From contig CADATZ010000006.1 in assembly GCA_902791025.1 (NCBI GenBank), positions 2,303 through 66,302 of the forward strand: 64,000 nucleotides of DNA, in the 5' to 3' direction. Under the pieces are notes generated by a model, which saw nothing but the letters and a program-made list of their open reading frames with translations, made no database searches and was not told the DNA's origin. Positions within the stretch are counted from its first letter, which is position 1, and each line of letters begins with the position of its first letter. The translations under genes and the position numbers were made by a program. This DNA comes from an uncultured Chloroflexota bacterium. Its GTDB lineage: Bacteria > Chloroflexota > Anaerolineae > Anaerolineales > Anaerolineaceae. Shown piece after piece: positions 1-64,000 of the stretch.

Positions 1-935
1 AAATGGTTTGGCTCCACCTCAACAAGCTGCGGGGATGAAGCATTCGGACAATTTTCCAGACATTCACTGCAGCGGGGAAGGAAGCGGCAGCGATCCGGTA
101 GGTTCACCGGAGAGGTCACTTCGCCCTTGATCAGCTGACGTTTGGGTTTCTCTTTCCCGACGATCGGCAGAGGAATCGCGGAGAGCAGTGCCCGGGTATA
201 AGGATGCATTGGATTTTCGAACAGCTTATCCGAAGGTGATTTTTCCACCATCTGCCCCAGATACATCACCGCGATATCATCGGAGAAATAGCGGACGACA
301 CTGAGGTCGTGCGTGATGAAAATATACGTCAGACCGATATCACGCTGCAGCTGCTTGAGCAGATTGAGGATCTGCGCCTGAATGGAAACGTCCAACGCGG
401 AAACCGGTTCATCGCAAACGATCAGCTTCGGGTTGACTGAAAGTGCACGGGCGATACCGATACGCTGACGGCGTCCGCCATCCAGTTCATGTGGGTAAGA
501 GTTGACAAAGCGGCGGGCAAGTCCGACTGTGTCCATGATCTCGAGTGTCCGCTTTTGAACCTCTTCCTTTGACTTGCAGATGTGGTGCTCGCGGATTGGT
601 TCACTGATCAGCTGCATGACGTTCTGCCGCGGATCCAGAGAGGAGAAGGGATCCTGGAAGATGATCTGCATATCCGTGCGCAGCTTGCGCATCTGGCGGT
701 CTTTGTATTTGGTGATATCCGTGCCGTTGAAGATGATCTGCCCGCTGGTGGGTTCGATCAGTTTCAAAATCGTTCTGCCGGTGGTGGACTTTCCGCAGCC
801 GGATTCTCCCACGATACCCAGTGTGGACCCGCGGTTGATCGTGAAGCTGACGTCATCCACTGCGTGAAGTTTCCCTTTCGGGGTATCAAAGTATTTGGTG
901 AGGTGTTTCACCTCAAGGATCACATCATTTTCCAT
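1..935 (-). CDS. Oligopeptide/dipeptide ABC transporter ATP-binding protein (OppF-like); 3' end runs off the window
   Basis: Not in the ORF track because it is edge-truncated. My reverse translation from ATG 933-935 gives [16 protein letters not shown]...GESGCGKST (Walker A)...CDEPVSALD (Walker B). GGAGG lies upstream. The start overlaps the stop of the upstream gene. Confidence 0.85.
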
Positions 936-1926
936 CCGGGTTCCTCCTGATGCGGAATTGGGGTTCCGCGTAGCGGCCGCAAGCCACATAATGAGTTCCA
1001 TTGACGAGCTTTAGCTCCGGTAATTTCTTTTGACATTCTTCGGTTGCGTACGGACATCTGGGATTGAAGCTGCAGCCCTCCGGCAGGTGCATCGGGTCCG
1101 GCATCAGTCCTTTGATCGGCACCAGATCTTCCCCGCGCTGGCGGAGGTTCGGAAGGGAATCAAACAGACCTTCTGTGTAGGGATGCAGGGTGTGATTGAA
1201 CACCTCGTCCGCTGTTCCTATTTCAACGATACGGCCGGCATACATGACGGCCACATCATCGCAGACTTCCGCCACAACACCCAGGTCATGGGTGATCATC
1301 AGCATGGACATCTGGTTTTTGTCGATTAGTTCTTTGATCAGGGCCAGAACCTGTGCCTGAATGGTAACGTCCAGCGCGGTAGTTGGTTCGTCCGCGATCA
1401 GCAGGGAAGGATGACAGGCCAGCGCAATGGCGATCACGACACGCTGTTTCATACCCCCGGAAAGCTGATGCGGATAATCCGTTGCTCGGGATCCGGAGAT
1501 GCCGACCATTTCCAGCATCTCTTTGGCACGGGTCATGGCGTCTTCCTTGCTGATTTTTTCATGCAGCATGACCGATTCCGCGATTTGGTCACCAACGGTC
1601 ATTACCGGGTTCAAGGCGGTCATCGGGTCCTGGAAGATCATCGCGACATCATTGCCGCGCATGTGTTCCAGTTCCTTTTCGCTCATTTCCAGAATCTCTT
1701 TCCCGTCCAGAATGATTGATCCGTTTGAGATCACTCCCGGCGGGTCCGGCACCAGGTTCAGGATGGAGAGCGCGGTGGTTGTTTTCCCCGCGCCGGTTTC
1801 ACCAACCAGTCCGAGTGTCCGTTCCTTGCCGATGCTGAAGGAAATGCCATTGATGGCACGCACGATGCCGTCATCCGTATCAAAACGTACGACCAGGTCT
1901 TTTACTTCTAAAACATTTTCCATCAT
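925..1926 (-). CDS. Oligopeptide/dipeptide ABC transporter ATP-binding protein (OppD-like)
   Basis: 333 aa with GETGAGKTT Walker A, LSGGMKQR signature, ADEPTTALD Walker B, and the Cys-containing C-terminal tail typical of Opp/Dpp ATPases. Confidence 0.9.
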
Positions 1927-1933
1927 TTCCCCC

Positions 1934-2824
1934 TTAGCGCTTCAATTTCGGATCCATGGCATCACGAAGACCGTCCCCCAGAAGGTTCAGGGCGAGTACG
2001 GTGAGCATGATCGCAAGCCCCGGGAAGAGGCACATCCACCCGGAAGAGCGGATGTAAGAACGTCCATCGGAAAGCATGGCACCCCATTCCGGTGTCGGCG
2101 GTGTGATCCCGACTCCCAGAAAGCTGAGAGAGGATGCGGAAATAATGTTGGAACCCACTTTCAGCGTGGTCTGAACAATGATGGCGGAAAGGCAGTTCGG
2201 CAGGATGTGCTTCAGGATGATCTTCCAGGTGGGCAGACCGATGGCGCGTCCGGCTTCCACAAATTCCATGTCACGGACTGTCATGACCGAAGCTCTGCCG
2301 ATACGGGCAAAGTTACAGAAGGTCCCCAGCGCCATAGCGAACAGCAGACTGGACATACTGGTGCCAAGAATGGAAACGACCACGACAGCGATCATGATGT
2401 AGGGAATGGAATAAAAGATATCCGTCAGGCGCATGATGATATTATCGACGAGACCGCCGTAATACCCGGCTGCCGCACCGAGAAACAGTCCGACGATCAG
2501 CCCGATCAGTGTGGAACCGAAGCTGATGAAGAGAGAGTATTTCGCACCGTAGATCACACGGGCAAAGATGTCCCGCCCCATGTTATCGGTGCCGAAGAGA
2601 TGCTGCCAGCTGGGCGCCATAAAGCGGTCCCTGGTCATGCCGATGATGTCTTTGTCATAGTCATAGAAGATACTGGCAAGCGCTGTTCCGATGAAGAGAA
2701 GGATAAGGAAAGCGATACCCATCATGGCACCTTTGTTTTTCTTGAGGCGGCGCCAGGTTTCTTGTCCCATGGAGCGCCCGATCATTTCGGTGCCGTCTGA
2801 TTTTTTCTTGTTGAACAGTTTCAT
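1934..2824 (-). CDS. Peptide ABC transporter permease (OppC/DppC-like)
   Basis: Multi-TM binding-protein-dependent permease. I chose the start at MKLFNKKK (ATG 2822-2824), 4 nt after the upstream stop. The track ORF extends to 2878. Confidence 0.8.
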
Positions 2825-2828
2825 AGCC

Positions 2829-3764
2829 TTATCCCTTTCCGGAGTACTGCGCTTTGATTCTCGGGTCGCAGAACGCATAGATGATATCCACGGCCAGGTT
2901 GATAACGGCCATCAGCACGCAGCAGAGGATGATCGAGCCTGTGACCATCGGGGTATCACGTTTGTTGATGGAGTCAACCACCAGACGTCCGATACCCGGC
3001 CAGCCGAATACCGTCTCCGCCAGGGCGGAACCCGTCATCACGTAGCTGAACTGCATACCGATTGCGGTAATGATCGGGATGATGGCATTGCGCAGCCCGT
3101 GGTTATAGATGACCCGGTTGCGGGATGCTCCTTTGGCCTTCGCGGTCGTCATGTAATCCTGCCGCAGGACGTCCAGCATGGCACTGCGGGTCGTGCGGGT
3201 CAGCAAAGCAGCCAGACCAAGTCCGACCGTGACGGCGGGCAGGATCAGGTATTTGAATCCGCCGGTGCCGCCGGAGGGCAGCCAGCCCAGTTTCAGGGAG
3301 AACAGCAGGATCAGCATAAGCCCCAGCCAGAAGTTCGGCATGGAAACACCGAACAGAGCGACGATCATAGCAGCTGTATCTTTCCATGTGTTTTGGTGCA
3401 GTGCCGTGTAGATTCCGAGTGGGATCGAGATGATGCAGGCAAAGATCAGCGCACTGCCTCCCAGCAGGAGCGTCATATGCAGACGGCCCATGAAGGTTTG
3501 GAAAACGTCACGATGGGTGATGTAGGATTCCCCCATATCCCCTTTCAGAATGCCCCCGATGTAGCGGAAATATCGAATGAAAAAAGGATCATTCAACCCC
3601 ATTTCCTCTCTGAGAGCGGCCTTCTGTTCGAAAGTGGCGTTTTCCGGAAGAATCTGATCCACTGGGTCCCCGCCGGCAAGGTCCATCGCCCAGAAGATGA
3701 GCAGGGATGTGGCGAGCAGGGTCGGGATCAGAATAATGATCCGTTTGAGAATGTATCGGAACAT
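2829..3764 (-). CDS. Peptide ABC transporter permease (OppB/DppB-like)
   Basis: 311 aa. Starts MFRYILKRIIILIPTLL, as is typical of OppB/DppB. Six predicted TM segments. Confidence 0.85.
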   Translation of the reverse strand: MFRYILKRIIILIPTLLATSLLIFWAMDLAGGDPVDQILPENATFEQKAALREEMGLNDPFFIRYFRYIGGILKGDMGESYITHRDVFQTFMGRLHMTLLLGGSALIFACIISIPLGIYTALHQNTWKDTAAMIVALFGVSMPNFWLGLMLILLFSLKLGWLPSGGTGGFKYLILPAVTVGLGLAALLTRTTRSAMLDVLRQDYMTTAKAKGASRNRVIYNHGLRNAIIPIITAIGMQFSYVMTGSALAETVFGWPGIGRLVVDSINKRDTPMVTGSIILCCVLMAVINLAVDIIYAFCDPRIKAQYSGKG

Positions 3765-3800
3765 ATTTTATTGTGCTCCTTACAAAGATTTTTGGTAATG

Positions 3801-3894
3801 ATTCTAAAATTTTGCGGAGCACATGGCGACAGGCACGCTTGTTCGGGCTGCGCCGCACGAGGTGCCAGTCCCCACGTGCTCCGTACTGAATAAT
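3801..3894 (+). repeat. Intergenic palindromic element (IPE) copy A
   Basis: gagcacatggcgacaggcacgcttgttcgggctgcgccgcacgaggtgccagtccccacgtgctccgtactgaata. Lies between the opp SBP and the first permease gene. Confidence 0.9.
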
Positions 3895-3906
3895 CAGAAT
3901 GAATGA

Positions 3907-3931
3907 CCGGCGGGTCTTTGAGGCCCGCCGG
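3907..3931. terminator. GC-rich hairpin (ccggcggg-tctttgagg-cccgccgg) downstream of the opp SBP gene
   Basis: 8-bp perfect stem. T-rich runs lie on both sides. Could attenuate between the SBP and permease genes. Confidence 0.5.
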
Positions 3932-3959
3932 ATCTTTTTAAAGGTTCAAAGAATTCAGA

Positions 3960-5519
3960 TTAGAGTTCAACATAAGCGCGGGCCCAGAAGTGGTTGCCGC
4001 CGCCGGCGAACAGGATGCCCGCATCATCATAGGAATCGGAAACGACAAGACCCTTATTGTAGGCAATGACGAGATCCGGAACATAGAGCGGGACCTGATA
4101 GACGGTCTCTGCCATGTAATTCTGGTAGTCATAGCTGTACTGCAGACGTTTGTCCTGATCCATCTCGGTGAGGACCTTGTCGGCAAGATCGTCGACGACC
4201 GGGTCGCTCAGCTGTGCATAGTTGGTGGGGAAGCCGGTGTAGAACAGTTCGCGGTAGGTTTCATCCACGCGGGCACCGATGTTCCAGCGCCACAGGAACA
4301 TCTGCTGATGGCCGGCTGCGCATTCGGATTTCAGGGTGGCCTGATCCATGGATTTGATGTCGACATTGATGCCGATTTCCTTCAGGTTGGCCTGGATGAT
4401 CGGGGCGATGGTCTTGTAAGGATCGTCGGTCGGGGTGAAGAGTTCAACGGTCAGTTCACCGGGTTTGTAACCGGATTCTTCCAGGAGAGACTTCGCGCGT
4501 TCTACGTCATAAGTGTAACCGCCCTCGATCTGGTCGTTGTCAAGGAAGGACCAGGCACCGCGGTTCAGGACAGAAGTCTGCCATTTGCCGAGATCGTCAA
4601 GAACGATGGCGATGATGGTTTCTTTGTCAACAGCAGCGGAAACTGCCTGGCGGAGTTTCTGGTTGGTGAATGGTTCTTTCGCGACGTTGAAGCCGAGATA
4701 GAACAGTCTGGTACCGGCCTGGGTGTGGACGACTACGTTTTCATCTTCTTCCAGGAAGCGAAGGTCAGTCACTGGGGGATCAACACAGACGTCGATTTCG
4801 CCGTTCTGCAGGGCGATGGCACGCTGGGAAGCTTCAAGCAAGAACTTGAAGGTGATTTCTTTCGCGTAGCTGGGGCGGGCTTCTTTGTTCCAGTAGTCTT
4901 CATTCATGGAGAAGGTCACATATTGGCCCTCCTGCCATTCCTTGAAGATGTACGGGCCGGAACCGACAAGCCACGGTTCGGCGTTGTTCGCGTCTTCATA
5001 AGCAGCCTTGGACTGGATAGCCAGCGGATAGGAACCGAAGTTGTAGATCAGTTCATTGCTGTAGGCAGAGGTGGTAACCTGAACGGTGTAGTCGTCAATC
5101 TTGCTGACGTCGGTGACAAGACCCAGCTGACCAGAAACCTTGGAAAGAGTCGGGTCATCGCTGCGGGCGCGGTTGAGTGTGAAGACAACATCGTCAGCAG
5201 TCAGCGGAGTGCCGTTATTGAATTTCACATTCGGGTTCAGATGGAACACCAGGTGAGTTTCGTCAGTCCATTCCCAGGATTCAGCGATTTCAGGATAAAT
5301 CTCATATCCATGTCCATTATCCAGGAACACCAGACGTTCATGTGTCAGAGCGAAACAGTTGTTATTGATCTGGTCATTCTGCATCATCGGGTTCAGCTCG
5401 TTGATTTCCTGAGCGACACCAATAACGAGATCGTCCTTGATCCCTTCAGCGAGAACGCCGGAGAAACCGAAGGTCGCTGCCATGATGACAGCAAGCAACG
5501 CAAAAAAGACTTTCTTCAT
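3960..5519 (-). CDS. Peptide/nickel ABC substrate-binding protein, family 5 (OppA/DppA-like), secreted
   Basis: 519 aa. N-terminal signal peptide MKKVFFALLAVIMAATFGFSGVLA. Family-5 SBP motifs (LVFHLNPNVKFNNGTPLTADDVVFT). GGAGG upstream. Confidence 0.85.
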   Translation of the reverse strand: MKKVFFALLAVIMAATFGFSGVLAEGIKDDLVIGVAQEINELNPMMQNDQINNNCFALTHERLVFLDNGHGYEIYPEIAESWEWTDETHLVFHLNPNVKFNNGTPLTADDVVFTLNRARSDDPTLSKVSGQLGLVTDVSKIDDYTVQVTTSAYSNELIYNFGSYPLAIQSKAAYEDANNAEPWLVGSGPYIFKEWQEGQYVTFSMNEDYWNKEARPSYAKEITFKFLLEASQRAIALQNGEIDVCVDPPVTDLRFLEEDENVVVHTQAGTRLFYLGFNVAKEPFTNQKLRQAVSAAVDKETIIAIVLDDLGKWQTSVLNRGAWSFLDNDQIEGGYTYDVERAKSLLEESGYKPGELTVELFTPTDDPYKTIAPIIQANLKEIGINVDIKSMDQATLKSECAAGHQQMFLWRWNIGARVDETYRELFYTGFPTNYAQLSDPVVDDLADKVLTEMDQDKRLQYSYDYQNYMAETVYQVPLYVPDLVIAYNKGLVVSDSYDDAGILFAGGGNHFWARAYVEL

Positions 5520-5617
5520 GTACTACCTCCATTAATTTTGCAGATGCATCATCAACAAAAGATGCACCGTGTTTGATTAATAGATTTTAACAGAAATTGT
5601 GCCTTTTGTAAAGAAAC

Positions 5618-5665
5618 TTCGAGGCCTGTTTTTTGAAAATATTCGAGGCCTGTTTTTTGAAAATA
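5618..5665. repeat. Perfect 24-bp tandem duplication (ttcgaggcctgttttttgaaaata x2)
   Basis: Two identical adjacent copies in the divergent spacer between the opp SBP gene and the phosphodiesterase-like gene. Confidence 0.95.
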
Positions 5666-5690
5666 TACAGAAAACCGCAGGGGGAAAGAT

Positions 5691-5699
5691 TGGTATAAT
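5691..5699 (+). promoter_or_regulatory. Extended -10 promoter element (TGGTATAAT)
   Basis: TGnTATAAT lies about 32 nt upstream of ATG 5731. No good -35. Confidence 0.45.
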
Positions 5700-5730
5700 T
5701 CTTACAGATATCTGTTATAGGAGGCTGAAG

Positions 5731-6591
5731 ATGATATTCAACTCGATCCCGATCACGAGACTGGCCGCATCGCTTGCTGCTGCCATGGACGTTCCGGCAC
5801 CAGAACAGGCAGAAGAACCGCTTCCTTTGATCGAAACATTAGTGAAGGATCACTGCAGATCCGATAAAGCGGAAAAGATGCTGCTCTTTTGTCCGGATGC
5901 GATTGGACAGTGGCTGGTCCAGAAATATACCATGGATTTCGCGCCTGTCCTGCGTTATACACAGCTTCAAATTCCCTTTGTCTCCGCGTTTCCTCCCGTG
6001 ACTCCCGTTAATTTTGCGTCAATATTTACAGGCGCTCAGCCGAATGTGCATGAGATCCGGCGCTATGAAAAGAAACTTGTAACGATCGATACGCTTTTTG
6101 ATGCATTTGCCCGGGCTGGAAAGAAAACAGCATTGGTTGCTATCAAAGATTCCAGTATGGGTACGATATTTGCCGGAAGGAATATTGATTATTATATTGA
6201 GCCGGACGATCCGAATGACATAGATGGTGCCGCAACAACGCTGAAGGCTCTGGAATTGCTGGAAAAACGAAAACCGGATTATGACGTGATCGTAGTCTAT
6301 ACCATGAAATATGATGACAGCATCCATGCCACTCATCCCGAATCTGCAAAATCGCTGCACGCGATGAAATCACACAACCTGCAGTTTGAGATGCTTGCCC
6401 GGAAAACCGCGGAGGTTTGGGCGGGATATGATACATTCCTCGGCTATATCACCGATCATGGCATTCATGCGGACCATCATTCTAATGACGGTATCCTCAA
6501 AGACAGGGACGGACGGGGCAACCATTATGCCGATATTCCGGAAGATATGAATGTGACACACTTTTTTGGGATCCAACCGGCTGAGAAATGA
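5731..6591 (+). CDS. Alkaline-phosphatase-superfamily metalloenzyme (type I phosphodiesterase/nucleotide pyrophosphatase-like)
   Basis: Start chosen at ATG 5731 behind AGGAGG. Candidate Thr nucleophile in FPPVTPVNFASIFTG and a distal DHG.H motif. The family call is tentative. Confidence 0.5.
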   Translation: MIFNSIPITRLAASLAAAMDVPAPEQAEEPLPLIETLVKDHCRSDKAEKMLLFCPDAIGQWLVQKYTMDFAPVLRYTQLQIPFVSAFPPVTPVNFASIFTGAQPNVHEIRRYEKKLVTIDTLFDAFARAGKKTALVAIKDSSMGTIFAGRNIDYYIEPDDPNDIDGAATTLKALELLEKRKPDYDVIVVYTMKYDDSIHATHPESAKSLHAMKSHNLQFEMLARKTAEVWAGYDTFLGYITDHGIHADHHSNDGILKDRDGRGNHYADIPEDMNVTHFFGIQPAEK

Positions 6592-6609
6592 TCATTGCAT
6601 GGGAAATGA

Positions 6610-6708
6610 ATTATTCAAGGACTTGAGTGACGCACATGAGGACAGGCACACCAGTGTCGGCTTCGCGACACAGGGTGCCAGTCCCCATGTGCTCTGTTGT
6701 TATTGATT
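6610..6708 (+). repeat. IPE copy B (central stem subfamily 2)
   Basis: gcacatgaggacaggcaca..gtgtcggcttcgcgacac..gtgccagtccccatgtgc. Lies 3' of the phosphodiesterase-like gene. Confidence 0.85.
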
Positions 6709-6860
6709 CAATTTTTATTTTATGGTAAGACCAGAAAATATCAATTCATTAAAATCATATAAAAAAATTCCGCCTTTGTCAAAGGTGAATTGTCCTGTTT
6801 TTGAGAATATATGTCATTTAATCTGACTGACATTTCCGGTCATTTTTTTGAAATATGGCC

Positions 6861-6889
6861 TTGAAGCGGAGCTAATTCTATGCTAAAAT
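6861..6889 (+). promoter_or_regulatory. Sigma-70-type promoter of tRNA-Ser
   Basis: TTGAAG, 17-nt spacer, TGcTAAAAT (extended -10). The tRNA starts 11 nt downstream. Confidence 0.65.
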
Positions 6890-6899
6890 AGAAAAGTTC

Positions 6900-6984
6900 G
6901 GAGAGATGGCCGAGTGGTTTAAGGCGCCTGTCTTGAAAACAGGTGTGGGGCAACTCACCGTGGGTTCGAATCCCTCTCTCTCCG
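6900..6984 (+). tRNA. tRNA-Ser (anticodon UGA)
   Basis: GGAGAGA acceptor pairs with TCTCTCC. Anticodon loop is CTTGAAA. Long variable arm and GGTTCGAAT T-loop are present. CCA is not encoded. Promoter lies upstream and terminator downstream. Confidence 0.9.
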
Positions 6985-6991
6985 CTGATTT

Positions 6992-7028
6992 GGAACGGTT
7001 AATTTCTGGAATTACCGTTCCTTTTTTG
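6992..7028 (+). terminator. Rho-independent terminator of tRNA-Ser
   Basis: ggaacggttaatt-tctgg-aattaccgttcc followed by TTTTTT. Confidence 0.85.
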
Positions 7029-7086
7029 TTAATACTGCTATGATAAATTTTAGTTTAGTACCGAGTTAAAGTGATCATTTTTGCTA

Positions 7087-7185
7087 TCTATTCGGGGCGG
7101 AGCACTTGGGGACTGGCATCTTGTGTCGCGAAGCCAACACAAGCGTGCCTGTTCCCCATGTGCGTCGCTGTGAGTTCTGAACAGA
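7087..7185 (-). repeat. IPE copy C (subfamily 2)
   Basis: tctattcggggcggagcacttggggactggcatcttgtgtcgcgaagccaacacaagcgtgcctgttccccatgtgcgtcgctgtgagttctgaacag. Confidence 0.9.
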
Positions 7186-7210
7186 TACCTTATAGTTCTG
7201 TTTATTTTGC

Positions 7211-7993
7211 TTATTCTCCAAACTCGGAATGGAACTCACGTTTTTCGTCGAAAGAGGAAGTTCTTTCGATTTCGATCTCGCCAAAGTTCGTGTCCTGGCG
7301 GACGGTTACGGCGTTTTGTTTGATCAGCTCCAGCATGGCGAGAAAAGTCACGACAGTCTCATTTTTGTTCCAGGTTTTCAGCAGACTGGAAAAACGGATG
7401 GCAGCGGCTTTCCGGATGCGGTTCACAAGGAGTTTGATCTTATCGTGAATGCTGAGACGTGGTTTTTTCATCACCGTTTCTAAAGCTTTCGCTTTTTTGG
7501 GAGGAGTAAAGACCCTGGCGGCGATGCGTGCGAGCATCTGCCCGTTCCAGCCGGAAATGTCCAGTGCCGGTTCGATCCCGATATCCGGAACGCTGGTCCG
7601 CAGCCAGGCATGGAGCCGGCGGTCTTCCCGTTCTGCAAGGGAATCCGAGAGCATTTTGAATCGCCGGTAGGTGATGAGCTGTTGTGCAAGGGCTTCCCCG
7701 CTGTCTTCATCAACATCGGCGATATTGACCTTTTGCTTTGGCAGGAGTGCAGCGGATTTGATCTGGATCAGTCGGGCGGCAATGACGACGAAGGCTGAAA
7801 CCTCTGTCGGGTTTTCCTCCTGCATTGCCCGCACATATTCCAGAAACTGGTCGGTCACCTGTGCCAGAGAAAGCACGGTGATGTCCAATTCCGCTTTTTC
7901 AATCAGGTCCAGCAGCAGGTCCAGCGGTCCCTGATAAAGGTCGGTTTCGATGCGGTATTGACCGGAGTGAAAGAATACGGGCTGCACTGCCAT
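7211..7993 (-). CDS. scpA: Segregation and condensation protein A
   Basis: 260 aa. The N-terminal YQGPLDLLLDLIEKAELDITVLSLAQVTDQFLEY is characteristic of ScpA kleisin. Confidence 0.85.
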   Translation of the reverse strand: MAVQPVFFHSGQYRIETDLYQGPLDLLLDLIEKAELDITVLSLAQVTDQFLEYVRAMQEENPTEVSAFVVIAARLIQIKSAALLPKQKVNIADVDEDSGEALAQQLITYRRFKMLSDSLAEREDRRLHAWLRTSVPDIGIEPALDISGWNGQMLARIAARVFTPPKKAKALETVMKKPRLSIHDKIKLLVNRIRKAAAIRFSSLLKTWNKNETVVTFLAMLELIKQNAVTVRQDTNFGEIEIERTSSFDEKREFHSEFGE

Positions 7994-8057
7994 GGGTATT
8001 ATTATAACAGGTGTCGCGGGGAAGGAAGTAGGATACAGGATACAGGAACACTATACC

Positions 8058-10265
8058 CTAACTGCTAATATCAAACGATGGCGTAAAGGTGCTGCTTCCG
8101 TTCATCTTATAATAACCGCGGAAGATACGGGCCATTGCCGTTTTGACGCCTTCTTCATCAGTACCAACCAGGATAATAAGAAACTGCCGTCGGTTGTACC
8201 GTGTAATTACGTCAACATTCCGAATCGTCTGACGGATGGATTGTTCCATAAAATACATCGCTTTTTCCAGTTCATCCTCGTGGAATAATTCGCCCGGGTT
8301 CTCCTCCAATGTGATCATGACCAGTTTGAACGGATGATCAAAACGCTTTTCCAGATTTTCGATAAAATCATAAAGGTTTGAAAACTGTCTGTACTCCACG
8401 TCCAGAGCGCCATCATAATTTCCGTTTTTCCGTATCACATCGACCAGTTTATTAATATTTGCCCGATCATTCAAGCCCGATTCAGAATCCTTGTCATAAA
8501 AACAGAAGCCATTTTTGCCGTTTTTTTTGACGTGATATAGCGCTTTATCTGCCATGCTGTAAGCTTTGTTGTAAGTATCTTCGGGTGTACACATCACCAT
8601 TCCCGCGGAAAGTGATGCAGACCCGATCTCGGGATCCCTGTTTTTCTTTTCATCAAAATCGTGAATAATTTTCTGAACGTGGGATTCGGACTCTTCCTTC
8701 GAACAATTTTTAATGAAGAAAAGGAATTCATCTCCGCCGAGCCTGCAGGACAGGCAGCCATCCCCGTTTTTGATGAGACATTCACCCATGAGTTTGAGAA
8801 CCTTGTCACCGGCGTTATGCCCGTGCGTATCATTGATCTTTTTGAGATTGTCTACGTCAAAGAAAACGAAACAGCCGCTTTCTTCCTTCATGGCTTGTGC
8901 GATGGCTGATTCTCCGGCACTTCGGCTCATCACACCGGTGATGATATCGATCCCATCCATCGTAACCTGAGTGGTAAAGGCTTTCATGACCTCCTGCAGC
9001 AGCACAGATGAGGTCTCCAGATCGCCCCTGTTTTGTTCTTTGTGTTCATCTTTGGCGATCTCATCCAGGAGACCGCGATCCCATAAATCGATAAAAATAC
9101 GAACTAATTCAGGATCGAATTGTGTCCCCGCACCGTTTTCCATTTCATTACGAATACGTTTCCGATCACAGGCTTTCCGATAGATACGGTTGGAATTCAT
9201 GGCGTCAAATGCATCTGCAATGGCAACGATCCTGGCTTCTTCAGATATTTCTGTCCCCCGCAGTCCCTGAGGATATCCGCTTCCGTCATACCGTTCATGA
9301 TGACTGAGCGCAACATTCTCCGCTGTTTCAATCATGACCTTTTCTTTGAGGATTTCCGCGCCCATAGTAGTATGAGATTTGATGATGTCAAATTCCACAT
9401 CAGACAACCGTCTTGGTTTGTTGAGGATCGAATCGGGAACGCCGATCTTGCCGATATCATGAAGCATGGCAGCATAGCGAAGGTCGCTGATCTTTTCTTT
9501 ACTCCATCTCAGCTTTTCCGCGATCCTTGCCGAATAGAGGCTGACCCGTGTCGAATGGCCTCTGGTGTAGGGATCCTTTGCATCGATTGCGTTTGCGAGC
9601 GCCTGAATGGTCTGAAAGGACATCTGCTCAATTTTTCGGCTTCTTTCTTCCGCTACCGCGGTCTGTCTTGCGACTTCCTCGTTCAGCCGGTCGGTATAAT
9701 CAATTTCAAGCAGGGAGCTCCGATGATAGTGAATCATAGCGATTGCTGTGAAAATCGACAGACTGGCGTAGAGAATCGGGAAGCGGGTAAGAAAATCCGG
9801 TGTATACCAGACAGCCATACGAGCCTTAAGCGGCGTATAAAACAGGATCGCGTACAATACTGTATAGTAAAATGACAGGATAATGCCGTATTTTACACTG
9901 ACAAAATAACTGATACCGATCGGAAGCAGAAGCGACCAGAGAATCGCCGTACCTTTTGCTGCAGCGGTCAAGGCATAATAGGTGAAGGCAACTGCACAGA
10001 ATACAGTCGGTATCAGTATCGCTTTTTCGCGGTCTTTCTGAACCCCCGCTATATATGCGCAGCTGACACCGCCAAGAAAGGTGACCAATGCAGGAATCAG
10101 CATGGATTTCAGATCTGAGGTCAGGTCCATGATGATCAGAACCAATCCGAGGAGAGCGGTAAAAATACTGACAGCAGTCAGCGCCTTCAGGTTTTGTTCC
10201 CTCCGTTCACCGACATAGATTGAACGATTTAAATCATTCCATACAGCTTTTAATTTATCCGGCAT
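8058..10265 (-). CDS. Membrane c-di-GMP protein: multi-TM N-terminus + HD-GYP phosphodiesterase + GGDEF + degenerate GGDEF-like domain
   Basis: HDIGK and HHERYDGSGYPQGL (HD-GYP), RLGGDEFLFF (GGDEF), and a C-terminal RYNRRQFLIIL segment in a GGDEF-like context. Start chosen at MPDKLK (ATG 10263-10265). Confidence 0.8.
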   Translation of the reverse strand: MPDKLKAVWNDLNRSIYVGERREQNLKALTAVSIFTALLGLVLIIMDLTSDLKSMLIPALVTFLGGVSCAYIAGVQKDREKAILIPTVFCAVAFTYYALTAAAKGTAILWSLLLPIGISYFVSVKYGIILSFYYTVLYAILFYTPLKARMAVWYTPDFLTRFPILYASLSIFTAIAMIHYHRSSLLEIDYTDRLNEEVARQTAVAEERSRKIEQMSFQTIQALANAIDAKDPYTRGHSTRVSLYSARIAEKLRWSKEKISDLRYAAMLHDIGKIGVPDSILNKPRRLSDVEFDIIKSHTTMGAEILKEKVMIETAENVALSHHERYDGSGYPQGLRGTEISEEARIVAIADAFDAMNSNRIYRKACDRKRIRNEMENGAGTQFDPELVRIFIDLWDRGLLDEIAKDEHKEQNRGDLETSSVLLQEVMKAFTTQVTMDGIDIITGVMSRSAGESAIAQAMKEESGCFVFFDVDNLKKINDTHGHNAGDKVLKLMGECLIKNGDGCLSCRLGGDEFLFFIKNCSKEESESHVQKIIHDFDEKKNRDPEIGSASLSAGMVMCTPEDTYNKAYSMADKALYHVKKNGKNGFCFYDKDSESGLNDRANINKLVDVIRKNGNYDGALDVEYRQFSNLYDFIENLEKRFDHPFKLVMITLEENPGELFHEDELEKAMYFMEQSIRQTIRNVDVITRYNRRQFLIILVGTDEEGVKTAMARIFRGYYKMNGSSTFTPSFDISS

Positions 10266-10293
10266 ACCTTTAAATCCTATCCCACAAACTCCC

Positions 10294-10630
10294 TTACCAG
10301 CATCTTCTTCTGCAAATACAACTCTTTTTCGTATTGATATCAGAATAATAGTCAAATTTCTCTGCTCCGGTCTGGCTTGAGACATAGCGCCGCTCATCAT
10401 TTTTTTTCATGAAATCATCCCAAATCCGGGCACTGACTGCCAAAACCAGTTCTGCTTTCGTATTGTAATGACGGTAAAGTGTCGCGATCCCGATCGAGCA
10501 GGCGTTTGCAATTTCATTCATGGTGACCGCTTCAATCCCCTTTTTCCGGCAAAACCGGAAATGGGGCATTCATTATTTTCCGCTGACAAAAATCCCGTTC
10601 TCTCAGGTCCCGTTTCGGGTTACTGTCCAT
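10294..10630 (-). pseudogene. TetR/AcrR-family regulator remnant (frameshifted N-terminus, truncated C-terminus)
   Basis: The HTH segment GIEAVTMNEIANACSIGIATLYRHY is intact. The N-terminal MDSNPKRDLRE sits in another frame with stops between. The ORF ends after about 90 aa and runs into the next gene. Confidence 0.5.
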
Positions 10631-10783
10631 TTTTCACTCTCTTATTTACTAATGATATTGATTATATCAATTGTGTAATGCACTGTCAATAGTAATTTTC
10701 CTGTCCTGATTATTGACCTTTATCTGCTAATATCTTAGAGCCGCTTCTTCCATGGAACGCAGCTTCAGCTTGAGCCAATGGTA

Positions 10784-10908
10784 CTATTCAGGATGAAGCA
10801 CTCGGGAACTGGCATTCAATCTGCTCAGAGCGGTACGAGCTTCGCTCGATATGATTCAGAGCAAAAGCTTTGCCTGTCCCCATGTGCGCCGCCGCAGGTT
10901 CTGAATAG
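10784..10908 (-). repeat. IPE copy D, long variant with alternative ~55-bp central module
   Basis: Canonical ends (ctattcaggatgaagcactcgggaactggca ... gcctgtccccatgtgcgccgccgcaggttctgaatag). The centre is replaced by ctgctcagagcggtacgagcttcgctcgat..., which is related to 44141-44250. Confidence 0.8.
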
Positions 10909-11539
10909 ATACATATGGAGAATGAAATTACTGACGAAATTGCCAAATGCAAGTCCTTAACGATGCCCTATCCTCTGCCGAATCCGGTTATTGTATGACA
11001 TTTTGTGGGATTATTTCCCCGCAAAATCAAAAATGACCTTGATATGGGGGAGTATTTCAGGATGTAGGATGTAGGGGGGATGAATTAGAAGTAAACTGTT
11101 CCGGTGATGCGGGCTGGCAGGAGTGAAGAGCATGGAATATAGGATTTGAGAGGAGACAACCGCTTTGCTGTAAAAGTTTCTTTGTGTGGATATGATGGCT
11201 ATGTAAAGATAAACAGCGGCAGATCGTTGCCGAACTGCCGCCGAAAGGAGGAGCATGAAAAAAACATCCAATTTATTTTAATCAATATTACCATTGTTTT
11301 TTTCTTAACAAGAGTTCTTTTTTAAATTCATGATTAATAAATTTTAAGAAGACGATTCTCCTGAATGAATTCTTGCTGATTCCTATGACAAATGTCATAT
11401 TCTTAATGAATTTTAATTTTAATACCTTCTCAAATCTTAAAAATATGGTATATTATTGAATAAGGTAATCTTTGGAGAGAGAGCAACCGTACAGAGGATT
11501 CATGGCCACGCACAAATGCCATGAATTTCTCTTTTTAAT

Positions 11540-11634
11540 CAGACATTAGACGTTAGGACGCACATGGGGACTGGCACTCTTGTTCGGGCTGCGCCGCACA
11601 AGATGCCAGTCCCCACGTGCTCCGTCCTGAATAG
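11540..11634 (+). repeat. IPE copy E
   Basis: gacgcacatggggactggcactcttgttcgggctgcgccgcacaagatgccagtccccacgtgctccgtcctgaatag. Confidence 0.9.
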
Positions 11635-11647
11635 GCTCAACCTTGAG

Positions 11648-11668
11648 ATTTTAGGATTTAGGCATCAG
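11648..11668. repeat. Heptamer array (3 units, attttag/gatttag/gcatcag); inverted partner of 11741-11817
   Basis: Period 7. The units are reverse complements of the ctaaaNN/ctgatgN units about 75 bp downstream. Confidence 0.45.
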
Positions 11669-11740
11669 GTACGGGCTGCAATGCAGAGGCATAGAACCAT
11701 ATATTAGAAAAAAAAGAAAAGCAAAAATCGCTTTCCTTTT

Positions 11741-11817
11741 TCTAAAGTCTAAAGTCTGATGTCTGATGTCTAATGTCTAATGTCTAACTTCCAACTTCTA
11801 ACTCCTGACTTCTAAAG
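11741..11817. repeat. Heptamer array, 11 units (tctaaag x2, tctgatg x2, tctaatg x2, tctaact, tccaact, tctaact, cctgact, tctaaag)
   Basis: Exact period 7. 10 of 11 units contain TAA or TGA. The stop and the last ~6 codons of the ABC ATPase gene lie inside the array. Confidence 0.9.
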
Positions 11818-13423
11818 CTCCTGTCCCGATGATCTTGCCGCTCTTGCGGTGGAAGAGGATGATGCTGTCGGATATGAAGTCCATGTTTACATAGGAGCCG
11901 ATGGTGAAAATTGTATTGCCGAACACCACACCGGTCAGAAGAAATTCACCCACACGGATCTTGACGGTCGATTCCATACCGGTCGGCATGGCACCGTAAA
12001 TTTCGCCTTCGATCTTCCCGCCGGAATGGATCGAGATGAATTCCGGGCGGACACCGATGACGAAATCCTCATCGGTCAAGATCGGTTCTTCCTGCATGGC
12101 GTCGTCTTCATCATTGACGCGTTGGATGTGGTATTTAAAGACCTCATCCTTGTTGTTCTTTTCCACATAATCCTTTGCTTTGGCACGTTCCCTCAGGTCA
12201 GCGGCATCTTTCTCGGTCTTTGCATTAAGGTCGGAGAGCCACTTTTTATAATCCGGGACATCCTTGCCGCTGAAGCGTACCTTTATCCCGTCAAGGATCG
12301 TCAGCTCAAATTCACCTTGTGCGTTCTGCGTTCCTTTTGCCTCAATGAAGTTGATGGAAGGGTTCCCGACAAAGTCCGCCACAAAGAGGTTGTTCGGGTG
12401 TCCGTAGACGGTGAGCGGGGGCTGATACTGCTGCAGCACACCGTTGTTGATGAGGCAGATGTTGGTGGAGAGCGTCATGGCTTCCATCTGGTCATGGGTC
12501 ACATAAACGAAAGTGGACCCGGTTTCCACATGCAGACGCTGCAGCTCATAGCGCATTTCCAGCCGCAGTTTTGCGTCCAGGTTGGAGAGCGGTTCATCCA
12601 TGAAGAGCACGGAAGGTTCCGGAGCCAGTGTACGGGCAATAGCAACACGCTGCTGCTGACCGCCGGAAAGTTCAGCCGGATAGCGGTCCATGAACATGGA
12701 GATCTTCACAATGCGGGAAACCCGGCGGACGGAGAGATCGATCTCTTCTTTCGTCAGCTTGCGGACCTCGCGGACAGTCTTGCCGCCTGAAGTGAATTCA
12801 TAATCCTTGTTCAGGTTATTGGCCTTGACAGCGGCCGCAGCCTTGTCTGCCAGGGCATTAGCTTCTCCCTTGAAGTCACCGCCGTTCTCAAGATGATAGC
12901 CGACCAGCTTTTTGGCGGTGAACTGGGAGATCGTAAAGGCGTCGATGAGCTTGATGACGGCTTTTTTCTCATTCAGTTTCCCGGATTTGTCTTTACATTC
13001 ATCCAAAACCTTTACAACATCCTGCGGATTGGAAAGGATCTCCGAGAGCCGCGCATTGTTCTTCGCCTCGAAATCTATCTTCGGCATTTCTTCTTTGATG
13101 TTGGAAAGACCGAAGGATATATTTTCATAAACGGTCATGTTCGGCCACAGCGCGTAGTTTTGGAACAGGAAGCCGACTTTCCGTTTGTTGGCAGGAATAT
13201 TGATCCCTTTCGAAGAATCAAAGACCACCCGGTCGCCGATAGTGATCTTCCCCGTGGTTGGGGTTTCAAGACCCGCGATCATACGCAGTGTGGTGGTCTT
13301 CCCACAGCCGGAAGGACCCAGCAGGGTCACGAACGCGTTATTGTCGATGACTAAGTTTAAATTATCAACGCCGTAAAAATTTCCCCAGCGTTTTGTAACA
13401 TTTTCCAATCTGATTTCGGGCAT
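11798..13423 (-). CDS. ABC importer ATP-binding protein (MalK/UgpC-like) with two large insertions
   Basis: GPSGCGKTT, LSGGQQQR and LFMDEPLSNLD motifs plus a TOBE-like C-terminus. It is 541 aa, against about 360-370 aa as I recall for this family. Confidence 0.85.
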   Translation of the reverse strand: MPEIRLENVTKRWGNFYGVDNLNLVIDNNAFVTLLGPSGCGKTTTLRMIAGLETPTTGKITIGDRVVFDSSKGINIPANKRKVGFLFQNYALWPNMTVYENISFGLSNIKEEMPKIDFEAKNNARLSEILSNPQDVVKVLDECKDKSGKLNEKKAVIKLIDAFTISQFTAKKLVGYHLENGGDFKGEANALADKAAAAVKANNLNKDYEFTSGGKTVREVRKLTKEEIDLSVRRVSRIVKISMFMDRYPAELSGGQQQRVAIARTLAPEPSVLFMDEPLSNLDAKLRLEMRYELQRLHVETGSTFVYVTHDQMEAMTLSTNICLINNGVLQQYQPPLTVYGHPNNLFVADFVGNPSINFIEAKGTQNAQGEFELTILDGIKVRFSGKDVPDYKKWLSDLNAKTEKDAADLRERAKAKDYVEKNNKDEVFKYHIQRVNDEDDAMQEEPILTDEDFVIGVRPEFISIHSGGKIEGEIYGAMPTGMESTVKIRVGEFLLTGVVFGNTIFTIGSYVNMDFISDSIILFHRKSGKIIGTGALEVRS

Positions 13424-13425
13424 GA

Positions 13426-15273
13426 TTAACCTCCAATTCCTTCATCCAGGCTTGCGCCGGTGACTTTATTCACAATAGCATTGAACACCAGAATGGTGAT
13501 GATCAGGATCAGGTTGATACCGCTTGAGAACGCGTACAACCCCATTTCGTCGAAATAATCCAATGTGGTGGAGAGGATGAACCCCTGCACGCACAGCAGC
13601 ATGAACAGGGAGAGTTCCCGCAGGCAGGTCATGAACGGCAGCAAATATCCGCTGATAATCGATGACTTCTGAATCGGGATAATGATGCGGGTCATGCGTT
13701 TGAACCAGGGAATATCCTGGATGATGGCAGCCTCTTCGATCTCGCCTGAAAGCTGAAGCATGGAGTTCAGCGCGGAGCGGGAGGCGAAGGGAATGTATTT
13801 CACTGTACCGACGATGATCAGGATCCAGTAGGTGTTGAAGAGGTTCAGCTTTTCACCGGAAAGCAGGATGAAGTAAGCCACGCCAACAGCGATGGAAGGC
13901 ATCAGGTAGGGCAGGAAGGCTACCGAGTTCACGTAGTTCGCCCACTTGCTGCGCCTGTTCTTGGAGACCGCGTAACCGACCAGCGTGCCGATAGTACCGG
14001 CGGTCAGCATACAGGCAACGCTGACGAGCAGCGTCCCGCCAAAGGCACGCCAGATGGTCTGGTTATGCAGAATACCCATCTGCCCATACAGACCGTTTTC
14101 TGTGACGTTTTCGGCAGTTGTCCACCACTTGGTCGTCAGGTTTTTGGGATCCCCTGTGTACAGGTAGGAGTAGTCGCCCGGGTTGGGCAGGAAGGTCTCA
14201 AAAGCGAAGGAGATGATCGGGAAGATACTGGTGAAGAAGGTGAGGATCACCAGGATCAGGGCGATGATGTAACGGCCGGATTTGCCGAGATTGATCTTGG
14301 AGATTTGTCCGGATTTCCCGGTTACGGTCGTATAGCTTTTGCGGGAGGTCAGGCTCATCTGGTTGACCAGCATGATCGCTACACCGAAGATCATCATGAT
14401 GATGGCGAGGATGGAAGCTTCACCGGTATATTTCGAGTTCATGGAAATATACTTGGTGGAGAGCGTAGTCAGACCGAGGTAGTGCGGGACCGGGTAGGAG
14501 CCCATGGCGGAGCCGAATACCAGCAGAATGGTGGAAAGGATCGCAGGTTTGACCATCGGCAGCGTTACGCGGGTCATGATCTTCCATTTCGGTGTGTCCA
14601 GAATGGTCGCTGCTTCTTCCAGATTGGCATCCATATTTTTGAAAATACCGCCGATCAGGATGTATGCGAACGGTGCGTAGTGCAGCCCCAGCACCACCAG
14701 GCTCGGGAAAAGTCCCTGACACCACCATTTGGGCATGGTTATGCCGAACAGCGAGGCTAACAGCCCGTTGGAAGTTCCTGTCACTTTGTTGGAGTTAAAA
14801 AGGTTCTGCCAGACGACCGCGAGCGTCCACTGCGGCATGATGTATGGAAAGATGAAGATCGAACTGATGTATTTTCGCCAGGCCATATTGGTCCTGGTGA
14901 TCAGAAAGGCTACGATCCCTCCAAATAAAATAGAAACCACACAGGTCCCGACAGCCAGATAGACCGTGTTCAGCAAAGGCGTCCAAAGGTTCTTTTTCGC
15001 GAGTTTGCTTGTGAACAGGTCCGTGTAGTTCATCACGGTGAATCCGCTGGTTCGGCCGCTGGCCTTTTTTTCAAGGTTGGCATCGATCGTCCCGGGATGG
15101 ATCGTAAAGGTGTCCCGTACGATCGCGACGATCGGCGCGACAGTTGTGATCGTCAAGATGATGCCGAAGAGCAGGAGAATCACATTCTGGGGCTTCGAAA
15201 AGTAGGTCTTGACCTTATTCATGTGGATCGTAAAGGCAGATACTTTCTGCGTGTCTTGCTGTACCATACGCAT
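13426..15273 (-). CDS. ABC importer permease, duplicated (two-module, about 12 TM) type
   Basis: 615 aa, polytopic, with two permease modules as in FbpB/ThiP-type proteins. The start could be the second ATG at 15267, which has better spacing to GGAG. Confidence 0.8.
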   Translation of the reverse strand: MRMVQQDTQKVSAFTIHMNKVKTYFSKPQNVILLLFGIILTITTVAPIVAIVRDTFTIHPGTIDANLEKKASGRTSGFTVMNYTDLFTSKLAKKNLWTPLLNTVYLAVGTCVVSILFGGIVAFLITRTNMAWRKYISSIFIFPYIMPQWTLAVVWQNLFNSNKVTGTSNGLLASLFGITMPKWWCQGLFPSLVVLGLHYAPFAYILIGGIFKNMDANLEEAATILDTPKWKIMTRVTLPMVKPAILSTILLVFGSAMGSYPVPHYLGLTTLSTKYISMNSKYTGEASILAIIMMIFGVAIMLVNQMSLTSRKSYTTVTGKSGQISKINLGKSGRYIIALILVILTFFTSIFPIISFAFETFLPNPGDYSYLYTGDPKNLTTKWWTTAENVTENGLYGQMGILHNQTIWRAFGGTLLVSVACMLTAGTIGTLVGYAVSKNRRSKWANYVNSVAFLPYLMPSIAVGVAYFILLSGEKLNLFNTYWILIIVGTVKYIPFASRSALNSMLQLSGEIEEAAIIQDIPWFKRMTRIIIPIQKSSIISGYLLPFMTCLRELSLFMLLCVQGFILSTTLDYFDEMGLYAFSSGINLILIITILVFNAIVNKVTGASLDEGIGG

Positions 15274-15284
15274 CTCCTTTTTTT

Positions 15285-15347
15285 AGTGAATAATGAATAG
15301 TGAATGGTGAATAGTGAATAATAATTAGTGAATGATGAAAAGTGAAA
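15285..15347. repeat. Heptamer array, 9 units (NNTGAAT type)
   Basis: agtgaat aatgaat agtgaat ggtgaat agtgaat aataatt agtgaat gatgaaa agtgaaa. Starts 12 nt upstream of the permease start codon. Confidence 0.9.
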
Positions 15348-15434
15348 AATTATAGTGCTGCTTTGCAGCTGTCATGAGTTCTGTTTGGTTGAGTGTCATC
15401 ATTCATTTGTTAAAGCCGCGGAGCGGCATCGATT

Positions 15435-15469
15435 TTATTCATTATTCATTATTCACTATTCATTTTTAT
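15435..15469. repeat. Heptamer array, 4-5 units (ttattca type); inverted partner of 15285-15347
   Basis: ttattca x3, ctattca, tttttat. Directly abuts IPE copy F. Confidence 0.8.
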
Positions 15470-15566
15470 CTATGCAGGACGGAGCACTTGGGGACTGGCA
15501 ACTTATGTTGCGAAGCCAACACGAGTGTGCCTGTCACCATGTGCGTCGCTGTGGGGTCTGAATAGA
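15468..15566 (-). repeat. IPE copy F (subfamily 2)
   Basis: tctatgcaggacggagcacttggggactggcaacttatgttgcgaagccaacacgagtgtgcctgtcaccatgtgcgtcgctgtggggtctgaatag. Lies inside the SBP-permease spacer of the ABC operon. Confidence 0.9.
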
Positions 15567-15652
15567 TACATTCATATTTATAAAATAAAAAAGCTGCCTT
15601 CGGGAGCGTTTTGTTTTCCCCCGAAGGCATAAAAACACAATACTACAACGAA

Positions 15653-16969
15653 TTATTCACCGGAATATTTATCCAGCATTTCGATCCAGGAACCGACGGT
15701 GAAGGAAACTTCATCGCAGTATTCAGGATCTTCGAGAACCAGACCACCCTCATTGACCCACCAGTCGTAACCGCGGTCATTCATTGCCGGGAAGACGACA
15801 TTGCCGTTCTCATCGTTACCACCGGTCATGTGATGGAACTTTTCTTCGTTCGCGGCAGCGAGTTTCGGATTGGAGGAATAACCGCCGAGATCCTTACCCC
15901 AGGCAGAGAAACCGTCAACGGTTTCGGTCATGTAAGCGATGAACGCGCAGGCAGTCCACGGCATCGGGCTGTTGTCGGTGACGAACAGGTAGTGGCAGTA
16001 GCCATAACCGCCGAAGCCCTTGTAGCCATCCTGGTAAGCGGCAACAGTGATGTTGTTCTTGGAGACGCTGTCGGATTCTTCAACAGAGCGCAGCTTGGAG
16101 TAGACCAGAAGGCCGAACTGGTCGGTTGCTGATTTGTCAACCAGGGTGTTGCAGATCGGGCCGTCATCGGTCTGAGCGTTGTAGGATTCAACCCAGAGCT
16201 TGATCCATGCCAGAGCGTATGCGCCGTTTTCGCCAAGGTCCAGATCGTAAGCGTCTTCTTCAACTTCGTCGATCACAGCCTGGAAATACGGTTTTTCTTC
16301 TTCCGGGAGGGCATCGAAAGCTTCCTTCAGACCGTCAGCGTATTTGTCAGCGGTCAGCATGTACAGGAAGTTCTTACCGACGACTTCGGAATCGATATCC
16401 ATGAACAGACCATGTTCGCCTTCTGCAACGAAATCCCAGACATTGTCATAGGTCTTTTCACCGGTGTTGTTGAATTCGAAGATCTTGTTCAGGGTCTGCA
16501 GCGGCAGATAGCCTTCATATTCGCCTTCAGCGTAACCGTTTGCTTCAGCCCATTCCTTCGGGATGAATGTATCGAGGATGCCGGTCTGGACCATCTTGGA
16601 TTCGATCTGGTTGCCATCCTGGATCAGGACCATGGTGAAGGTACCGGTGTCCTTCAGGGAGTCAGCGGTCAGCTGATCGAAGATCTTGTTGTTCTTCGGC
16701 TGCTGCCATTCGAATTCCATGTTGTAGGAAGGATCGATGGTCTTCAGATAGTCGATGAAGAGCGGAAGGGCGGATTTACCGCGGCTGGAGTTGCCGACAC
16801 CATAGAACATCTTGCCATTGGATTCTTCAATGGCTTTCTTTGCCAGTTCTTCAAGAGTCATGGTCTGCGCCTGTTCGATGATTTCCTGCACATCATCGCG
16901 GGCGGAAGCCACCATGCATAAGCTAAGCGCCATCATAAGGGCGAGTAAAACAACAACAAACTTTTTCAT
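15653..16969 (-). CDS. ABC importer extracellular solute-binding protein
   Basis: Start at MKKFVVVLLALMMALSLCMVASA (signal peptide) behind AGGAGG. First gene of the SBP-permease-ATPase operon. Substrate unknown. Confidence 0.8.
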   Translation of the reverse strand: MKKFVVVLLALMMALSLCMVASARDDVQEIIEQAQTMTLEELAKKAIEESNGKMFYGVGNSSRGKSALPLFIDYLKTIDPSYNMEFEWQQPKNNKIFDQLTADSLKDTGTFTMVLIQDGNQIESKMVQTGILDTFIPKEWAEANGYAEGEYEGYLPLQTLNKIFEFNNTGEKTYDNVWDFVAEGEHGLFMDIDSEVVGKNFLYMLTADKYADGLKEAFDALPEEEKPYFQAVIDEVEEDAYDLDLGENGAYALAWIKLWVESYNAQTDDGPICNTLVDKSATDQFGLLVYSKLRSVEESDSVSKNNITVAAYQDGYKGFGGYGYCHYLFVTDNSPMPWTACAFIAYMTETVDGFSAWGKDLGGYSSNPKLAAANEEKFHHMTGGNDENGNVVFPAMNDRGYDWWVNEGGLVLEDPEYCDEVSFTVGSWIEMLDKYSGE

Positions 16970-17385
16970 ATACAATTCCTCCTTGAATATGATTTGCCTT
17001 TTCCGGCAATTGTGCCAGTAATTATATATCAAAATCCCTTTTGTGCATGTTTATAACCGGCATTTTACGAAATGACTGGAATAATGTCATAGATGAATAA
17101 TGCTTTTTGTAATGAAATAATTTGTTACATTTTTCGGTATTTATGAAAATATTTTCGTTGTATAGCGGTAAAATAAAAATTATTAGTAACTTTTCAATAA
17201 ACGGGCAGCGCATCACAATGTACAGTCTTTCGTGCGGGTTTTACCGCATCAAAAAAGCTTTCCAGGTGTGCTATATCATGGATAGAAACAATTGAAGCTG
17301 TAAAGCCGGAACCGAATATGTACATCGGGAATGATTACTTTACAGAATCGTGCAATCACCGATGGACAACCATCAGGAGCATCCT

Positions 17386-17718
17386 ATGAATTATAAAAAT
17401 ATCGCACAGCTTATACTTGTTAATATCGGCGGTTCTGAGAATATTGCCGAAGCTGCTCATTGTTTCACCCGGCTGCGCTTCGCACTGAAGGATCCCGGGA
17501 AAGTAAATATTTCCGCAATAAATAAATTGGACTGTGTGCTGCAGGTTTTTCTTTCCGGTGAACACCTTCAAATCGTTTTTGCTGGGAAAATGGATGAGAT
17601 CTATAAGGATTTTATTGACCTGTTGAAAGAAAATAGAGACTGTAAAGATGCCGGGAATGTGAGAATAAGCCATGGGGACGATTCGTTTCTGAAATCCATC
17701 TCCAGATTGTTTTCGTAG
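17386..17718 (+). CDS. Stand-alone PTS EIIB (glucose/sucrose-class) domain protein
   Basis: NIGGSENIAEAAHCFTRLRF matches the EIIB active-site Cys loop (H-C-x-T-R-L-R). AGGAG lies 6 nt upstream of ATG 17386. No EIIC or EIIA nearby. Confidence 0.65.
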   Translation: MNYKNIAQLILVNIGGSENIAEAAHCFTRLRFALKDPGKVNISAINKLDCVLQVFLSGEHLQIVFAGKMDEIYKDFIDLLKENRDCKDAGNVRISHGDDSFLKSISRLFS

Positions 17719-17766
17719 AATTTGTTTTATAATGCGGCTCGGTTGCCGGGCATCGCAATAATAGAA

Positions 17767-17790
17767 AAGGCCGCGGAATGCGGCCTTTCT
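17767..17790. terminator. Bidirectional terminator between the EIIB gene (+) and pnp (-)
   Basis: aaggccgc-ggaat-gcggcctt with T-rich flanks on both strands. Confidence 0.7.
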
Positions 17791-17791
17791 T

Positions 17792-17826
17792 TCTCTAATC
17801 TCTAATCTCAGAACTCTTATCTCTGA
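17792..17826. repeat. Heptamer array, 5 units (tctctaa x2, tctcaga, actctta, tctctga)
   Basis: Period 7. Spans the pnp stop codon (17817-17819). Confidence 0.7.
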
Positions 17827-20066
17827 GCTCTTTTATTACCGTTTCCGCGGCTGCCGTTCCCGTTGGAGCGGTTTCCGCCGGTGCCGTTTCCGCTGCGGCG
17901 GCCGCCGCCATTAGAACTGCCACCCTTGGAACCGCCGGCAGGTTTTTTCATATCGGCGGCCTGGGCTTCTTCCAGGGACCAGCCTTCCAGAACAGCCTGG
18001 CGGGAGAGACGGACTTTGCCGTTTTCGATGCCGGTGACCATTACGGTGAGTTCATCGCCGAGACTTACGACGTCTTCAACACTGTTGACGCGTTCGCTGT
18101 CCAGCTGGGAAATATGAACCATACCGTCAACACCGGGGAGAATTTCCACGAAAGCGCCGAAATCTGTGATGCGGACAACTTTGCCGGTGTAAATGTTGCC
18201 AAGAACCGGGGTCTCGATGAGGCCGAGGATCTGGTCGCGGGCAGTATCGGAATCGGCCTGGTTGGTAGCGGAGATGTAAATAAGACCGGTTTCTTCAATG
18301 TCGATCTTGGTGTTGGTGTCTTCCTGCAGCTGGCGGATGTTCTTGCCGCCGGGGCCGATGATAGCGCCGATCTTGTCGACCGGGATCTGAATCGTAGTGA
18401 TGCGCGGAACATGCGGTTTGAGTTCCGGACGCGGTGCCGGGATGGTTTCCAGGATCTTGCCAAGGATGAACTTGCGGGCTTCGTGAGCCTGAGCAAGAGC
18501 TTCGCGCATGATCTGCGGGGTGATGCCCTTGATCTTGATGTCCATCTGCAGGGCAGTGATACCCTGTTCGGTACCGGCAACCTTGAAATCCATGTCGCCG
18601 AGATGATCTTCCGCACCCTGAATATCAGTCAGGATCACGTAATTTTCACCTTCTTTGATCAAACCCATGGCGATACCGGTGACAGGAGCCTTGATCGGTA
18701 CACCGGCATCCATCAGAGCCAGTGTGGAACCGCAGACGGAACCCATGGAAGAGGAACCGTTGGAGCTCATCACTTCGGAGACCAGGCGGATGGTGTAGGG
18801 GAATTCTTCCTCGGACGGGATGACCGGGACGAGGGCACGTTCAGCCAATGCACCGTGCCCAATCTCGCGGCGGGACTGGCCGCCCACACGTTTGCACTCA
18901 CCGGTGCAGAACGGCGGGAAGTTGTAATGGTGCATGTAGCGCTTGTTTTCCTGTGGGGAAAGGGTATCGATTTCCTGTGCATCGCGCGGAGTACCGAGGG
19001 TAGCAAAGGTCAGAACCTGAGTTTCACCGCGGGTGAAGAGACCGGTACCGTGCGGACGCGGCAGAACATCGACCTTGGTCCAAATCGGACGGATTTCGGT
19101 CAGACCGCGGCCATCGGGGCGCAGATGACGGTCAAGGATGCGGCTGCGGACGACACGGCGGTAAGCTTCTTCAAAGCCTTCTGCGTAATCAGCTTTTTTG
19201 GTGTCATCTTCACCGGCGAATTCTTCAACGACCTGGGCTTTGAGCTGCTTGAGGTTGTCAGCCAGTTCGGCCTTGGTGTGCGGTTCGCTCATCATGTCGT
19301 CCATCGTCTGGCTGTATTTTTCTACAACTTCTTCAATAGCATCCTGGTCGAGGTTGAAGCGCGGAACTTCGCGCTTCGGTTTGCCGATGGCGGCAGCCAT
19401 TTCGTTCTGAATGGCGACCAGCGGCTGAATGGCTTTCTGCCCGAAAATCAGGGCTTCGACCATGTCTTCTTCAGAGATTTCTTTTGATCCGGCTTCGACC
19501 ATCAGAATGGCGTCAGCAGTACCTGCGATGCGCAGGTCGAGGTCGGATTTTTCGATTTCTTCATAGGTCGGGTTGGCAATCAGTTTGCCGTTGATGCGGC
19601 CGACGCGTACTGCGCCGACAGGACCGTCCCACGGAATATCGGAGATCATCAGGGAGGCGGAAGCTGCGTTGATGGCGATGATATCCAGCGGGTTGACGAA
19701 ATCAGCAGAAAGAGAGTAGAGGATCACCTGCACTTCATTGCGGATATCCTGGGAGAAGAGCGGACGAAGCGGACGATCGATGAGGCGGGATGTCAGAATG
19801 ACATCACCGGCGGGGCGTCCTTCACGGCGGAAGAATGAACCCGGAATGCGGCCGCCTGCGTAGAGGCGTTCTTCATATTCAACAGTGAGAGGAAAGAAAT
19901 CCTGTCCCTCTTTTGGTTCGGCACCCATGGTCGCCGCAGAAAACACGACGGAGTCACCGACACGAACAGTCACGGCACCGCCGGCCTGACCGGCGAGCAT
20001 ACCGCTTTCGAAAATGACGGTCTTGCCGTCAACTTCGGTAATAAATTGTTTTGCGTTTGGTTCCAT
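17817..20066 (-). CDS. pnp: Polyribonucleotide nucleotidyltransferase (PNPase) with Gly/Asn/Arg-rich C-terminal tail
   Basis: Two RNase PH domains, then KH and S1 ([28 protein letters not shown]). Start chosen at MEPNAKQF (ATG 20064-20066). Confidence 0.95.
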
Positions 20067-20145
20067 TATTATCCTGTCCCGGACTGCATAGGCAGTCCGT
20101 TGTGATCTCACAGGTCAGGAACTGAAGGAAAGCTGTTAGCTTTCA

Positions 20146-20217
20146 GTTGGTAGTTATTGGTTGATAGTTATTAGAAATTTGTAATTATCTACAAACCACC
20201 AACTAATAACTAACAAC
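20146..20217. repeat. Inverted pair of heptamer-like low-complexity arms (tagttat/tggttga vs aactaat/aactaac) forming a ~29-bp imperfect hairpin
   Basis: By hand alignment, the left arm 20146-20174 and the reverse complement of 20189-20217 match at 23 of 29 positions. Lies in the rpsO-pnp spacer. Confidence 0.7.
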
Positions 20218-20361
20218 TTTCTTTCAATGCCCGACCGCTGTGAGTTTGTGCAATGTTTTATATTATTCAGGATGTTTTCATGGGTTCTTGAATGTTCATG
20301 GGATTCGGAATCTTTTTTCTGACCCCTGCTCCCTGAATCCTGACACCTTTACATCCCAAAT

Positions 20362-20393
20362 AAAGAGAGCAGAAGGCTCTTCTGCTCTCTTTT
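20362..20393 (-). terminator. rpsO terminator/attenuator
   Basis: agagagcagaag-gctc-ttctgctctct. On the minus strand it is followed by ttattt. Lies 15 nt after the rpsO stop. Confidence 0.7.
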
Positions 20394-20406
20394 CTTCCGA
20401 AAAAGA

Positions 20407-20679
20407 TTATCTGACGCGGAGGCCGAGTTTTTCGCAGAGCGCAACGAAGGATGCGTAATCGGTGCGGCGCAGATAAGACATCAGACGGCGGCGGCGGCCG
20501 ACCATCTTGAACAGACCGCGGCGGGAAGCCTCGTCCTTTTTGTTGGTGCGCAGGTGATCGGTCAGATCCTTGATGCGTTTGGTCAGCATAGCGATTTGGA
20601 CTTCGGCAGAGCCGGTGTCGCCTTCGTGTTTGCCGTATTCATTGGCGAAAAACGCCTTTTCGTCTTTGCTTAATGCCAT
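20407..20679 (-). CDS. rpsO: 30S ribosomal protein S15
   Basis: 90 aa. MALSKDEK...[24 protein letters not shown] is classic S15. The rpsO-pnp synteny is conserved. Confidence 0.95.
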
Positions 20680-20833
20680 GACATTGCTCCTAAAAAATAT
20701 AATTTGGCAGTCTCCGCACGCCGAGTTTCTCCAGGCGCGGGACCAGTCGGCTATTAGTATAACACGTTTTTTGGGGATTCGCGGTTCGTAGTCAGAGGTT
20801 AGTGATTTGTTGTATTATCTATTATTATCTAAA

Positions 20834-20900
20834 GGACCAGCAGGCCTGTTTCAGCTGTGCGGTACAAAATGCCAGCTCTCACGTACTCCGTCCTGAATAC
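20834..20900 (+). repeat. IPE copy G (degenerate, left arm eroded)
   Basis: ...gtgcggtacaaaatgccagctctcacgtactccgtcctgaatac keeps the right arm and terminus only. Confidence 0.5.
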
Positions 20901-20907
20901 TTTAATT

Positions 20908-22989
20908 TTATGAATTCAACTCCTCCGTCAGCATGCAGATCAGCGGCCAGGTGCCTGCCTTCATCATCAGGATGATCACCATACTGTGACGGGCCAGTTC
21001 GTATTCGTCGGCGATAAAGACGCCGGTACTCAGAATGTAGGCGGAGAAGATGAAAAGCAGCGGGAAGGCATAACGTTCACCGTCTTTTCTTCGGAAAGCT
21101 ATCCAAATCCCTGCCAAACCCAGACCGAAAATCAAAACGCCGGGCAGATTGCAGGAGAAAAATTTAACGAAAGGATCCGGCAGCAGATGAGCAAAGCCGG
21201 AAGGTGTATAGATGTAGCCGATTTGCTCAAAGGCTTCTTTCTCAAATCCTTCATACCAGGTCATGCGCAGTGTCTCGAATGGGATATGCAGCATATAGCG
21301 GATATAGGTTTTCAGTCCATCAGAAAGGATCCATTCACGCAGCGGTGTGAACGCTTCAGAGTTGAACAGTTCCGATCCCATCATGTGTTCTACACCGTAC
21401 AGCTCCTCGATCCGCTCCGGTGTGGGCATTTCGGCCTGAAGAAAGAATTGTTCTCCCTGCGGATCTCTCAGGATGCGGTTGAAGAGTACGTTTTCAAAGG
21501 GATACTGCCATCTTCCGCCGGTATTTCCCATCACAGACCAGCAGACAACGGCTAAAACCGCACACAGGAGGAAGATCACTTTCCGCTCATTCCGCAGCCT
21601 GTTGAGGCAGAGCAGCAGTACTATGATCAGGATCACGATCCATGCGGCGGAATCGCGGGATTGGGCATAAAACAGGGCACCGGCAGCGGTACAGAGAGCC
21701 GGCAGCGGATTCCATTTGTTTTCAGGATTTGGCCGCATCAGCCAAAAGCAGCTGCCCATCAGCAGCATCGCCGCGGCAATGGAAAGGGATTCACTCATGA
21801 TAACCTGATCCCAGCGGGTAACGTTCGGAATACAACCCAGTCCCAGGGTGAGGATGATCACAGCCTTTTTTCGGCTGTCTTTCCGGCAGATCGCGGCTGC
21901 GTGCCAGGCAAAAAATCCCCAGCAGAGAATGGATATGACCAGTTGTGCGATAGTGATGGCGGTTGGGTCCTGCCGGCAAAGTTTATAAATCAGCGGAATA
22001 AATGCCGGGCGGGCAATGCAGTACCAGAATTGTTGGTGGCAGTAAGGTGTTCCGCGCAGAATATCCATGATCGGCATTTCGGACATGCCGAGATAGGATT
22101 CCGAATCCACAAAAAAGAGCGGTTCTTTGACAGTCAAAAACTGGATCACGCGGAAAATGGTGAAGCAGAGGAATGCGCCAAGCATAAATCCCTTGGCGCT
22201 CCATCCGGGGAGCAGCTTGAATGCGGCAATGGTTCCGGCAAGGCAGAGCAGGAAGCTGATCAGCCAGACGGCGAGAAATTCCGGCAGTCCGTTGGAAGGC
22301 GGAAATGCGATGTCAAAGCTCAGCCGGTTCATGTCTGTATTGTTGAGCGGTGCGGTCTGTGTCAATCCACCATTACGGATCTCTGCGATTCCCTGATTCT
22401 CATCAGAGACGAATTCAATGGTGAGCGTACCGCTGATGATGCCGCTCCAGCTCAGTTCGCTGTTTTCGTCTGTCAGCGTGATTCCATATTCATCAGGGAT
22501 GCAGTTTCCGGAGCATTGAACGGAACTGAGAGGAATATCTCTTCCGTTATGGTGGAGCCAGGTGAGTGTTATCGGACGAATTTCGCCGGTCTCATCCGGA
22601 AGTGCCCGGATCGTCAGGTCGTGCGGGCTGTACAGTCCGGTATTCGGTACGGGAAACCAGACGATCATGCACACAGAGGTGATCAGCGTGATTAAAATGA
22701 CCGGGAGCCATTCCCTTTTTGTCAGGCTTTGGATTGCCTTGAGAAGCAGGAAATACAGCAGCGCAAAGAATGTCCCTCCCGCCAGTGCAGAGGCCGCCAG
22801 CCGGACAGTAAGTCCTTTCGCGGTATAAGGAGCCAGCTGCAGCCTTTCGCAATAATAAATGAAAGAACAACAGACAGCTCCGATCAAGGAAGCAATCAAT
22901 ATAAATAACTTAAAGGGGACAGATTTAGATGAAAATCCGCCTTTCTCACTCCTGACTCCCGACACCTGACTCCTAACTTCTAACTTCAA
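20908..22989 (-). CDS. Large polytopic membrane protein, possibly a GT-C-fold glycosyltransferase
   Basis: More than 12 TM segments and an FFVDSESY loop reminiscent of ArnT/PMT-type enzymes. The track start is a TTG inside a heptamer array, so the true start is unresolved. Confidence 0.55.
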   Translation of the reverse strand: MKLEVRSQVSGVRSEKGGFSSKSVPFKLFILIASLIGAVCCSFIYYCERLQLAPYTAKGLTVRLAASALAGGTFFALLYFLLLKAIQSLTKREWLPVILITLITSVCMIVWFPVPNTGLYSPHDLTIRALPDETGEIRPITLTWLHHNGRDIPLSSVQCSGNCIPDEYGITLTDENSELSWSGIISGTLTIEFVSDENQGIAEIRNGGLTQTAPLNNTDMNRLSFDIAFPPSNGLPEFLAVWLISFLLCLAGTIAAFKLLPGWSAKGFMLGAFLCFTIFRVIQFLTVKEPLFFVDSESYLGMSEMPIMDILRGTPYCHQQFWYCIARPAFIPLIYKLCRQDPTAITIAQLVISILCWGFFAWHAAAICRKDSRKKAVIILTLGLGCIPNVTRWDQVIMSESLSIAAAMLLMGSCFWLMRPNPENKWNPLPALCTAAGALFYAQSRDSAAWIVILIIVLLLCLNRLRNERKVIFLLCAVLAVVCWSVMGNTGGRWQYPFENVLFNRILRDPQGEQFFLQAEMPTPERIEELYGVEHMMGSELFNSEAFTPLREWILSDGLKTYIRYMLHIPFETLRMTWYEGFEKEAFEQIGYIYTPSGFAHLLPDPFVKFFSCNLPGVLIFGLGLAGIWIAFRRKDGERYAFPLLFIFSAYILSTGVFIADEYELARHSMVIILMMKAGTWPLICMLTEELNS

Positions 22990-23083
22990 ACTTCAAACTT
23001 CAAACTTCAAACTTCTAACTTCTAACTTCAAACTTCAAACTTCTAACTTCTAACTTCTAACTTCTTACTTCCTAAACCTAATT
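22951..23083. repeat. Heptamer array, 19 units (tc[ta]aact core)
   Basis: cctgact cccgaca cctgact cctaact, then tctaact/tcaaact x12, tcttact, tcctaaa, cctaatt. On the coding (-) strand the core units read agttaga/agtttga, containing TAG or TGA. Confidence 0.95.
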
Positions 23084-23641
23084 ATTAAACGTCATATCCC
23101 GTCCCGGGTACTCTGTCTGCTTTTTCCAGGTTTGGAATAAATTCCGGTAGCCTTTGCTGATACGGTCCTCCCAGTTCAATCCCAGCAGTTCCGCAGCGCG
23201 GCGAATGGCGAGGTCATCGGGGCCTTCGATTTCGATATAGTCGCCGATGGGTGTATGGTCCAGGAAGAGCTGCGTATCATCCAGACGGTAGATGCTCCGG
23301 TATTTTTCATAAATAAAGACGATTTGATATCCGAGCCGTTCCAGGATCAGACGGGTATTGTCAAAATCGGTGACAACCGTTTCGATTTCTTCCCGGTCGG
23401 CAATGCCTTTGTTGTTTTGTTTTTCGGATTTATACGTCAGCACGGAGGTTCCGCCGTTATCACGAAGGCGCAGTACCTGGTGCGTTTTTGTTAAGGTTTC
23501 CTCTGCATCATCCCAGCGCAGGTTCTTTTCAAAACGGGTCTCCTGCTCTAAAACCGCTCCCGCTTTCAAAATAATATCCAGCATTTCTTCTGTGGAAGAA
23601 ATTTTGAACTTCACTTCAATTTCCCGGTTATCTATGTTCAT
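23078..23641 (-). CDS. CYTH-domain protein (class IV adenylyl cyclase / triphosphate tunnel metalloenzyme family)
   Basis: 187 aa. N-terminal EIEVKF (ExExK signature), and the size and pattern fit the CyaB/ThTPase fold. Confidence 0.75.
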   Translation of the reverse strand: MNIDNREIEVKFKISSTEEMLDIILKAGAVLEQETRFEKNLRWDDAEETLTKTHQVLRLRDNGGTSVLTYKSEKQNNKGIADREEIETVVTDFDNTRLILERLGYQIVFIYEKYRSIYRLDDTQLFLDHTPIGDYIEIEGPDDLAIRRAAELLGLNWEDRISKGYRNLFQTWKKQTEYPGRDMTFNN

Positions 23642-23654
23642 TATTCATTATTCA
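23634..23654. repeat. Heptamer array, 3 units (atgttca ttattca ttattca)
   Basis: Overlaps the CYTH start codon (23639-23641). IPE copy H starts 10 nt further on. Confidence 0.5.
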
Positions 23655-23663
23655 TTTCTATAT

Positions 23664-23756
23664 ATTCAGAATCGAAAGCGTCGCACATGGAGACAGGCAC
23701 GCTCGTGCGGGCTGCGCCGCACAAGTTGCCAGTCCCCACGTGCTTCGCTGCTATAA
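23664..23756 (+). repeat. IPE copy H
   Basis: attcagaatcgaaagcgtcgcacatggagacaggcacgctcgtgcgggctgcgccgcacaagttgccagtccccacgtgcttcgctg. Abuts the PadR stop codon. Confidence 0.9.
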
Positions 23757-24275
23757 ACTATCCAGCCATCGCAGGGTGGAGCGGATGAATTCCGCACGAA
23801 AGGAATAAACTGTGTGCAGGTAATCCTCCGGGTCCGGATGTTCTGATAGCTTTTTTTCTATGTTACCAAGCCATGTTTCACAACGGTGCTTCTGCATATC
23901 CAGCACCTGCCGGCGTTCCTCTTTGGATCGGTCTTTCAGAAAGTAGAGCTTCCCGAGAAAGTCGGACCGGATCTCATTCATATGATCAACCGGGGAGTGT
24001 ACCCACTCTTCAAAGACCTTTTTCCCTTCCGAAGTCAGCGTGCAGGTCTTGCGGACAGGCAGGGTCTCGTTTTGGTCAATGGTTGTGGAGATCAGCCCGT
24101 TGCGTTCGATTTTTTCCAGTACGGCATACAGGCGGCTCTGTCGGAATGTCCAGAGGGTTTTCAGGTCTTCCGAAGAGGTGAGCTTTTTGTAGAGATCATA
24201 AGCGTGTGTTGGCTGTTGGTCAATAATGCCGAGAAGCAGAAAATCCATGGTAAGGGGGTCTTGTTGGCGTGTCAT
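23751..24275 (-). CDS. PadR-family transcriptional regulator
   Basis: Start at MTRQQDPL (ATG 24273-24275). Winged-helix segment LLLGIIDQQPTHAYDLYKKL...RLYAVLEKIERNGLI. The upstream track extension runs through a repeat element. Confidence 0.75.
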   Translation of the reverse strand: MTRQQDPLTMDFLLLGIIDQQPTHAYDLYKKLTSSEDLKTLWTFRQSRLYAVLEKIERNGLISTTIDQNETLPVRKTCTLTSEGKKVFEEWVHSPVDHMNEIRSDFLGKLYFLKDRSKEERRQVLDMQKHRCETWLGNIEKKLSEHPDPEDYLHTVYSFRAEFIRSTLRWLDSL

Positions 24276-24296
24276 ATCAATTTCAACCTTTATAGT

Positions 24297-24392
24297 ATAT
24301 TCAGATTGGAGCACTTGGGGGACTGGCACCTTGTGTCGCGAAGCCGACGCAAGTGTGCCTGACCTCATGTGCATCGCTGGATTTTGAATAAT
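24297..24392 (-). repeat. IPE copy I (subfamily 2)
   Basis: atattcagattggagcacttgggggactggcaccttgtgtcgcgaagccgacgcaagtgtgcctgacctcatgtgcatcgctggattttgaataat. Lies just upstream of the PadR start. Confidence 0.9.
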
Positions 24393-24544
24393 TGCCTTCT
24401 TTATCATTATAACATATGAAGATTACGGGTGAAGTTTTTCGGGAACAATGATTTAAAGTGACATTTGTCATAGACTTGCATGACATTCTTCTTGCGGTTT
24501 TTCAAATGTTTTGACAAAATACTGTATCTGACGTAAAATCGGTT

Positions 24545-24573
24545 TGAAACTGATTGCTGTGCAATCAGTTACA
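24545..24573. promoter_or_regulatory. Candidate LacI-family operator (perfect 10-bp inverted repeat AACTGATTGC-tgt-GCAATCAGTT)
   Basis: The palindrome lies about 20 nt upstream of the LacI-family start codon. The arms extend to 12 of 13 matched positions. Confidence 0.55.
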
Positions 24574-24592
24574 TGAACGGAGCAGTAACAAA

Positions 24593-25594
24593 ATGGGAAA
24601 AAATCCGACAATTTATGATGTTTCGCGAAAAGCAGGCGTCAGTGCGGCAACGGTTTCCCGGGTGTTGAATAATCCCGGGAAAGTGAACGCGGAAACGCGG
24701 AAATTGGTTGAGGCAGCCGTAGAAGAATTGGGATATAAACCCTTGCTGGAAATGCGGCTTCGTGCTTTGAAAGATATTCCCCGGATCTGTGTCGTTTCTC
24801 CGCATTTTGCCTCGCAGGCTTATTTACAGCGTCTGCGTGGTATTCAATTGTATCTGGAATCCCTTGATTATGAAACTGAACTGCAGATTCAAATTGTCAA
24901 CTCCCAGATGCAGCTGGAACGTTTCGTTGAAACTGTTTCCATGCGGAATCTCGATGGTGTGATTTTTGTCTCTCTGGCTTTGACGGAAGATCAAATCACG
25001 AAGGTCAAGGATGCCGGTGTGGAATGTGTGATCATCGAAAACCAGTCACCGATGTGCACCTGTGTCAATTATGACAATTTTGAAGGCGGAAGACTGGCTG
25101 CGCGTTACCTTCTCGATAAGGGTTTTACGGAGTTTGGCATTCTTTGCGAACCTTTCCATTGGGAATACACGGTTTATTCCATGCAGGACCGCATTATGGG
25201 CTTCCAGGCGGAAGTCGGTGCAGCGGGATACAGCATCCCGCGGGAGCATTTTTACGAAAACCAGATCGACTATAGTCTGGTTCGCAAGCAGTTCAATGAG
25301 GTTTTTCGTTCGGGAAAGTATCCGAAAGCCTTCTTTATCCCGGCGGATCTGATGGCGTTTGGCATGCTGCAGGCGGCTATTGACTGCGGATTGACTCCCG
25401 GGAAGGATGTTTCTATTGTCGGATTTGACGATATTGATTACGCGGACGTGTTTGAGCTGACGACAGTCAGTCAGCACCTGGATGAGTCCGGAGAAATCGC
25501 GGCGAAGGCATTGATGGAAAAGCTGCGTGATCCGGACAAACCGGACCGTCAGATCATGCTGACGCTTTCCCTGATCCAGCGGAAGTCCGCCTGA
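24593..25594 (+). CDS. LacI-family transcriptional regulator
   Basis: N-terminal HTH TIYDVSRKAGVSAATVSRVLNN followed by a periplasmic-binding-fold sugar-sensor domain. Start at ATG 24593. Confidence 0.9.
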   Translation: MGKNPTIYDVSRKAGVSAATVSRVLNNPGKVNAETRKLVEAAVEELGYKPLLEMRLRALKDIPRICVVSPHFASQAYLQRLRGIQLYLESLDYETELQIQIVNSQMQLERFVETVSMRNLDGVIFVSLALTEDQITKVKDAGVECVIIENQSPMCTCVNYDNFEGGRLAARYLLDKGFTEFGILCEPFHWEYTVYSMQDRIMGFQAEVGAAGYSIPREHFYENQIDYSLVRKQFNEVFRSGKYPKAFFIPADLMAFGMLQAAIDCGLTPGKDVSIVGFDDIDYADVFELTTVSQHLDESGEIAAKALMEKLRDPDKPDRQIMLTLSLIQRKSA

Positions 25595-25653
25595 TGATCT
25601 TGTGAGTCAACTCCGGAGGAATCCGGAGATGAAAAAAATTTAGAGGAGACAAT

Positions 25654-26955
25654 ATGAAAAAGTTATCCGTTTTGTTGGTCTTCGTGATGCTCGTCAGCGT
25701 TTTCTGCGCTGCCGCAGCTCAGGAGAAGAGCTACCTGGAACGCGCCTATGATGGCGAATTCAAGGGTACAACTGTCACATTCGATGGTCCGTTCGTTGAC
25801 AACGACCAGGTTTTCTTTGAAGAATCCATTAAACCCTTCGAAGAAGCGACCGGTATCGACATTGTTTACGTTGGTAACAAAGACTTCGAATCCACCATTC
25901 AGATGCGTGTCGAAGGCGGCAACGCTCCTGATATCGCTGACTTTCCGCAGCCGGGTCTTCTGGGCAACCTCGCCAAGAAGGGCTATATGATCGATGTCCG
26001 CAATGTCATCAGCGAAGATTGGCTGAAGGAAAACTACAGCGAAGCCTGGTTGGATCTGGCCATGATGGAAGGTCCTGATGGTGAACCGATGATGGCTGGT
26101 ATCTGGGCCCGCAACAATGGTAAATCCCAGGTCTACTATCGCCCGGATGTCTGGGCTGAAGCCGGCTACGAAGTCCCGACCACCTGGGACGAAATGGTTG
26201 CCCTGAGCAAGCAGATGGTTGAAGACGGCGAAACCCCGTGGTGCATCGGTATCGAATCCGGTTCTGCTACCGGTTGGCCGGCCACTGACTGGCTCGAAGA
26301 TATCATGCTGCGCACCGTTTCCCCGGAACAGTACGATGCATGGACCCGCGGTGAATTGAAATTCGATTCTCCGGAAGTCCGCCGTGCCATTGACATCATG
26401 AGCGAAATCTGGTTCACCGATGGTTTCGTTTATGGCGGCCGCGAAGCTATTGCTTCCACCAACTTCGGCGAATCCGTGAAACCGCTGTTCTACGATGTGG
26501 ACGGCTGCATGATGCACCGCATGGGCAACTTCATCACTGCCTACTTCCCGGAAGGTCTCGAACCTCTGAAGGATTACGATGTGTTCTATCTGCCTCCGAT
26601 CGATGCTGAATACGGCAGCCCGTATCTCGGCGGCGGCGACATCTATGGCGTCTTCAATGAAAAACCGGAAGTTCTGGCTGCATTCGAATTCTTCAGCCAT
26701 GGTGAATCCCTGAAGTTCTGGCTCGGCCAGGGCGGTGCTCTGTCCCCGCACAACGATGCTGATCCTGAATGGTACAAGGACCCGACCGAAGCTAAGATCG
26801 CTGAATTCATTCAGAACGCTAACACCTTCCGCTTCGATGGTTCCGACCTCATGCCGTCCTCCGTTGGTGCTGGCACCTTCTGGAAGGGCATGACCGACCT
26901 CGTCACCGGTGCCGACATCGATACCGTCGTTACCGAAATCGACAAGGGTTGGTAA
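25654..26955 (+). CDS. Sugar ABC transporter substrate-binding protein (family 1)
   Basis: 433 aa. Signal peptide MKKLSVLLVFVMLVSVFCAAAA. Family-1 SBP pattern. Followed by two permease genes. Confidence 0.85.
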   Translation: MKKLSVLLVFVMLVSVFCAAAAQEKSYLERAYDGEFKGTTVTFDGPFVDNDQVFFEESIKPFEEATGIDIVYVGNKDFESTIQMRVEGGNAPDIADFPQPGLLGNLAKKGYMIDVRNVISEDWLKENYSEAWLDLAMMEGPDGEPMMAGIWARNNGKSQVYYRPDVWAEAGYEVPTTWDEMVALSKQMVEDGETPWCIGIESGSATGWPATDWLEDIMLRTVSPEQYDAWTRGELKFDSPEVRRAIDIMSEIWFTDGFVYGGREAIASTNFGESVKPLFYDVDGCMMHRMGNFITAYFPEGLEPLKDYDVFYLPPIDAEYGSPYLGGGDIYGVFNEKPEVLAAFEFFSHGESLKFWLGQGGALSPHNDADPEWYKDPTEAKIAEFIQNANTFRFDGSDLMPSSVGAGTFWKGMTDLVTGADIDTVVTEIDKGW

Positions 26956-26996
26956 TCATCCAGCCGCAGGCTTCTGCCTGTAAAGAAATGTAAATG

Positions 26997-27024
26997 CTTG
27001 TGCCGGACTTTTGTCCGGCACAAG
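26997..27024 (+). terminator. Hairpin after the sugar SBP gene (cttgtgccggac-tttt-gtccggcacaag)
   Basis: 12-bp perfect stem with a weak T tract. The stem ends (cttgtgc/gcacaag) echo the IPE central stem. Confidence 0.5.
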
Positions 27025-27037
27025 TTCCCTAAATTTT

Positions 27038-27142
27038 TAGGAGATAGGGAATAGGCTATAGGGAATGGAGAATAGGGAAGAAGGAATAAGGGGAAAGAAC
27101 GAGAAACTACCCCCTAATCCCTAATCCCTATCCCCTAAAATT
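27038..27142. repeat. Heptamer array, 15 units in one continuous phase (tagggaa type switching to its complement taatccc type)
   Basis: taggaga tagggaa taggcta tagggaa tggagaa tagggaa gaaggaa taagggg aaagaac gagaaac taccccc taatccc taatccc tatcccc taaaatt. The two halves are self-complementary. Fills the SBP-permease spacer. Confidence 0.9.
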
Positions 27143-27144
27143 CA

Positions 27145-28539
27145 ATGGAGGAGTTAATGTACTATAGTTCAGAAAAACGGGCTTCCGGGCTTGAAAAATT
27201 CTGGTTATTTATCCGGATGATCTTAGCCGTGGTAGCCATTGTTGCTGTTTTCTATTTCGGCATCAAATATTTGCAGAACTATGAAGGCAACCAGATCGTT
27301 CTAACGCTTATTGCTATCGTCTGGGGTGTCGGTTCTGTTGCACTGTTTTACTTCCTGGCGAACTGGATCGTTGAACGATTCTCGCGGAAATGGTGCAGCC
27401 GTATTCAGCCTTACATCTTTGTAGGTCCCGCAGTTTTGATTCTGTTGTGGGCTTTGCTGATCCCGACAGTTCGTACCTTCATCCTTTCCTTGAAGGATGC
27501 TATGGGGCAGGACTGGATCGGCATGGATGCTTTCAAAAGCGCGATGGGAACCGGCAATCTGGAAAATGTCTACCAGACGATTACCGGCTCCATCTACCTG
27601 ATCTTGATCGCGGTTGTGATCGTGCTCTTGGTTTCCCTTTTTGTCAAGTTGCTTTCGTCGAAAACTGAAATCAAAAATGAAGGCATGACAAAAAAGACCG
27701 GCTGGTGGCTGCTGATTGGCGGTATTATTGTTCTCTATATTGCCATTGAACCTGTGATTCGCGCACTGGGTGATGCAATGGCAGGCGCTAATGTGACACA
27801 GATTCCGCTTCTGGAGAACTACAAATACGCATTTACCGACCCGGCAATGCTGATCGTTTTCCGCAACAACCTGATGTGGTTGATTCTGGGTACATCCTTC
27901 TGTGTTATTTTCGGTCTGATTATTGCTGTTCTTGCTGACCGCACGGGTGCAGCAGAAAAGTATTACAAGATCATCATCTTCCTGCCGATGGCTATTTCAT
28001 TCGTCGGTGCCGGTGTGATCTGGAAGTTCATCTACAACTATCGCGGTCAGGGCAACGAGACCGGTTTGCTCAATGCCATTATTGTGTCTCTTGGTGGTAC
28101 ACCGAAGGCATGGCTGCAGGTTCCTTTCTGGAATAATATTTTCCTCATCATCATCATGATCTGGCTGCAGACGGGTTACTGCATGGTCATCCTTTCCTCT
28201 GCAATTAAGGGTATTTCCAGCGAATTGCTCGAAGCTGCCCGCATTGATGGCGCAAATGAATTCCAGATTTTCTTCAAGATCATTATTCCGGTAATCAGCG
28301 GTACGATCATTTCTGTTACAACGACAGTTTTGATCTTCTCACTGAAGACCTTTGACGTTGTCAACACTATGACCGGCGGTAACTATGGTACGAACGTGAT
28401 CGCGAATGAATTCTATGTCCAGCGTTTCGTCCAGTACAATACCGGCCGTGCTTCAGCTATCGCTATCGTCCTCCTCGTTCTGGTCATCCCGGTGATGGTC
28501 ATGAACCTGCGCCAGTTCAATGAAAGGAAGGCATTCTAA
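27145..28539 (+). CDS. Sugar ABC transporter permease (MalF-like)
   Basis: Polytopic, with an EAA-type loop (EAARIDGANEFQIFFKIIIP). The true start may be ATG 27157, downstream of GGAGGAG at 27147-27153. Confidence 0.85.
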   Translation: MEELMYYSSEKRASGLEKFWLFIRMILAVVAIVAVFYFGIKYLQNYEGNQIVLTLIAIVWGVGSVALFYFLANWIVERFSRKWCSRIQPYIFVGPAVLILLWALLIPTVRTFILSLKDAMGQDWIGMDAFKSAMGTGNLENVYQTITGSIYLILIAVVIVLLVSLFVKLLSSKTEIKNEGMTKKTGWWLLIGGIIVLYIAIEPVIRALGDAMAGANVTQIPLLENYKYAFTDPAMLIVFRNNLMWLILGTSFCVIFGLIIAVLADRTGAAEKYYKIIIFLPMAISFVGAGVIWKFIYNYRGQGNETGLLNAIIVSLGGTPKAWLQVPFWNNIFLIIIMIWLQTGYCMVILSSAIKGISSELLEAARIDGANEFQIFFKIIIPVISGTIISVTTTVLIFSLKTFDVVNTMTGGNYGTNVIANEFYVQRFVQYNTGRASAIAIVLLVLVIPVMVMNLRQFNERKAF

Positions 28540-29663
28540 TGGCTGCAAAATCCAAAAGCTTATCCGATCAGAAAAAGTCTGCTTCTTTCCTGACACATCT
28601 TGTCCTGATCATCCTTTGTTTGATCTGGTTCATTCCGGTGTTTGGTGTGTTTGTTACTTCATTCCGTAATTCCACGAACGTTTTCAACAGTGGATGGTGG
28701 CATGTATTCCCGCATAAAGAATGGGTGGAAACCGGTGAAATCAAGGTTGATGCCGATGCGGACCTGAACGGTGATATCACCGTGACTCTTCCGAATGGGA
28801 AAGAAGTTACCGGTACCTTTGATACATTGAAAAGCGGTGTGACAGTGAATGGTACGAAAGTTCAGTGGTATGGTGCGAAACGTACCCGTACGCTGAAGAC
28901 CTATGAAAGCAAATGGGTCGGCTTTGAAAGCAACCTGACGCTTGAAAACTATAACAACGTGCTGACCGGTAAGAAGATCCAGTACACCGGTGAAAACGGT
29001 GAAACCCTGACCCGCAACGGTTCTGACCTGAGTTCTTCATTCCTGAACTCCATCACGGTTACCGTCCCGGCTACGATCATTCCGATTTTGATTGCGGCCT
29101 TTGCGGCGTATGGCTTTGCCTGGCTGAACTTCCCGGGCCGGAAGCTGTTCTTCTCCATGGTTGTGGCGATGATGGTCGTTCCGCTGCAGATTGCAATCGT
29201 GCCTGTGCTGAGTGACCTCTCCAAGGTTGGCCTTTCCGGTCAGTATCTGGGTATCTGGATGGCACATACCGGTTTCGGTCTGCCGCTGGCGATTTATCTG
29301 CTGTTCAACTACATCAGCACGATCCCGCGGGAAATCCTGGAATCCGCTTTCATTGACGGTGCATCCAACTTCACGATTTTTACCCGCCTGATCCTGCCGC
29401 TTTCTGTTCCGTCCATCGCTTCCTTCGGTATTTTCCAGTTCCTGTGGGTCTGGAATGACTATCTGGTATCTCTGGTCATCCTGGGCGGCGGTCAGAAGAT
29501 GGTCATCACGCAGTCACTGGCGAACATCGTCGGTACCCGCGGTCAGGACTGGCACCTGCTCACTGCCGGTGCGTTCGTCTCCATGATCGTCCCGCTCATC
29601 GTCTTCCTGAGCCTGCAGCGTTACTTCGTCCGCGGTATGATGGCCGGTTCCGTGAAGGGATAG
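28539..29663 (+). CDS. Sugar ABC transporter permease (MalG-like) with enlarged extracytoplasmic loop
   Basis: ESAFIDGASNFTIFTRLILP EAA loop. ATGA overlap with the upstream stop. About 130 aa lie between TM1 and TM2. Confidence 0.85.
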   Translation: MAAKSKSLSDQKKSASFLTHLVLIILCLIWFIPVFGVFVTSFRNSTNVFNSGWWHVFPHKEWVETGEIKVDADADLNGDITVTLPNGKEVTGTFDTLKSGVTVNGTKVQWYGAKRTRTLKTYESKWVGFESNLTLENYNNVLTGKKIQYTGENGETLTRNGSDLSSSFLNSITVTVPATIIPILIAAFAAYGFAWLNFPGRKLFFSMVVAMMVVPLQIAIVPVLSDLSKVGLSGQYLGIWMAHTGFGLPLAIYLLFNYISTIPREILESAFIDGASNFTIFTRLILPLSVPSIASFGIFQFLWVWNDYLVSLVILGGGQKMVITQSLANIVGTRGQDWHLLTAGAFVSMIVPLIVFLSLQRYFVRGMMAGSVKG

Positions 29664-29695
29664 TAATTAGTTTTAAGTTGTAAGTTATAAGTTAT
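29661..29695. repeat. Heptamer array, 5 units (tagtaat tagtttt aagttgt aagttat aagttat)
   Basis: The first unit begins with the TAG stop of the MalG-like gene. A terminator hairpin follows. Confidence 0.7.
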
Positions 29696-29698
29696 AAG

Positions 29699-29731
29699 AG
29701 GGATGTCTGTAAAAGGGCATCCCTTTTTACT
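29699..29731 (+). terminator. Rho-independent terminator after the MalG-like gene
   Basis: agggatg...catccct followed by TTTTT. Confidence 0.7.
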
Positions 29732-29806
29732 TTAAAAAAACATCATTGATTTTTCCTGACAGGAGTGTATAATATAAATAGGATTTTCGGGTAAAGGGTA
29801 TCTGTT

Positions 29807-30736
29807 ATGGGAGAAAAAGACATCGTCGAGAAATTGCTGGAAGACTATAATGACGTTTTTGCGGACATTGTCAATACGCTTTTGTTCGGTGGAGAAAGAG
29901 TTATTGATCCGAACGATCTGGAAAGCAAAACTGCGAGATCGAATTACAAAGCTGACGGCAAGATTCGTGAGTTGGAGCGGGACGTTGTTAAATTGTGGAA
30001 AAAGTATAACATCCGAATCGCCTGTATCGGTTTGGAAAATCAGACAGTACCGGATCCTTACATGATATTCAGAGTTGCCGGGTATGATGGAACTGAATAC
30101 CGGATTCAGCTGAATAACCTCGGCCGGGGCGAAATGCCTTGCCCGGTCATAACAATTGTCCTGTATTTTGGATATGAAAAACGTTGGGATCAACCGAAAT
30201 CCTTGTATGAAGCTTTGAAAGTACCGGATATCCTAAAGCCTTATGTCAATGACATGAAGCTGAATTTATTCGAAATCGCATATCTGGATCGATCGACAGT
30301 TGACAAATTTCAGAGCGATTTCAAAGTTGTTGCAGATTATTTTGTACAAATGCGTGAAAATCGGAATTATGAGCCGAGCTCCGAAGAGCTTGACCATATC
30401 CAGGCGGTTTTGCAATTGTTAAATGTAATGGATCAGGATCACCGTTTTGAGATGAAAATGAACGAAGAAAACGGGAAAGGAAAGGTAAAAACGATGTCCG
30501 AATGGCTTACTATGGTTATTAATGACAGTGAAGCGCGCGGTGAAGCCCGCGGCGAAGCTCGTGGTGAAGCTCGTGGTGAAGCCCGCGGTGAGGCTCGCGG
30601 ACGCATGGAAGGTGAAAATCGATTTGCAAAATTAGTAAAATTATTACTGACTCTGGGAAGGACCGAAGATGCAGCCAAAGCTGCCTGTGACCCGGAATAC
30701 CGTGATACTCTGTATAAGGAATTTCAAATCGCTTGA
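29807..30736 (+). CDS. Rpn/YhgA-like PD-(D/E)XK recombination-promoting nuclease / putative transposase
   Basis: ERDVV...IGLENQT core resembles the D...E-x-Q nuclease motif of this family. The C-terminus carries (EARG)x6, resembling the Glu/Arg/Gly repeats I recall in C-termini of this family. Confidence 0.55.
   Translation: MGEKDIVEKLLEDYNDVFADIVNTLLFGGERVIDPNDLESKTARSNYKADGKIRELERDVVKLWKKYNIRIACIGLENQTVPDPYMIFRVAGYDGTEYRIQLNNLGRGEMPCPVITIVLYFGYEKRWDQPKSLYEALKVPDILKPYVNDMKLNLFEIAYLDRSTVDKFQSDFKVVADYFVQMRENRNYEPSSEELDHIQAVLQLLNVMDQDHRFEMKMNEENGKGKVKTMSEWLTMVINDSEARGEARGEARGEARGEARGEARGRMEGENRFAKLVKLLLTLGRTEDAAKAACDPEYRDTLYKEFQIA
30529..30600 (+). repeat. Six tandem 12-bp units (gaagcNcgNggN) encoding (EARG)x6 inside the Rpn-like gene
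   Basis: gaagcgcgcggt gaagcccgcggc gaagctcgtggt gaagctcgtggt gaagcccgcggt gaggctcgcgga. Variation is mostly at synonymous positions. Confidence 0.95.
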
Positions 30737-30776
30737 TATCCTTAGTGGTTCTTTGATAAACTGTCAATGAGATCAA

Positions 30777-31007
30777 TTGCATTATGAATTGTTCAGAGAT
30801 ACAACACGGTATTACAAAGAAAATCCGAAAGGAGTTGAAACAATGTGCAGAGCGTTTGAAGAAGTCAGGGAACAGGGCAGAGAACAAACTCAGCTTGAAG
30901 TAATTCGAAATCTTATGAACAATCTGCAATTATCAGCTCAACAGGCCATGGATGCAATAGGTATTCCTGCCAAGGATCGGGACATATTGTTGATGAAATT
31001 ATCCTAA
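30777..31007 (+). CDS. Small hypothetical protein (76 aa or shorter), possibly a fragment related to the Rpn-type C-terminal region
   Basis: MCRAFEEVREQGREQTQLEVIRNLM...QQAMDAIGIP has the same Glu/Arg-rich helix style. No clear RBS. Confidence 0.3.
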   Translation: MHYELFRDTTRYYKENPKGVETMCRAFEEVREQGREQTQLEVIRNLMNNLQLSAQQAMDAIGIPAKDRDILLMKLS

Positions 31008-31027
31008 ATAGATGCTTAGAGGTTATT

Positions 31028-32641
31028 ATGGACAAAACACCCTGGTATATGAACGCATACTTTTATCAGATCTATCCACGATCTTTCATGGATGGAAACG
31101 GTGATGGTTACGGCGATTTTGTCGGCATTACGCAAAAACTGGACTATCTGAAATCCCTCGGGATCGACTGTATCTGGATCCAGCCGATTTATCCTTCCCC
31201 GATGTTCGATGATGGGTATGATATCAGTGACTTTGTGAACGTGGACCCGCGTTTCGGCACATTGGAAGAATATCATCAGCTGATCGACGCGGTCCATGCG
31301 CATGGTATGAAGATCATCATGGACCTGGTGATGAATCACTGTTCCAGCGAGCATCCCTGGTTCCAGGCGGCACGCAAAGACCGCAATTCTAAATACCGCG
31401 ACTATTTTGTCTGGTCTGATACCGATCAAAAATATCTCGAGACCCGCATCATCTTCACTGATACGCAGAAATCCAACTGGGCATGGGATGAGGTCGCCGG
31501 ACAATATTACTGGCATCGCTTCTACCCACAGCAGCCGGATCTGAATTTTGACAATCCGGAAGTCCAGGAGGCGATGCTGAACGTCATGCGCCACTGGATG
31601 GATCTTGGCATCGATGGTTTCCGTGCGGATGCGGTTCCCTATCTTTTTGAACGGGACGGCATGGAAAATGAAAACCTGCCGGAAACGCACGAATTTCTGA
31701 AGCGCTGCCGCAAGCTGATGGATGAGGAATATCCTGGTGCGGTGCTGCTCTGTGAAGCGAACATGTGGCCGAAGGAAGTTCGTCCCTATTTTGCGGATGG
31801 GGATGAATTCCAGCTTGGCTTCCATTTCCCGTTGATGCCGCGCATTTTCATGTCCCTTGGGAAGCAGAATGCCGAATCTCTGGTGAAGATCCTCAAGGAT
31901 ACACCAGACATTCCCGAAAACTGCCAGTGGTGCACCTTCCTGCGCAACCATGATGAACTGACCCTGGAGATGGTGACGGAAGAAGACCGCCAGTGGATGT
32001 GGAACTTCTACGCTCCGGATCCGGAAATGCGCAAGAATCTCGGTATCCGCCGCCGCCTCTGGCCGCTTCTGGACAATGATCCGAAGAAGGTAGCACTCGC
32101 TTATTCTATGATGCTCACCATGCCCGGTTCCCCGGTCTTCTATTATGGAGATGAGATCGGTATGGGTGATGATATCCGCCTTTATGACCGCAACGGTGTC
32201 CGCACGCTGATGCAGTGGGATGACACAAAGAACGGCGGTTTTTCAACAGCTGATAAGACTTGCATGCCGGTGATCGATGATCCGGTTTACGGGTATAAAC
32301 AGGTCAATGTCGCTTCTCAGGAGGGTGATCCGAATTCCCATCTGAACATGATCCGCAGTCTGATGTCCACCCGCAAAGCCTCAGACGCGCTTTGCCGCGG
32401 CAAGCTGAAATGGCTTGTGGATGGAGAAAATATTCCGGTTCTTGCGTATATCCGTGAAAGCGAGTATGATAAGGTATGGGTCCTTCAGAACATGACGGAC
32501 AATGAGCAGAGCTTTACTCTGGATCTTCAGGAAGGAACATATTACGATCTGAATCATCCCGAATTTGAAATTCAGGGAAGCTCAAAAACTGAAATAAAAA
32601 TTGCTCCGCGTTCATTTTACTGGCTGCGGAAGAAAAACTGA
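31028..32641 (+). CDS. treS: GH13 trehalose synthase / maltose alpha-D-glucosyltransferase-like enzyme
   Basis: DGNGDGYGDF, QPDLNFDNPEV, GFRADAVPYL, FHFPLMPRIF and FLRNHDELTLEMV are strings typical of TreS. Confidence 0.75.
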   Translation: MDKTPWYMNAYFYQIYPRSFMDGNGDGYGDFVGITQKLDYLKSLGIDCIWIQPIYPSPMFDDGYDISDFVNVDPRFGTLEEYHQLIDAVHAHGMKIIMDLVMNHCSSEHPWFQAARKDRNSKYRDYFVWSDTDQKYLETRIIFTDTQKSNWAWDEVAGQYYWHRFYPQQPDLNFDNPEVQEAMLNVMRHWMDLGIDGFRADAVPYLFERDGMENENLPETHEFLKRCRKLMDEEYPGAVLLCEANMWPKEVRPYFADGDEFQLGFHFPLMPRIFMSLGKQNAESLVKILKDTPDIPENCQWCTFLRNHDELTLEMVTEEDRQWMWNFYAPDPEMRKNLGIRRRLWPLLDNDPKKVALAYSMMLTMPGSPVFYYGDEIGMGDDIRLYDRNGVRTLMQWDDTKNGGFSTADKTCMPVIDDPVYGYKQVNVASQEGDPNSHLNMIRSLMSTRKASDALCRGKLKWLVDGENIPVLAYIRESEYDKVWVLQNMTDNEQSFTLDLQEGTYYDLNHPEFEIQGSSKTEIKIAPRSFYWLRKKN

Positions 32642-32673
32642 TAGCTACCAGCGAATAGCTGATAGCTGACTTG
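32639..32673. repeat. Heptamer array, 5 units (tgatagc taccagc gaatagc tgatagc tgacttg)
   Basis: Begins with the TGA stop of the treS-like gene and ends at the RBS of the amylosucrase-like gene. Confidence 0.7.
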
Positions 32674-32688
32674 TTGGAGGATTATCGA

Positions 32689-34653
32689 ATGATCTATCAA
32701 TATCATCAGGGTGAACAATTTGACAGCAAATCGGCAGCAGAGACACTGCTTGCGGAAGCTATGCCGAAGCTGACAAAAAAGCATGCCGCGTTTATCAAAA
32801 AAGACCCGGAAGCCTGGGCTGAGCTGGAAGACCGTCTTCATCAGTATCTGCCCCGCCTGACGGAGCTGTATTTTGATCTCTATAACGGCTGCATTGAGGC
32901 ATATCCGCAGTTTTTCAATTTGATCGAGACCATGACGGAAAACTGGGTGAAGCGTGACACTTATCTAAAAGCTTCAGACCGTGATCGTCTGGCCAATCCG
33001 GATTGGTTCTGCTCCAATCAGATGATCGGTGCGGTGTGCTATGTCGATCTTTTTGCCGGGGACCTGAGCGGGATCCGCAAAAAGCTGCCGTTTTTCAAGG
33101 AACTGGGCATCACCTATCTGCATCTGATGCCGCTCTTCAAGTGTCCGGAAGGCAACAACGACGGCGGTTATGCGGTTTCTTCCTACCGCGAAGTGGATGA
33201 AAAACTTGGCACGGCCCAGCAGCTGCGCAAACTGGCACAGGAGTTCCGTGAGGCCGGTATTGCCCTGGCGGTGGACTTTGTTTTTAACCATACGTCCGAT
33301 GAACATGAGTGGGCACTGAAAGCCAAAGCGGGTGACCCGGTTTATCAGAACTATTACTGGATGTTCGATGACCGATCTGTCCCGGACCGCTATGAATCGT
33401 CGCTGCGTGAGATTTTCCCTGATGAACATCCGGGTGCTTTCACCTGGTTCGAAGATATTCACAAATGGGTCTGGACGACTTTCCATTCCTATCAGTGGGA
33501 TTTGAACTATCACAATCCGCAGGTGCTGAGCGCTATCACCGATGAAATGCTGCATCTGGCGAATATGGGCGTTGACATTCTCCGCCTGGATGCGGTTGCC
33601 TTTATCTGGAAGCAGATGGGCACGGTATGTGAGAGCCTGCCGCAGGCATATAAACTGGTTGAGGTCTTCAACCTGATCGCCCGCATCAGTGCGCCTTCCC
33701 TGCTCTTCAAATCGGAGGCGATCGTCCATCCGGATGAAGTGATACGCTACATCGATCCGGCCCTCTGCCGCCTTTCTTATAATCCGCTGCTGATGGCGCT
33801 GATGTGGGAAGCGCTGGCGACCCGTGAAACCAAGCTGCTGTCTGCTTCTATGCGCGGACGTTTCAACCTGCCGGAGCATACATCCTGGGTCAATTACATC
33901 CGCTGCCATGATGATATCGGCTGGACTTTCTCTGATGAGGATGCCGGTCGTTTGTGGATCAATGGCTACCCGCATCGTCAGTTCCTGAATTCCTTCTACA
34001 CCGGAAAGTTTGAAGGCAGCTTTGCAAAAGGTCTTCCCTTCCAGGAAAATCCTCATACGGGCGATTGCCGGATCTCCGGTATGCTGGCTTCCCTTGCCGG
34101 TTTGGAAAAGGCACTTGCGGAGAATAACGAAACAGAGATCCAATATTCGCTGGACCGCATCCAGCTGCTCTTTGGCATCACCATGTTCATCGGCGGTATG
34201 CCGCTCATTTATCTCGGTGATGAAATTGGCGAATTGAATGATTATTCGTATACCGAAGACCCGGATAAGAAGGATGACAGCCGCTGGGTCCATCGTGTTC
34301 ACTATGACTGGAACGCCTGGAAAAAGCGCAATGACGAGAACACTGTTGCCGGGACGCTCTGGAACCGAATCAAGAATCTGATCGCGATCCGCAAATCCCA
34401 TCCGGTTTTCTCTGTGCAGAACATCGAAGTCCCGCTGGAATACAATCAGCACATTTTCACTTTCATCAAACGCAGCGAGAATGAGACCGTTCACGTGGTG
34501 GTGAACTTCAGCGAACACCGCGTACAGCTCCCGGCTTCGGTATTCAATTGCTTCGATAACGCGCCGACCGATCTCCTGACCGGCAAGGAATATCCCTACG
34601 GTCCGTTCACCGTCGAACCGTATCAGATTCTCTGCCTGTATCTGAAGGATTAG
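32689..34653 (+). CDS. GH13 amylosucrase-like sucrose glucanotransferase/hydrolase
   Basis: CYVDLFAGDL..LPFFKELGITYLHLMPLFKCPEGNNDGGYAVSSYREV and FVFNHTSDEHEWA match the amylosucrase subfamily pattern. Start at ATG 32689 behind GGAGGA. Confidence 0.7.
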   Translation: MIYQYHQGEQFDSKSAAETLLAEAMPKLTKKHAAFIKKDPEAWAELEDRLHQYLPRLTELYFDLYNGCIEAYPQFFNLIETMTENWVKRDTYLKASDRDRLANPDWFCSNQMIGAVCYVDLFAGDLSGIRKKLPFFKELGITYLHLMPLFKCPEGNNDGGYAVSSYREVDEKLGTAQQLRKLAQEFREAGIALAVDFVFNHTSDEHEWALKAKAGDPVYQNYYWMFDDRSVPDRYESSLREIFPDEHPGAFTWFEDIHKWVWTTFHSYQWDLNYHNPQVLSAITDEMLHLANMGVDILRLDAVAFIWKQMGTVCESLPQAYKLVEVFNLIARISAPSLLFKSEAIVHPDEVIRYIDPALCRLSYNPLLMALMWEALATRETKLLSASMRGRFNLPEHTSWVNYIRCHDDIGWTFSDEDAGRLWINGYPHRQFLNSFYTGKFEGSFAKGLPFQENPHTGDCRISGMLASLAGLEKALAENNETEIQYSLDRIQLLFGITMFIGGMPLIYLGDEIGELNDYSYTEDPDKKDDSRWVHRVHYDWNAWKKRNDENTVAGTLWNRIKNLIAIRKSHPVFSVQNIEVPLEYNQHIFTFIKRSENETVHVVVNFSEHRVQLPASVFNCFDNAPTDLLTGKEYPYGPFTVEPYQILCLYLKD

Positions 34654-34673
34654 TTCATTGTTAATTTACATGG

Positions 34674-34716
34674 TGGTTTTGCGAGATGATTGTCATCTCA
34701 CAAAACCATTTTTTTA
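34674..34716 (+). terminator. Rho-independent terminator after the amylosucrase-like gene
   Basis: tggttttgcgagatga-ttg-tcatctcacaaaacca followed by TTTTTTT. Confidence 0.85.
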
Positions 34717-34751
34717 AGCATAAAATTACTCATAAACTTAAAATAAAAATT

Positions 34752-34832
34752 ATAAAAATATTGAAGATAGTAGGAAAATTTGCAATAAAAATATTGAATT
34801 TAAGGTATTATTATTGAATAAAAATATTGAAG
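34752..34832 (+). repeat. Three copies of ATAAAAATATTGAA(G/T) spaced exactly 33 bp (starts 34752, 34785, 34818)
   Basis: Counted by hand in the AT-rich leader of the DUF4143 ATPase gene. Confidence 0.85.
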
Positions 34833-34893
34833 AAAGTCTTAAACTGAAGTACGATACATAAAAAAGTCAGTATAAAATAATATGGGGAGCTGT

Positions 34894-36228
34894 ATGTACT
34901 TTCGACGTAAAGCTTATGATAAATTGATGGAATGGAAACAAAAATACGCTGATCAGTATGCCATTTTACTTGAGGGGGCGAGACGGGTTGGCAAATCTAC
35001 GATTGCGGAAGAATTTGCAAAAAAAGAATATGAAAGTTATATCCTTATTGATTTTGCAAATGTAAATAAAGACATTATTGATTGTTTTAATGATGTTTAT
35101 AATCTGGATTTGTTTTTCTTACGTATTCAAACAATAACCGGGATTCAATTGATTAAACATCGTTCCGTAATTATTTTTGATGAAGTTCAATTATTCCCTA
35201 AAGCTCGGCAGGCGATTAAATATCTTGTCAAAGATGGACGTTACCATTATATTGAAACCGGTTCCCTGATTTCAATCAAAAAAAACGTGAAGGATATCCT
35301 TATCCCGTCAGAGGAAATGAAACTGCCGATATACCCAATGGATTACGAGGAGTTTTTGTGGGTGGTGAAACCAGGCTCATATCAAATTATTGAAGATTTG
35401 TATAGAACAGGAAAAAGTATTGGGCAGGCCGTTCATCGGACTTTGATGAGAAACTTTCGCATATATATGGCAGTAGGGGGAATGCCTCAAGCTGTTCAGG
35501 CATATATTGATGGGAAAAGTTTCGCAGAAATTGATGATGTGAAGCGTTCAATTATACAGTTGTATGAAGATGATTTTAGAAAAATCGATTCGTCAGGTAA
35601 AATATCAATGCTCTATCACTCAATTCCCGGACAACTTTCAAAAGGTTTTAGGCGTTTTGCTTTTGAAAGAGCTGTTGGAAAGAAAAAAACAAATGGAGAT
35701 GAGCAGAAAATCTTTGATTTGATTGATTCCAGAACAGTTCTTGTCTGTTATAATACGACTGAACCAAGAGTCAGTTTATCTCTGACAAAGGATATTAGCA
35801 GTTATAAAATGTACTCTTCTGACACGGGATTGTTCGTTACTCTTTTGTTTATAGACAGACCGATAGCAGAAAATGAACTGTATAAGAAATTCCTTTCTGA
35901 TAAATTACCTGCAAATTTGGGATATCTTTATGAAAATGCGGTTGCGCAAATGATAGCAGCCGGGAAACATGAGCTATATTATCATACCTGGGATAAGGAA
36001 AATTCTACTCATTATTATGAGGCAGACTTCCTGCTTGCGAATGGTGCAAAGGTTAATGCGGTTGAGGTAAAATCATCAGGTTCAGGAAAGCATGAGTCAC
36101 TTACTGTTTTCAAACATAAATATTCTGATGTTGTAAATGAATGTTTTGTTATTTCACAAAAGGATGTTGGTTTTGAAAATGGTATTCGCTATCTGCCTGT
36201 GTATATGGTGCCATTTCTTGTATCGTAA
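34894..36228 (+). CDS. AAA-family ATPase with DUF4143-type C-terminal domain
   Basis: Walker A LLEGARRVGKST, Walker B VIIFDEVQ, and the typical architecture of the AAA_14/DUF4143 family. The gene and its leader are visibly AT-rich relative to the flanks. Confidence 0.7.
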   Translation: MYFRRKAYDKLMEWKQKYADQYAILLEGARRVGKSTIAEEFAKKEYESYILIDFANVNKDIIDCFNDVYNLDLFFLRIQTITGIQLIKHRSVIIFDEVQLFPKARQAIKYLVKDGRYHYIETGSLISIKKNVKDILIPSEEMKLPIYPMDYEEFLWVVKPGSYQIIEDLYRTGKSIGQAVHRTLMRNFRIYMAVGGMPQAVQAYIDGKSFAEIDDVKRSIIQLYEDDFRKIDSSGKISMLYHSIPGQLSKGFRRFAFERAVGKKKTNGDEQKIFDLIDSRTVLVCYNTTEPRVSLSLTKDISSYKMYSSDTGLFVTLLFIDRPIAENELYKKFLSDKLPANLGYLYENAVAQMIAAGKHELYYHTWDKENSTHYYEADFLLANGAKVNAVEVKSSGSGKHESLTVFKHKYSDVVNECFVISQKDVGFENGIRYLPVYMVPFLVS

Positions 36229-36237
36229 GGTGAATGT

Positions 36238-37089
36238 ATGGAACCGAATGTGAGACTGGTGAGTCTGCCCGCGCGGGCAGATGATGGAAATAAGGGCAGC
36301 TTTGGCTGTGTGACGGTGGTTGGCGGCTGTGAGAATTATCTCGGCGCACCGATCCTATGCGGAAAAGCGGCCTATCGGGTAGGCTGCGGCCTGGTGGAGC
36401 TGGTGGTCCCGGAAGTAGTGAGAAACTGCGGCGCGCCGGGATTTACTGAAGCGATCTGGAATTGCAGCGCTTTTGAAGCGGGCATGGTTCCGGAACGCGG
36501 AAATTGCGTTACGGTCATAGGCCCGGGACTGGGCACTGCCCCGGAGGCTGCCGCGAGGCTGCCTTCGCTGATCAACAGTGCCTCGATGTTCAGCAAACTG
36601 ATCGTGCTTGACGCGGATGCGCTGAATCTTCTATCCCGAACCCCGGACTGGTTTGAAACCGTCCCGGAAAATTGTGTGATGACGCCGCATCCGGGTGAAA
36701 TGGCTCGGTTGTGCGGTATGAGTGTGGCGGAGGTTCAGGAGAATCGGGCGAAACTGGCTCTTGAAAAGGCAGTGGAGTGGCATCAGGTCGTGCTGCTGAA
36801 GGGTGCCAACACGGTCATCGCTTCGCCGGATGGTTTTTACGTTGTTCTTCCCTATGCCACCTCGGCGCTTTCCATGGCCGGGAGTGGTGACGTCCTTGCA
36901 GGCATTATCGCCGGATTTGCCGCACAGGGCAAACCGGCATTCGATGCCGCCTGGCTGGGCGGTGAGATCCATGCCAGAGCGGGGCTGTTCGCTGCCGATA
37001 AATTCGGCAACCCCTATTCCGTCATGGCCGGTGATCTGTTGTCCGCCCTTCCGGAGGCGATAACCATGTATGCACTCAGTACACAGTAA
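36238..37089 (+). CDS. nnrD: ADP-dependent NAD(P)H-hydrate dehydratase (YjeF C-terminal/carbohydrate-kinase type)
   Basis: KGSFGCVTVVGGCENYLGAPILCG, LDADALNLL, TPHPGEMARL and GSGDVLAGIIAGF motifs. Confidence 0.8.
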   Translation: MEPNVRLVSLPARADDGNKGSFGCVTVVGGCENYLGAPILCGKAAYRVGCGLVELVVPEVVRNCGAPGFTEAIWNCSAFEAGMVPERGNCVTVIGPGLGTAPEAAARLPSLINSASMFSKLIVLDADALNLLSRTPDWFETVPENCVMTPHPGEMARLCGMSVAEVQENRAKLALEKAVEWHQVVLLKGANTVIASPDGFYVVLPYATSALSMAGSGDVLAGIIAGFAAQGKPAFDAAWLGGEIHARAGLFAADKFGNPYSVMAGDLLSALPEAITMYALSTQ

Positions 37090-37107
37090 TTCGGGGGTAA
37101 CTATGAT

Positions 37108-37135
37108 ATCCCATGTGCTCCGTGAACAATAACGA
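37108..37135 (+). repeat. IPE half-copy J (right arm and terminus only)
   Basis: tcccatgtgctccgtgaacaata resembles the right end (ccccacgtgctccgtcctgaata). Confidence 0.4.
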
Positions 37136-37462
37136 ACAGATATATGAAAAGTTATTATTCATAAAAATTTTGTATGGATATTCCTGATTTTTCATTATAT
37201 AATTAATTTAGCAGTGGTCGAAATAACAGTATAAAAACATTTGAAGAACTGGCGTTTGAAAAATGTTTGCAGGTAGGCTCCTAAACTGAAATTTGGAGAT
37301 GGACCTTACAATATTGTGGTAATAAAATACAAAAGGATTCGAGGGTGGTATCGTTCCTTTATGCATGTTGATGATGATCAAATCAGAACAGTGCTGATGC
37401 AGGATTTTGGTCTTAAAGAAGAGGCGTACGCATATTTATTGCAGCCGTTTGCAGCGTAAAAA

Positions 37463-39289
37463 TTGACACCGCAAGAGATATTAAAAAATACGTTTGGATA
37501 TGACACTTTCCGGCCGGGGCAGGAGAGACTTGTCAATGCTGTTCTTTCCGGCCGGGATGCCATGGGTATCATGCCGACAGGAGCCGGAAAGTCGGTCTGT
37601 TTTCAAATTCCATCACTGGTTTTTGAGGGACTGACGCTTGTCATTTCACCGCTGATTTCGCTGATGCTGGACCAGGTACTGACGCTCAAACAGTACGGGA
37701 TCCGGGCTGCGTTTCTGAACAGCACGCTCACCCCCGGACAGCAGCGGACGGTGCTCACAAGAGCCGCAGGAAATGCCTATCAGATCATGTATGTGGCGCC
37801 GGAACGGCTTTCAGCGCCTTCATTCCTCTCCTTTTGTCAGAATCATCCCATTCCCTTTGTAGCTGTGGATGAGGCGCACTGCATTTCGCAGTGGGGACAT
37901 GCCTTCCGCCGGGATTACCTGCAAATCAAGCCGTTCCTCACCTCGCTCCCGCAAAGGCCGATCGTTGGCGCCTATACAGCGACCGCGACAGCGAAAGTGC
38001 AGGAGGATATCGCTGTGTCCCTCGGACTTCGGAACCCTGTGGTCCAGATCAATAGCTTCGACCGTCCGAACCTTTATTTTGATGTAGCCCGCGGGAATAA
38101 GTCATTGGAACTGCGTTCATTTCTGCATCGTCATGCCAATGACAGCGGCATTATCTATTGCGGCACCCGCAGTGATGTGGAGGAGATCTGTGACAGCCTG
38201 ATCCGCGCCGGATTTGATGCCACTCGTTATCACGCGGGACTGCCGGATAAGGAACGGACGGAAAATCAAAGCGATTTCCTCTATGACCGCAAAAAGATCA
38301 TGGTGGCCACTAACGCCTTTGGAATGGGAATTGATAAGTCCAATGTTTCTTTTGTGGTTCACTATTCAATGCCGAAAAACATCGAATCCTACTATCAGGA
38401 AGCTGGCCGAGCCGGCAGGGATGGTTCTCCGGCGGAGTGCCTGCTGCTTTATTCCGCTCAGGATATCAGGCTGAACGAATTCCTTATCCGGCACAGTCTC
38501 GAGGAGAATAAAGAGCTGAGCGAGCAGGAAAAGGCGGTGCGTGAGGCACACGAGCTGGAGCTGCTGAAGAAGATGAGCTTTTATGCCACTTCGACAGACT
38601 GCCTGCGTATGCTGATCCTTGATTATTTCGGTGAACATATCGGTCCATGCGGGCACTGCGGTAATTGTGATGCCTCCTATGAAGAGGTGGAGATCAGTGC
38701 GCGATTACGGCTCATCCTCTCCTCGATTCGGAAGATGGAGGAAAACCATCGCTCTTTTGGACGGGTAACACTCCGGGATTTCTTTAAAGGCAGCAAATCT
38801 CAGTCGATAATAAATAAAGGTCTGGACCGGTATTACGGCTACGGTGCGCTTTCTTCCGTCTCAGCGGAGCGCATTCTGCAGATCATTGACTGGGCGGTTC
38901 AGAATCACTGGCTCAGGGCGGAATCCGGTGATTACCCGGTCATTCGTCTGGGGCAGATTGATTCTGCCTACTGGACTGCTGAGGATGAAAAGATCATTGC
39001 CCGGCTTCCTTATACCCGGGCGGAAAGGGAAAAACAGCAGCCGAAACCCGCATCAAGAGGCGGACTGTTTGAATCGCTCAGGGCACTGCGGAAAAATATA
39101 GCCGCGGAACAGCATGTCCCTGCTTTCATCATTTTCAATGACGCCACGCTGATCGATATGGCTCGCATCAAGCCTGTTACGATACGGCAGCTTTTGTCTG
39201 TGAATGGTGTTGGTAAAATCAAAGCAGACCAATATGGACAGCGGTTCATAGACTGCATCCGTGACTATCTGGAAGAAAATAACAACTGA
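37463..39289 (+). CDS. recQ: ATP-dependent DNA helicase RecQ
   Basis: FGYDTFRPGQ, MPTGAGKS, VDEAHCISQWGHAFR, the RecQ zinc-binding Cys cluster, and a C-terminal HRDC domain. The only in-frame start is a TTG without a clear RBS (see findings). Confidence 0.9.
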   Translation: MTPQEILKNTFGYDTFRPGQERLVNAVLSGRDAMGIMPTGAGKSVCFQIPSLVFEGLTLVISPLISLMLDQVLTLKQYGIRAAFLNSTLTPGQQRTVLTRAAGNAYQIMYVAPERLSAPSFLSFCQNHPIPFVAVDEAHCISQWGHAFRRDYLQIKPFLTSLPQRPIVGAYTATATAKVQEDIAVSLGLRNPVVQINSFDRPNLYFDVARGNKSLELRSFLHRHANDSGIIYCGTRSDVEEICDSLIRAGFDATRYHAGLPDKERTENQSDFLYDRKKIMVATNAFGMGIDKSNVSFVVHYSMPKNIESYYQEAGRAGRDGSPAECLLLYSAQDIRLNEFLIRHSLEENKELSEQEKAVREAHELELLKKMSFYATSTDCLRMLILDYFGEHIGPCGHCGNCDASYEEVEISARLRLILSSIRKMEENHRSFGRVTLRDFFKGSKSQSIINKGLDRYYGYGALSSVSAERILQIIDWAVQNHWLRAESGDYPVIRLGQIDSAYWTAEDEKIIARLPYTRAEREKQQPKPASRGGLFESLRALRKNIAAEQHVPAFIIFNDATLIDMARIKPVTIRQLLSVNGVGKIKADQYGQRFIDCIRDYLEENNN

Positions 39290-39297
39290 CGGCACAC

Positions 39298-39378
39298 CAA
39301 AACGAAGCACTTGGGGATTGGCACCTTGTGCGGTGGAGCCTGAACAAGCGTGCCTGTACCCATGTGCGTCACAGCAAT
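39298..39378 (-). repeat. IPE copy K (diverged)
   Basis: cgaagcacttggggattggcaccttgtgcggtggagcctgaacaagcgtgcctgtacccatgtgcgtcacagc. Lies 9 nt after the recQ stop. Confidence 0.8.
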
Positions 39379-39484
39379 ACCGGTTGACGTATGAATGGTA
39401 TTATGAATTAGTGTCCTGTTTCCAATAATTTTATTGTCTGACAGATTTCGTGTTATGGTAAACTTATAAAAAGGAGTTTTTCAT

Positions 39485-41128
39485 ATGATGAAAAAACTGA
39501 GCGTTTTATTTTTAACAGCCTTGATTTGCTGTCTGCTCATAACAGCATGTGCAGACAAGCAGAATACTGCTGTAGTACCTGAGCAGAAGACTGAAGAATA
39601 ATCGGAAGCGCTTAGGGAAAGCAAGTACTTTAGTTTCCCCGGTGATGAACCGAACACCATGGATCCGCAGTGTACTTCGGAGCATTATAATATTCCGCTG
39701 AACGTGTTTGACCGTCTGGTGGAAGTGAAAACGGTGGATGGTGAGAACCAGCTGGTTCCCTCCCTTGCGGAATCCTGGAACGTTTCCAGTGACGGGCTCA
39801 CTTATTCGTTCAAACTTCGGGAAGGTGTGAAATTCTCCAACGGTTCCCCTTTGACTGCAAGCGACGTAAAGTTTTCCATGGAGCGTCTGCTGACCCATCC
39901 GAAATCACGGAACCATGATATCGCTGTTAGTATCGTTGGTGCAGACCAGCTCCGCTCGAAAGCAGCGGATAGTCTGGAAGGATTTCGCATTATTGATGAT
40001 CTGAATTTTGAGATCACACTGCAGTATCCTTACGGTCCCTTCCTGGCCTGTCTTTCAACGCCCGGTGCTTCGATCCTGGATGAGGAAACTGTGACCGCCG
40101 CGGGTGACAAATTCGGAACCGATATACAAGAGACAATCGGTACCGGCCCTTTCGTATTGGAAGACTGGAAAATCGGCTCTGAAATCACCATGAAAAAGAA
40201 CAAAAATTTCTGGGGTGAGCCAGCTAAATGTGACGGATTGCGTATGATTTTCCTCACCGGCAAGGTTTCTCCGCTGACACTTTTCCAGGAGGGAACGCTT
40301 GATATTCTGGACCTGGAGCTGATCGGTTCGGAGGCGGAATATCTGCTTCATGGGGATATTTATCAATCCATGATCGTCAGTGGCCCCCGGGTCGGGATCA
40401 CCTACCTGGCTATGAATGAAACGGCCCCTCAGCTGCGGGATGTGCGTGTTCGGAAGGCACTGCAATTGGCATTGGACCGGAACGCGATCATGAATGCGGT
40501 GATCAGTGGACAGGGCTATGTGGAAAACGGTATCTTCCCGCACGGGCTGATCGGGTTTAATCCGGACCTGCCGGAGATTCCCTATGATATTGAACAGGCA
40601 AAAAAGCTGATGGAAGAAGCCGGATTTGCGGATGGCTTCGAATTGGATGTTTATTATCAGACCAACTCTGCCAAAAATTTTCGCAGTCTCTGCGAGATCA
40701 TTTCCTACATGTGGGAAATGATTGGCGTCAAGATGAACGTCATGGAAGTGGAGGATACCTACTTCGTGAATACCCGCCAGCGCGGGAAACTGCCGGCATA
40801 CGTTTCGACCTGGTCTGCGGATTTTGACGATCCGGATAACTTTATCTATACCTTTTTCGGCACCCAGAAAAACACCTTCTCCCGCGGTCTGTTTTACCGC
40901 GATATGGATATCATCAAACGTGTTCAGGATGCCCGGGCAATCGTTGATCATGATGAACGCATGGCTGAATATCAGGATCTGGAGCGGATCATCGTTCAGG
41001 AAGACGCTGCCTGGATCCCGCTTTATTCTTCGCAGCATAATTTTGTTGTCGCTGAAAAAGTGAAGGGCTTTGAGGTTTCCTGGAACGGCTGGTCAAGCAC
41101 CAGGTACCAAAATGTTTCTGTAGAGTAA
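39485..41128 (+). pseudogene. Family-5 solute-binding lipoprotein gene interrupted by an in-frame TAA at 39599-39601
   Basis: ATG 39485 encodes MMKKLSVLFLTALICCLLITAC (lipobox)...KTEE, then TAA. The same frame continues SEALRESKYFSFPGDEPNTMDPQ... into the 489-aa SBP_5 ORF (39659-41128). Confidence 0.6.
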
Positions 41129-41155
41129 AGTGTATTTTCCAAAAGGGGGAAAGTT

Positions 41156-42913
41156 TTGTTCCGTTCGTTTCGCGCACGTATCACCTTTTTTGTGATTGGA
41201 GTCGTCCTGAGTTGTGTCGGGATGATCGGTGCTATATCGCTTTTCTCCATCAAAAGGACTGCGGAACAAAGCTCTGTTCAATTCATGAGCCTGCTGTGTG
41301 ACAGTAAGTATCGTGAGATGAACGAATACATGGACAGCGTGCGCCAATCGGTGGATATCCTCTCCCATTTTCTGAGCGGGGACATCAGTTCCGTTGCCTT
41401 GCTGGAAGGCGGTGTGATCGGTGCAAAAGGAACGGGTGAAATGCTGGAAGGCCGCGATTGGGAAAGCGACCAGCAAAAGGAACTGGATGAGTATTTGCGT
41501 GCGCATGTGAAAAATGTGCAGGCGGTTTTCAACAGCGTTGCCTACAACACGAGTAATGCCATCGGATATTATTACCGGCTGAACCCGGAAATCAGCAATC
41601 AGAAACCCGGCTTTCTCTATTTCAAAAACGGTACCAGCGATTTCCTGGAGACTACTCCGACGGACATTCTTTCCTATGATAAGAATGACGAGGAACGGGT
41701 TGGCTGGTATTACAAAACCATCGAACGGGGACGTCCCTCCTGGCATGAACCCTACTTCGATAAGAATCTCAATACAAAGATGACCTCTTATATCGCCCCG
41801 ATCTATAAGGCCGGGACCTTTGTCGGGGTGGTCGGTATGGACCTCAGCTATGACGCGCTGGTTGAAAAGATCCATAACCTTGATATTTATGAGACCGGCT
41901 ATGCCTTCATGACGGACAATACCGGTCATATTGTCTATCACCCCCATCTGCCGGAAGGGACGGTCCTGAGGGATGTCAACCCGGAGCTGGCAGAGCTGGA
42001 GAACCAAGTTTATGAAACAACCAGCAGCAGTTCTTCTCTGATTGAATATACATATAATGGGATCGATATGAAAGCCGCGTCTCAAGTTCTGGAAAACGGG
42101 CTGCGGCTTTATATCTGTGCACCGGATAGTGAGATCAACGCCGGGTGGCAGCATCTGGTACAGGCGCTGCTGTTGGCTATGTTCCTGCTCATTATCGTTT
42201 TTGCCGCTATCGCGACAGTGATCATTTCCCGGGTTACGAAGCCGCTCCGCCGTCTGACAGAGGCCTCGAAACAGGTTTCAGAGGGAAATCATGACATAGA
42301 TCTGCCGGAAGCGGGTGATGATGAGGTTGGAACTTTGTCCGGCGCTTTCCGGGACCTGGTGGATAATCTGAAAATCTATATCGATGACCTGAACAGCAAG
42401 GCTTATAAGGATCCGCTGACCAAGGTGAAAAACAAGGCTGCTTTTGATATCTGGTGCCGTCAAATCAATGAAACGCTGAAATCTGAGGATGAAATGGTTT
42501 TTGCCGAGTTTGCTGTGCTGATGTTTGACGCAAACCTGTTGAAAGAAATCAATGATCAGTATGGCCATCCGCGTGGGGATATCTATCTCCAGCGGGGCAG
42601 TGAACTGATTTGCAAGACCTTTGCTCACAGTCCGGTTTTCCGTGTCGGAGGTGATGAATTCGTGGTCATCTTGCAGGATGATGAATATAAGAACCGTAAG
42701 GAGCTGATGAAGCAATTCGAGCAGCGGGCGGAAGAGATCAATGCGGAAGCGGTTCATCCCTGGGAGAAGGTCAATATGGCGATGGGCATGTCCGCGTATA
42801 ACCCGCGGCATGACACCTCCGTGGAAAGCGTCTATAAACGCGCCGATCTGGCGATGTACAAAAATAAGCGCGAGTGGAAACAATCCCAACAAGTAGAAAA
42901 TAAGAATATCTGA
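41156..42913 (+). CDS. Sensor diguanylate cyclase (TM - Cache-like extracellular domain - TM - HAMP - GGDEF)
   Basis: TTG start behind GGGGGA. RVGGDEFVVIL GGDEF motif, HAMP segment (TKPLRRLTEASKQVSEGN), and two TM segments flanking a domain of about 280 aa. Confidence 0.85.
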   Translation: MFRSFRARITFFVIGVVLSCVGMIGAISLFSIKRTAEQSSVQFMSLLCDSKYREMNEYMDSVRQSVDILSHFLSGDISSVALLEGGVIGAKGTGEMLEGRDWESDQQKELDEYLRAHVKNVQAVFNSVAYNTSNAIGYYYRLNPEISNQKPGFLYFKNGTSDFLETTPTDILSYDKNDEERVGWYYKTIERGRPSWHEPYFDKNLNTKMTSYIAPIYKAGTFVGVVGMDLSYDALVEKIHNLDIYETGYAFMTDNTGHIVYHPHLPEGTVLRDVNPELAELENQVYETTSSSSSLIEYTYNGIDMKAASQVLENGLRLYICAPDSEINAGWQHLVQALLLAMFLLIIVFAAIATVIISRVTKPLRRLTEASKQVSEGNHDIDLPEAGDDEVGTLSGAFRDLVDNLKIYIDDLNSKAYKDPLTKVKNKAAFDIWCRQINETLKSEDEMVFAEFAVLMFDANLLKEINDQYGHPRGDIYLQRGSELICKTFAHSPVFRVGGDEFVVILQDDEYKNRKELMKQFEQRAEEINAEAVHPWEKVNMAMGMSAYNPRHDTSVESVYKRADLAMYKNKREWKQSQQVENKNI

Positions 42914-42937
42914 TATAATTGTAATAACAAAAAGGTA

Positions 42938-43033
42938 TCTATTCAGAACGAAGCACGTGGGGTCTGGCATCTTGTGCGGCGCAGCCCGCACAAGCGTGCC
43001 TGTCCCCATGTGCGCCGCTCAGGTTTTGAACAG
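42938..43033 (-). repeat. IPE copy L (near-consensus, subfamily 1)
   Basis: tctattcagaacgaagcacgtggggtctggcatcttgtgcggcgcagcccgcacaagcgtgcctgtccccatgtgcgccgctcaggttttgaacag. Confidence 0.95.
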
Positions 43034-43069
43034 TTACCAAAAAACAAACATATCAAAAGGAGATGTCGT

Positions 43070-43726
43070 ATGTGGGGAAAATCTGTTTTTCCGAAGTTAA
43101 TGCTTGCCGTGTTGGCTGTTGTTTTTTTCTGCGCTCCTCTTATCGGGGGACCGAAAGCTCTTGCTGATGAGGCGGAGGACAAATTTGACGCGTTTATCGA
43201 TAAATTGTCCAAGTCCGGAACCATTTCCTCCGGGGGAGAAACCACGTACTGGGGCGATTATACAGACGAATGGGCTCAAATTGGCTGGTATCAGTGGACC
43301 AGATTTGAGAATGCGGAAAGATTTGTTTTGTCTGCAAATGTTTCGTGGGAATCGGCTCATGATCGGCCGAATAATTTTGAGTCAGGCTGCGGAATTATTT
43401 TTAATGATTCTGGCAGCGGCAGTTCCAATCACATTTTGGCGTCTCTCCGGATGGATGGGTTGATTTATTTTACAGGATTGAGAAACGATTATTATCTCTC
43501 CTATGGGACGTACCGCTACGGAAAAGCTTCCACAAAAGGATCAGCAGATTTTACATTGGTCGTTGATGGTGATAAAGCAGTTGTTTATATTAATGGAGAA
43601 CGTATTGTTACAAAAGCAAATTTTCCTGTGATGGGTGATAATGTGGGAATTTGTACTCTTTCAGGAACCAACAGGGATTACGGTACCCGCTGTACCTGGA
43701 AGGATATTTACATGTACAAATGGTAA
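43070..43726 (+). CDS. Secreted hypothetical protein (beta-rich, lectin/jelly-roll-like)
   Basis: ATG 43070 behind AAAGGAG. Signal peptide MWGKSVFPKLMLAVLAVVFFCAPLIGGPKALA. The upstream track extension lies in a repeat element. Confidence 0.55.
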   Translation: MWGKSVFPKLMLAVLAVVFFCAPLIGGPKALADEAEDKFDAFIDKLSKSGTISSGGETTYWGDYTDEWAQIGWYQWTRFENAERFVLSANVSWESAHDRPNNFESGCGIIFNDSGSGSSNHILASLRMDGLIYFTGLRNDYYLSYGTYRYGKASTKGSADFTLVVDGDKAVVYINGERIVTKANFPVMGDNVGICTLSGTNRDYGTRCTWKDIYMYKW

Positions 43727-43792
43727 CTTCCTTGTCAGGGGAAGCTGATGCACCGGTTCGGTGCTTCATTGATTGAGGTACAAGCATGTTTC

Positions 43793-43817
43793 AACCGCCA
43801 ATACTGGCGGTTTTTTA
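43793..43817 (+). terminator. Rho-independent terminator after the secreted-protein gene
   Basis: aaccgcca-atac-tggcggtt followed by TTTT. Confidence 0.75.
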
Positions 43818-43822
43818 ACGGT

Positions 43823-43863
43823 TGAATCGGGGACTGGACCCGGAGGGGCCTGTACCCGCATAG
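43823..43863 (-). repeat. IPE-like short degenerate copy Q
   Basis: gaatcggggactggacccggaggggcctgtacccgcatagg keeps both arm cores but has a collapsed centre. Confidence 0.35.
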
Positions 43864-44065
43864 GACCGACAGCAACACCACCATTCATTCTTAGGGGTTG
43901 GACCTTCACACTCCATTCCCGCCATCTTGCCGGTGGAAGAGCCTGTTGCATTTATTCATTCTTATCTGGAAAATCGGTGGTAGATTTGGTAATTTTTCAA
44001 ATGGGAAAAATGGATGATAACGATCGGGACTGTTCCTTCAAGGGACTGTCCCGGAAAAATCCCTT

Positions 44066-44218
44066 TTGAACGAAGTACGTGAATACGAAGCACATGGGGT
44101 CTGGCAACTTGTGCGGCGCAACCCGCACAAGCGTGCCTGCGAAAGATCCTGCTCCGTAAGGTATGAGCTGCGCTCGATTTAGATGCGGAGCAGGAGCTGC
44201 GCCCCCATGTGCGGCAAT
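44066..44218 (-). repeat. IPE copy M1, interrupted by a second palindromic module
   Basis: The left arm and centre are canonical (gcacatggggtctggcaacttgtgcggcgcaacccgcacaagcgtgcctg). A ~60-bp insert follows (cctgctccgtaaggtatgagctgcgctcgatttagatgcggagcagg) before cccccatgtgcgg. Confidence 0.75.
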
Positions 44219-44289
44219 GAATCGAGCGAAGCTCGCGCCTCGGAGCGGGGCTTGTATTGGCTTCGCGAGATATGGCGACGCGAATATGG

Positions 44290-44358
44290 CGACGCACATG
44301 GGGACAGGCACGCTTGTGTCGGCTTCGCGACACAAGATGCCAGACCCCACGTGCTCCG
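44290..44358 (+). repeat. IPE copy M2 (subfamily 2)
   Basis: gacgcacatggggacaggcacgcttgtgtcggcttcgcgacacaagatgccagaccccacgtgctccgg. Preceded by the tandem atatggcgacgcga/atatggcgacgca. Confidence 0.85.
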
Positions 44359-44427
44359 GGTATGGAAGCGGGTAAATGGCCCGGTGAGTCGTTCGTAAGG
44401 AAAAAGTTGCATAATATTAACATTTTT

Positions 44428-44553
44428 CTCCTAACTCCTGTCTCCTATCACCTAATTCCTAACCAACTTCTAACCAACCAACTACTAACTACTAACTACC
44501 AACTACTAATCAACTACTAACTACCAACCCCTAACCCCTAAGCCCTAACAAAC
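44428..44553. repeat. Heptamer array, 18 units with drifting flavour (ctcctaa -> actaact -> aacccct)
   Basis: One continuous period-7 phase by hand count. TAA occurs in most units. Lies upstream of the SBP_3/NBR1-like gene. Confidence 0.9.
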
Positions 44554-44617
44554 CTCCTCTCCCCTGCCTGTTCTCTGAAATCTGAATTAATCCGCTGAAC
44601 TATTTTTTAAGGTTTTA

Positions 44618-44626
44618 TGCTATAAT
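44618..44626 (+). promoter_or_regulatory. Extended -10 element (TGCTATAAT)
   Basis: Lies about 24 nt upstream of ATG 44650, immediately downstream of the heptamer array. Confidence 0.4.
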
Positions 44627-44649
44627 CCCTTATTAAGGAGAGATTGATT

Positions 44650-46464
44650 ATGAAAAAGAAGCTGGCTTTTGCCCTAATTGTCGTACTGTTGCTATCATTT
44701 TCAACGATTTTTGCTGATGACCTGGCTGATGTAAAACAGGCAGGTGTGCTTCGCTTCGGTCACCATCTGGAGTATGTACCGTTTATTTTTGAAGGAAGTG
44801 ATGGGAAAACCACGGGGATTGATACAGCACTGATGGAAGAAATTGCCCGCAGGATGGGCGTGAAGCTGGAGACGATTCCGCTTGCGTGGGATGGCATCAT
44901 CGATTCCCTGAACCTTGGTCAGGCTGATGTGATCGGCGGCGGCCTTGCCCGTACCGATGAACGTTTGGAAAAGATCGATTTCACGCGTGCATATTACAGT
45001 GCGGACTCACTTTTCATCTCATTGACTTCAACGGCGAAACCCGCCAATCCAACACTTGACAGTTTCCGCGGTATGAAAATCGCTGTGGAAAAAGGAACCA
45101 ACTATGAAACCTGGATCCGGGAAAACCTGGTGACACCGGGCTATATCAATGCTGCTGATGTTTTCACCTTTTCCGGCATGAATGATCAGATCAAAGCGCT
45201 CGAAAACGGGACAGTGAACCTTGTCGTAATGGCGCAGGATCTTTATATTGGGCTCTATCAGAATACCGGAAAGTATCAGATTTTCTATGATAAATTTTTA
45301 CAGGAAAATTTCGCCTTCGGTGTCCGCAAAGGGTCCACATTGACAGCAGCGATCAATGAGCAGATGAATGCTATGATCAAGGATGGTACCGCGCAGAGTA
45401 TCGCAAACAAATTTTTCTCTATGAACTTCAATGAAATCGTGCAGATGCTGACCCGGCCGCAGGCAACACAGGTTGTTGTTCCGACGGTTCCGGTGACTCC
45501 TTCCGCAGGCGGATGTGTCAATGGCATGGTCTATGTCGCGGATGTTACTATCCCTGATGGGCAGGCGTTCAACCCCGGTGCCGGATTCCGGAAGACCTGG
45601 CGTGTCAAGAACAGCGGTACCTGCTCCTGGGATTCAAACTACAGTTTCAGCCTGGCATCCGGGAGCAGCATGGGAACAAACAGCATCTACGTTCCGGGTA
45701 TTGTTGCACCGGGACAGACCGTTGATCTTTCTGTTGACCTGACTGCTCCAAATGCCGCCGGCGCTTATAAAGGCTATTGGCAGATGCGTTCCCCGCAGGG
45801 TGCATCTTTTGGACAGGTTATCTGGGTCAGCATTAAAGTGAATGGAGCGGCCCCAAATCCTCAGCCGGATGATGGCCAGAAGCGTGTGATACCGCAGGTC
45901 AATTACTTCTATCTTGTTCCTGATGAGGGATATGCGGGAGAGACCACCTATGCTTACTGGTCCGTCAGTAATGCCGCCGGTGTTCAAATCTATGTGGACG
46001 GAAATCTTTACGTGAATGCGAATGACGCGGAAGGGTATGTGCCGATCACGGATGAGATCCAGTCTGTCGGCAGTCATGAGATCAGGCTGGTTGCCCATTC
46101 TGTGACGGATGATGCTTCCGCTACAGCCTGGTTCAAGATGAATGACAGCGGTCAGGACCGGGTGATTCCGCAAATCGATAACCTTTTTGCTATTCCTGAC
46201 CCTGTAGGTGTTGGAGAAGATGTTAATATTCACTGGAACGTCAGAAATGCCGCGGGAATTCAGATTTATGTTGACGGAAATCTTTATGTCGAGTCGAATG
46301 ATGCTGAGGGTTTCGTTCCGGTCTTTGATCAGGTGCAGGAAGTCGGCACGCATGAGATCACACTGGTTGCCCATTCCATAACAGATGACGCTTCTTCCAC
46401 GATTTACATTACGACGCAAGATTTTGATATGACGGAAGATGATTATACGACGGAAGATTATTAG
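44650..46464 (+). CDS. Secreted multidomain protein: family-3 solute-binding domain + NBR1-like Ig domain + two tandem ~90-aa repeats
   Basis: Signal peptide, then an SBP_bac_3-type region (LRFGHHLEYVPF...), then FRKTWRVKNSGTCSWD...YWQM (NBR1/FW-like), then two paralogous repeats (R/VIPQ...AAG[VI]QIYVDGNLYV...). Confidence 0.75.
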   Translation: MKKKLAFALIVVLLLSFSTIFADDLADVKQAGVLRFGHHLEYVPFIFEGSDGKTTGIDTALMEEIARRMGVKLETIPLAWDGIIDSLNLGQADVIGGGLARTDERLEKIDFTRAYYSADSLFISLTSTAKPANPTLDSFRGMKIAVEKGTNYETWIRENLVTPGYINAADVFTFSGMNDQIKALENGTVNLVVMAQDLYIGLYQNTGKYQIFYDKFLQENFAFGVRKGSTLTAAINEQMNAMIKDGTAQSIANKFFSMNFNEIVQMLTRPQATQVVVPTVPVTPSAGGCVNGMVYVADVTIPDGQAFNPGAGFRKTWRVKNSGTCSWDSNYSFSLASGSSMGTNSIYVPGIVAPGQTVDLSVDLTAPNAAGAYKGYWQMRSPQGASFGQVIWVSIKVNGAAPNPQPDDGQKRVIPQVNYFYLVPDEGYAGETTYAYWSVSNAAGVQIYVDGNLYVNANDAEGYVPITDEIQSVGSHEIRLVAHSVTDDASATAWFKMNDSGQDRVIPQIDNLFAIPDPVGVGEDVNIHWNVRNAAGIQIYVDGNLYVESNDAEGFVPVFDQVQEVGTHEITLVAHSITDDASSTIYITTQDFDMTEDDYTTEDY

Positions 46465-46502
46465 GATCGTGAAGAAGCTGTCTGATTAATAGATTGAAAT
46501 GT

Positions 46503-46540
46503 ATGGTTATCCGTCTTGTCTGTTGAGACGGATAACCATC
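46503..46540 (+). terminator. Rho-independent terminator after the SBP_3/NBR1-like gene
   Basis: ggttatccgtct-tgtctgttg-agacggataacc followed by atcttt. Confidence 0.7.
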
Positions 46541-46555
46541 TTTGAACTATAAGGT

Positions 46556-46586
46556 GAGCTGTCCGCGTGTGCTCTGTTCTGAATTA
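46556..46586 (+). repeat. IPE half-copy P (right arm and terminus)
   Basis: gagctgtccgcgtgtgctctgttctgaatta resembles gccagtccccacgtgctccgttctgaata. Confidence 0.4.
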
Positions 46587-46615
46587 ATACAAGACGAATT
46601 ATAAGGAAACGATTT

Positions 46616-47887
46616 ATGTTTATTGATGAAGCTGAAATTTATGTCCGGTCGGGAAAAGGCGGCGATGGGTTTATGCACTTCCATCGGGAGAAATTTGTAG
46701 CCCGGGGCGGCCCGGACGGCGGAGACGGCGGACGCGGCGGTGATTTGATTTTGAAAGTTGACAGGCATCTGAACACACTGGCTGCCTTCCGTCATAAGAC
46801 CCGCTATATCGCTCCCGACGGGCAGAAAGGCGGCGTCAATAACCAGACCGGAAAATCCGCGGAGAACCTCATCGTGAAGGTTCCCGCGGGTACGATTGTC
46901 CGCGAAAAGGAAACCGGCGCCATGCTGGGTGACCTGACGCATGACGGTCAGGAGCTGGTGGTTTGCAAAGGCGGACGGGGCGGACGCGGCAACACGCATT
47001 TCGTTTCCCCTTCCAACCAGGCACCGCGGACTGCGGAAAAGGGTGAGCCTTACGAAGAAAAGAACCTTGCTCTGGAGTTGAAGCTGATCGCGGATGTGGG
47101 AATTGTCGGGGTGCCGAATGCCGGGAAATCCTCATTCCTGGCGGCTGCTACCAATGCCACGCCGAAAATCGCGAATTATCCTTTCACGACACTCGAACCG
47201 AATCTCGGCGTGGCGGAGCTGGACGCGGAACATTCTCTCGTCCTTTCCGATGTGCCGGGGTTGATCGAAGGTGCACATATGGGTGTTGGTCTGGGAGATT
47301 CCTTCCTGCGCCATATTCAGCGCACACGGGTCATCCTGCATGTCCTGAACGGGGAATCCGAGGATCCGATCGCGGATTTTGACCAGATCAATCAGGAAAT
47401 GGCGCTGTTTGACCCGAATCTGGGCGAAAAATCCCAGCTGGTGGTTTATAACAAGATGGATATCCCCGAAGCAGCCGAGCGCTGGCCGGAAATCGAAGCC
47501 GCGCTGAAGGAACGCGGAATTGATGCTATGAACATGTCTGCCGCCACTGCCGGAAACATCAAACCGATCCTCTGGAAGCTTTATGAACTTGTACAGAACG
47601 CTCCGGAAGAGACTGTGGATGAGGAAGAGGTACTGCCGCTTTACACGCCGGAAGATGATCCGCGCCAATTCACCATCGGCCGCAATGATTACGGCGATTA
47701 TGTGGTTCGCGGTACTGCCATTGAGCGGGCTGCCAAGATGACCTTCTGGGAACATCCGGGTTCCCTGCGGCGCTTCCAGAACCTGATGCGGACGCTCGGT
47801 ATCGAGGATGCTCTGCGGCAGGCCGGTGTGCAGGACGGTGACACCGTGATGATCGGCGACAGTTTTGAACTGGAGTGGGTAGAATAA
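46616..47887 (+). CDS. obg: GTPase Obg/CgtA
   Basis: MFIDEAEIYVRSGKGGDG Obg fold, GVPNAGKSS G1 motif, DVPGLIEGA, NKMD, and a C-terminal OCT domain. Confidence 0.95.
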   Translation: MFIDEAEIYVRSGKGGDGFMHFHREKFVARGGPDGGDGGRGGDLILKVDRHLNTLAAFRHKTRYIAPDGQKGGVNNQTGKSAENLIVKVPAGTIVREKETGAMLGDLTHDGQELVVCKGGRGGRGNTHFVSPSNQAPRTAEKGEPYEEKNLALELKLIADVGIVGVPNAGKSSFLAAATNATPKIANYPFTTLEPNLGVAELDAEHSLVLSDVPGLIEGAHMGVGLGDSFLRHIQRTRVILHVLNGESEDPIADFDQINQEMALFDPNLGEKSQLVVYNKMDIPEAAERWPEIEAALKERGIDAMNMSAATAGNIKPILWKLYELVQNAPEETVDEEEVLPLYTPEDDPRQFTIGRNDYGDYVVRGTAIERAAKMTFWEHPGSLRRFQNLMRTLGIEDALRQAGVQDGDTVMIGDSFELEWVE

Positions 47888-47895
47888 GAAAAGGG

Positions 47896-47958
47896 ACCAG
47901 TGGTCAGGGGCCAGGGTCAGTCAGTGGTCAGTGTCCCCTGGTTAGTGGACAGGGAGAC
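47896..47958. repeat. Heptamer-phased GC-richer array (gtcaggg gccaggg tcagtca gtggtca gtgtccc ctggtta gtggaca)
   Basis: Period 7 is maintained over about 9 units. Starts 9 nt after the obg stop. Partially self-complementary (ccagggg/cccctgg). Confidence 0.6.
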
Positions 47959-48015
47959 AAGTGGCTGCTGCTTGGTAACCATGATTTTTAAACATGTATA
48001 AGAAAGGGAACAGCG

Positions 48016-50229
48016 ATGAAACAGCTTTTTCAGAACATGAAGAATGGAGAAACCAGTATCAAGGACCTGCCGATCCCGAAACCGGGGAAGGGCAGCGCTT
48101 TGGTGCAGACCGCTTTCTCGCTGGTTAGTGCCGGTACGGAACGTACTCTGGTTGAGTTCTCTGAAAAAAATCTGGCTGCCAAGGCTGTTTCCCGCCCGGA
48201 TCTGGTCAAGCAGGTGTTGAACAAAGCCAAGCGGGAAGGAATCCTCAGTTCTGTTCAGGCTGCCTTCAACCGACTGGATCAACCCATGTTTCCGGGTTAT
48301 TCTTCCGCGGGTACCATTGTTGCTCTCGGTGAGGGGATGCAGGGGTTCAAGGTCGGGGATCGCGTCGCGTGCGGCGGGGGAAACCACGCCGTCCATGCGG
48401 AATATGAGGTCGTTCCCCGCAACCTGTTGGTGAAGATCCCGGATGAGGTGAGCTTCGAAGAGGCTGCTTTCGCCACATTAGGTTCGGTTGCCATTCATGG
48501 CTTCCGTCTGGCTGCTCCGCAGCTGAACGATACAGTTCTGGTGATCGGTTTGGGATTGCTCGGCCTGATGGAGGTTCAGATCGCCAAAGCTGCCGGCTGC
48601 CGGGTGATGGGGATGGATATCGCCAAGCCAAAGATCAAGCTGGCACGGGATTTCGGCGTGGAAGCCTGTACCCGCGGCGATATTGAAGAGCGTGCACCGC
48701 TTTTCACCAAAGGACGAGGATTTGACCATGTGTTGATCTGTGCCGGCAGTTCCAATAATGACTCCATCGAACTGGCCGGAGAACTGTGCCGGGACCGTGG
48801 GAAGGTGATCGCCATCGGTGCGGTTGGCCTGGAAATCCCGCGGAAGATCTATTATGAAAAAGAACTGAGCGTGATGGTTTCCCGCTCCTACGGTCCGGGA
48901 CGCTATGACGCGAATTATGAGGAGAAGGGACAGGATTATCCCATCGGTTATGTCCGCTGGACGGAAGGCCGCAACATGGAAAGCTTTGTGGATCTGGTTG
49001 CCGATGGAAAAATGGATGTCAAATCTCTGATCACGCATCGGATCCCAATCGAAAACGGGGCTGAAGCGTATGAGCTCATCACCGGGAAGCGGCGAGAGCC
49101 TTTCCTGGGCGTGCTGCTGGAATATCCGCGTGATGCGGAGCCGCAGCAAAATCAGGCTGTGCCTGTTTCCAAAATCCAGCTTCGACCGGATGCCTCCGAT
49201 GCCGGGAAGCCCAATATTGGTGTGCTGGGTGCGGGAAATTATGCCAATGCGACTTTCCTGCCGGTGATGAAGGAGAGCACGGGCCGCTGTGTGCTGAAGT
49301 CTATCGCTTCCGGTTCCGGCGGAAAAGCACGCTACAGTGCAGAGAAATTCGGCTTTGAAAAGGTGGAAACGGATGGAAACGCCATCCTGCAGGACCCGGA
49401 AATTTCAGACGTGGTGCTGCTCACGCCGCACTCGATCCATGCTGCGCAGACCATCAAGGCGCTGGAAAACGGGAAAAATGTCTATTGCGAAAAGCCTGCC
49501 GCACTGACGCCGAAGACTCTTGCTGAGGTCCGTCAGGCCGTGACTGCCCACCCTGAACAACTGTACATGGTCGGTTATAACCGGCGTTTTGCTCCGCTCG
49601 CGAAGGAAATGAAACAGTTCTTTGAAGATTGTGCAGAGCCGCTTGCCATGCATTATACGGTCAATGCCGGGTTTATTCCGGGAACTCACTGGACACAGGA
49701 CCCGGAAATCGGCGGCGGTCGTATTCTTGGGGAAGGATGTCATTTCATTGATTTCCTGATCTGGATGTGCGGTTCGCTGCCAGTGAAGGTGAATGCCTTC
49801 AGTCTGCTGGACTGTGGACGTTACAACGAGGATAATCTCAGTATTCAGCTTTCCTTTGCCAATGGTTCGATCGGTACGGTGAACTATCTCGCCAACGGTG
49901 ACAAGGCTTACGCTAAGGAGCGTGTCGAGGTGTTCGGCGGCGGCAGGATCGCCGTGCTGAGTGATTACCGCAGCCTGGAGATGTGGAAGGATGGCGACCA
50001 TAAAAAGGACAGTTCCGCACTCCGTCAAGACAAGGGGCATGCGGGATCCTGGAATGCTTTTCTGGATGCAGCGCATGCCGGGAAACAGGCGCCCATCGCG
50101 TATGATGAAATTTTCGGCGGAATGCTCGCCTGTTTTGCGGCTATTGAATCGATCCGGCAGCAGGATCTGATAGCCGTTCCTCCTTCGGATTCTCTGGATG
50201 ATTTTCTGACGGGAGATGAGGCGGCATGA
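48016..50229 (+). CDS. Bi-domain oxidoreductase (zinc-type alcohol dehydrogenase N-half fused to Gfo/Idh/MocA C-half)
   Basis: 737 aa. The N-half is MDR-like with a GLGLLGL Rossmann fold. The C-half carries VLGAGNYA and a Gfo/Idh/MocA pattern. Confidence 0.65.
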   Translation: MKQLFQNMKNGETSIKDLPIPKPGKGSALVQTAFSLVSAGTERTLVEFSEKNLAAKAVSRPDLVKQVLNKAKREGILSSVQAAFNRLDQPMFPGYSSAGTIVALGEGMQGFKVGDRVACGGGNHAVHAEYEVVPRNLLVKIPDEVSFEEAAFATLGSVAIHGFRLAAPQLNDTVLVIGLGLLGLMEVQIAKAAGCRVMGMDIAKPKIKLARDFGVEACTRGDIEERAPLFTKGRGFDHVLICAGSSNNDSIELAGELCRDRGKVIAIGAVGLEIPRKIYYEKELSVMVSRSYGPGRYDANYEEKGQDYPIGYVRWTEGRNMESFVDLVADGKMDVKSLITHRIPIENGAEAYELITGKRREPFLGVLLEYPRDAEPQQNQAVPVSKIQLRPDASDAGKPNIGVLGAGNYANATFLPVMKESTGRCVLKSIASGSGGKARYSAEKFGFEKVETDGNAILQDPEISDVVLLTPHSIHAAQTIKALENGKNVYCEKPAALTPKTLAEVRQAVTAHPEQLYMVGYNRRFAPLAKEMKQFFEDCAEPLAMHYTVNAGFIPGTHWTQDPEIGGGRILGEGCHFIDFLIWMCGSLPVKVNAFSLLDCGRYNEDNLSIQLSFANGSIGTVNYLANGDKAYAKERVEVFGGGRIAVLSDYRSLEMWKDGDHKKDSSALRQDKGHAGSWNAFLDAAHAGKQAPIAYDEIFGGMLACFAAIESIRQQDLIAVPPSDSLDDFLTGDEAA

Positions 50230-52184
50230 CGCGTTTTTCGCTGATAACACAGTCCATCCGCGACCTTGGCCTTTTGCCTGTACTGCGCAATGGCTGCTAT
50301 CAGGTTTTGCTGAAAAGCGGGATCTACCGGACAATCATGCCTCACAGACCGCTCCGGAAGGAAACCGTGCGCGGGGAATTCCGTCCGCTGCCGCTGCCGG
50401 ATATGGAGCAGCTTGGCCCGTATCTCTCTGCTGATTCCGCCCGTATCTTTGAAGAAAAAGAACTGATTTCCCGCGGGGAATATCATCCCTTTGGCAGTAA
50501 AAAGAATCTGCCTTTGGATTTGAATCCGGTAAACGGGAGCCGTCATTGGGCAACGGATCACAAGATCCCGGTCCCGGATTTAAAATTGATCTGGGAAGGT
50601 GCCAGGTTCTGCTGGGTCGATGCCTTGGTGCGGAACGAAGCGCTGACTCGCAGCGGCTTATCTGAAGCCTGCTTTTGGGATAAACTGGAAGAATTCAATC
50701 AGAAGAATCCGGTCAATCTGGGCGAAAATTGGGAGTCTGCACAGGAAGTTGGTCTGCGGCTGATCAATATTGCTTTTGCCGCAAGCGTTTTTCTGCAGCT
50801 GCCCAAGAGTGACAGCATTTATTTTTCAACCGCAAGGCATAATGAATTGATCCGTGAACGCACCGATCTGGCTGCCCGAACTATCCAGGCCCATGCTAAG
50901 CGGATCCCGAAAACATTGATTTATGCCAAATCTCAGCGGAATAACCATTTACTCAGCGAGGCTGCTGCACTGATGACCGCCGCTGTTGTTCTGCCGGAAG
51001 CTAATGAAGCCGGCCGCTGGTGGCGGCTGGGCAGAGATAATTTCTTCAGCGGACTGGACGATCAGCTTGCGCCGAACGGTTGTTATATTCAGCACTCTGC
51101 CAATTACCACCGTCTGATGATTCAGCTTGTGGTATGGGTGGACCGGCTGCTGCGTATCAAGTGCGAGAGCTGGCCAAAGAAGCTTATCCCAAAACTGCGG
51201 AACTCGATCCGTTTTCTTTATGATTTCTGCGACCCGGTCAATGGAAAATGCAGCAATATCGGGCATAATGATGGCACACTGCTGTTTTGTTTCGGGAGTG
51301 AGTATGAGGATTACAGCCCTACGCTGCAGGCAGCCGGTCAAATCTTTTTGGGTCGGAAGCTGTTTGCGGATGGACCGCGGGATGAACTGGGTATTTGGCT
51401 GAACGTTGAGCGGCGTTACCTCTATCAGTCTGATGAGGAACAGGATGAGGCTTATAGCGGTCCGCTTTCCGTTGGGAAAGGGCGCATGAAGGCATTGATG
51501 CTTTCAGAGCCTTTCATCGGCAGACCAGCGCATGATGACCGTCTGCATCTGGATGTCTGGATCAATGGCGTCAATGAACTTTGCGACGCGGGAACCTACC
51601 GCTATTCTGATTTGGAAGGCTGGGATAACCGGCTCAAATACGCCGTGACGCATAATGTGATGACGGTTGACCATCAGGAGCCGATGAGGGATGCGGGGAA
51701 GTTCCTGTGGCTGGAACCGGATGAAGCGAAGGTTCTTTCCCGCAATGAGGCTTACATCAGCGCGGAGCATAACGGATTCCGTTCATTGAACCTCAAACAC
51801 CGCAGGACCGTTCGCCCGATCGGGAATGGTTTTTCAGTGGCGGATGATGTGATCCCGCTGGAAAAGGAAGCGGATACGGAACATGTTTACCGTTTTCACT
51901 GGCTGCTGCCGAATCAATCGTTTAAATACAAAAAGGGCATACTGGTCCTGGACCGGATCCGCATGGGATTCAGCAGCGATTTTTCTTTCAATCTGCGCAT
52001 CGTTCGGGCGGGATACTGCATATTTAACAGCGGTGAGGAGACTGGGGAAAAGGATTTCCGTGAGGATCAGCGCTGCGGATGGTATTCACCAACGTACAAT
52101 GAAAAGGAACCCGCACTTTCCATCATTGTCACCTGCAAGGGGCAGGCGCCGTTTCATTTCGATACGCTGATTACGAAATTGTAG
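50226..52184 (+). CDS. Heparinase II/III-like (alginate-lyase-fold) family protein
   Basis: 652 aa. NNHLLSEAAAL...HSANYHRLMIQ resembles the toroid N/H/Y catalytic region of this family. ATGA overlap with the upstream gene. Confidence 0.55.
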   Translation: MTRFSLITQSIRDLGLLPVLRNGCYQVLLKSGIYRTIMPHRPLRKETVRGEFRPLPLPDMEQLGPYLSADSARIFEEKELISRGEYHPFGSKKNLPLDLNPVNGSRHWATDHKIPVPDLKLIWEGARFCWVDALVRNEALTRSGLSEACFWDKLEEFNQKNPVNLGENWESAQEVGLRLINIAFAASVFLQLPKSDSIYFSTARHNELIRERTDLAARTIQAHAKRIPKTLIYAKSQRNNHLLSEAAALMTAAVVLPEANEAGRWWRLGRDNFFSGLDDQLAPNGCYIQHSANYHRLMIQLVVWVDRLLRIKCESWPKKLIPKLRNSIRFLYDFCDPVNGKCSNIGHNDGTLLFCFGSEYEDYSPTLQAAGQIFLGRKLFADGPRDELGIWLNVERRYLYQSDEEQDEAYSGPLSVGKGRMKALMLSEPFIGRPAHDDRLHLDVWINGVNELCDAGTYRYSDLEGWDNRLKYAVTHNVMTVDHQEPMRDAGKFLWLEPDEAKVLSRNEAYISAEHNGFRSLNLKHRRTVRPIGNGFSVADDVIPLEKEADTEHVYRFHWLLPNQSFKYKKGILVLDRIRMGFSSDFSFNLRIVRAGYCIFNSGEETGEKDFREDQRCGWYSPTYNEKEPALSIIVTCKGQAPFHFDTLITKL

Positions 52185-52223
52185 GTATTAGGTATTAGGT
52201 ATTAGGTTTTAGGGGATGGTGAT
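52182..52223. repeat. Heptamer array, 6 units (taggtat x3, taggttt, tagggga, tggtgat)
   Basis: The first TAG is the stop of the heparinase-like gene, and the array ends exactly at ATG 52224 of the GT4 gene. Five consecutive TAGs cover all three frames. Confidence 0.9.
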
Positions 52224-53429
52224 ATGCATATTTTGTTGATTCACCAGGCGTTTGTTACTACCGGGGAGGCCGGGGGAACGAGGCATATTGAGTTTTCCCG
52301 CCGACTGGCTGCACGGGGCCACCGGGTGACCATCATCACCAGTCCGGTCAGTTACCTGAGCGGGGAAAGCAGCCTTACCGGCCATTTTCTGTGGAAAAAA
52401 GAACAGTGGGCGGAAAATATTGAGATCCGTTATTGCTGGACGAGCTCCGGGATGCATAAGGGATTTGTTCCGCGCCTGCTGGCTTTCTTTTCCTTCATGT
52501 TTTCCTCGTTTTTCTGTGCGCTGAACGTGAAAGACGTGGATCTCGTCTGGGGAACTTCGCCAAATCTATTTCAGGGCTGGACGGCCTGGCTGAGCGCAAG
52601 GCTGAAGCGCAAGCCCTTCCTGCTGGAGATTCGGGATCTCTGGCCGGAGTTCGCTATTGCCATGGGTGCGCTGCGAAATCCGCTGCTCATCCGCATGTCG
52701 CAGTGGCTGGAGCGGTTCCTCTATAATCACGCGGACCGCATCATTGTGAATTCACCGGGGTTTATCCCATATATCCGTGATATTTGCGGAAAGACACCGA
52801 ATCTGGTTCCGAATGGCGCGGATGAGCGTATGTTTGAAGGTGCGGACGGAACTGCTTTCCGCGAAGAACATGGCCTGGGGGATGATTTCGTGGTTATGTA
52901 CAGCGGCGCGCACGGTCCGGCGAATGACCTGGAAACGGTGCTGAATGCGGCGGAGATACTGCGGGATCATGCCGGTATCCGCTTTGTTTTTGTGGGGAGC
53001 GGAAAGGATAAAGCCCGCCTTGAAACGATAAAGGCGGAAAAAAAGCTTGACAACGTGTTGTTTGTCCCGCCTGTCCCGAAGGACCGGATCGCTTCCGTGA
53101 TGGCGGCAGAGGATGCGGGTTTGGCGATCCTGAAAAAACTGGATATGTTCAAAACTACTTATCCAAACAAAGTCTTTGACATCATGGCTTGCGGTGATCC
53201 GGTGATTTGTCAGATCGATGGCGTGATCCGCGAGGTGGTTGAGGAAAATCAGGCGGGGATTTTTGTCGAACCGGGTGATGCTCAGGCGTTGGCTGATGCT
53301 GTGCTGCGTTTAGCAAAAGATCCTGAAGCCTGCCGGAAAATGGGCGAAAATGGCCGCAGGGCGATCATGGAGAAGTTCAATCGCGACAAAGCGGCGGAAC
53401 AGTTGGAAGAAATCTTTATTAAATTGTAA
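52224..53429 (+). CDS. Glycosyltransferase family 4 (WbuB-like)
   Basis: MHILLIHQAF...GEAGGTRHIEFSRRLAARGHRVTIIT N-terminus and a GT-B C-terminal E-x7-E-type region. Confidence 0.7.
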   Translation: MHILLIHQAFVTTGEAGGTRHIEFSRRLAARGHRVTIITSPVSYLSGESSLTGHFLWKKEQWAENIEIRYCWTSSGMHKGFVPRLLAFFSFMFSSFFCALNVKDVDLVWGTSPNLFQGWTAWLSARLKRKPFLLEIRDLWPEFAIAMGALRNPLLIRMSQWLERFLYNHADRIIVNSPGFIPYIRDICGKTPNLVPNGADERMFEGADGTAFREEHGLGDDFVVMYSGAHGPANDLETVLNAAEILRDHAGIRFVFVGSGKDKARLETIKAEKKLDNVLFVPPVPKDRIASVMAAEDAGLAILKKLDMFKTTYPNKVFDIMACGDPVICQIDGVIREVVEENQAGIFVEPGDAQALADAVLRLAKDPEACRKMGENGRRAIMEKFNRDKAAEQLEEIFIKL

Positions 53430-53433
53430 CTGA

Positions 53434-53527
53434 TCAGAACCCACAGCGACGCACATGGGGACAGGCACACTTGTGCGGGCTGCTCCGCACAAGATGCCAG
53501 TCCCCACGTGCTCCGTTCTGAATAGAT
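53434..53527 (+). repeat. IPE copy N (near-consensus)
   Basis: tcagaacccacagcgacgcacatggggacaggcacacttgtgcgggctgctccgcacaagatgccagtccccacgtgctccgttctgaatagat. Confidence 0.95.
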
Positions 53528-53536
53528 ACATTAAAT

Positions 53537-53564
53537 TAGTGAATAATGAATGGTGAATAGTGAA
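53537..53564. repeat. Heptamer array, 4 units (tagtgaa taatgaa tggtgaa tagtgaa)
   Basis: Lies 10 nt after IPE copy N and 15 nt before the DDAH start. Confidence 0.7.
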
Positions 53565-53578
53565 CAAAAGGGGGATTT

Positions 53579-54370
53579 ATGTGTCAGTATGAGAGAGCGA
53601 TCACACGTCCGCCGTGTGGAAAATTCGCGGATGGTTTGACCCATGGGAAACTGGGGAGACCTGATGTGGAGCTGGCCGTGCAGCAGCACAAGGCTTATGT
53701 GAAAGCTTTGCGCCGGTGTGGTGTAGAGGTGACAGTCCTTCATCCGGATAATGATTATCCGGATTCCTGTTTCACCGAAGATGAGGCGATCGTTACCGAT
53801 CGTATGGCTGTCATTCCTTCCTTCTGCCGTCCTTCCCGTCAGGGTGAGGAGGTCAGGACCCGTCCGATCATCGAAGCATTTTACAGCGGCCGGATCGAGG
53901 AGATCAAGGCTCCCGGTACACTGGAGGGCGGCGACATCTGCCGTGCCGGGAATCATTTCTTCGTTGGGATTTCTTCCCGGACGAATGAAGCCGGGGCGCA
54001 TCAATTCGCTGATATCGTAAAAAAATACGGGTTCACTGCCGCGTTCTGCGACATTCGGGAGATTGAGATCCTGCACCTGAGTACGGGAATGAGTTATATC
54101 GGGAACAATACCGTTGTCTGCTGTCCGGCTTTTCGTCATTTGCCCGCATATGACTCTTACCGCGTGATCGTTACGGATGAAAAGGAAGCGTACGCGGCAA
54201 ATTGCGTCCGGGTCAATAATAAGGTCATCATGCCGGAAGGGTTTCCGAAGCTTGAAAAGCAGCTGTTCAAAGCGGGATTTGACGTGATCACGACCCCGAT
54301 GAGCGAGATCGAAAAACAGGATGGCGGATTGAGCTGCCTTTCCATCAGGATCCCGAAGCGCTGCAAATGA
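53579..54370 (+). CDS. N(G),N(G)-dimethylarginine dimethylaminohydrolase-type amidinotransferase (DDAH family)
   Basis: Collinear with bacterial DDAH as I recall it: DGLT...LG.PD, YPDSCFTED, GTLEGGD, LHLSTG, YAANC, and catalytic DGGLSCLSIR. Confidence 0.8.
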   Translation: MCQYERAITRPPCGKFADGLTHGKLGRPDVELAVQQHKAYVKALRRCGVEVTVLHPDNDYPDSCFTEDEAIVTDRMAVIPSFCRPSRQGEEVRTRPIIEAFYSGRIEEIKAPGTLEGGDICRAGNHFFVGISSRTNEAGAHQFADIVKKYGFTAAFCDIREIEILHLSTGMSYIGNNTVVCCPAFRHLPAYDSYRVIVTDEKEAYAANCVRVNNKVIMPEGFPKLEKQLFKAGFDVITTPMSEIEKQDGGLSCLSIRIPKRCK

Positions 54371-54436
54371 TGCACATGGGGACAGGCACGCTTGTGTTGA
54401 TTTCGTGATACAAGATTCCAGTCTCCACGTGCTTAG
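54371..54436 (+). repeat. IPE copy O (termini missing, centre diverged)
   Basis: tgcacatggggacaggcacgcttgtgttgatttcgtgatacaagattccagtctccacgtgctt. Starts 1 nt after the DDAH stop. Confidence 0.75.
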
Positions 54437-54479
54437 TTCCAAAGATATATTTTAATTCAATAATTTACGGTTTAACATC

Positions 54480-54507
54480 TTGAAAAATCTTTAAATATCG
54501 TTATAAT
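54480..54507 (+). promoter_or_regulatory. dcw/mraZ promoter
   Basis: TTGAAA, 16-nt spacer, TATAAT, about 65 nt upstream of the mraZ start. Confidence 0.6.
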
Positions 54508-54513
54508 TGGTAT

Positions 54514-54540
54514 AAAGTGGCATGAAGTTCCATGTTTTCC
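54514..54540 (+). promoter_or_regulatory. Candidate MraZ operator (10-bp-phased direct repeats AAAGTGGcat GAAGTTCcat GTTTTCC)
   Basis: Direct repeats sit just downstream of the -10. AAAGTG(G/T)-type boxes with 3-nt spacers are what I recall for MraZ sites in Firmicutes/Mollicutes. Confidence 0.45.
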
Positions 54541-54570
54541 CTTTTTTGCTGCTTATACCAGAGGAGAGAG

Positions 54571-55026
54571 ATGTTTACCGGGGTTTACGAACATACCATT
54601 GATAAGAAAGGCCGTACATCCATGCCGGCCCGGTTTCGTAATGAGCTGGGCGGGGAGGCCTATCTTTCGGTTGGTATTGACAAGAACCTGGTAATTTATT
54701 CCACTGCACATTTCAAGGCAATGGCAGACGAAATCGGCAGATTGAGCCTTGCTGATCCGACCGCCCGGATTTTCCGCAGACGGATGTTCAACAAGGCTGA
54801 GTTTATCGAGATCGATGCCAACGGACGTTTTGTCGTTCCGCAGTTCTTGCGGGATGAGCTTTCGGAAGAAGCGTTCGATAAAGTGGTTTTTGCCGGATCC
54901 AATGATTATATTGAGATCTGGACCTCTGAAGGTTGGAAGCAGGCTGAAGAGGAAGCATTCCACGATGAAGCGATGACTGCAAACTTCGCCGGATTGATGA
55001 ATGGGCAGTGGAGTCAGGATGATTGA
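54571..55026 (+). CDS. mraZ: Transcriptional regulator MraZ
   Basis: MFTGVYEHTIDKKGRTSMPARFR, with the second DxxxR repeat (IDANGRFVVPQFLR). GAGGAG upstream. First gene of the dcw cluster. Confidence 0.95.
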   Translation: MFTGVYEHTIDKKGRTSMPARFRNELGGEAYLSVGIDKNLVIYSTAHFKAMADEIGRLSLADPTARIFRRRMFNKAEFIEIDANGRFVVPQFLRDELSEEAFDKVVFAGSNDYIEIWTSEGWKQAEEEAFHDEAMTANFAGLMNGQWSQDD

Positions 55027-55954
55027 TCCTTCCCTTTATAGCTCTCATATTCCGGTATTGTTTGAACCCTGCATGCGGTTAATGGATCCGCATCCGGGCG
55101 GGTCTTATGCAGATGGGACGCTCGGTGCCGGTGGTCATTCCGAAGGAATTTTGAAAGCTTCTGCCCCCGACGGCAGGCTTTTGGCCTTTGACCTGGACCC
55201 TGTTGCCATCGGAATTGCGCGGGAACGTTTAGAACCTTACGGCTCAAGAGTTCGTATTATTCAGGATTCCTATGTGAATCTTGGGCAATATACGGAAGAG
55301 AACAGCCTGGATGGGTTTATCGTTGACCTTGGCGTTTCTTCCATGCAGCTGGACCGGGATACCCGTGGTTTTTCCTTTCTGCAGGATGGACCGCTTGATA
55401 TGCGGTTTTCTCCTGAGCAGAAGATGACCGCGGCTGATATTGTCAATGACTGGCCGGAAGAGGAATTAGTCCGGATCCTTTGGGAATACGGCGAAGAGCG
55501 GAAAAGCCGCCGGATCGCTGCAATGATCTGCGCGGAACGAAGAACAGCGCGAATCGAGACCACCGGGCAGCTTCGGGATATTATTCAGAGCGCGGTTGGC
55601 TTGGGTAAGGAAAAGATCCATCCGGCAACTCGTTCGTTTCAGGCGATCCGGATCGCGGTCAATGAGGAATTGAAAGCAGTGGAGTCGGTGCTGCCGGCAG
55701 CGCTGAAAGCATTAAAACCGGGAGGCAGACTGCTGGTGATTTCCTTCCATTCTTTGGAAGACAGGATCGTTAAAAACTTCTTCCGGACTGAATCACGGGA
55801 CTGCCTGTGCCCTCCGGAACAACCGGTTTGTACCTGCGGACATAAAGCGAGCCTCAGGGAACTGACCAGGCACCCTGTTACTGCGGATGAAGGAGAAATA
55901 GAGATCAATCCACGCTCTCGCAGCGCAAAATTGCGGGCGGCGGTGAAATTATAA
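55019..55954 (+). CDS. rsmH: 16S rRNA (cytosine1402-N4)-methyltransferase
   Basis: HIPVL, DGTLGAGGHS, DLGVSSMQLD and SFHSLEDRIVK motifs. Confidence 0.95.
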   Translation: MIDPSLYSSHIPVLFEPCMRLMDPHPGGSYADGTLGAGGHSEGILKASAPDGRLLAFDLDPVAIGIARERLEPYGSRVRIIQDSYVNLGQYTEENSLDGFIVDLGVSSMQLDRDTRGFSFLQDGPLDMRFSPEQKMTAADIVNDWPEEELVRILWEYGEERKSRRIAAMICAERRTARIETTGQLRDIIQSAVGLGKEKIHPATRSFQAIRIAVNEELKAVESVLPAALKALKPGGRLLVISFHSLEDRIVKNFFRTESRDCLCPPEQPVCTCGHKASLRELTRHPVTADEGEIEINPRSRSAKLRAAVKL

Positions 55955-55963
55955 TAAAGCATT

Positions 55964-56449
55964 ATGATGAAATCAAATAAACAATCAGCATATCGCCTTG
56001 CTCCCTGGCGAAAGCAAATGCAGCGGATCATTACGATCCTGATGGTTACTTTTGCCGCGGCAGCAGTTACGATGATCTATCTGTCTATCTCGGAGAAGAT
56101 GACAAATGCCAATCTGCGGATACAGCAACTGCAGAATGAACGATCAGAGTATTCCCGCACGATTGCTGATTTAACAACAGATGAAGGTGTTTTGACCGCT
56201 TATAAAAATATGCAGGAAAGAGCAGAAAAAGCGGGGTTTACTGAGATTGATTTTTATGATGAGGATCAGTTTGCTTATGTGGTTGTTGACGGTTATACCG
56301 GGACAGGAATTAACACAGAATCGGAGCCACCGAAGATTCCTCAAAATGAGGTCGTTTCGTTAATCAAGCCGGAATATACCGAGTCACTTCAGGAGTGGCT
56401 TTTCAAAAGGATCACAACAGGGATAGAGAGTTATGAAGTCACTAATTGA
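55964..56449 (+). CDS. ftsL: Cell division protein FtsL-like (bitopic, coiled coil)
   Basis: One TM segment (IITILMVTFAAAAVTMIYLSI) followed by a heptad-rich segment. The position between rsmH and ftsI fits FtsL. Confidence 0.6.
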   Translation: MMKSNKQSAYRLAPWRKQMQRIITILMVTFAAAAVTMIYLSISEKMTNANLRIQQLQNERSEYSRTIADLTTDEGVLTAYKNMQERAEKAGFTEIDFYDEDQFAYVVVDGYTGTGINTESEPPKIPQNEVVSLIKPEYTESLQEWLFKRITTGIESYEVTN

Positions 56450-58262
56450 TTCCCGTTTTCGTGTTTTGTTTGGTTTTTTCTGTGTTTTGTCTGTCATTAT
56501 GGGACTGCGTATCTGCATGCTGATGATGGATGAATCGGCAATACAGATGAAGGCAGAAACTGAAGCTGATTATGATTATATGACTGTGGAAGTCAGTTCC
56601 GAACGTGGAAATATCTATGACCGGCAGGGTTATTTGCTTGCCGGGAATACAGTCAGTTATACGGTTGCCCTGAATCTGCAGCTTGCTAACGGCCATGAGG
56701 ACTTTATTGCTGATAATATTTCAGGTATTTTTGGTTTGAACCGTCAGGAAGTCAGGGATGCGGCTGCAATTCCCTTTGTACCGGGTAAAAGAGTCGAGGT
56801 TACGCTGACAAAACAGGCAACAAAGGAAATGTATAATCTTTTCATCGAGCACAAAAAGACTCTCGACCTTTCCTATCAAAATAAAAATGATAAGCCTGAA
56901 GATCTTGAGGCAGTGGTGTGTTATCCGACGATCCATCGTTATTATCCCAATGACGAGCTGGCTTTCAATATCATCGGTTTTTTCCCTTTCTTGAACTCTG
57001 ATGGACAGGCTGCTTACGGAATCGAACAGTATTATGATGATATTCTTTCAGCCAAGACGATCAGTCATCGTTTTTCTCTTGACCCGAATGTTCCGGACCG
57101 TATGCCGAACCTGCCAAACGGTGCTTCGGTTGTACTGACGATCGATCGGAAAATCCAGGAGATTTGTGAGCAGGCCGTTAAAGAGGCAGTTGAAATCAAC
57201 AAGTCCAAAAGCGCGACGGTCGTTGTCGCAAACCCGAAGACGGGTGAAGTCATCGCGATGGCGACTTATCCGAGTATTAACCTGAATAATTACGGTGAAT
57301 CGAATACGGTCTTTACACGGGATAACAAGTATAATCCGGCAGTCATGCAGCCGTATGAACCGGGCTCTGTTTTCAAAGTTCTGACAATGGCTATTGCTAT
57401 TGACAGCGGGGCTGTCAAACCATCTACGATCTTCAACGATACCGGCGTTTACACGGTGATGGGAACGGATATCATGAACTGGGACCGCGGTGCCTGGGGA
57501 CCGCAGTCTATGGTTGGCTGTTTGCAGCATTCTCTGAACACCTGTATGGCATATATTACTGATCTGGTAGGTGCGGAGAAGTTCTATCAGTATCTGGATG
57601 CTTTTGGCATTGGAAAACCGACGAATATTGAGTTGGCGATGGAGGATTACTACCCTGTTTTAAAACCCGGCAGTTCCATGTGGACTCCGATCAGCCTTTC
57701 AACAAATTCTTTCGGTCAGGGACTTATGGCGACTCCAATTCAGATGGTCGCTGCGATTTCGGCTTTGGCCAATGACGGCGTGATCATGCAGCCGCATATC
57801 GTTCGTGAGATTCGGTATAACGGACAGGTCGAGAAGATCCTGCCCACTGAGATCAGCAGACCGATCAGCGCGGAAACAGCCAGAACTGTTACGGAAATGC
57901 TGGCTACTTCGATTGAGATTGAAGCTTCTGACGCCGCGGTTGAAAATATCCGTATTGCCGGAAAGACCGGTACCGGTGAAATTGCGGTTGAGGGACTTGG
58001 GTATGTTTTGAACACGACGAACGCATCTTTCGTCGGCTGGGGTCCCGCGGATGATCCGCAGTTTATCGCTTATGTGTGGGTTCAGGAACCGAGCTTCAGT
58101 ATTTGGGGCTCTGAAGTTTCTGCACCGCTTTTCAGTGAAATTGTGACTGCAATCGCTCCTTATATGCGGCTCCCGGATGACCGGACCCGTAAATGTCTGT
58201 ATACTGATGTCTGTCCGACGGAAGAGCCGGAAGAGGATGACTATTCCTATTATTGGTGGTAA
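56433..58262 (+). CDS. ftsI: Class B penicillin-binding protein / peptidoglycan D,D-transpeptidase (FtsI/SpoVD-like)
   Basis: N-terminal TM and PBP dimerisation region. SVFK (SxxK), SLN (SxN) and KTGT motifs. Confidence 0.9.
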   Translation: MKSLIDSRFRVLFGFFCVLSVIMGLRICMLMMDESAIQMKAETEADYDYMTVEVSSERGNIYDRQGYLLAGNTVSYTVALNLQLANGHEDFIADNISGIFGLNRQEVRDAAAIPFVPGKRVEVTLTKQATKEMYNLFIEHKKTLDLSYQNKNDKPEDLEAVVCYPTIHRYYPNDELAFNIIGFFPFLNSDGQAAYGIEQYYDDILSAKTISHRFSLDPNVPDRMPNLPNGASVVLTIDRKIQEICEQAVKEAVEINKSKSATVVVANPKTGEVIAMATYPSINLNNYGESNTVFTRDNKYNPAVMQPYEPGSVFKVLTMAIAIDSGAVKPSTIFNDTGVYTVMGTDIMNWDRGAWGPQSMVGCLQHSLNTCMAYITDLVGAEKFYQYLDAFGIGKPTNIELAMEDYYPVLKPGSSMWTPISLSTNSFGQGLMATPIQMVAAISALANDGVIMQPHIVREIRYNGQVEKILPTEISRPISAETARTVTEMLATSIEIEASDAAVENIRIAGKTGTGEIAVEGLGYVLNTTNASFVGWGPADDPQFIAYVWVQEPSFSIWGSEVSAPLFSEIVTAIAPYMRLPDDRTRKCLYTDVCPTEEPEEDDYSYYWW

Positions 58263-58280
58263 TACGGGGAAAGGAATGAA

Positions 58281-59708
58281 ATGTTCACACTGAATGAGAT
58301 AATCCAGGCAATTACCGGAAAAGAAACACATTTCCCGGATTTATTATTTACTGAGGCGGTTGTTGATTCCAGACAGGCAGTTCCCGGTACTTTGTTTATT
58401 GCCGCACCCGGTGAAAGAACGGATGGACATAAATTTGTGTCTTCTGCTTTTGCCGCGGGAGCCCGAGCTGCTTTGATTCAGGAAGATGTTGACAGTGACT
58501 ATGAATCCATCGATCTTCGCAGCTGTGATAATATCGACAGTCAGGGACTGTTGACAGGGGAGAAGCCTGTTTGTCTGCGTGTGAATAATACAATTGCTGC
58601 ATTGCAGAAAATTGCGGCGTACCATCGTACGCGTCTTACCAACATGAGGGTAACCGGAATCACCGGTACTGTTGGAAAAACCAGCACCAAAGAGCTGATC
58701 TATGATGTGCTGTCTGTGCATTATCGTACATTGAAGACTTTGGGAAATATGAACAACGAGATCGGTCTGCCTCTGACCATGCTGCGGGCGGGTAAGGAGA
58801 CTGAGCTGGCAATTCTGGAAATGGGGTTTTATGTTCCGGGAGAAATTGATCAGCTTTGCCAAATCGCTCTGCCGGAGACGGGTGTAGTTACGAATGTCGG
58901 AATGGTACATGCTTCCCGGGCCGGTTCCATGGAGGTTATTGCCGAAGGAAAGAGTGAGCTTGTCCGGGCGCTTCCTGCTGATGGAACGGCGATTTTGAAT
59001 TATGATGACCCGTATGTGCGTCCGATGGCTGACTTAACCAAAGCCCGGGTTTTATACTATGGATTGGATCCTGCTGCCGAATTGCACGCTTGTAATATCA
59101 ACAGCCGGGGATTGGATGGCGTTTACTTTGACATAGTTTATCGTGGGGAAACATATCCGATCCATTCGCCGCTGATCGGACGGCATTCTGTTATGACTGC
59201 ACTAAGGGCTGCCGCGGTGGGTCTGGTTTATGGCCTGTCCCGGGATGAGATCATCTATGGATTGGAAAACAGCCGGAACCAGCTGCGGATGCGCCTCACA
59301 CGGACTTTTCTGGATGGGATCCTTATTGATGACACCTATAATGCGTCTCCGGAATCTACCACAGCTGCTTTGGATCTGCTTTCGGAAATTCCGGGACGAA
59401 AGATAGCTGTATTGGGAGAAATGCGGGAGCTGGGGCAATATGAACAAAAAGGTCATGAAATGGTAGGAAAAAAAGCTGCCGCCGTGTGTGACGTGTTAGT
59501 TGCTGTAGGTCCCGTAACGAAATATATGGCTGATGCTGCTATTGCTGACGGGATGAATTCCGACCATGTACAGTGGTTCGCAACGACTGATGAGGCGTCT
59601 GACTATCTGATTAATTGCGGGCTGAAAAAGGATGATGCCATTTTAATAAAGGGTTCTCGTGGTATGGTGATGGAAACGATTGTAGGAAAGTTGGAGAAAA
59701 AAGCATGA
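58281..59708 (+). CDS. murF: UDP-N-acetylmuramoyl-tripeptide--D-alanyl-D-alanine ligase
   Basis: GITGTVGKTSTKE P-loop, GNMNNEIGLPLTML and EMGFYVPGEI, which are typical of MurF rather than MurE. Confidence 0.85.
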   Translation: MFTLNEIIQAITGKETHFPDLLFTEAVVDSRQAVPGTLFIAAPGERTDGHKFVSSAFAAGARAALIQEDVDSDYESIDLRSCDNIDSQGLLTGEKPVCLRVNNTIAALQKIAAYHRTRLTNMRVTGITGTVGKTSTKELIYDVLSVHYRTLKTLGNMNNEIGLPLTMLRAGKETELAILEMGFYVPGEIDQLCQIALPETGVVTNVGMVHASRAGSMEVIAEGKSELVRALPADGTAILNYDDPYVRPMADLTKARVLYYGLDPAAELHACNINSRGLDGVYFDIVYRGETYPIHSPLIGRHSVMTALRAAAVGLVYGLSRDEIIYGLENSRNQLRMRLTRTFLDGILIDDTYNASPESTTAALDLLSEIPGRKIAVLGEMRELGQYEQKGHEMVGKKAAAVCDVLVAVGPVTKYMADAAIADGMNSDHVQWFATTDEASDYLINCGLKKDDAILIKGSRGMVMETIVGKLEKKA

Positions 59709-60697
59709 GAGGAACATCGACAACTCTGGCAATTGCAGGGCTCAGTTTTCTGCTGACCGTTATTTGGGGACGGCCTTTTCTTTATCTGCTTCGCAGGCTG
59801 AAGATCGGTAAGCTGATCCGCGCGGAAGGTCCGGCTGTTCAATTCCAAAAAATGGGTACCCCTACAATGGGAGGGTTCCTTTTTATTTTCCCGACGGTTT
59901 TGATCAATTTGCTGCTCAATGCCGCAAATTGGTTTGGTGTTACGCTGATTGGGCAGTCTTACATTATTCCTATGATGGCTCTGGTTCTTTTTTCCATCGT
60001 TGGTGCGATCGATGACTGGGAAGGTATTCGCGGCGCCAGACGTGGTATCGGTATGAGCGCAAAGATGAAAATGCTGCTGCAGATCATTCTCAGTGTGTTT
60101 TTTGCCTATGTCATAAAAAACTATTTGCAGGTATCTGAATTGATCTGGCCGATGTCACCCTATCCGATCGATGTTGGTTTTATGTTTTATCCGATTGCCA
60201 TTTTTCTGATTGTGGGTACATCCAACGCGGTAAATTTGACTGATGGGATGGATGGCCTGGCCGGTTTGATTTGTGCTACAGCTTTTGCGGCTTATGGGAT
60301 CATTTCGCTGGCGGAAGGTCAAATCTTTCTCGGTCGGTTCTGCTTTATTCTTGTGGGAGCCTTATTTGGTTTTCTCTGGTTTAATGTGAATCCTGCCATG
60401 ATGTTTATGGGAGACGCCGGTTCTCTTTCTCTGGGTGCTACGTTAGCCGTGGTGGCATTGATTTCCCGTCATTGGCTTGTTCTGCCGATCATTGCTATCA
60501 TTCCCGTTAGTGAGACTATTTCCGTCATTCTTCAGGTGGCGTATTTCAAACTGACGCATGGTAAACGTTTGTTCCGCGTGGCACCAATTCATCATCATTT
60601 TCAGGAAAAAGGCTGGTCGGAAATGCAGGTCGTGCAGCGATTTTGGCTGATCAGCCTATTATTTGCTATGCTGGGTGTTGGTTTGGCATCTCTGTAA
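59705..60697 (+). CDS. mraY: Phospho-N-acetylmuramoyl-pentapeptide transferase
   Basis: 10-TM protein with NAVNLTDGMDGLA and PIHHHF motifs. Confidence 0.95.
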   Translation: MRGTSTTLAIAGLSFLLTVIWGRPFLYLLRRLKIGKLIRAEGPAVQFQKMGTPTMGGFLFIFPTVLINLLLNAANWFGVTLIGQSYIIPMMALVLFSIVGAIDDWEGIRGARRGIGMSAKMKMLLQIILSVFFAYVIKNYLQVSELIWPMSPYPIDVGFMFYPIAIFLIVGTSNAVNLTDGMDGLAGLICATAFAAYGIISLAEGQIFLGRFCFILVGALFGFLWFNVNPAMMFMGDAGSLSLGATLAVVALISRHWLVLPIIAIIPVSETISVILQVAYFKLTHGKRLFRVAPIHHHFQEKGWSEMQVVQRFWLISLLFAMLGVGLASL

Positions 60698-60708
60698 AGG
60701 GAGACAAA

Positions 60709-62091
60709 ATGATTGATTTCGATAAAAAAACAGTAGTAGTCCTTGGGGCAGCCAGACAAGGCCTTGCTTTGGCGAAATATGCTGCTCATCATGGAGCTCA
60801 CATTATTATAACTGATCAAAGATCTTATGAACAGCTGGCAGATGCCAGGAAATCTGTCTCTGATTTAAATCCGGAATGGGTGTGCGGGGGACATCCGCTT
60901 GCTTTGCTCGATCGTGCGGATATGCTTTGTGTAACGGCAGGCGCGGATCTGAGGATTCCCTTTTTGCAGGAAGCCATCCGGCGGAATATCCCGATTTGGA
61001 ATGACGCGGCGATATTTTTGCATGAAGTGAAAAATCCGATCATTGCGATCACCGGATCTTCCGGCAAAACGACAACAACCACATTGGTGGGACGGATGGC
61101 AAAGGCCGCCGCGAAACCGGGACAGAATGTCTGGGTCGGAGGAAATATTGGCTTTGCTTTGATGTCCTTTATTGATGACATCGAACCGGATGATCTTGTT
61201 GTTTTGGAGTTATCCAGTTTTCAGTTGGAACTGGTGAAAAACAGTCCGCATGTGGCCGCAATTCTGAATATCACGCCGAATCATCTGGACCGCCATGAGA
61301 CGATGGAAAATTATACTGCCGCGAAAGTGAACATCTTGCGCTATCAAACTGAGGATGATACAGCTGTGCTTTTCCGTGAAAATGATTTGTCCTGGGCTCA
61401 GAAAAAATTGCTGCGCGGCGGTCTGGTCAGTTTTGGTTTTGAAGAACCGGATCTTTCAGAAAGCAGGGCTGTCTATTTGAAAGGTTCTGAAATTATTTAC
61501 AGAGAAAACGGTGTGGAAACAACGATTATGGACACAAGCGTGATTTTACTGCGCGGACGCCATAACGTCTGCAACGTGATGGGTGCCTGCGCAATTGCCG
61601 CCGCTGCCGGTTTTGGACCGGATGCTATGCGCGCGGGTGTTGAAGGTTTTACCGGCGTTCCGCATCGGCTGCAATGGGTCCGAAATTATCACGGCGCTGC
61701 CTGGTACAACGATTCCATCGCAACAGCACCGGAAAGAACTATGGCTGCGCTTCACAGTTTCCATGAACCGCTGGTCCTGCTTTTAGGCGGCAGAGATAAA
61801 CATTTGCCATGGGATGAATTGGCGGCGGAGATTCAGCACAGAGCTCACAGTGTTGTCTTGTTCGGTGAGGCAGCTGACCTGATTGAAAATGCTTTGGAAA
61901 AGGCTAAGATACAGAATGGTCCGAAGGTCATCCGCTGCGAACGCCTGGAGGATGCTGTAAAGGCCGCTGCGGAAGAGTGCCGGGAGGGTGATGTGGTTTT
62001 GTTGTCTCCCGGCGGAACCAGTTATGATGCGTTTGTAAATTTTGAGGAAAGGGGCGACAGGTTTACGGAATGGGTGAAAGCGCTGGAATAA
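60709..62091 (+). CDS. murD: UDP-N-acetylmuramoylalanine--D-glutamate ligase
   Basis: Start at MIDFDKKTVVVLGAARQG (ATG 60709 behind AAGGGAG). GSSGKTTTT P-loop and HRLQWV. Confidence 0.9.
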   Translation: MIDFDKKTVVVLGAARQGLALAKYAAHHGAHIIITDQRSYEQLADARKSVSDLNPEWVCGGHPLALLDRADMLCVTAGADLRIPFLQEAIRRNIPIWNDAAIFLHEVKNPIIAITGSSGKTTTTTLVGRMAKAAAKPGQNVWVGGNIGFALMSFIDDIEPDDLVVLELSSFQLELVKNSPHVAAILNITPNHLDRHETMENYTAAKVNILRYQTEDDTAVLFRENDLSWAQKKLLRGGLVSFGFEEPDLSESRAVYLKGSEIIYRENGVETTIMDTSVILLRGRHNVCNVMGACAIAAAAGFGPDAMRAGVEGFTGVPHRLQWVRNYHGAAWYNDSIATAPERTMAALHSFHEPLVLLLGGRDKHLPWDELAAEIQHRAHSVVLFGEAADLIENALEKAKIQNGPKVIRCERLEDAVKAAAEECREGDVVLLSPGGTSYDAFVNFEERGDRFTEWVKALE

Positions 62092-63323
62092 TTGCAAAAA
62101 AATCAAAAAGAGCTCGTGTATCAACGCAGCTGCTTTTTGATGTACCTTTGCTGGTCATTGTTATCGTCTTACTGGTTTACGGCTTGCTGATGCTTTATTC
62201 TGCAAGCTGGAGCTATTCCCTGCAATATTTTGATTCAGGGACCTATATTCTTCTCCGCCAGATGCGATGGGTATTTGCCGGATTATTCGCTATGGGAATT
62301 CTGTCTTTGGTGGATTACCATTACCTGCAGTACCTTTCGTTATGGTTTATGCTGATAATTCTCGCAGTTCTGCTTTTTGTTCTTGTTGATGTAAGAAATA
62401 TCGGTTCTACTACCGGGTATACCAGAACCGTAACGGATGGCGGGTCCGGTCAGCCTTCAGAATTCGCAAAGGTTGCGGTGATTTTGTATCTTGCAACATT
62501 TCTCAGCAGCCGCCGAGAAAACCTGAATTCCCTTTCAAAAGGGACTTTCCCGGCGATGATCGTTATCGGTGCGCCGACCCTGTTAGTCTTTTTGCAGCCT
62601 GATATCAGCGCAGCGCTGACAATTGCGGTTATCGGCGGCGTGATGCTTTTTATCTCCGGCGGTAATATGAAGCATATCGGGGTGATTCTATTCCTCCTGA
62701 TCATTTTTGCTGTCGGCGGTTATTTTTTCTTTGATAAAGTGGGAACGCGAATTGAGGAGTATCTTGCAGGGCTTCTAAACCCGACAGGAGCGTCGTACCA
62801 TATTCGCCGCGCCTATAACGCAATCATAAACGGCGGTATATTCGGAGTGGGAATCGGAAAGGGAAAGGCGAAACTGACCGGTTTACCGTTTGCGTGGACG
62901 GATAGTATTTTTGCCGTGATACTTGAAGAAACAGGATTAGTTGGTGGGATTTTCGTGATTGGTTTGTACACCTGTATTCTGTGGCGTGGTTATGAAATAT
63001 TCAAGAAAGCACCTGATATTTACGGAAAAACCCTTGCAGCGGGGATCACGATGTGGATCTTCATGGAAGCTGCACTGAATATCTGTGTTATTCTCAATAT
63101 CATGCCTTTTGCGGGAAATGCTCTTCCATTGATCAGTTTAGGCGGGTCCAGCATGCTTTGTACAATGGCCTGCCTGGGAATTTTACTGAATATTTCCCGT
63201 GTGTCTGCGGTAGAAAATGCAAAGAAGGGGAGGAATGAACCTGATGCGATTATTAATATGCGCGGGAGGGACTGGGGGTGGCGTGTATCCCGCCCTGGCA
63301 GTTCTTCAGGCAGAATCGAATAA
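62070..63323 (+). CDS. ftsW: SEDS-family peptidoglycan glycosyltransferase FtsW/SpoVE
   Basis: 10-TM SEDS pattern (QPSEFAKV, TDSIFAVILEETG, PLISLGGSSM). The 3' tail overlaps murG by about 80 nt. Confidence 0.9.
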   Translation: MGESAGIIAKKSKRARVSTQLLFDVPLLVIVIVLLVYGLLMLYSASWSYSLQYFDSGTYILLRQMRWVFAGLFAMGILSLVDYHYLQYLSLWFMLIILAVLLFVLVDVRNIGSTTGYTRTVTDGGSGQPSEFAKVAVILYLATFLSSRRENLNSLSKGTFPAMIVIGAPTLLVFLQPDISAALTIAVIGGVMLFISGGNMKHIGVILFLLIIFAVGGYFFFDKVGTRIEEYLAGLLNPTGASYHIRRAYNAIINGGIFGVGIGKGKAKLTGLPFAWTDSIFAVILEETGLVGGIFVIGLYTCILWRGYEIFKKAPDIYGKTLAAGITMWIFMEAALNICVILNIMPFAGNALPLISLGGSSMLCTMACLGILLNISRVSAVENAKKGRNEPDAIINMRGRDWGWRVSRPGSSSGRIE

Positions 63324-64000
63324 TAATATTGAAGTTCTGTGGGTCGGTTCCGATGATGGAATCGAAGCCGATTTGGTGAAACACGCCGGTATTGAATACC
63401 GGGGTATTTCTGCTGCAGGTCTTCATGGCGTGAATGTTCTTACCCTTCCGAAACGGTTGCTGAAATTGGCAAAGGGTTACTTTTCGGCAAAGAACATTAT
63501 TAAAGATTTTAAACCCGATGTAATGTTTTTCACCGGTGGTTATGTAGGTTTCCCTGTCGCGATGGCAGGGAAAGGTGTGCCCTCTGTGCTTTTTGTTCCC
63601 GATATCGAGCCGGGTATGGCTTTGAACCAGCTCAGTAAGAATGCGGATGTTATCACTCTGGTTTGTGAAGATTCTGAAAAGTATTTTCAGGATAAGTCAA
63701 AGACCAGAATTACGGGATATCCGACCCGGAAAGATATACAGCAGTGGGATCGGGATCAGGCACTGAAATTTTTTGAATTTCAGCAGGATTTACCTGTTTT
63801 GTTTGTGTTTGGCGGGAGCAAAGGTGCTCATTCGATCAATCAGGCGCTGCGTGCGAATCTCTCAGTTTTGTTGGAACATTGCCAGGTGATCCATATCACG
63901 GGAAAGCTTGACTGGGATGATACGAAGACCTATTATGACGGACTTTCGGAAGATTTCAAGAAGCGTTATAAGGTTTATCCTTATCTTCACGAAGAGATGG
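63244..64000 (+). CDS. murG: UDP-N-acetylglucosamine--N-acetylmuramyl-(pentapeptide) pyrophosphoryl-undecaprenol GlcNAc transferase; 3' end off window
   Basis: Not in the ORF track because it is edge-truncated. My translation from ATG 63244 gives MRLLICAGGTGGGVYPALAV...FVFGGSKGAHSIN. Confidence 0.9.
   Translation, partial: MRLLICAGGTGGGVYPALAVLQAESNNNIEVLWVGSDDGIEADLVKHAGIEYRGISAAGLHGVNVLTLPKRLLKLAKGYFSAKNIIKDFKPDVMFFTGGYVGFPVAMAGKGVPSVLFVPDIEPGMALNQLSKNADVITLVCEDSEKYFQDKSKTRITGYPTRKDIQQWDRDQALKFFEFQQDLPVLFVFGGSKGAHSINQALRANLSVLLEHCQVIHITGKLDWDDTKTYYDGLSEDFKKRYKVYPYLHEEM

Follow-up and report, generated by a model that had tools for sequence, protein, structure and literature searches.

The window, by which we mean the whole 64,000-nucleotide stretch of DNA analysed here, derives from a cattle-rumen, Flexilinea-like Anaerolineaceae genome, and its first-pass annotation described a dense family of imperfect palindromes between the genes. 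The question raised by this locus is whether such repeats are mobile DNA elements, hairpin units of another kind, or sites and genes that act through RNA. Taken as a whole, the evidence below identifies them as previously undescribed, non-coding miniature inverted-repeat transposable elements (MITEs) of about 105 bp, scattered between the genes of an uncultured bacterium of the rumen; the family belongs to a known class of elements and does not represent a new kind of biology. To this reading, including mobilisation in trans, we assign a probability of roughly 0.85.

Identification of repeat family A

The repeats form a real family, designated A, far above chance. The sequence CTATTCAGAAC was matched 7 times in the window with up to one mismatch (0.94 expected), and CCCCAYGTGCTCCGT 15 times with up to two mismatches (0.13 expected), while repeat finding recovered families of 65-103 nt at the positions already annotated. 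The census was carried out over the window using nhmmer and the covariance model (CM) that the first-pass annotation had proposed, with filters off. We identified 14 family-A copies with CM E ≤1e-11 and, besides them, one degenerate copy and a 15-nt remnant, together with two copies of a sibling family B, all within 3.8-54.5 kb. The density is 14 copies in 54 kb, or about one copy per 4 kb, and the dcw cluster is free of copies in the CM scan, as annotated. More than 50 further family-A copies were detected by nhmmer in other contigs. Breaks in other assemblies of this population fall within copies, at 53466 and 54392, as fits a high-copy repeat.

The view that the sequence is no known repeat or RNA family held in all collections searched. 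In Rfam, also proposed earlier for search, the sole window match at the gathering threshold was the tRNA at 6900-6984, with none to the repeats, and at E ≤10 only sub-threshold generic-hairpin matches to miRNA precursor models were obtained (14-19 bits against cut-offs of 72-90). The phage, plasmid and viral collections and the literature searched gave no match to family A.

Copies in the window and their sites

The copy at 3791-3902 (minus strand; CM 85.1 bits, E 4e-28), with partly decayed termini, lies inside an opp-type operon between genes assigned by Pfam to a solute-binding protein (3960-5519, minus) and a permease (2829-3764, minus); the orthologous site of L079 carries a different, 84-nt palindrome. 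A copy with weak termini (6603-6715, minus; 96.5 bits) starts 14 nt past the stop of gene 5599-6591 (plus), upstream of the tRNA, and one with both termini (7079-7192, plus; 104.1 bits) is located 20 nt downstream of scpA (7211-7993, minus). Sibling MITEs are found directly downstream of scpA in L082/L083 and L085. At 10778-10914 (plus; 47.5 bits, E 4e-14) an unrelated module of about 55 nt, itself a hairpin (10812-10866, as read from the sequence), takes the place of the apex. The copy at 11531-11643 (minus; 86.6 bits), with ACTGGCA in both arms, lies downstream of an ABC ATPase gene (11798-13423, minus), and that at 15461-15573 (plus; 101.4 bits) retains both termini within a heptamer-repeat tract; L079 has no copy at either site.

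Further along, the copy at 23654-23766 (minus; 91 bits) is located between a PadR-family and a CYTH gene (both minus; Pfam) and overlaps the PadR stop codon region, and that at 24288-24399 (plus; 82.9 bits) occupies the divergent region between the PadR-family gene (minus) and a LacI-family gene (plus; Pfam). Starting at the recQ stop codon, the copy at 39284-39394 (plus; 75.5 bits) is core-only, without recognisable termini (core identity 0.86 versus 0.40 and 0.33 for the wings). A near-consensus full-length copy (42930-43041, plus; 113.4 bits; RNA fold -58.8 kcal/mol, z -7.3) follows 17 nt past a GGDEF gene stop. Another core without termini (44080-44210, plus; 44067-44179 by CM, 44080-44139 by nhmmer) has a right arm interrupted by a nested module of about 57 nt, again a hairpin (approximately 44140-44196), and the near-consensus copy at 44289-44357 (minus; 82 bits) covers model positions 21-89 only. 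The best full-length copy is that at 53422-53534 (minus; 122 bits, E 9e-42; fold -63.9 kcal/mol, z -8.3); the stop codon TAA of glycosyltransferase gene 52224-53429 falls within its terminus GTAAC. The copy at 54343-54455 (minus; 58.5 bits), which lacks the right terminus and has diverged at the apex, lies between an amidinotransferase-like gene and mraZ.

The 13 copies previously listed as full-length thus include two that are not intact: 10784, with the replaced apex, and 44066, the wingless split core. Among the four listed as eroded or half copies, 20834 and 37108 were retained. The former is the degenerate copy (20804-20909, minus; nhmmer E 6e-8 for 20834-20906, CM E 0.06) between gene 20908-22989 (minus) and a short ORF (20407-20679, minus), a putative rpsO from its position beside pnp. 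The latter is the 15-nt remnant (37109-37123, plus) of the left core boundary in opposite-strand reading, just past the stop of gene 36238-37089, unreported by HMM and CM, with one mismatch to CCCCAYGTGCTCCGT. The remaining two are not family A: 46556-46590 (minus), upstream of obg, is a solo family-B terminus (GTATTAATTCAGAACAGAGCACACGCGGACAGC), and 43823 is a separate hairpin of 29 nt, found again in other genomes. A second family-B copy had been missed, at 17182-17294 (minus; 20.8 bits, E 3e-4): its termini are related to those of family A and its interior (GCACACCTGGAAAGC...) is different, and it was compared with the B copies of L055, L073 and L041.

All copies are intergenic, as annotated, but those at 39284, 53422, 54343 and 23654 border on a stop codon or extend over it. 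Both orientations occur, 7 on the plus and 8 on the minus strand of one replichore, without replication bias, and orientation is likewise unrelated to flanking transcription (7 forward, 5 reverse). This lack of orientation bias is in keeping with parasitic DNA, and less so with a strand-specific RNA. Integron attC sites were rejected as an identity, since the copies occur in both orientations (7:8) between housekeeping genes and not in same-orientation cassette arrays.

Termini and target-site duplication

Copies with both termini (14 in total) are 102-105 bp long, below the size limit of about 300 bp for bacterial MITEs, and without coding capacity. They start with GTATC or GTAAC, finish with GATAC or GTTAC, and carry terminal inverted repeats of about 15-22 bp, 5′-GTATCTATTCAGAAC(GGAGCAC)... 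/ ...(GTGCGTC)..GTTCTGAATAGATAC-3′. The outer pairs of GTATCTATTCAGAAC with GTTCTGAATAGATAC are only 56% paired over the full set of 58 copies, owing to decay at many ends: both termini are kept in 14 of the 57 copies with enough flank, and 24 of the 57 have none.

Family-A copies carry 8-bp AT-rich target-site duplications. In the 14 copies that keep both ends, the two 8-nt flanks agree at 4.79 of 8 positions, versus 2.78 ± 0.35 after permutation; none of 10,000 permutations reached the observed value, and the signal peaks at a length of 8 nt (z 5.8, compared with 4.1 for 7 nt and 1.6 for 9 nt). Perfect duplications are AATTTAAT around 53422-53534 and GAATTTTG in L053, and ATATTATC surrounds a family-C sibling element in L085. 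The copy at 15461-15573 (ATTCATTT / ATTCATAT) and a family-B copy in L055 each match at 7 of 8 positions, and the A-rich flanks of 42930-43041 at 5 of 8. Despite their termini, 7079-7192 (3 of 8, no clear duplication) and the L062 copy (1 of 8) match poorly. Core-only copies gave no duplication signal (6.58 versus 6.37 ± 0.12). The ends had been described as MITE-like terminal inverted repeats, with duplications that escaped detection by eye; their identification supports mobility.

Presence and absence in related genomes

The presence of family A varies between related genomes. In the stretch shared with L079 (14 kb, about 90% nucleotide identity to the window), the window carries five copies (3791, 6603, 7079, 11531 and 15461) and L079 none; the three sites compared directly all lack the element, and the heptamer tracts are wholly different. 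No copy was found in the regions of L080 (17.8 kb) that align to the window. In addition, L061 (filled) and L013 (empty) form a site pair with collinear flanks, at which no clean 8-bp duplication is resolved because the flanks have diverged. The family would thus have expanded in the window lineage after its split from the ~90%-identical relative, which lacks it in the regions seen. Elements of the window and of MAG RGIG1627 are 80-94% identical while syntenic coding DNA is 74% identical. That the elements exceed coding DNA in their identity to this more distant genome points to a horizontal spread of the family between rumen Anaerolineaceae.

Structure and conservation of the core hairpin

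The interior is a GC-rich imperfect hairpin of 66 nt, far more stable than shuffled sequence for two consensus-like copies (z -6.9 to -9.4); z is only -2.7 and -4.1 for 15461. Over 58 copies it is 90% paired, against 35-43% with the partners slid. The reproducible arm asymmetry and the two versions of the apical stem reported earlier were both recovered, with paired changes at two to three positions (columns 50:61 and 51:60). Partial tandem copies of the core arms are present in L045, L048 and L051.

Identity to the consensus is 0.88 for the core versus 0.58 and 0.62 for the termini, a contrast inflated by ascertainment since copies outside the window were found with the core pattern. Core and terminus identity are uncorrelated (r = -0.06). 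Typical MITEs keep their ends best. More than neutral transposon decay therefore acts on the family-A core, and about 88% core identity beside AT-rich termini at background level points to constraint, mutational bias or gene conversion. Inserted copies lose their AT-rich termini to decay while their core stays near consensus. That the hairpin is under selection, as first proposed from the paired stem changes, agrees with those changes and with core conservation, and is plausible but not proven, because, with no functional selection at work, the pattern could also come from subfamily founder effects, gene conversion or palindromic arm-to-arm repair.

What the core represents

An alternative reading takes the 66-nt core as the unit proper: a hairpin of REP/REPIN type that spread through template switching or through a single-strand Y1 transposase (RAYT or IS200/IS605-type) and was captured by the 105-bp form as one vehicle. 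In agreement with it are near-consensus cores without any trace of termini, such as 44289-44357 (core identity 0.94 versus 0.20 for the wings), the absence of a duplication signal from core-only copies, the partial tandem arms, and the occurrence of the termini with other interiors. The hairpin also has polarity, given by a conserved T.T mismatch and an asymmetric internal loop; G.T exceeds A.C on the forward strand (111 versus 41); and the apex GCGNAGC, present on one strand only, is known from DNA mini-hairpins of very high stability (PMC13037366, PMC3201870). However, GCGNAGC/GCGNNAGC is common in this genome anyway and has 97 sites within the window. The copies do not fall into two classes by terminus identity, which grades without a break from 0.9 to the background level, and decay of the left terminus goes with that of the right (r = 0.48), as fits gradual loss of termini. 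Single-strand transposons usually show strong orientation bias, whereas the copies show none relative to replication; neither GTAG nor CGTC precedes the stem as a tag; and no RAYT or IS200/IS605 gene was detected among the window ORFs scanned against Pfam. We consider this reading quite unlikely. More credible, though still somewhat unlikely, is that the core is a domesticated cis-acting element under selection, for which the transposon was merely the means of delivery; the core would then, as an RNA hairpin, block 3′ exonucleases or be cleaved by RNase III, or else present a DNA or RNA site to a specific protein. The sequence itself, and not pairing alone, is kept where the termini have reached background, the stem carries paired changes, identity between genomes is higher for the elements than for coding DNA, and many copies lie directly past stop codons. 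The gap between the binding-protein and permease genes of an ABC operon, occupied at 3791-3902 and filled in the relative by another palindrome, is the classic place for mRNA-stabilising REP hairpins. Against this role, copies in co-directional gene pairs take both orientations although the two strands differ at the mismatches, the closest relative lacks the element at all three sites compared, and constraint could be mimicked by gene conversion between copies or by rapid indel turnover of AT-rich flanks, of which the differing heptamer tracts are an instance. Nor do the copies resemble intrinsic terminators: none was flagged in 3000-17500, and the stems run into mixed AT-rich target sequence without a T-tract.

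A very stable, conserved hairpin with an excess of G.U over A.C on one strand would also be expected from multicopy genes for a free-standing structured small RNA. This is very improbable, given the lack of an Rfam family at either threshold, the density of the copies in both orientations, their terminal inverted repeats and target-site duplications, the presence/absence polymorphism between relatives, and the lack of a promoter-like site consistently beside the copies. Under the MITE reading, any transcript that runs across a copy is predicted to form a stem of about -55 to -64 kcal/mol whichever way the copy points, and secondary effects on the stability or processing of mRNA 3′ ends are likely from the predicted stability of this stem.

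Sibling families and a proposed transposase partner

At least two sibling families, B and C, share the termini of family A and differ in their interiors. We infer that a DDE-type transposase encoded elsewhere in the genome would bind the termini and cut the target with an 8-bp stagger, and that the same enzyme would serve B and C through the common termini. A transposase or autonomous element with these termini was found neither in the window nor in 85 loci or the viral contigs. The annotated absence of a transposase from the window is correct for classical transposases, but ORF 29807-30736 has a weak Pfam match to Transposase_31/YhgA-like proteins.

Duplications of 8 bp are made by the IS6, ISL3, IS256 and IS1595 families. 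They are also made, as direct repeats, by the IS66 family (PMC3281130), of which the inverted repeats are 20-35 bp with ends GTAAG/GTAAC (PMC12888890), and many family-A copies begin with GTAAC or GTATC. The resemblance of the family-A ends GTATC/GTAAC to GTAAGCG/GTAACCG of IS66 extends over only 3-5 bases and is lost past the first 4-5, and tnpA, tnpB and tnpC genes were not found. An IS66-like transposase as the partner is a weak and rather doubtful lead.

Comparison with known repeats

Family A resembles REP/REPIN sequences in its dense intergenic hairpins of about 100 nt (the size of a REPIN), in imperfect palindromes with conserved mismatches, in BIME-like mosaic clusters with small modules and in placement between operon genes. 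REP units are, however, 20-40 nt long without target duplication and are tagged 5′ of the stem with GTAG or CGTC (PMC3733652). Family A has a 66-nt core, terminal inverted repeats and, in copies with termini, an 8-bp duplication, the core-only copies showing none; GTAG is absent, and CGTC occurs just once, 3′ of the stem in GTGCGTCGC.

The RUP of Streptococcus pneumoniae and other IS-derived bacterial MITEs, such as Nezha of cyanobacteria and Chunjie of Geobacter, resemble family A in their length of about 100 bp, in subfamilies of different interiors, in ends common to a presumed parent IS and in lineage-specific bursts. Sequence similarity to family A is lacking, as is a match in the plasmid or phage collections, and no parent of family A was found, whereas that of RUP is known (IS630-Spn1).

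The Correia/NEMIS elements, a MITE of Neisseria, share with family A a length of about 100-150 bp, the lack of coding capacity and of their own transposase, terminal inverted repeats with target-site duplication, folding of the whole element into a long hairpin, and hundreds of intergenic copies in both orientations, often near gene ends. A further common trait is the ability to provide adjacent genes with stop codons or other signals; IHF binding and RNase III processing have been shown for Correia. The Correia duplication is TA and its 26-bp ends are dissimilar in sequence to those of family A, which has an 8-bp AT-rich duplication and GTATC/GTAAC ends. Family A differs, in addition, in that its GC-rich 66-nt stem interior outlives the ends.

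Census and polarity of family A

The dispersed palindrome noticed in the first-pass annotation proved to be a real repeat family, hereafter family A (a MITE of about 105 bp), as a repeat search of the window recovered it where it had been placed by eye, and the diagnostic short strings were over-represented in the window (7 against 0.94 expected, 37 against 15.4, and 15 against 0.13). Using a profile HMM built from 11 copies, and a covariance model built from 58 copies and run with the filters off, we identified 14 copies in the window with E ≤1e-11; this census also gave a degenerate copy at 20804-20909, and a 15-nt remnant lies at 37109-37123. Nothing was found past 54.5 kb, in agreement with the earlier remark that the dcw cluster is devoid of copies. 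Most sites of the original list were recovered, but the copy of a sibling family at 17182-17294 had been omitted from it, and some entries have to be reassigned. In the copy at 10784, taken for full-length, an unrelated module, a hairpin of about 55 nt, stands in place of the apex, and the copy at 44066, also taken for full-length, is a core (the GC-rich 66-nt hairpin interior) without its AT-rich wings, split by a similar nested module. The supposed eroded or half copies at 46556 and 43823 are an end fragment of a sibling family and a separate 29-nt hairpin found again elsewhere, respectively.

The scores of the covariance model differ by strand (122 versus 47 bits for the copy at 53422-53534), and this strong separation indicates that family A has polarity. 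Both orientations occur, as had been stated, with 7 copies on the plus and 8 on the minus strand of the window; GC skew is positive over nearly the whole window, so that this division reveals no orientation bias relative to replication. The lack of a fixed relation to transcription was likewise upheld: as judged from Pfam-checked flanking genes in the window, 7 copies are forward, 5 reverse, 1 in a convergent, 1 in a divergent and 1 in an unclear context. The absence of bias in both respects argues against a single-strand mechanism of the IS200/IS605 or RAYT type and against a strand-specific RNA gene.

Anatomy and predicted fold

In the forward orientation the full copy reads GTATCTATTCAGAAC-GGA-GCAC[G/A/T]TGGGGACTGGCA(T/C)CTTGTG[CGG/TCG]-CG(A/C)AGC-[CCG/CGA]CACAAG(C/T)GTGCCTGTCCCCATGTGC-GTCGCTGTGG-GTTCTGAATAGATAC. 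Its predicted fold is a single long stem, with -57 to -64 kcal/mol on either strand for two consensus-like copies (z -6.9 to -9.4) and about -40 kcal/mol for the more diverged copy at 15461 (z -2.7 and -4.1). Pairing was analyzed in an alignment of 58 non-identical copies from the window, from RGIG1627 (a more distant Anaerolineaceae MAG) and from metagenome contigs, onto which the structure was mapped from the best copy. The core helix was paired at 90% and the outer wing helix at 56%, and pairing dropped to 35-43% in the control with partners slid by 1-3 columns. Paired changes cluster at the apex, where columns 50:61 hold CG (29) and UA (22) and columns 51:60 hold CG (26), GC (20), UA (5) and GU (4), with a few paired changes at 44:67, thereby confirming the two versions of the inner stem proposed from visual inspection. 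The reproducible asymmetry of the arms, also noticed by eye, corresponds to a T.T mismatch and a TC-against-GCG internal loop, both nearly invariant.

On the forward strand of the core, G.T pairs number 111 versus 41 for A.C, and the apical GCGNAGC is present on this strand only. DNA mini-hairpins of this sequence are very stable (PMC13037366, PMC3201870). The motif is found also at the apices of the sibling families B and C (in the latter as GCGAAAGC) and of the nested module, but the window carries 97 such sites, of which 19 are within elements, and since the motif is common genome-wide, little weight is given to it.

Target-site duplication and sibling families

Both termini were located in 14 copies, giving an element length of 102-105 bp. 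The ends had been described as MITE-like without target-site duplications being established by eye; duplications of 8 bp do exist. The mean agreement between the flanking 8-mers is 4.79 of 8 positions, compared with 2.78 ± 0.35 for randomly paired left and right flanks, and the observed match was attained in 0 of 10,000 permutations. When k was scanned from 3 to 11, the excess was highest at k=8 (z = 5.8), compared with z of 4.1 for k=7 and of 1.6 for k=9. The duplication is perfect for the copy at 53422-53534 (AATTTAAT-GTATC...GTTAC-AATTTAAT), identical on both sides of the copy in contig L053 (GAATTTTG), and present as ATTCATTT and ATTCATAT around 15461-15573. Insertion targets are AT-rich. 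The same search on core-only copies gave no signal.

Families B and C have the termini GTA(T/A)CT(A/G)TTCA(G/A)AAC... in common with family A and carry 8-bp duplications around other hairpin interiors. Family B was identified at window 17182-17294 and in contigs from other genomes and metagenomes (L055 4361-4490, with duplication CTTTCTAT / CTTTCTCT; L041 141-245; L073 735-890; L082 10793-10896; and L083), family C at about 1170-1270 of L085 with the perfect duplication ATATTATC, and a sibling end fragment at window 46556-46590. The site just 3' of scpA is occupied by an A copy in the window, by B in L082 and L083, and by C in L085. Common ends, differing interiors and a duplication of fixed length are together the signature of MITE families sharing one transposase.

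From the 8-bp duplication we infer that a DDE transposase coded elsewhere would recognize the ends of about 15-22 bp and insert family A with an 8-bp stagger. A search for the parent element as solo termini in the window and 85 loci turned up sibling MITEs alone, and no enzyme was found. Elements of the IS66 family make 8-bp duplications (PMC3281130), and their ends begin with GTAAG or GTAAC (PMC12888890). Many family A ends begin with GTAAC or GTATC. Families other than IS66 also make 8-bp duplications, and an IS66-like partner is a lead only, and a rather doubtful one.

The window had been reported to lack a transposase gene. This statement has to be qualified for the ORF at 29807-30736 (+; 309 aa), flanked by genes for an ABC permease and an alpha-amylase, which has a weak Pfam match to Transposase_31 (YhgA/Rpn-like; 24 bits versus a cut-off of 21), but no link of this ORF to the MITEs was found. 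It contains an in-frame 12-nt tandem repeat at 30528-30600, and a small ORF (30843-31007) was noted alongside.

Nested in cores of families A and B is a second hairpin module, about 50 nt long (CTGCTCCGTAAGGTATGAGCTGCGCTCGATTTAGATGCGGAGCAG and variants), at 10812-10866, about 44140-44196 and about 44205-44262 (reverse) in the window, and at about 1960-2015 of L030 and about 770-830 of L073. In one copy it replaces the apex, and in two it splits the right arm at the identical position. The 29-nt hairpin GGGGACTGGACCCGGAGGGGCCTGTACCC, at window 43829-43857 and starting at 5937 of L023, 1273 of L042 and 9746 of L067, has the outer stem GGGGAC...GT(A/C)CCC in common with the A core, and seems to be a short module in its own right, not an eroded copy.

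Host and distribution between genomes

A metagenome assembly from cattle rumen (ENA ERZ28614409) contains a 208-kb scaffold that is 100% identical to the window, ScpA of the window shares 85% identity with proteins named Flexilinea sp., and the family A pattern was found again mainly in the MAG 'Anaerolineaceae bacterium RGIG1627' and one Flexilinea MAG. Taken together, these findings identify the host as an uncultured Flexilinea-like member of Anaerolineaceae (Chloroflexota). After scanning the genome collection with a 16-base core pattern, for which chance matches dominated the output, real matches were limited to RGIG1627, a Flexilinea MAG and one contig of a 'Prevotella' MAG. At 4024-4088 of L014, from a MAG labelled Prevotella sp. 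(56% GC), a hairpin GCACATGGGGACTGGCAC...GTGCCTGTCCCCGTGTGC with the outer stem of the A core and a different apex sits within an ORF of 1422 aa; insertion into the gene, mis-binning of the contig or convergence might account for it. Further assemblies of the population of the window are 100% identical to it and therefore yield no polymorphism. Two assemblies of this population stop exactly inside MITE copies, at window 53466 and 54392, indicating that the repeat fragments metagenome assemblies of this organism.

Between genomes, L061 has a copy exactly where the orthologous L013 has none (flanks 95% and 84% identical). L079, a relative whose DNA is 85-92% identical to that of the window across about 11 kb, is without any copy; the stretch of the window shared with it holds five (3791, 6603, 7079, 11531 and 15461), and at all three sites compared directly (3791, 11531 and 15461) the element is missing in L079. 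L080 (17.8 kb) likewise has no copy. Copies in RGIG1627 are 80-94% identical to those of the window, compared with only 74% for syntenic coding DNA. This patchy distribution suggests that family A expanded after the split from the L079 lineage and that it spread horizontally between Anaerolineaceae sharing the rumen. As copies are present in many other contigs, a purely local duplication within the window was rejected.

A segment of about 3.2 kb (window 8010-11207) is missing from L079, L080, L081, L084 and L085, in which scpA directly adjoins the homologue of window 11207-11540. This segment carries an HD-GYP/GGDEF gene (8058-10400) and the MITE copy 10778-10914. A perfect match to a sigma-70-type promoter (TTGACA, 17-nt spacer, TATAAT, with upstream TG) lies on the minus strand at 10661-10689, about 260 nt upstream of this gene.

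Gene ends and possible effects on the host

Several copies begin 0-20 nt from a stop codon, and for the glycosyltransferase gene 52224-53429 the TAA stop is itself provided by a copy, inside the terminus of the element. Another copy (3791-3902) separates the binding-protein gene of an opp-type operon from its permease genes, the position occupied by mRNA-stabilizing REP hairpins in enterobacterial ABC operons. At that site L079 has, before the first permease gene, an unrelated 84-nt palindrome (10650-10735; ATGTGACACTTTGCACCTGTTGAAAATTGTCACAT...). Within a transcript, the predicted stem of about 100 nt would be expected to hinder 3' exonucleases and might serve as a substrate of RNase III.

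Many intergenic regions are filled by heptamer tandem arrays (period 7 or 14) that recall the STRR heptamers of cyanobacteria, usually just upstream of the ribosome-binding site of a gene (11741-11815, 15284-15357, 15435-15473, 22969-23071, 23637-23656, 27044-27138, 29669-29698, 44461-44549, 52182-52213 and 53537-53564), with units including ACTTCTA, TAGTGAA, TCTAATG and AACTACT. Arrays are found at the same intergenic sites in L079 with different unit sequences, indicating that they turn over fast. Several MITE copies are inserted in or beside such arrays.

Uneven decay of core and ends

In the 58 aligned copies, identity to the consensus is 0.88 for the core and 0.58 and 0.62 for the two termini. 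Core and terminus identities are uncorrelated (r = -0.06), left and right termini correlate with r = 0.48, and terminus identity forms a continuum reaching background. Among 57 copies with enough flank, 14 have both ends, 19 one and 24 none. No copy with good ends and a decayed A core was found, all solo ends belonging to a sibling family. Thus the ends decay and the core does not, the opposite of the usual MITE pattern. The contrast is in part one of ascertainment, because copies outside the window were found by the core pattern, but it is present inside the window too, as at 39284 (core 0.86 versus 0.40 and 0.33) and 44289 (0.94 versus 0.20).

The core sequence may be under selection, gene conversion between copies may reach the edges less often, or AT-rich DNA may undergo fast indel turnover. 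Intergenic heptamer tracts of the window and L079 are unalignable, and the orthologous copies in L067 and L074 offer very few differences for comparing core with flank divergence. The A core combines a GGGGAC...GTCCCC outer stem, the conserved T.T mismatch and the GCGNAGC apex on one strand. We consider it unlikely that this core is more than cargo, namely a member of a group of related hairpin modules which, in rumen Anaerolineaceae, are kept at the sequence level by selection and move between genomes and carriers, with the MITE as one delivery vehicle for a domesticated cis-element. Such a group would comprise the A core, the sibling interiors, the nested module of about 50 nt and the 29-nt short form, and its members might, for instance, be recognized by one protein that binds DNA or RNA, or act as determinants of mRNA ends. 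The unusually persistent core is worth following up. The loss of ends with retention of the core offers a concrete, testable case for asking whether hairpins of bacterial MITEs are domesticated or merely homogenized.

Identity and significance of family A

The repeat had not been recognized by eye as REP/BIME, BOX, RUP, ERIC or Correia, and the Rfam search gave no family at the gathering threshold for the whole window and, for one copy at E up to 10, generic-hairpin matches to miRNA models alone. No match was obtained by blastn of one copy against plasmids and phages or by pattern scans of viral contigs for terminus and core, and nothing relevant was found in the literature on REP or MITE sequences in Anaerolineae and Chloroflexi or by searching with the sequence strings themselves. 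An intrinsic terminator was rejected because the stem is not followed by a T-tract, an attC site and a CRISPR or other tandem array because the copies are dispersed in both orientations, and REP/REPIN because there is no tag and a duplication is present.

For annotation, a name and a model become available for a repeat that covers about 3% of the intergenic-rich part of the genome, creates spurious ORFs such as 43962-44423, alters gene ends, and breaks assemblies of rumen Anaerolineaceae metagenomes, in which contigs end within copies. Being missing from regions seen in a relative with about 90% identity, and present in a distant genome above the identity of coding DNA, family A serves as a marker for mobile DNA that has recently spread horizontally among the uncultured Chloroflexota of the rumen. 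All the defining features of a MITE open to testing, the cognate autonomous element apart, were found in it. Family A is thus a new family of a known kind of element and no new kind of system, working in the manner of Correia/NEMIS, RUP and other IS-derived bacterial MITEs.

Follow-up and report, generated by a model that had tools for sequence, protein, structure and literature searches.

About 20 arrays of tandem heptanucleotides lie in the window, the 64-kb stretch of DNA analysed here, which is 88% coding, and all of them fall outside long open reading frames (ORFs). The host is an uncultured rumen Anaerolineaceae bacterium close to Flexilinea. We consider the arrays to be probably slippage-generated simple-sequence repeats (SSRs) of the STRR or long-SSR class, with selection acting as a filter in transcribed spacers and some arrays recruited as hairpin arms. 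They are placed at gene ends, oriented with transcription, and share a core, T-Y-A-G, on the mRNA-sense strand. Our sample comprises the window and a few 22-kb loci, with ORF-based gene calls.

Seven is the sole over-represented short period within the window. A strict detector returns 10 arrays of period 7, none of periods 4–6 or 8–11, and one of period 12; a lenient one returns 14 arrays of period 7 and 15 of period 14, against 0–4 for each remaining period in the range 3–13. TRF places period-7 arrays on or beside all 15 of the main positions at which an earlier note on this DNA had reported at least 15 arrays, and also finds higher-order repeats of period 14 and period 28. Among the weaker arrays proposed there, those near 8021 and 11056 were recovered (at 8030 and 11059), whereas TRF and re-inspection of the weak sites found no period-7 array at 20789 or 39388. 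Of the main 15, the arrays at 32639 and 47896 are degenerate.

Heptanucleotide arrays of the window. Repeat units are separated by commas or slashes; sense, mRNA-sense strand; RBS, ribosome-binding site.
Position	Strand	Units	Context
8030..8047	-	AGGATAC ×2.6	between two minus-strand genes, 10 nt past the stop of 8058-10400; the only unpaired array with a C-rich sense strand
11059..11075	.	AGGATGT ×2.4	within a long non-coding stretch
11648..11670	-	degenerate C-rich 3' arm, sense CCTGATGCCTAAATCCTAAAAT	partner arm of the array at 11741
11741..11817	-	11 units, sense TAGACAT, CAGACAT, TAGAAGT	includes stop of ABC ATPase gene 11798-13423; terminator-like hairpin follows at ~11700-11735
15284..15350	-	3' arm, sense TTCACTA, TTCATTA	period-14 and period-28 higher-order structure; ends 10 nt from start codon, beside RBS, of gene 13426-15273
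15435..15473	-	5' arm, sense TGAATAA, TGAATAG	hairpin 15275-15480
17788..17832	-	sense GAGATAA / GAGATTA	includes pnp stop codon 17817-17819; intrinsic-terminator-like hairpin 17765-17789 directly after
20146..20218	-	5' TAGTTAT (sense, 20200-20218); 3' AATAACT (20146-20172)	both arms of rpsO-pnp leader hairpin
22945..23071	-	~18 units, sense AAGTTAG, AAGTTTG, then GAGTCAG-type	between CYTH gene stop (6 nt off) and next gene; unstructured
23637..23656	-	sense TAATGAA ×3	includes CYTH start codon
27038..27138	+	TAGGGAA-type arm 27038-27091; complement CCCTAAT 27112-27138	inverted pair between solute-binding-protein and permease genes; ends 7 nt 5' of start 27145
29661..29698	+	TAGTAAT, TAGTTTT, TAAGTTG-type	opens with permease gene's TAG stop
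32639..32673	+	degenerate TGATAGC	opens with first amylase gene's TGA stop; fills 29-nt spacer to next gene
44427..44549	-	three flavours, plus strand TCTCCTA, AACTACT, AACCCCT; sense TAGGAGA, AGTAGTT, AGGGGTT	final unit TAGGAGA is RBS of minus-strand gene 43962-44423; predicted folding energy 0
47892..47933	+	degenerate CAGTGGT / CAGGGGC, one indel	4 nt past obg stop
52182..52213	+	TAGGTAT ×4.6	opens with heparinase-like gene's TAG stop; continues into TAGGGGA (RBS) and ATG at 52224
53537..53564	+	TAGTGAA / TAATGAA / TGGTGAA ×4	adjoins REP-like palindrome; ends 14 nt 5' of DDAH-like gene start, just above its RBS

The placement at gene boundaries asserted in the earlier note is borne out. Seven of 15 arrays overlap or meet an upstream stop codon at their start, compared with 1.3 under uniform placement, and in 11 of 15 the distance to one is at most 10 nt, compared with 4.1 (P<5e-5). 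The individual cases described there are seen as well: upstream stop codons open the arrays at 29661, 32639 and 52182, the second and third of these run up to the next ribosome-binding site or start codon, and the arrays at 11741 and 17788 contain gene ends. The sites occupied extend from stop codon to terminator, lie between cistrons, or stand immediately 5' of a ribosome-binding site, and terminator hairpins lie downstream of some arrays (11741, 17788). The mRNA-sense strand has more G than C in 14 of 15 unpaired arrays (11 of the 12 unambiguous ones; in three spacers the sense direction was set by the nearest gene) and often has no C at all, and the G-rich arm is the 5' arm in all four inverted pairs. 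This rule is valid both for the minus-strand genes at 7–24 kb and for the plus-strand genes at 24–64 kb. Because polarity switches with gene strand while GC skew is positive throughout, it follows transcription, not replication.

The proposal that a stop trinucleotide forms the conserved core of the units is correct in part, for one trinucleotide. A stop occurs on at least one strand in 18 of 20 consensus units, against 16.1 after permutation of bases within units (P=0.19), so that generic stop content is mostly a matter of composition; random intergenic 7-mers would give 10.4 (P=2e-4), and both-strand stops are found in 9 units where 4.0 are expected (P=0.008). TAG/CTA, in contrast, is specifically enriched, with 14 of 20 consensus units against 5.8 expected (0 of 2000 permutations reach 14) and a per-base frequency of 0.082 in arrays against 0.0084 across the rest of the window. 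Unsupervised alignment yields the common sense-strand core T-Y-A-G (score 149.9 versus a null of 134.9 ± 4.9). TAG-to-CAG variants are common inside arrays, and the consensus units of two arrays, 8030 and 47892, are free of stops on both strands; in its full sequence, 47892 lacks them on the sense strand alone. A stop in each of the three sense frames, supposed to follow from the 7-nt period, is present in 11 of 18 arrays or arms of the window (on the antisense strand, in 7 of 18). The T-Y-A-G core over some 25 arrays, together with the near-absolute polarity, is more order than purely neutral slippage predicts and could instead point to a function that depends on sequence, for instance as binding sites for a protein.

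The inverted pairs had been expected to fold into long hairpins, and three of the four are predicted to fold significantly better than shuffled sequences: 20120-20240 (ΔG −43.8, z −8.0), 15275-15480 (ΔG −54.7, z −7.7) and 11645-11790 (z −3.8). The fourth, 27030-27145, has a long predicted stem yet a z of just −1.2. The base of the rpsO-pnp leader hairpin, GGUCGGG.CAUUGAAA / UUUCAGU.CCUGACC, is kept in six Anaerolineaceae genomes and is conserved in relatives without arrays; the arrays here lengthen the stem, and from one species of the genus to another, different heptamers make up its distal arms. A role in mRNA structure is supported for the inverted pairs by their z-scores and by the cross-species conservation of the pnp-leader base; the single arrays are predicted to be unstructured. 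In E. coli, the rpsO-pnp leader hairpin is processed by RNase III. The present leader appears analogous in having a long stem-loop between the rpsO terminator and the pnp start, and differs in that its distal stem is made of heptamer arrays, only in this genus.

Unit number and flavour do vary at orthologous spacers, a comparison suggested in the earlier note. Relative to the sister strain L170, the array at 15284 is longer by 28 nt (4 units) and that at 11741 by ~20 nt, near a multiple of 7; the array at 23637 has 3 units rather than 2; the spacer of the 22945 array is ~65 nt longer, with another flavour in L170; and the array at 29661 differs in both flavour and unit number. The inverted pair at 27038-27138 is conserved in L170 and, like the arrays of the pnp leader and the pnp 3' end, is conserved between strains at least as well as the flanking genes. 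The arrays are restricted by lineage: the genus (L167-L170) has 2–6 per 22 kb, whereas 22-kb samples of relatives at 79% and 71% PNPase identity had none, and the same was true of most other Anaerolineae loci sampled. They recur in Herpetosiphon, another Anaerolineaceae MAG and a 'Megasphaera' MAG, a patchiness that agrees with how heptamer SSRs are scattered in published accounts (PMC4679880, PMC4692102, PMC6749651).

We infer that the arrays are lineage-specific heptanucleotide SSRs, of one class with the STRR, TAACTGA, GGGAATC and GATAGRA repeats. Replication slippage in a 7-nt register would create and remodel them, often by blocks of 14 or 28 nt, and intrastrand template switching is the probable origin of inverted pairs and the probable means by which their complementarity is kept up. 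As a 7-nt unit cannot fit a reading frame, arrays would survive only in untranslated transcribed spacers, from stop to terminator, from cistron to cistron, or from leader to ribosome-binding site. Selection would there mainly spare arrays whose C-poor strand, the one bearing the T-Y-A-G core, is the strand found in the mRNA: being unstructured and carrying stops in every frame, this strand could harmlessly abut or supply a stop codon, and it would not be rich in C and poor in G as Rho loading sites are. An array flanked by its own complement would give a long RNA hairpin, and at least one inverted pair, that of the pnp leader, seems to have been added to a regulatory hairpin that already existed.

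Selection might instead have built the arrays as translational insulators or landing pads, in which a sense UAG, UAA or UGA every 7 nt halts ribosomes in three frames at cistron boundaries and an unstructured, purine/U-rich tract, often similar to a ribosome-binding site (TAGGAGA, TAGGGGA), leaves the following start site open. An equivalent idea has been put forward for TAACTGA repeats (PMC4679880), and the sense polarity, the greater number of all-frame stops on the sense strand, the arrays reaching from real stop codons to ribosome-binding sites and the predicted lack of structure in single arrays all agree with it. We nevertheless think it unlikely: unit composition accounts for the stop content, TAG-to-CAG variants are common, two arrays have no consensus stop, the 11741 and 17788 arrays separate a stop codon from a terminator and have no cistron after them, hairpins lock up half of all array sequence, and the same genes in relatives have no arrays. 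The insulator role advanced earlier is compatible with the polarity but not specifically supported. The arrays might also serve as operators of a ring-shaped, HutP-like RNA-binding protein that reads NAG spaced by 4 nt and governs a genome-wide post-transcriptional regulon. At the (XAG-N4)3 operator of the Bacillus hut leader, B. subtilis HutP contacts the A and G of XAG every 7 nt and the spacers are sequence-independent (PMC2425495); the geometry here is identical (a sense-strand T-Y-A-G core, four variable positions, a first base of the NAG that is either U or C, one NAG per 7 nt), and the likeness is one of geometry only. Several observations make such an operator very unlikely. Arrays reaching 18 units and hairpin-buried arms are unlike a single regulated site with 3+3 motifs flanking a terminator, the best-scoring 120 HutP homologues listed are all Bacillaceae-type, and none was found in the DNA at hand. 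Moreover, heptamer arrays of other lineages have quite different cores, so that a common mutational origin is more economical.

Less likely still are contingency loci, at which slippage alters unit number and switches expression of a neighbouring gene. The length changes between strains (28, ~20 and ~65 nt) and the arrays in 5' UTRs adjoining ribosome-binding sites speak for such phase variation, also raised in the earlier note, but the neighbours are housekeeping or metabolic genes (pnp, obg, ABC transporters, amylases), many arrays lie in 3' UTRs, and arrays are invariant across 4–6 independent assemblies of the same population, from different samples. Lower again in probability is spread by, or membership in, a mobile element, for which the candidate is a family of REP-like palindromes in several of the same spacers. 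This ~100-nt element has 12 copies, 5–6 of which share a spacer with an array; a rough count, however, gives ~4.5 from a common preference for longer spacers. The TAGACAT / TAGACGT flavour does occur at non-orthologous sites of two species, but flavours are mainly locus-specific and most arrays have no palindrome nearby. Assembly artefact or chance periodicity, finally, has a negligible probability. Three short-read Logan contigs break within the longest array (22945-23071), making its exact copy number less certain, but the shorter arrays are base-identical in 4–6 independent metagenome assemblies obtained with different assemblers, a strain of 91–95% nucleotide identity has orthologous arrays, and the enrichment of period 7 is unique.

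Slippage-generated repeats under a selective filter, the reading we prefer, have relatives elsewhere. Long prokaryotic SSRs are summarised as tandem units of 5–11 nt, with 7 favoured (Mrazek, Guo and Shah 2007, via PMC4679880, PMC4692102), that are strongly over-represented in scattered genomes, lie mostly outside coding DNA and are ascribed to polymerase slippage (PMC4679880, PMC4692102). As far as these summaries go, our arrays are alike in favoured unit, phylogenetic scatter and non-coding location and unlike in combining many flavours with a common T-Y-A-G core and sense polarity, neither of which appears as a general long-SSR feature in what the two papers relate of them; the part of the literature covered here holds no description of long SSRs from Anaerolineae. 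The precedent offered earlier, the STRR of heterocystous cyanobacteria (Calothrix/Nostoc), is apt in outline, with several non-coding tandem heptamers per genome and a filamentous host in the account of PMC4692102. The named STRR units CCCCAGT, TTGGTCA and CAACAGT, however, have no tandem occurrence in the window, and the host belongs to the Chloroflexota, in keeping with the gene content having been judged non-cyanobacterial.

Closer descriptions than STRR are those of long SSRs and TAACTGA (PMC4679880), GGGAATC (PMC4692102) and (GATAGRA)n (PMC6749651). The TAACTGA repeats of marine Beggiatoaceae are intergenic and oriented toward start codons, have stops in all three frames in forward orientation, and sometimes overlap the upstream stop codon (PMC4679880), all of which is seen here; they consist of one fixed unit in 2–6 copies, in contrast to the many flavours and up to 18 units of our arrays, and no tandem TAACTGA occurs in the window. 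Xanthomonas GGGAATC and Nostoc GGGGAYT repeats lie between co-directional ORFs, on the sense strand no more than ~50 bp away from a stop codon, frequently as convergent inverted pairs capable of forming stem-loops, and are transcribed and variable in length among related species (PMC4692102). Our arrays resemble them in co-directional spacers, nearness to stops, inverted pairing, transcription and variable length, but those repeats form G-quadruplexes, and among the window arrays just one, at 27110-27135 on the minus strand, has the four G-tracts that would permit this. The (GATAGRA)n satellites of Chloroflexus aurantiacus are a single family scattered through the genome (PMC6749651); tandem GATAGAA or GATAGGA is absent from the window and flavours here are many, but phylum, heptamer unit, scatter and a TAG core on the purine-rich strand are shared. 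Heptanucleotide arrays are a kind known from cyanobacteria, Beggiatoaceae, Xanthomonas and Chloroflexus, of which those described here are a new example, not a new kind.

The heptanucleotide arrays are real and occur well beyond chance. Tandem Repeats Finder (TRF) detects period-7 arrays at or beside all 15 of the main sites proposed in the earlier note, and at two of its weaker ones (8021 and 11056, recovered at 8030 and 11059); the remaining weak sites, 20789 and 39388, hold no array of this period. Those at 32639 and 47896 are degenerate. A second detector, based on simple X-drop autocorrelation, finds ten arrays of period 7 at its strict setting, with none of periods 4-6 or 8-11 and one of period 12; the lenient setting gives 14 of period 7 and 15 of period 14, the other periods between 3 and 13 yielding 0-4 each. 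Overall, ~20 arrays account for ~840 bp (1.3%) of the window, and all are non-coding, lying outside long ORFs or touching their last codons alone, in a window with a coding fraction of 0.88. Nor are they assembly artefacts, a reading to which we give practically no weight: four to six assemblies, made independently with different assemblers and from different samples, agree base for base in arrays of up to ~120 nt. The exact length of the 18-unit array at 22945-23071 is the least certain, since three Logan short-read contigs (L173, L174 and L175) stop within it at their 5′ ends. These shared breaks indicate that long heptamer arrays fragment MAG assemblies of this lineage; in practice, short-read assembly of these rumen MAGs breaks at arrays longer than ~100 nt.

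The host is a filamentous-type Chloroflexota, which bears out the earlier impression that it is not cyanobacterial. Its nearest named PNPases are those of Anaerolineaceae (Flexilinea, 75% identity), and proteins identical to those of the window are encoded on rumen metagenome contigs. The genes themselves are ordinary, encoding PNPase, Obg, sugar ABC transporters, amylases and an mraZ cell-division cluster.

The association of the arrays with gene boundaries holds. Among 15 arrays downstream of a co-directional gene, seven start at or overlap its stop codon (null expectation 1.3) and 11 lie within 10 nt of it (null expectation 4.1; P<5e-5). Arrays are arranged around genes in three recurrent layouts (see table), and where they run up to a ribosome-binding site the final unit can double as that site, as in TAGGAGA at 44427 and TAGGGGA at 52182. 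An unusually long AT-rich stretch of ~1.4 kb at 10400-11797, without a convincing ORF, contains two REP-like copies, three heptamer arrays and one terminator-like hairpin; it could be a small-RNA source or a decayed region.

Positions, gene context, predicted folding and sister-strain comparison of arrays and REP/MITE-like repeats
Feature	Position	Layout around genes	Predicted dG (kcal/mol)	z or structure	Window relative to sister strain L170
Array at ABC ATPase gene	11817 to ~11700	stop, array, intrinsic-terminator-like hairpin			
Array at pnp	17832 to 17765	stop, array, intrinsic-terminator-like hairpin			
Array	11741				~20 nt longer
Array	15284	ends at ribosome-binding site			+28 nt
Array	22945	fills short intercistronic spacer			spacer ~65 nt longer; array flavour differs
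Array	29661				flavour and unit number both differ
Array	32639	fills short intercistronic spacer			
Array	44427	ends at ribosome-binding site			
Array	52182	fills short intercistronic spacer; ends at ribosome-binding site			
Array	53537	ends at ribosome-binding site			
Arrays	27038-27138				almost same
pnp leader					almost same
pnp 3′ end					almost same
Inverted pair	11645-11790(-)		-35.6	-3.8	
Inverted pair	15275-15480(-)		-54.7	-7.7	
Inverted pair	20120-20240(-)		-43.8	-8.0	
Inverted pair, long stem	27030-27145(+)		-32.3	-1.2	
Single array	22940-23080		-14.1	not significant	
Single array	44420-44560		0	unstructured	
Single array	52175-52225		-2.2	unstructured	
REP/MITE-like copies 1-6	3825-3873, 6638-6686, 7108-7156, 10804-10881, 11566-11614, 15490-15538				
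REP/MITE-like copies 7-12	23689-23737, 39313-39361, 42959-43007, 44300-44348, 53457-53505, 54378-54426				

Orienting each array by its flanking genes reveals a strand polarity that the earlier note had not noticed. G exceeds C on the mRNA-sense strand, which is often C-free, in 14 of 15 independent unpaired arrays (11 of 12 once spacers of ambiguous direction are removed), and in all four inverted pairs the 5′ arm is the G-rich, TAG-bearing one. The rule is valid for both the minus-strand (7-24 kb) and the plus-strand (24-64 kb) genes, although GC skew keeps its positive sign across the window, so the polarity follows transcription rather than replication. DnaG primase prefers CTA or CTG, and the antisense core of the units is C-T-R-A; a role as primase initiation sites is nevertheless rejected, given a polarity that tracks genes under constant GC skew. 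The same rule fails in the arrays of Herpetosiphon and a 'Megasphaera' MAG; it characterizes this lineage and not such arrays as a class.

The earlier note had described a stop trinucleotide as the conserved core of the units, and this is only partly upheld. A stop occurs on at least one strand in 18 of 20 consensus units, more than the 10.4 expected of random intergenic 7-mers (P=2e-4) but in no excess over the 16.1 expected under within-unit permutation (P=0.19), a comparison that note had itself proposed; generic stop content is mostly composition, and enrichment for stop codons as such is rejected. Stops on both strands are found in nine of 20 units (4.0 expected; P=0.008). The sole strongly enriched trinucleotide is TAG/CTA, present in 14 of 20 consensus units against 5.8 under within-unit permutation, a count reached in 0 of 2000 permutations, and in 16 of 29 against 8.2 when sister-species arrays are included (P=0.001). 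Elsewhere in the window TAG is the rarest stop trinucleotide, and TAG/CTA is ten-fold denser in the arrays (0.082 versus 0.0084 per base). An unsupervised alignment in which each of 25 independent unit consensuses could rotate and take either strand arrives at antisense N-C-T-R-A-Y-N, or sense T-Y-A-G (score 149.9; null 134.9 +/- 4.9). Within arrays, the first base of the triplet alternates freely between T and C (TAGACAT/CAGACAT, GTTAGG/GTCAGG), so the stop reading is not the most conserved feature, and the core is better described as T-Y-A-G on the sense strand than as a stop. On that strand, all three frames contain a stop in 11 of the 18 arrays or arms of the window; the antisense figure is 7 of 18.

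Long hairpins, which had been proposed for inverted pairs, are predicted with strongly negative z scores for three of them and not for that at 27030-27145. Structurally, the rpsO-pnp leader is the most informative. Downstream of the rpsO terminator, six Anaerolineaceae genomes share a hairpin whose base is conserved, GGUCGGG.CAUUGAAA / UUUCAGU.CCUGACC. Its length is 62 nt in a relative at 71% PNPase identity, 116 nt in one at 79% and ~121-147 nt in the array-bearing genus, where both distal arms consist of heptamers of species-specific flavour (TAGTTAT, GTGGTCA or TAGTCAG). One conserved regulatory hairpin has thus been lengthened by different heptamers in each species. The hairpin of the E. 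coli pnp leader is processed by RNase III, and the hairpin here occupies the matching position. At the 3′ end of pnp, a period-15 repeat at 17839-17893 (CCGTTTCCGCCGGTG x3.7) encodes a repetitive C-terminal tail of PNPase, whose length differs among relatives (proteins of 741-781 aa).

Close relatives were gathered by a protein homologue search and then by collecting the contigs that encode those proteins. The syntenic sister strain (L170/L171, 91-95% nucleotide identity) carries arrays in every orthologous spacer compared, some changed in unit number or flavour and others nearly constant (see table). The 28-nt difference is a multiple of 7, while those of ~20 and ~65 nt are near-multiples, not exact. 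TRF also reports higher-order repeats of period 14 and 28, the pattern that slippage of blocks of several units should leave. In the other species of this genus (PNPase 93-97%) there are two to four arrays per 22 kb; no arrays were found in 22-kb samples of the relatives at 79% and 71% PNPase identity, or in most other Anaerolineae loci examined. Outside the genus, the lenient detector finds 12 period-7 arrays in 22 kb of Herpetosiphon llansteffanensis (L049), and arrays are also present in another Anaerolineaceae MAG (L056) and the 'Megasphaera' MAG (L053). In these unrelated genomes they form dense clusters, often of inverted pairs nested within one spacer (GAGGACT ... CCTCAGT at 5320-5482 of L056).

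The sister strain is also rearranged (19022-22250 of L170 against 30153-33038 and 11298 of the window): its ABC-transporter region leads straight into the amylase region, and the GGDEF/HD gene block found at 8-10.4 kb of the window is missing from that position. Within the ORF at 29807-30736, the region of an in-frame 12- and 36-nt repeat (GTGAAGCTCGCG x6; 30528-30600) is rearranged relative to L170. Further repeats are a perfect 24-nt tandem duplication (TTCGAGGCCTGTTTTTTGAAAATA x2) at 5618-5666, just within a predicted GTG-started ORF (5599-6591), and an 18-nt repeat (x3) at 46410-46463, at the 3′ end of a gene with SBP_bac_3 and N_BRCA1_IG domains. A REP/MITE-like imperfect palindrome of ~100 nt has 12 intergenic copies in the 64 kb; its core, GGGGACTGGCA...TGCCAGTCCCC, lies within GCAC(A/G)T...A(C/T)GTGC, often with CTGAATAGATAC at one end. 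The L170 copy between the PadR and CYTH genes contains a nested ~50-nt insertion. The arrays are not themselves REP/BIME palindromes, being tandem 7-mers rather than palindromic units of ~35-100 nt.

The best-supported account, which we favor with moderate confidence, is that slippage generates the arrays, selection filters them, and some complementary pairs lengthen hairpins. Slippage in a register of 7 nt would be at work in this genus, continually making and resizing arrays, as suggested by the higher-order repeats, the restriction to certain lineages and differences in length that equal or approach multiples of 7. Selection would then purge them from reading frames, terminators and ribosome-binding sites, and also purge the orientation that gives a C-rich, G-poor, unstructured mRNA tract, possibly for its likeness to Rho loading sites. 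The surviving C-poor T-Y-A-G strand would be unstructured with every frame stopped, so that an array may abut or replace a stop codon without cost. Complementary arrays, probably matched through quasi-palindrome template switching, would extend hairpins, one of them a conserved regulatory hairpin. That the arrays are instead selected translational insulators is unlikely, if the most credible of the alternatives; the abutment of stop codons and the three-frame stops of many sense strands would suit it, and the generic stop content and the variable first base of the triplet are the observations to set against it.

The T-Y-A-G core also invites comparison with the RNA operators of HutP. On this reading the arrays would not be passive slippage products: a multimeric RNA-binding protein would read sense (U/C)AG-N4 every 7 nt genome-wide and so govern how transcripts are terminated, processed or translated where genes meet, at hundreds of sites, with inverted pairs as switchable hairpins. 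The geometry is identical, in that XAG recurs at 7-nt intervals, its A and G are the bases read and the spacers are free (PMC2425495), and NAG triplets do lie 7 nt apart on the transcript, as seen in the TAG enrichment, the core and the sense polarity. However, no accompanying protein was found: ~100 kb of this species contains no homologue of HutP (by tblastn) or TRAP, and the best 120 listed homologues of B. subtilis HutP are all Bacillaceae-type, and we consider such a system improbable. We regard it as slightly more doubtful still that the arrays are contingency loci. Their neighbors are pnp, obg and genes for ABC transporters, amylases and glycosyltransferases rather than surface, virulence or restriction genes, and unit number is identical in four to six assemblies, although consensus assemblies cannot reveal minor variants. 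Spread by a mobile element seems least plausible among these biological readings. Linkage to the REP-like palindrome was considered and rejected, with five or six of the 12 copies in array-bearing spacers, about the number expected by chance.

The lineage amounts to a clean natural experiment, in which an array-bearing genus stands beside close relatives without arrays. Two questions become testable, namely whether replication imposes the 7-nt register by mutation or selection favors it in RNA, and how complementary arrays remain paired. Two features merit genome-wide follow-up: the polarity linked to transcription, and the building of pnp-leader hairpin arms from heptamers.

Heptanucleotide arrays are among the most abundant and least understood bacterial repeats. 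The precedent suggested earlier, the STRR repeats of cyanobacteria, applies at the level of the class and not of the family. Period-7 excess, confinement to non-coding DNA and length change between strains, the marks of heptanucleotide long SSRs (STRR/LSSR), are all seen here; STRR1-3 belong to heterocystous cyanobacteria, whereas this host is an Anaerolineaceae, and tandem CCCCAGT, TTGGTCA and CAACAGT are absent from the window. A literature search found no paper linking heptamer repeats to Anaerolineae or Herpetosiphon. The G-quadruplex class of Xanthomonas and Nostoc heptamers is rejected, as just one array, at 27110-27135 on the minus strand, has at least four consecutive G3+ tracts, and the others lack G-tracts. 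Telomere-like TTAGGG-type units (27112, 44526) are a coincidental flavour among many. None of the tandem units named for Beggiatoaceae, Xanthomonas or Chloroflexus occurs in the window, TAACTGA being present as six single copies. Heptamers are the commonest unit of prokaryotic long SSRs, and polymerase slippage is proposed as their origin (Mrazek et al., summarised in PMC4679880 and PMC4692102). In Chloroflexus aurantiacus, 22 satellites of the form (GATAGRA)n are described (PMC6749651). The TAACTGA repeats of Beggiatoaceae are oriented toward start codons, carry three-frame stops and at times overlap the upstream stop (PMC4679880), and the GGGAATC repeats of Xanthomonas lie between aligned ORFs near sense-strand stop codons, are commonly paired in inverted orientation and are transcribed (PMC4692102). 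The kind of element is therefore already known, and the arrays described here are a new member of it in a new lineage.
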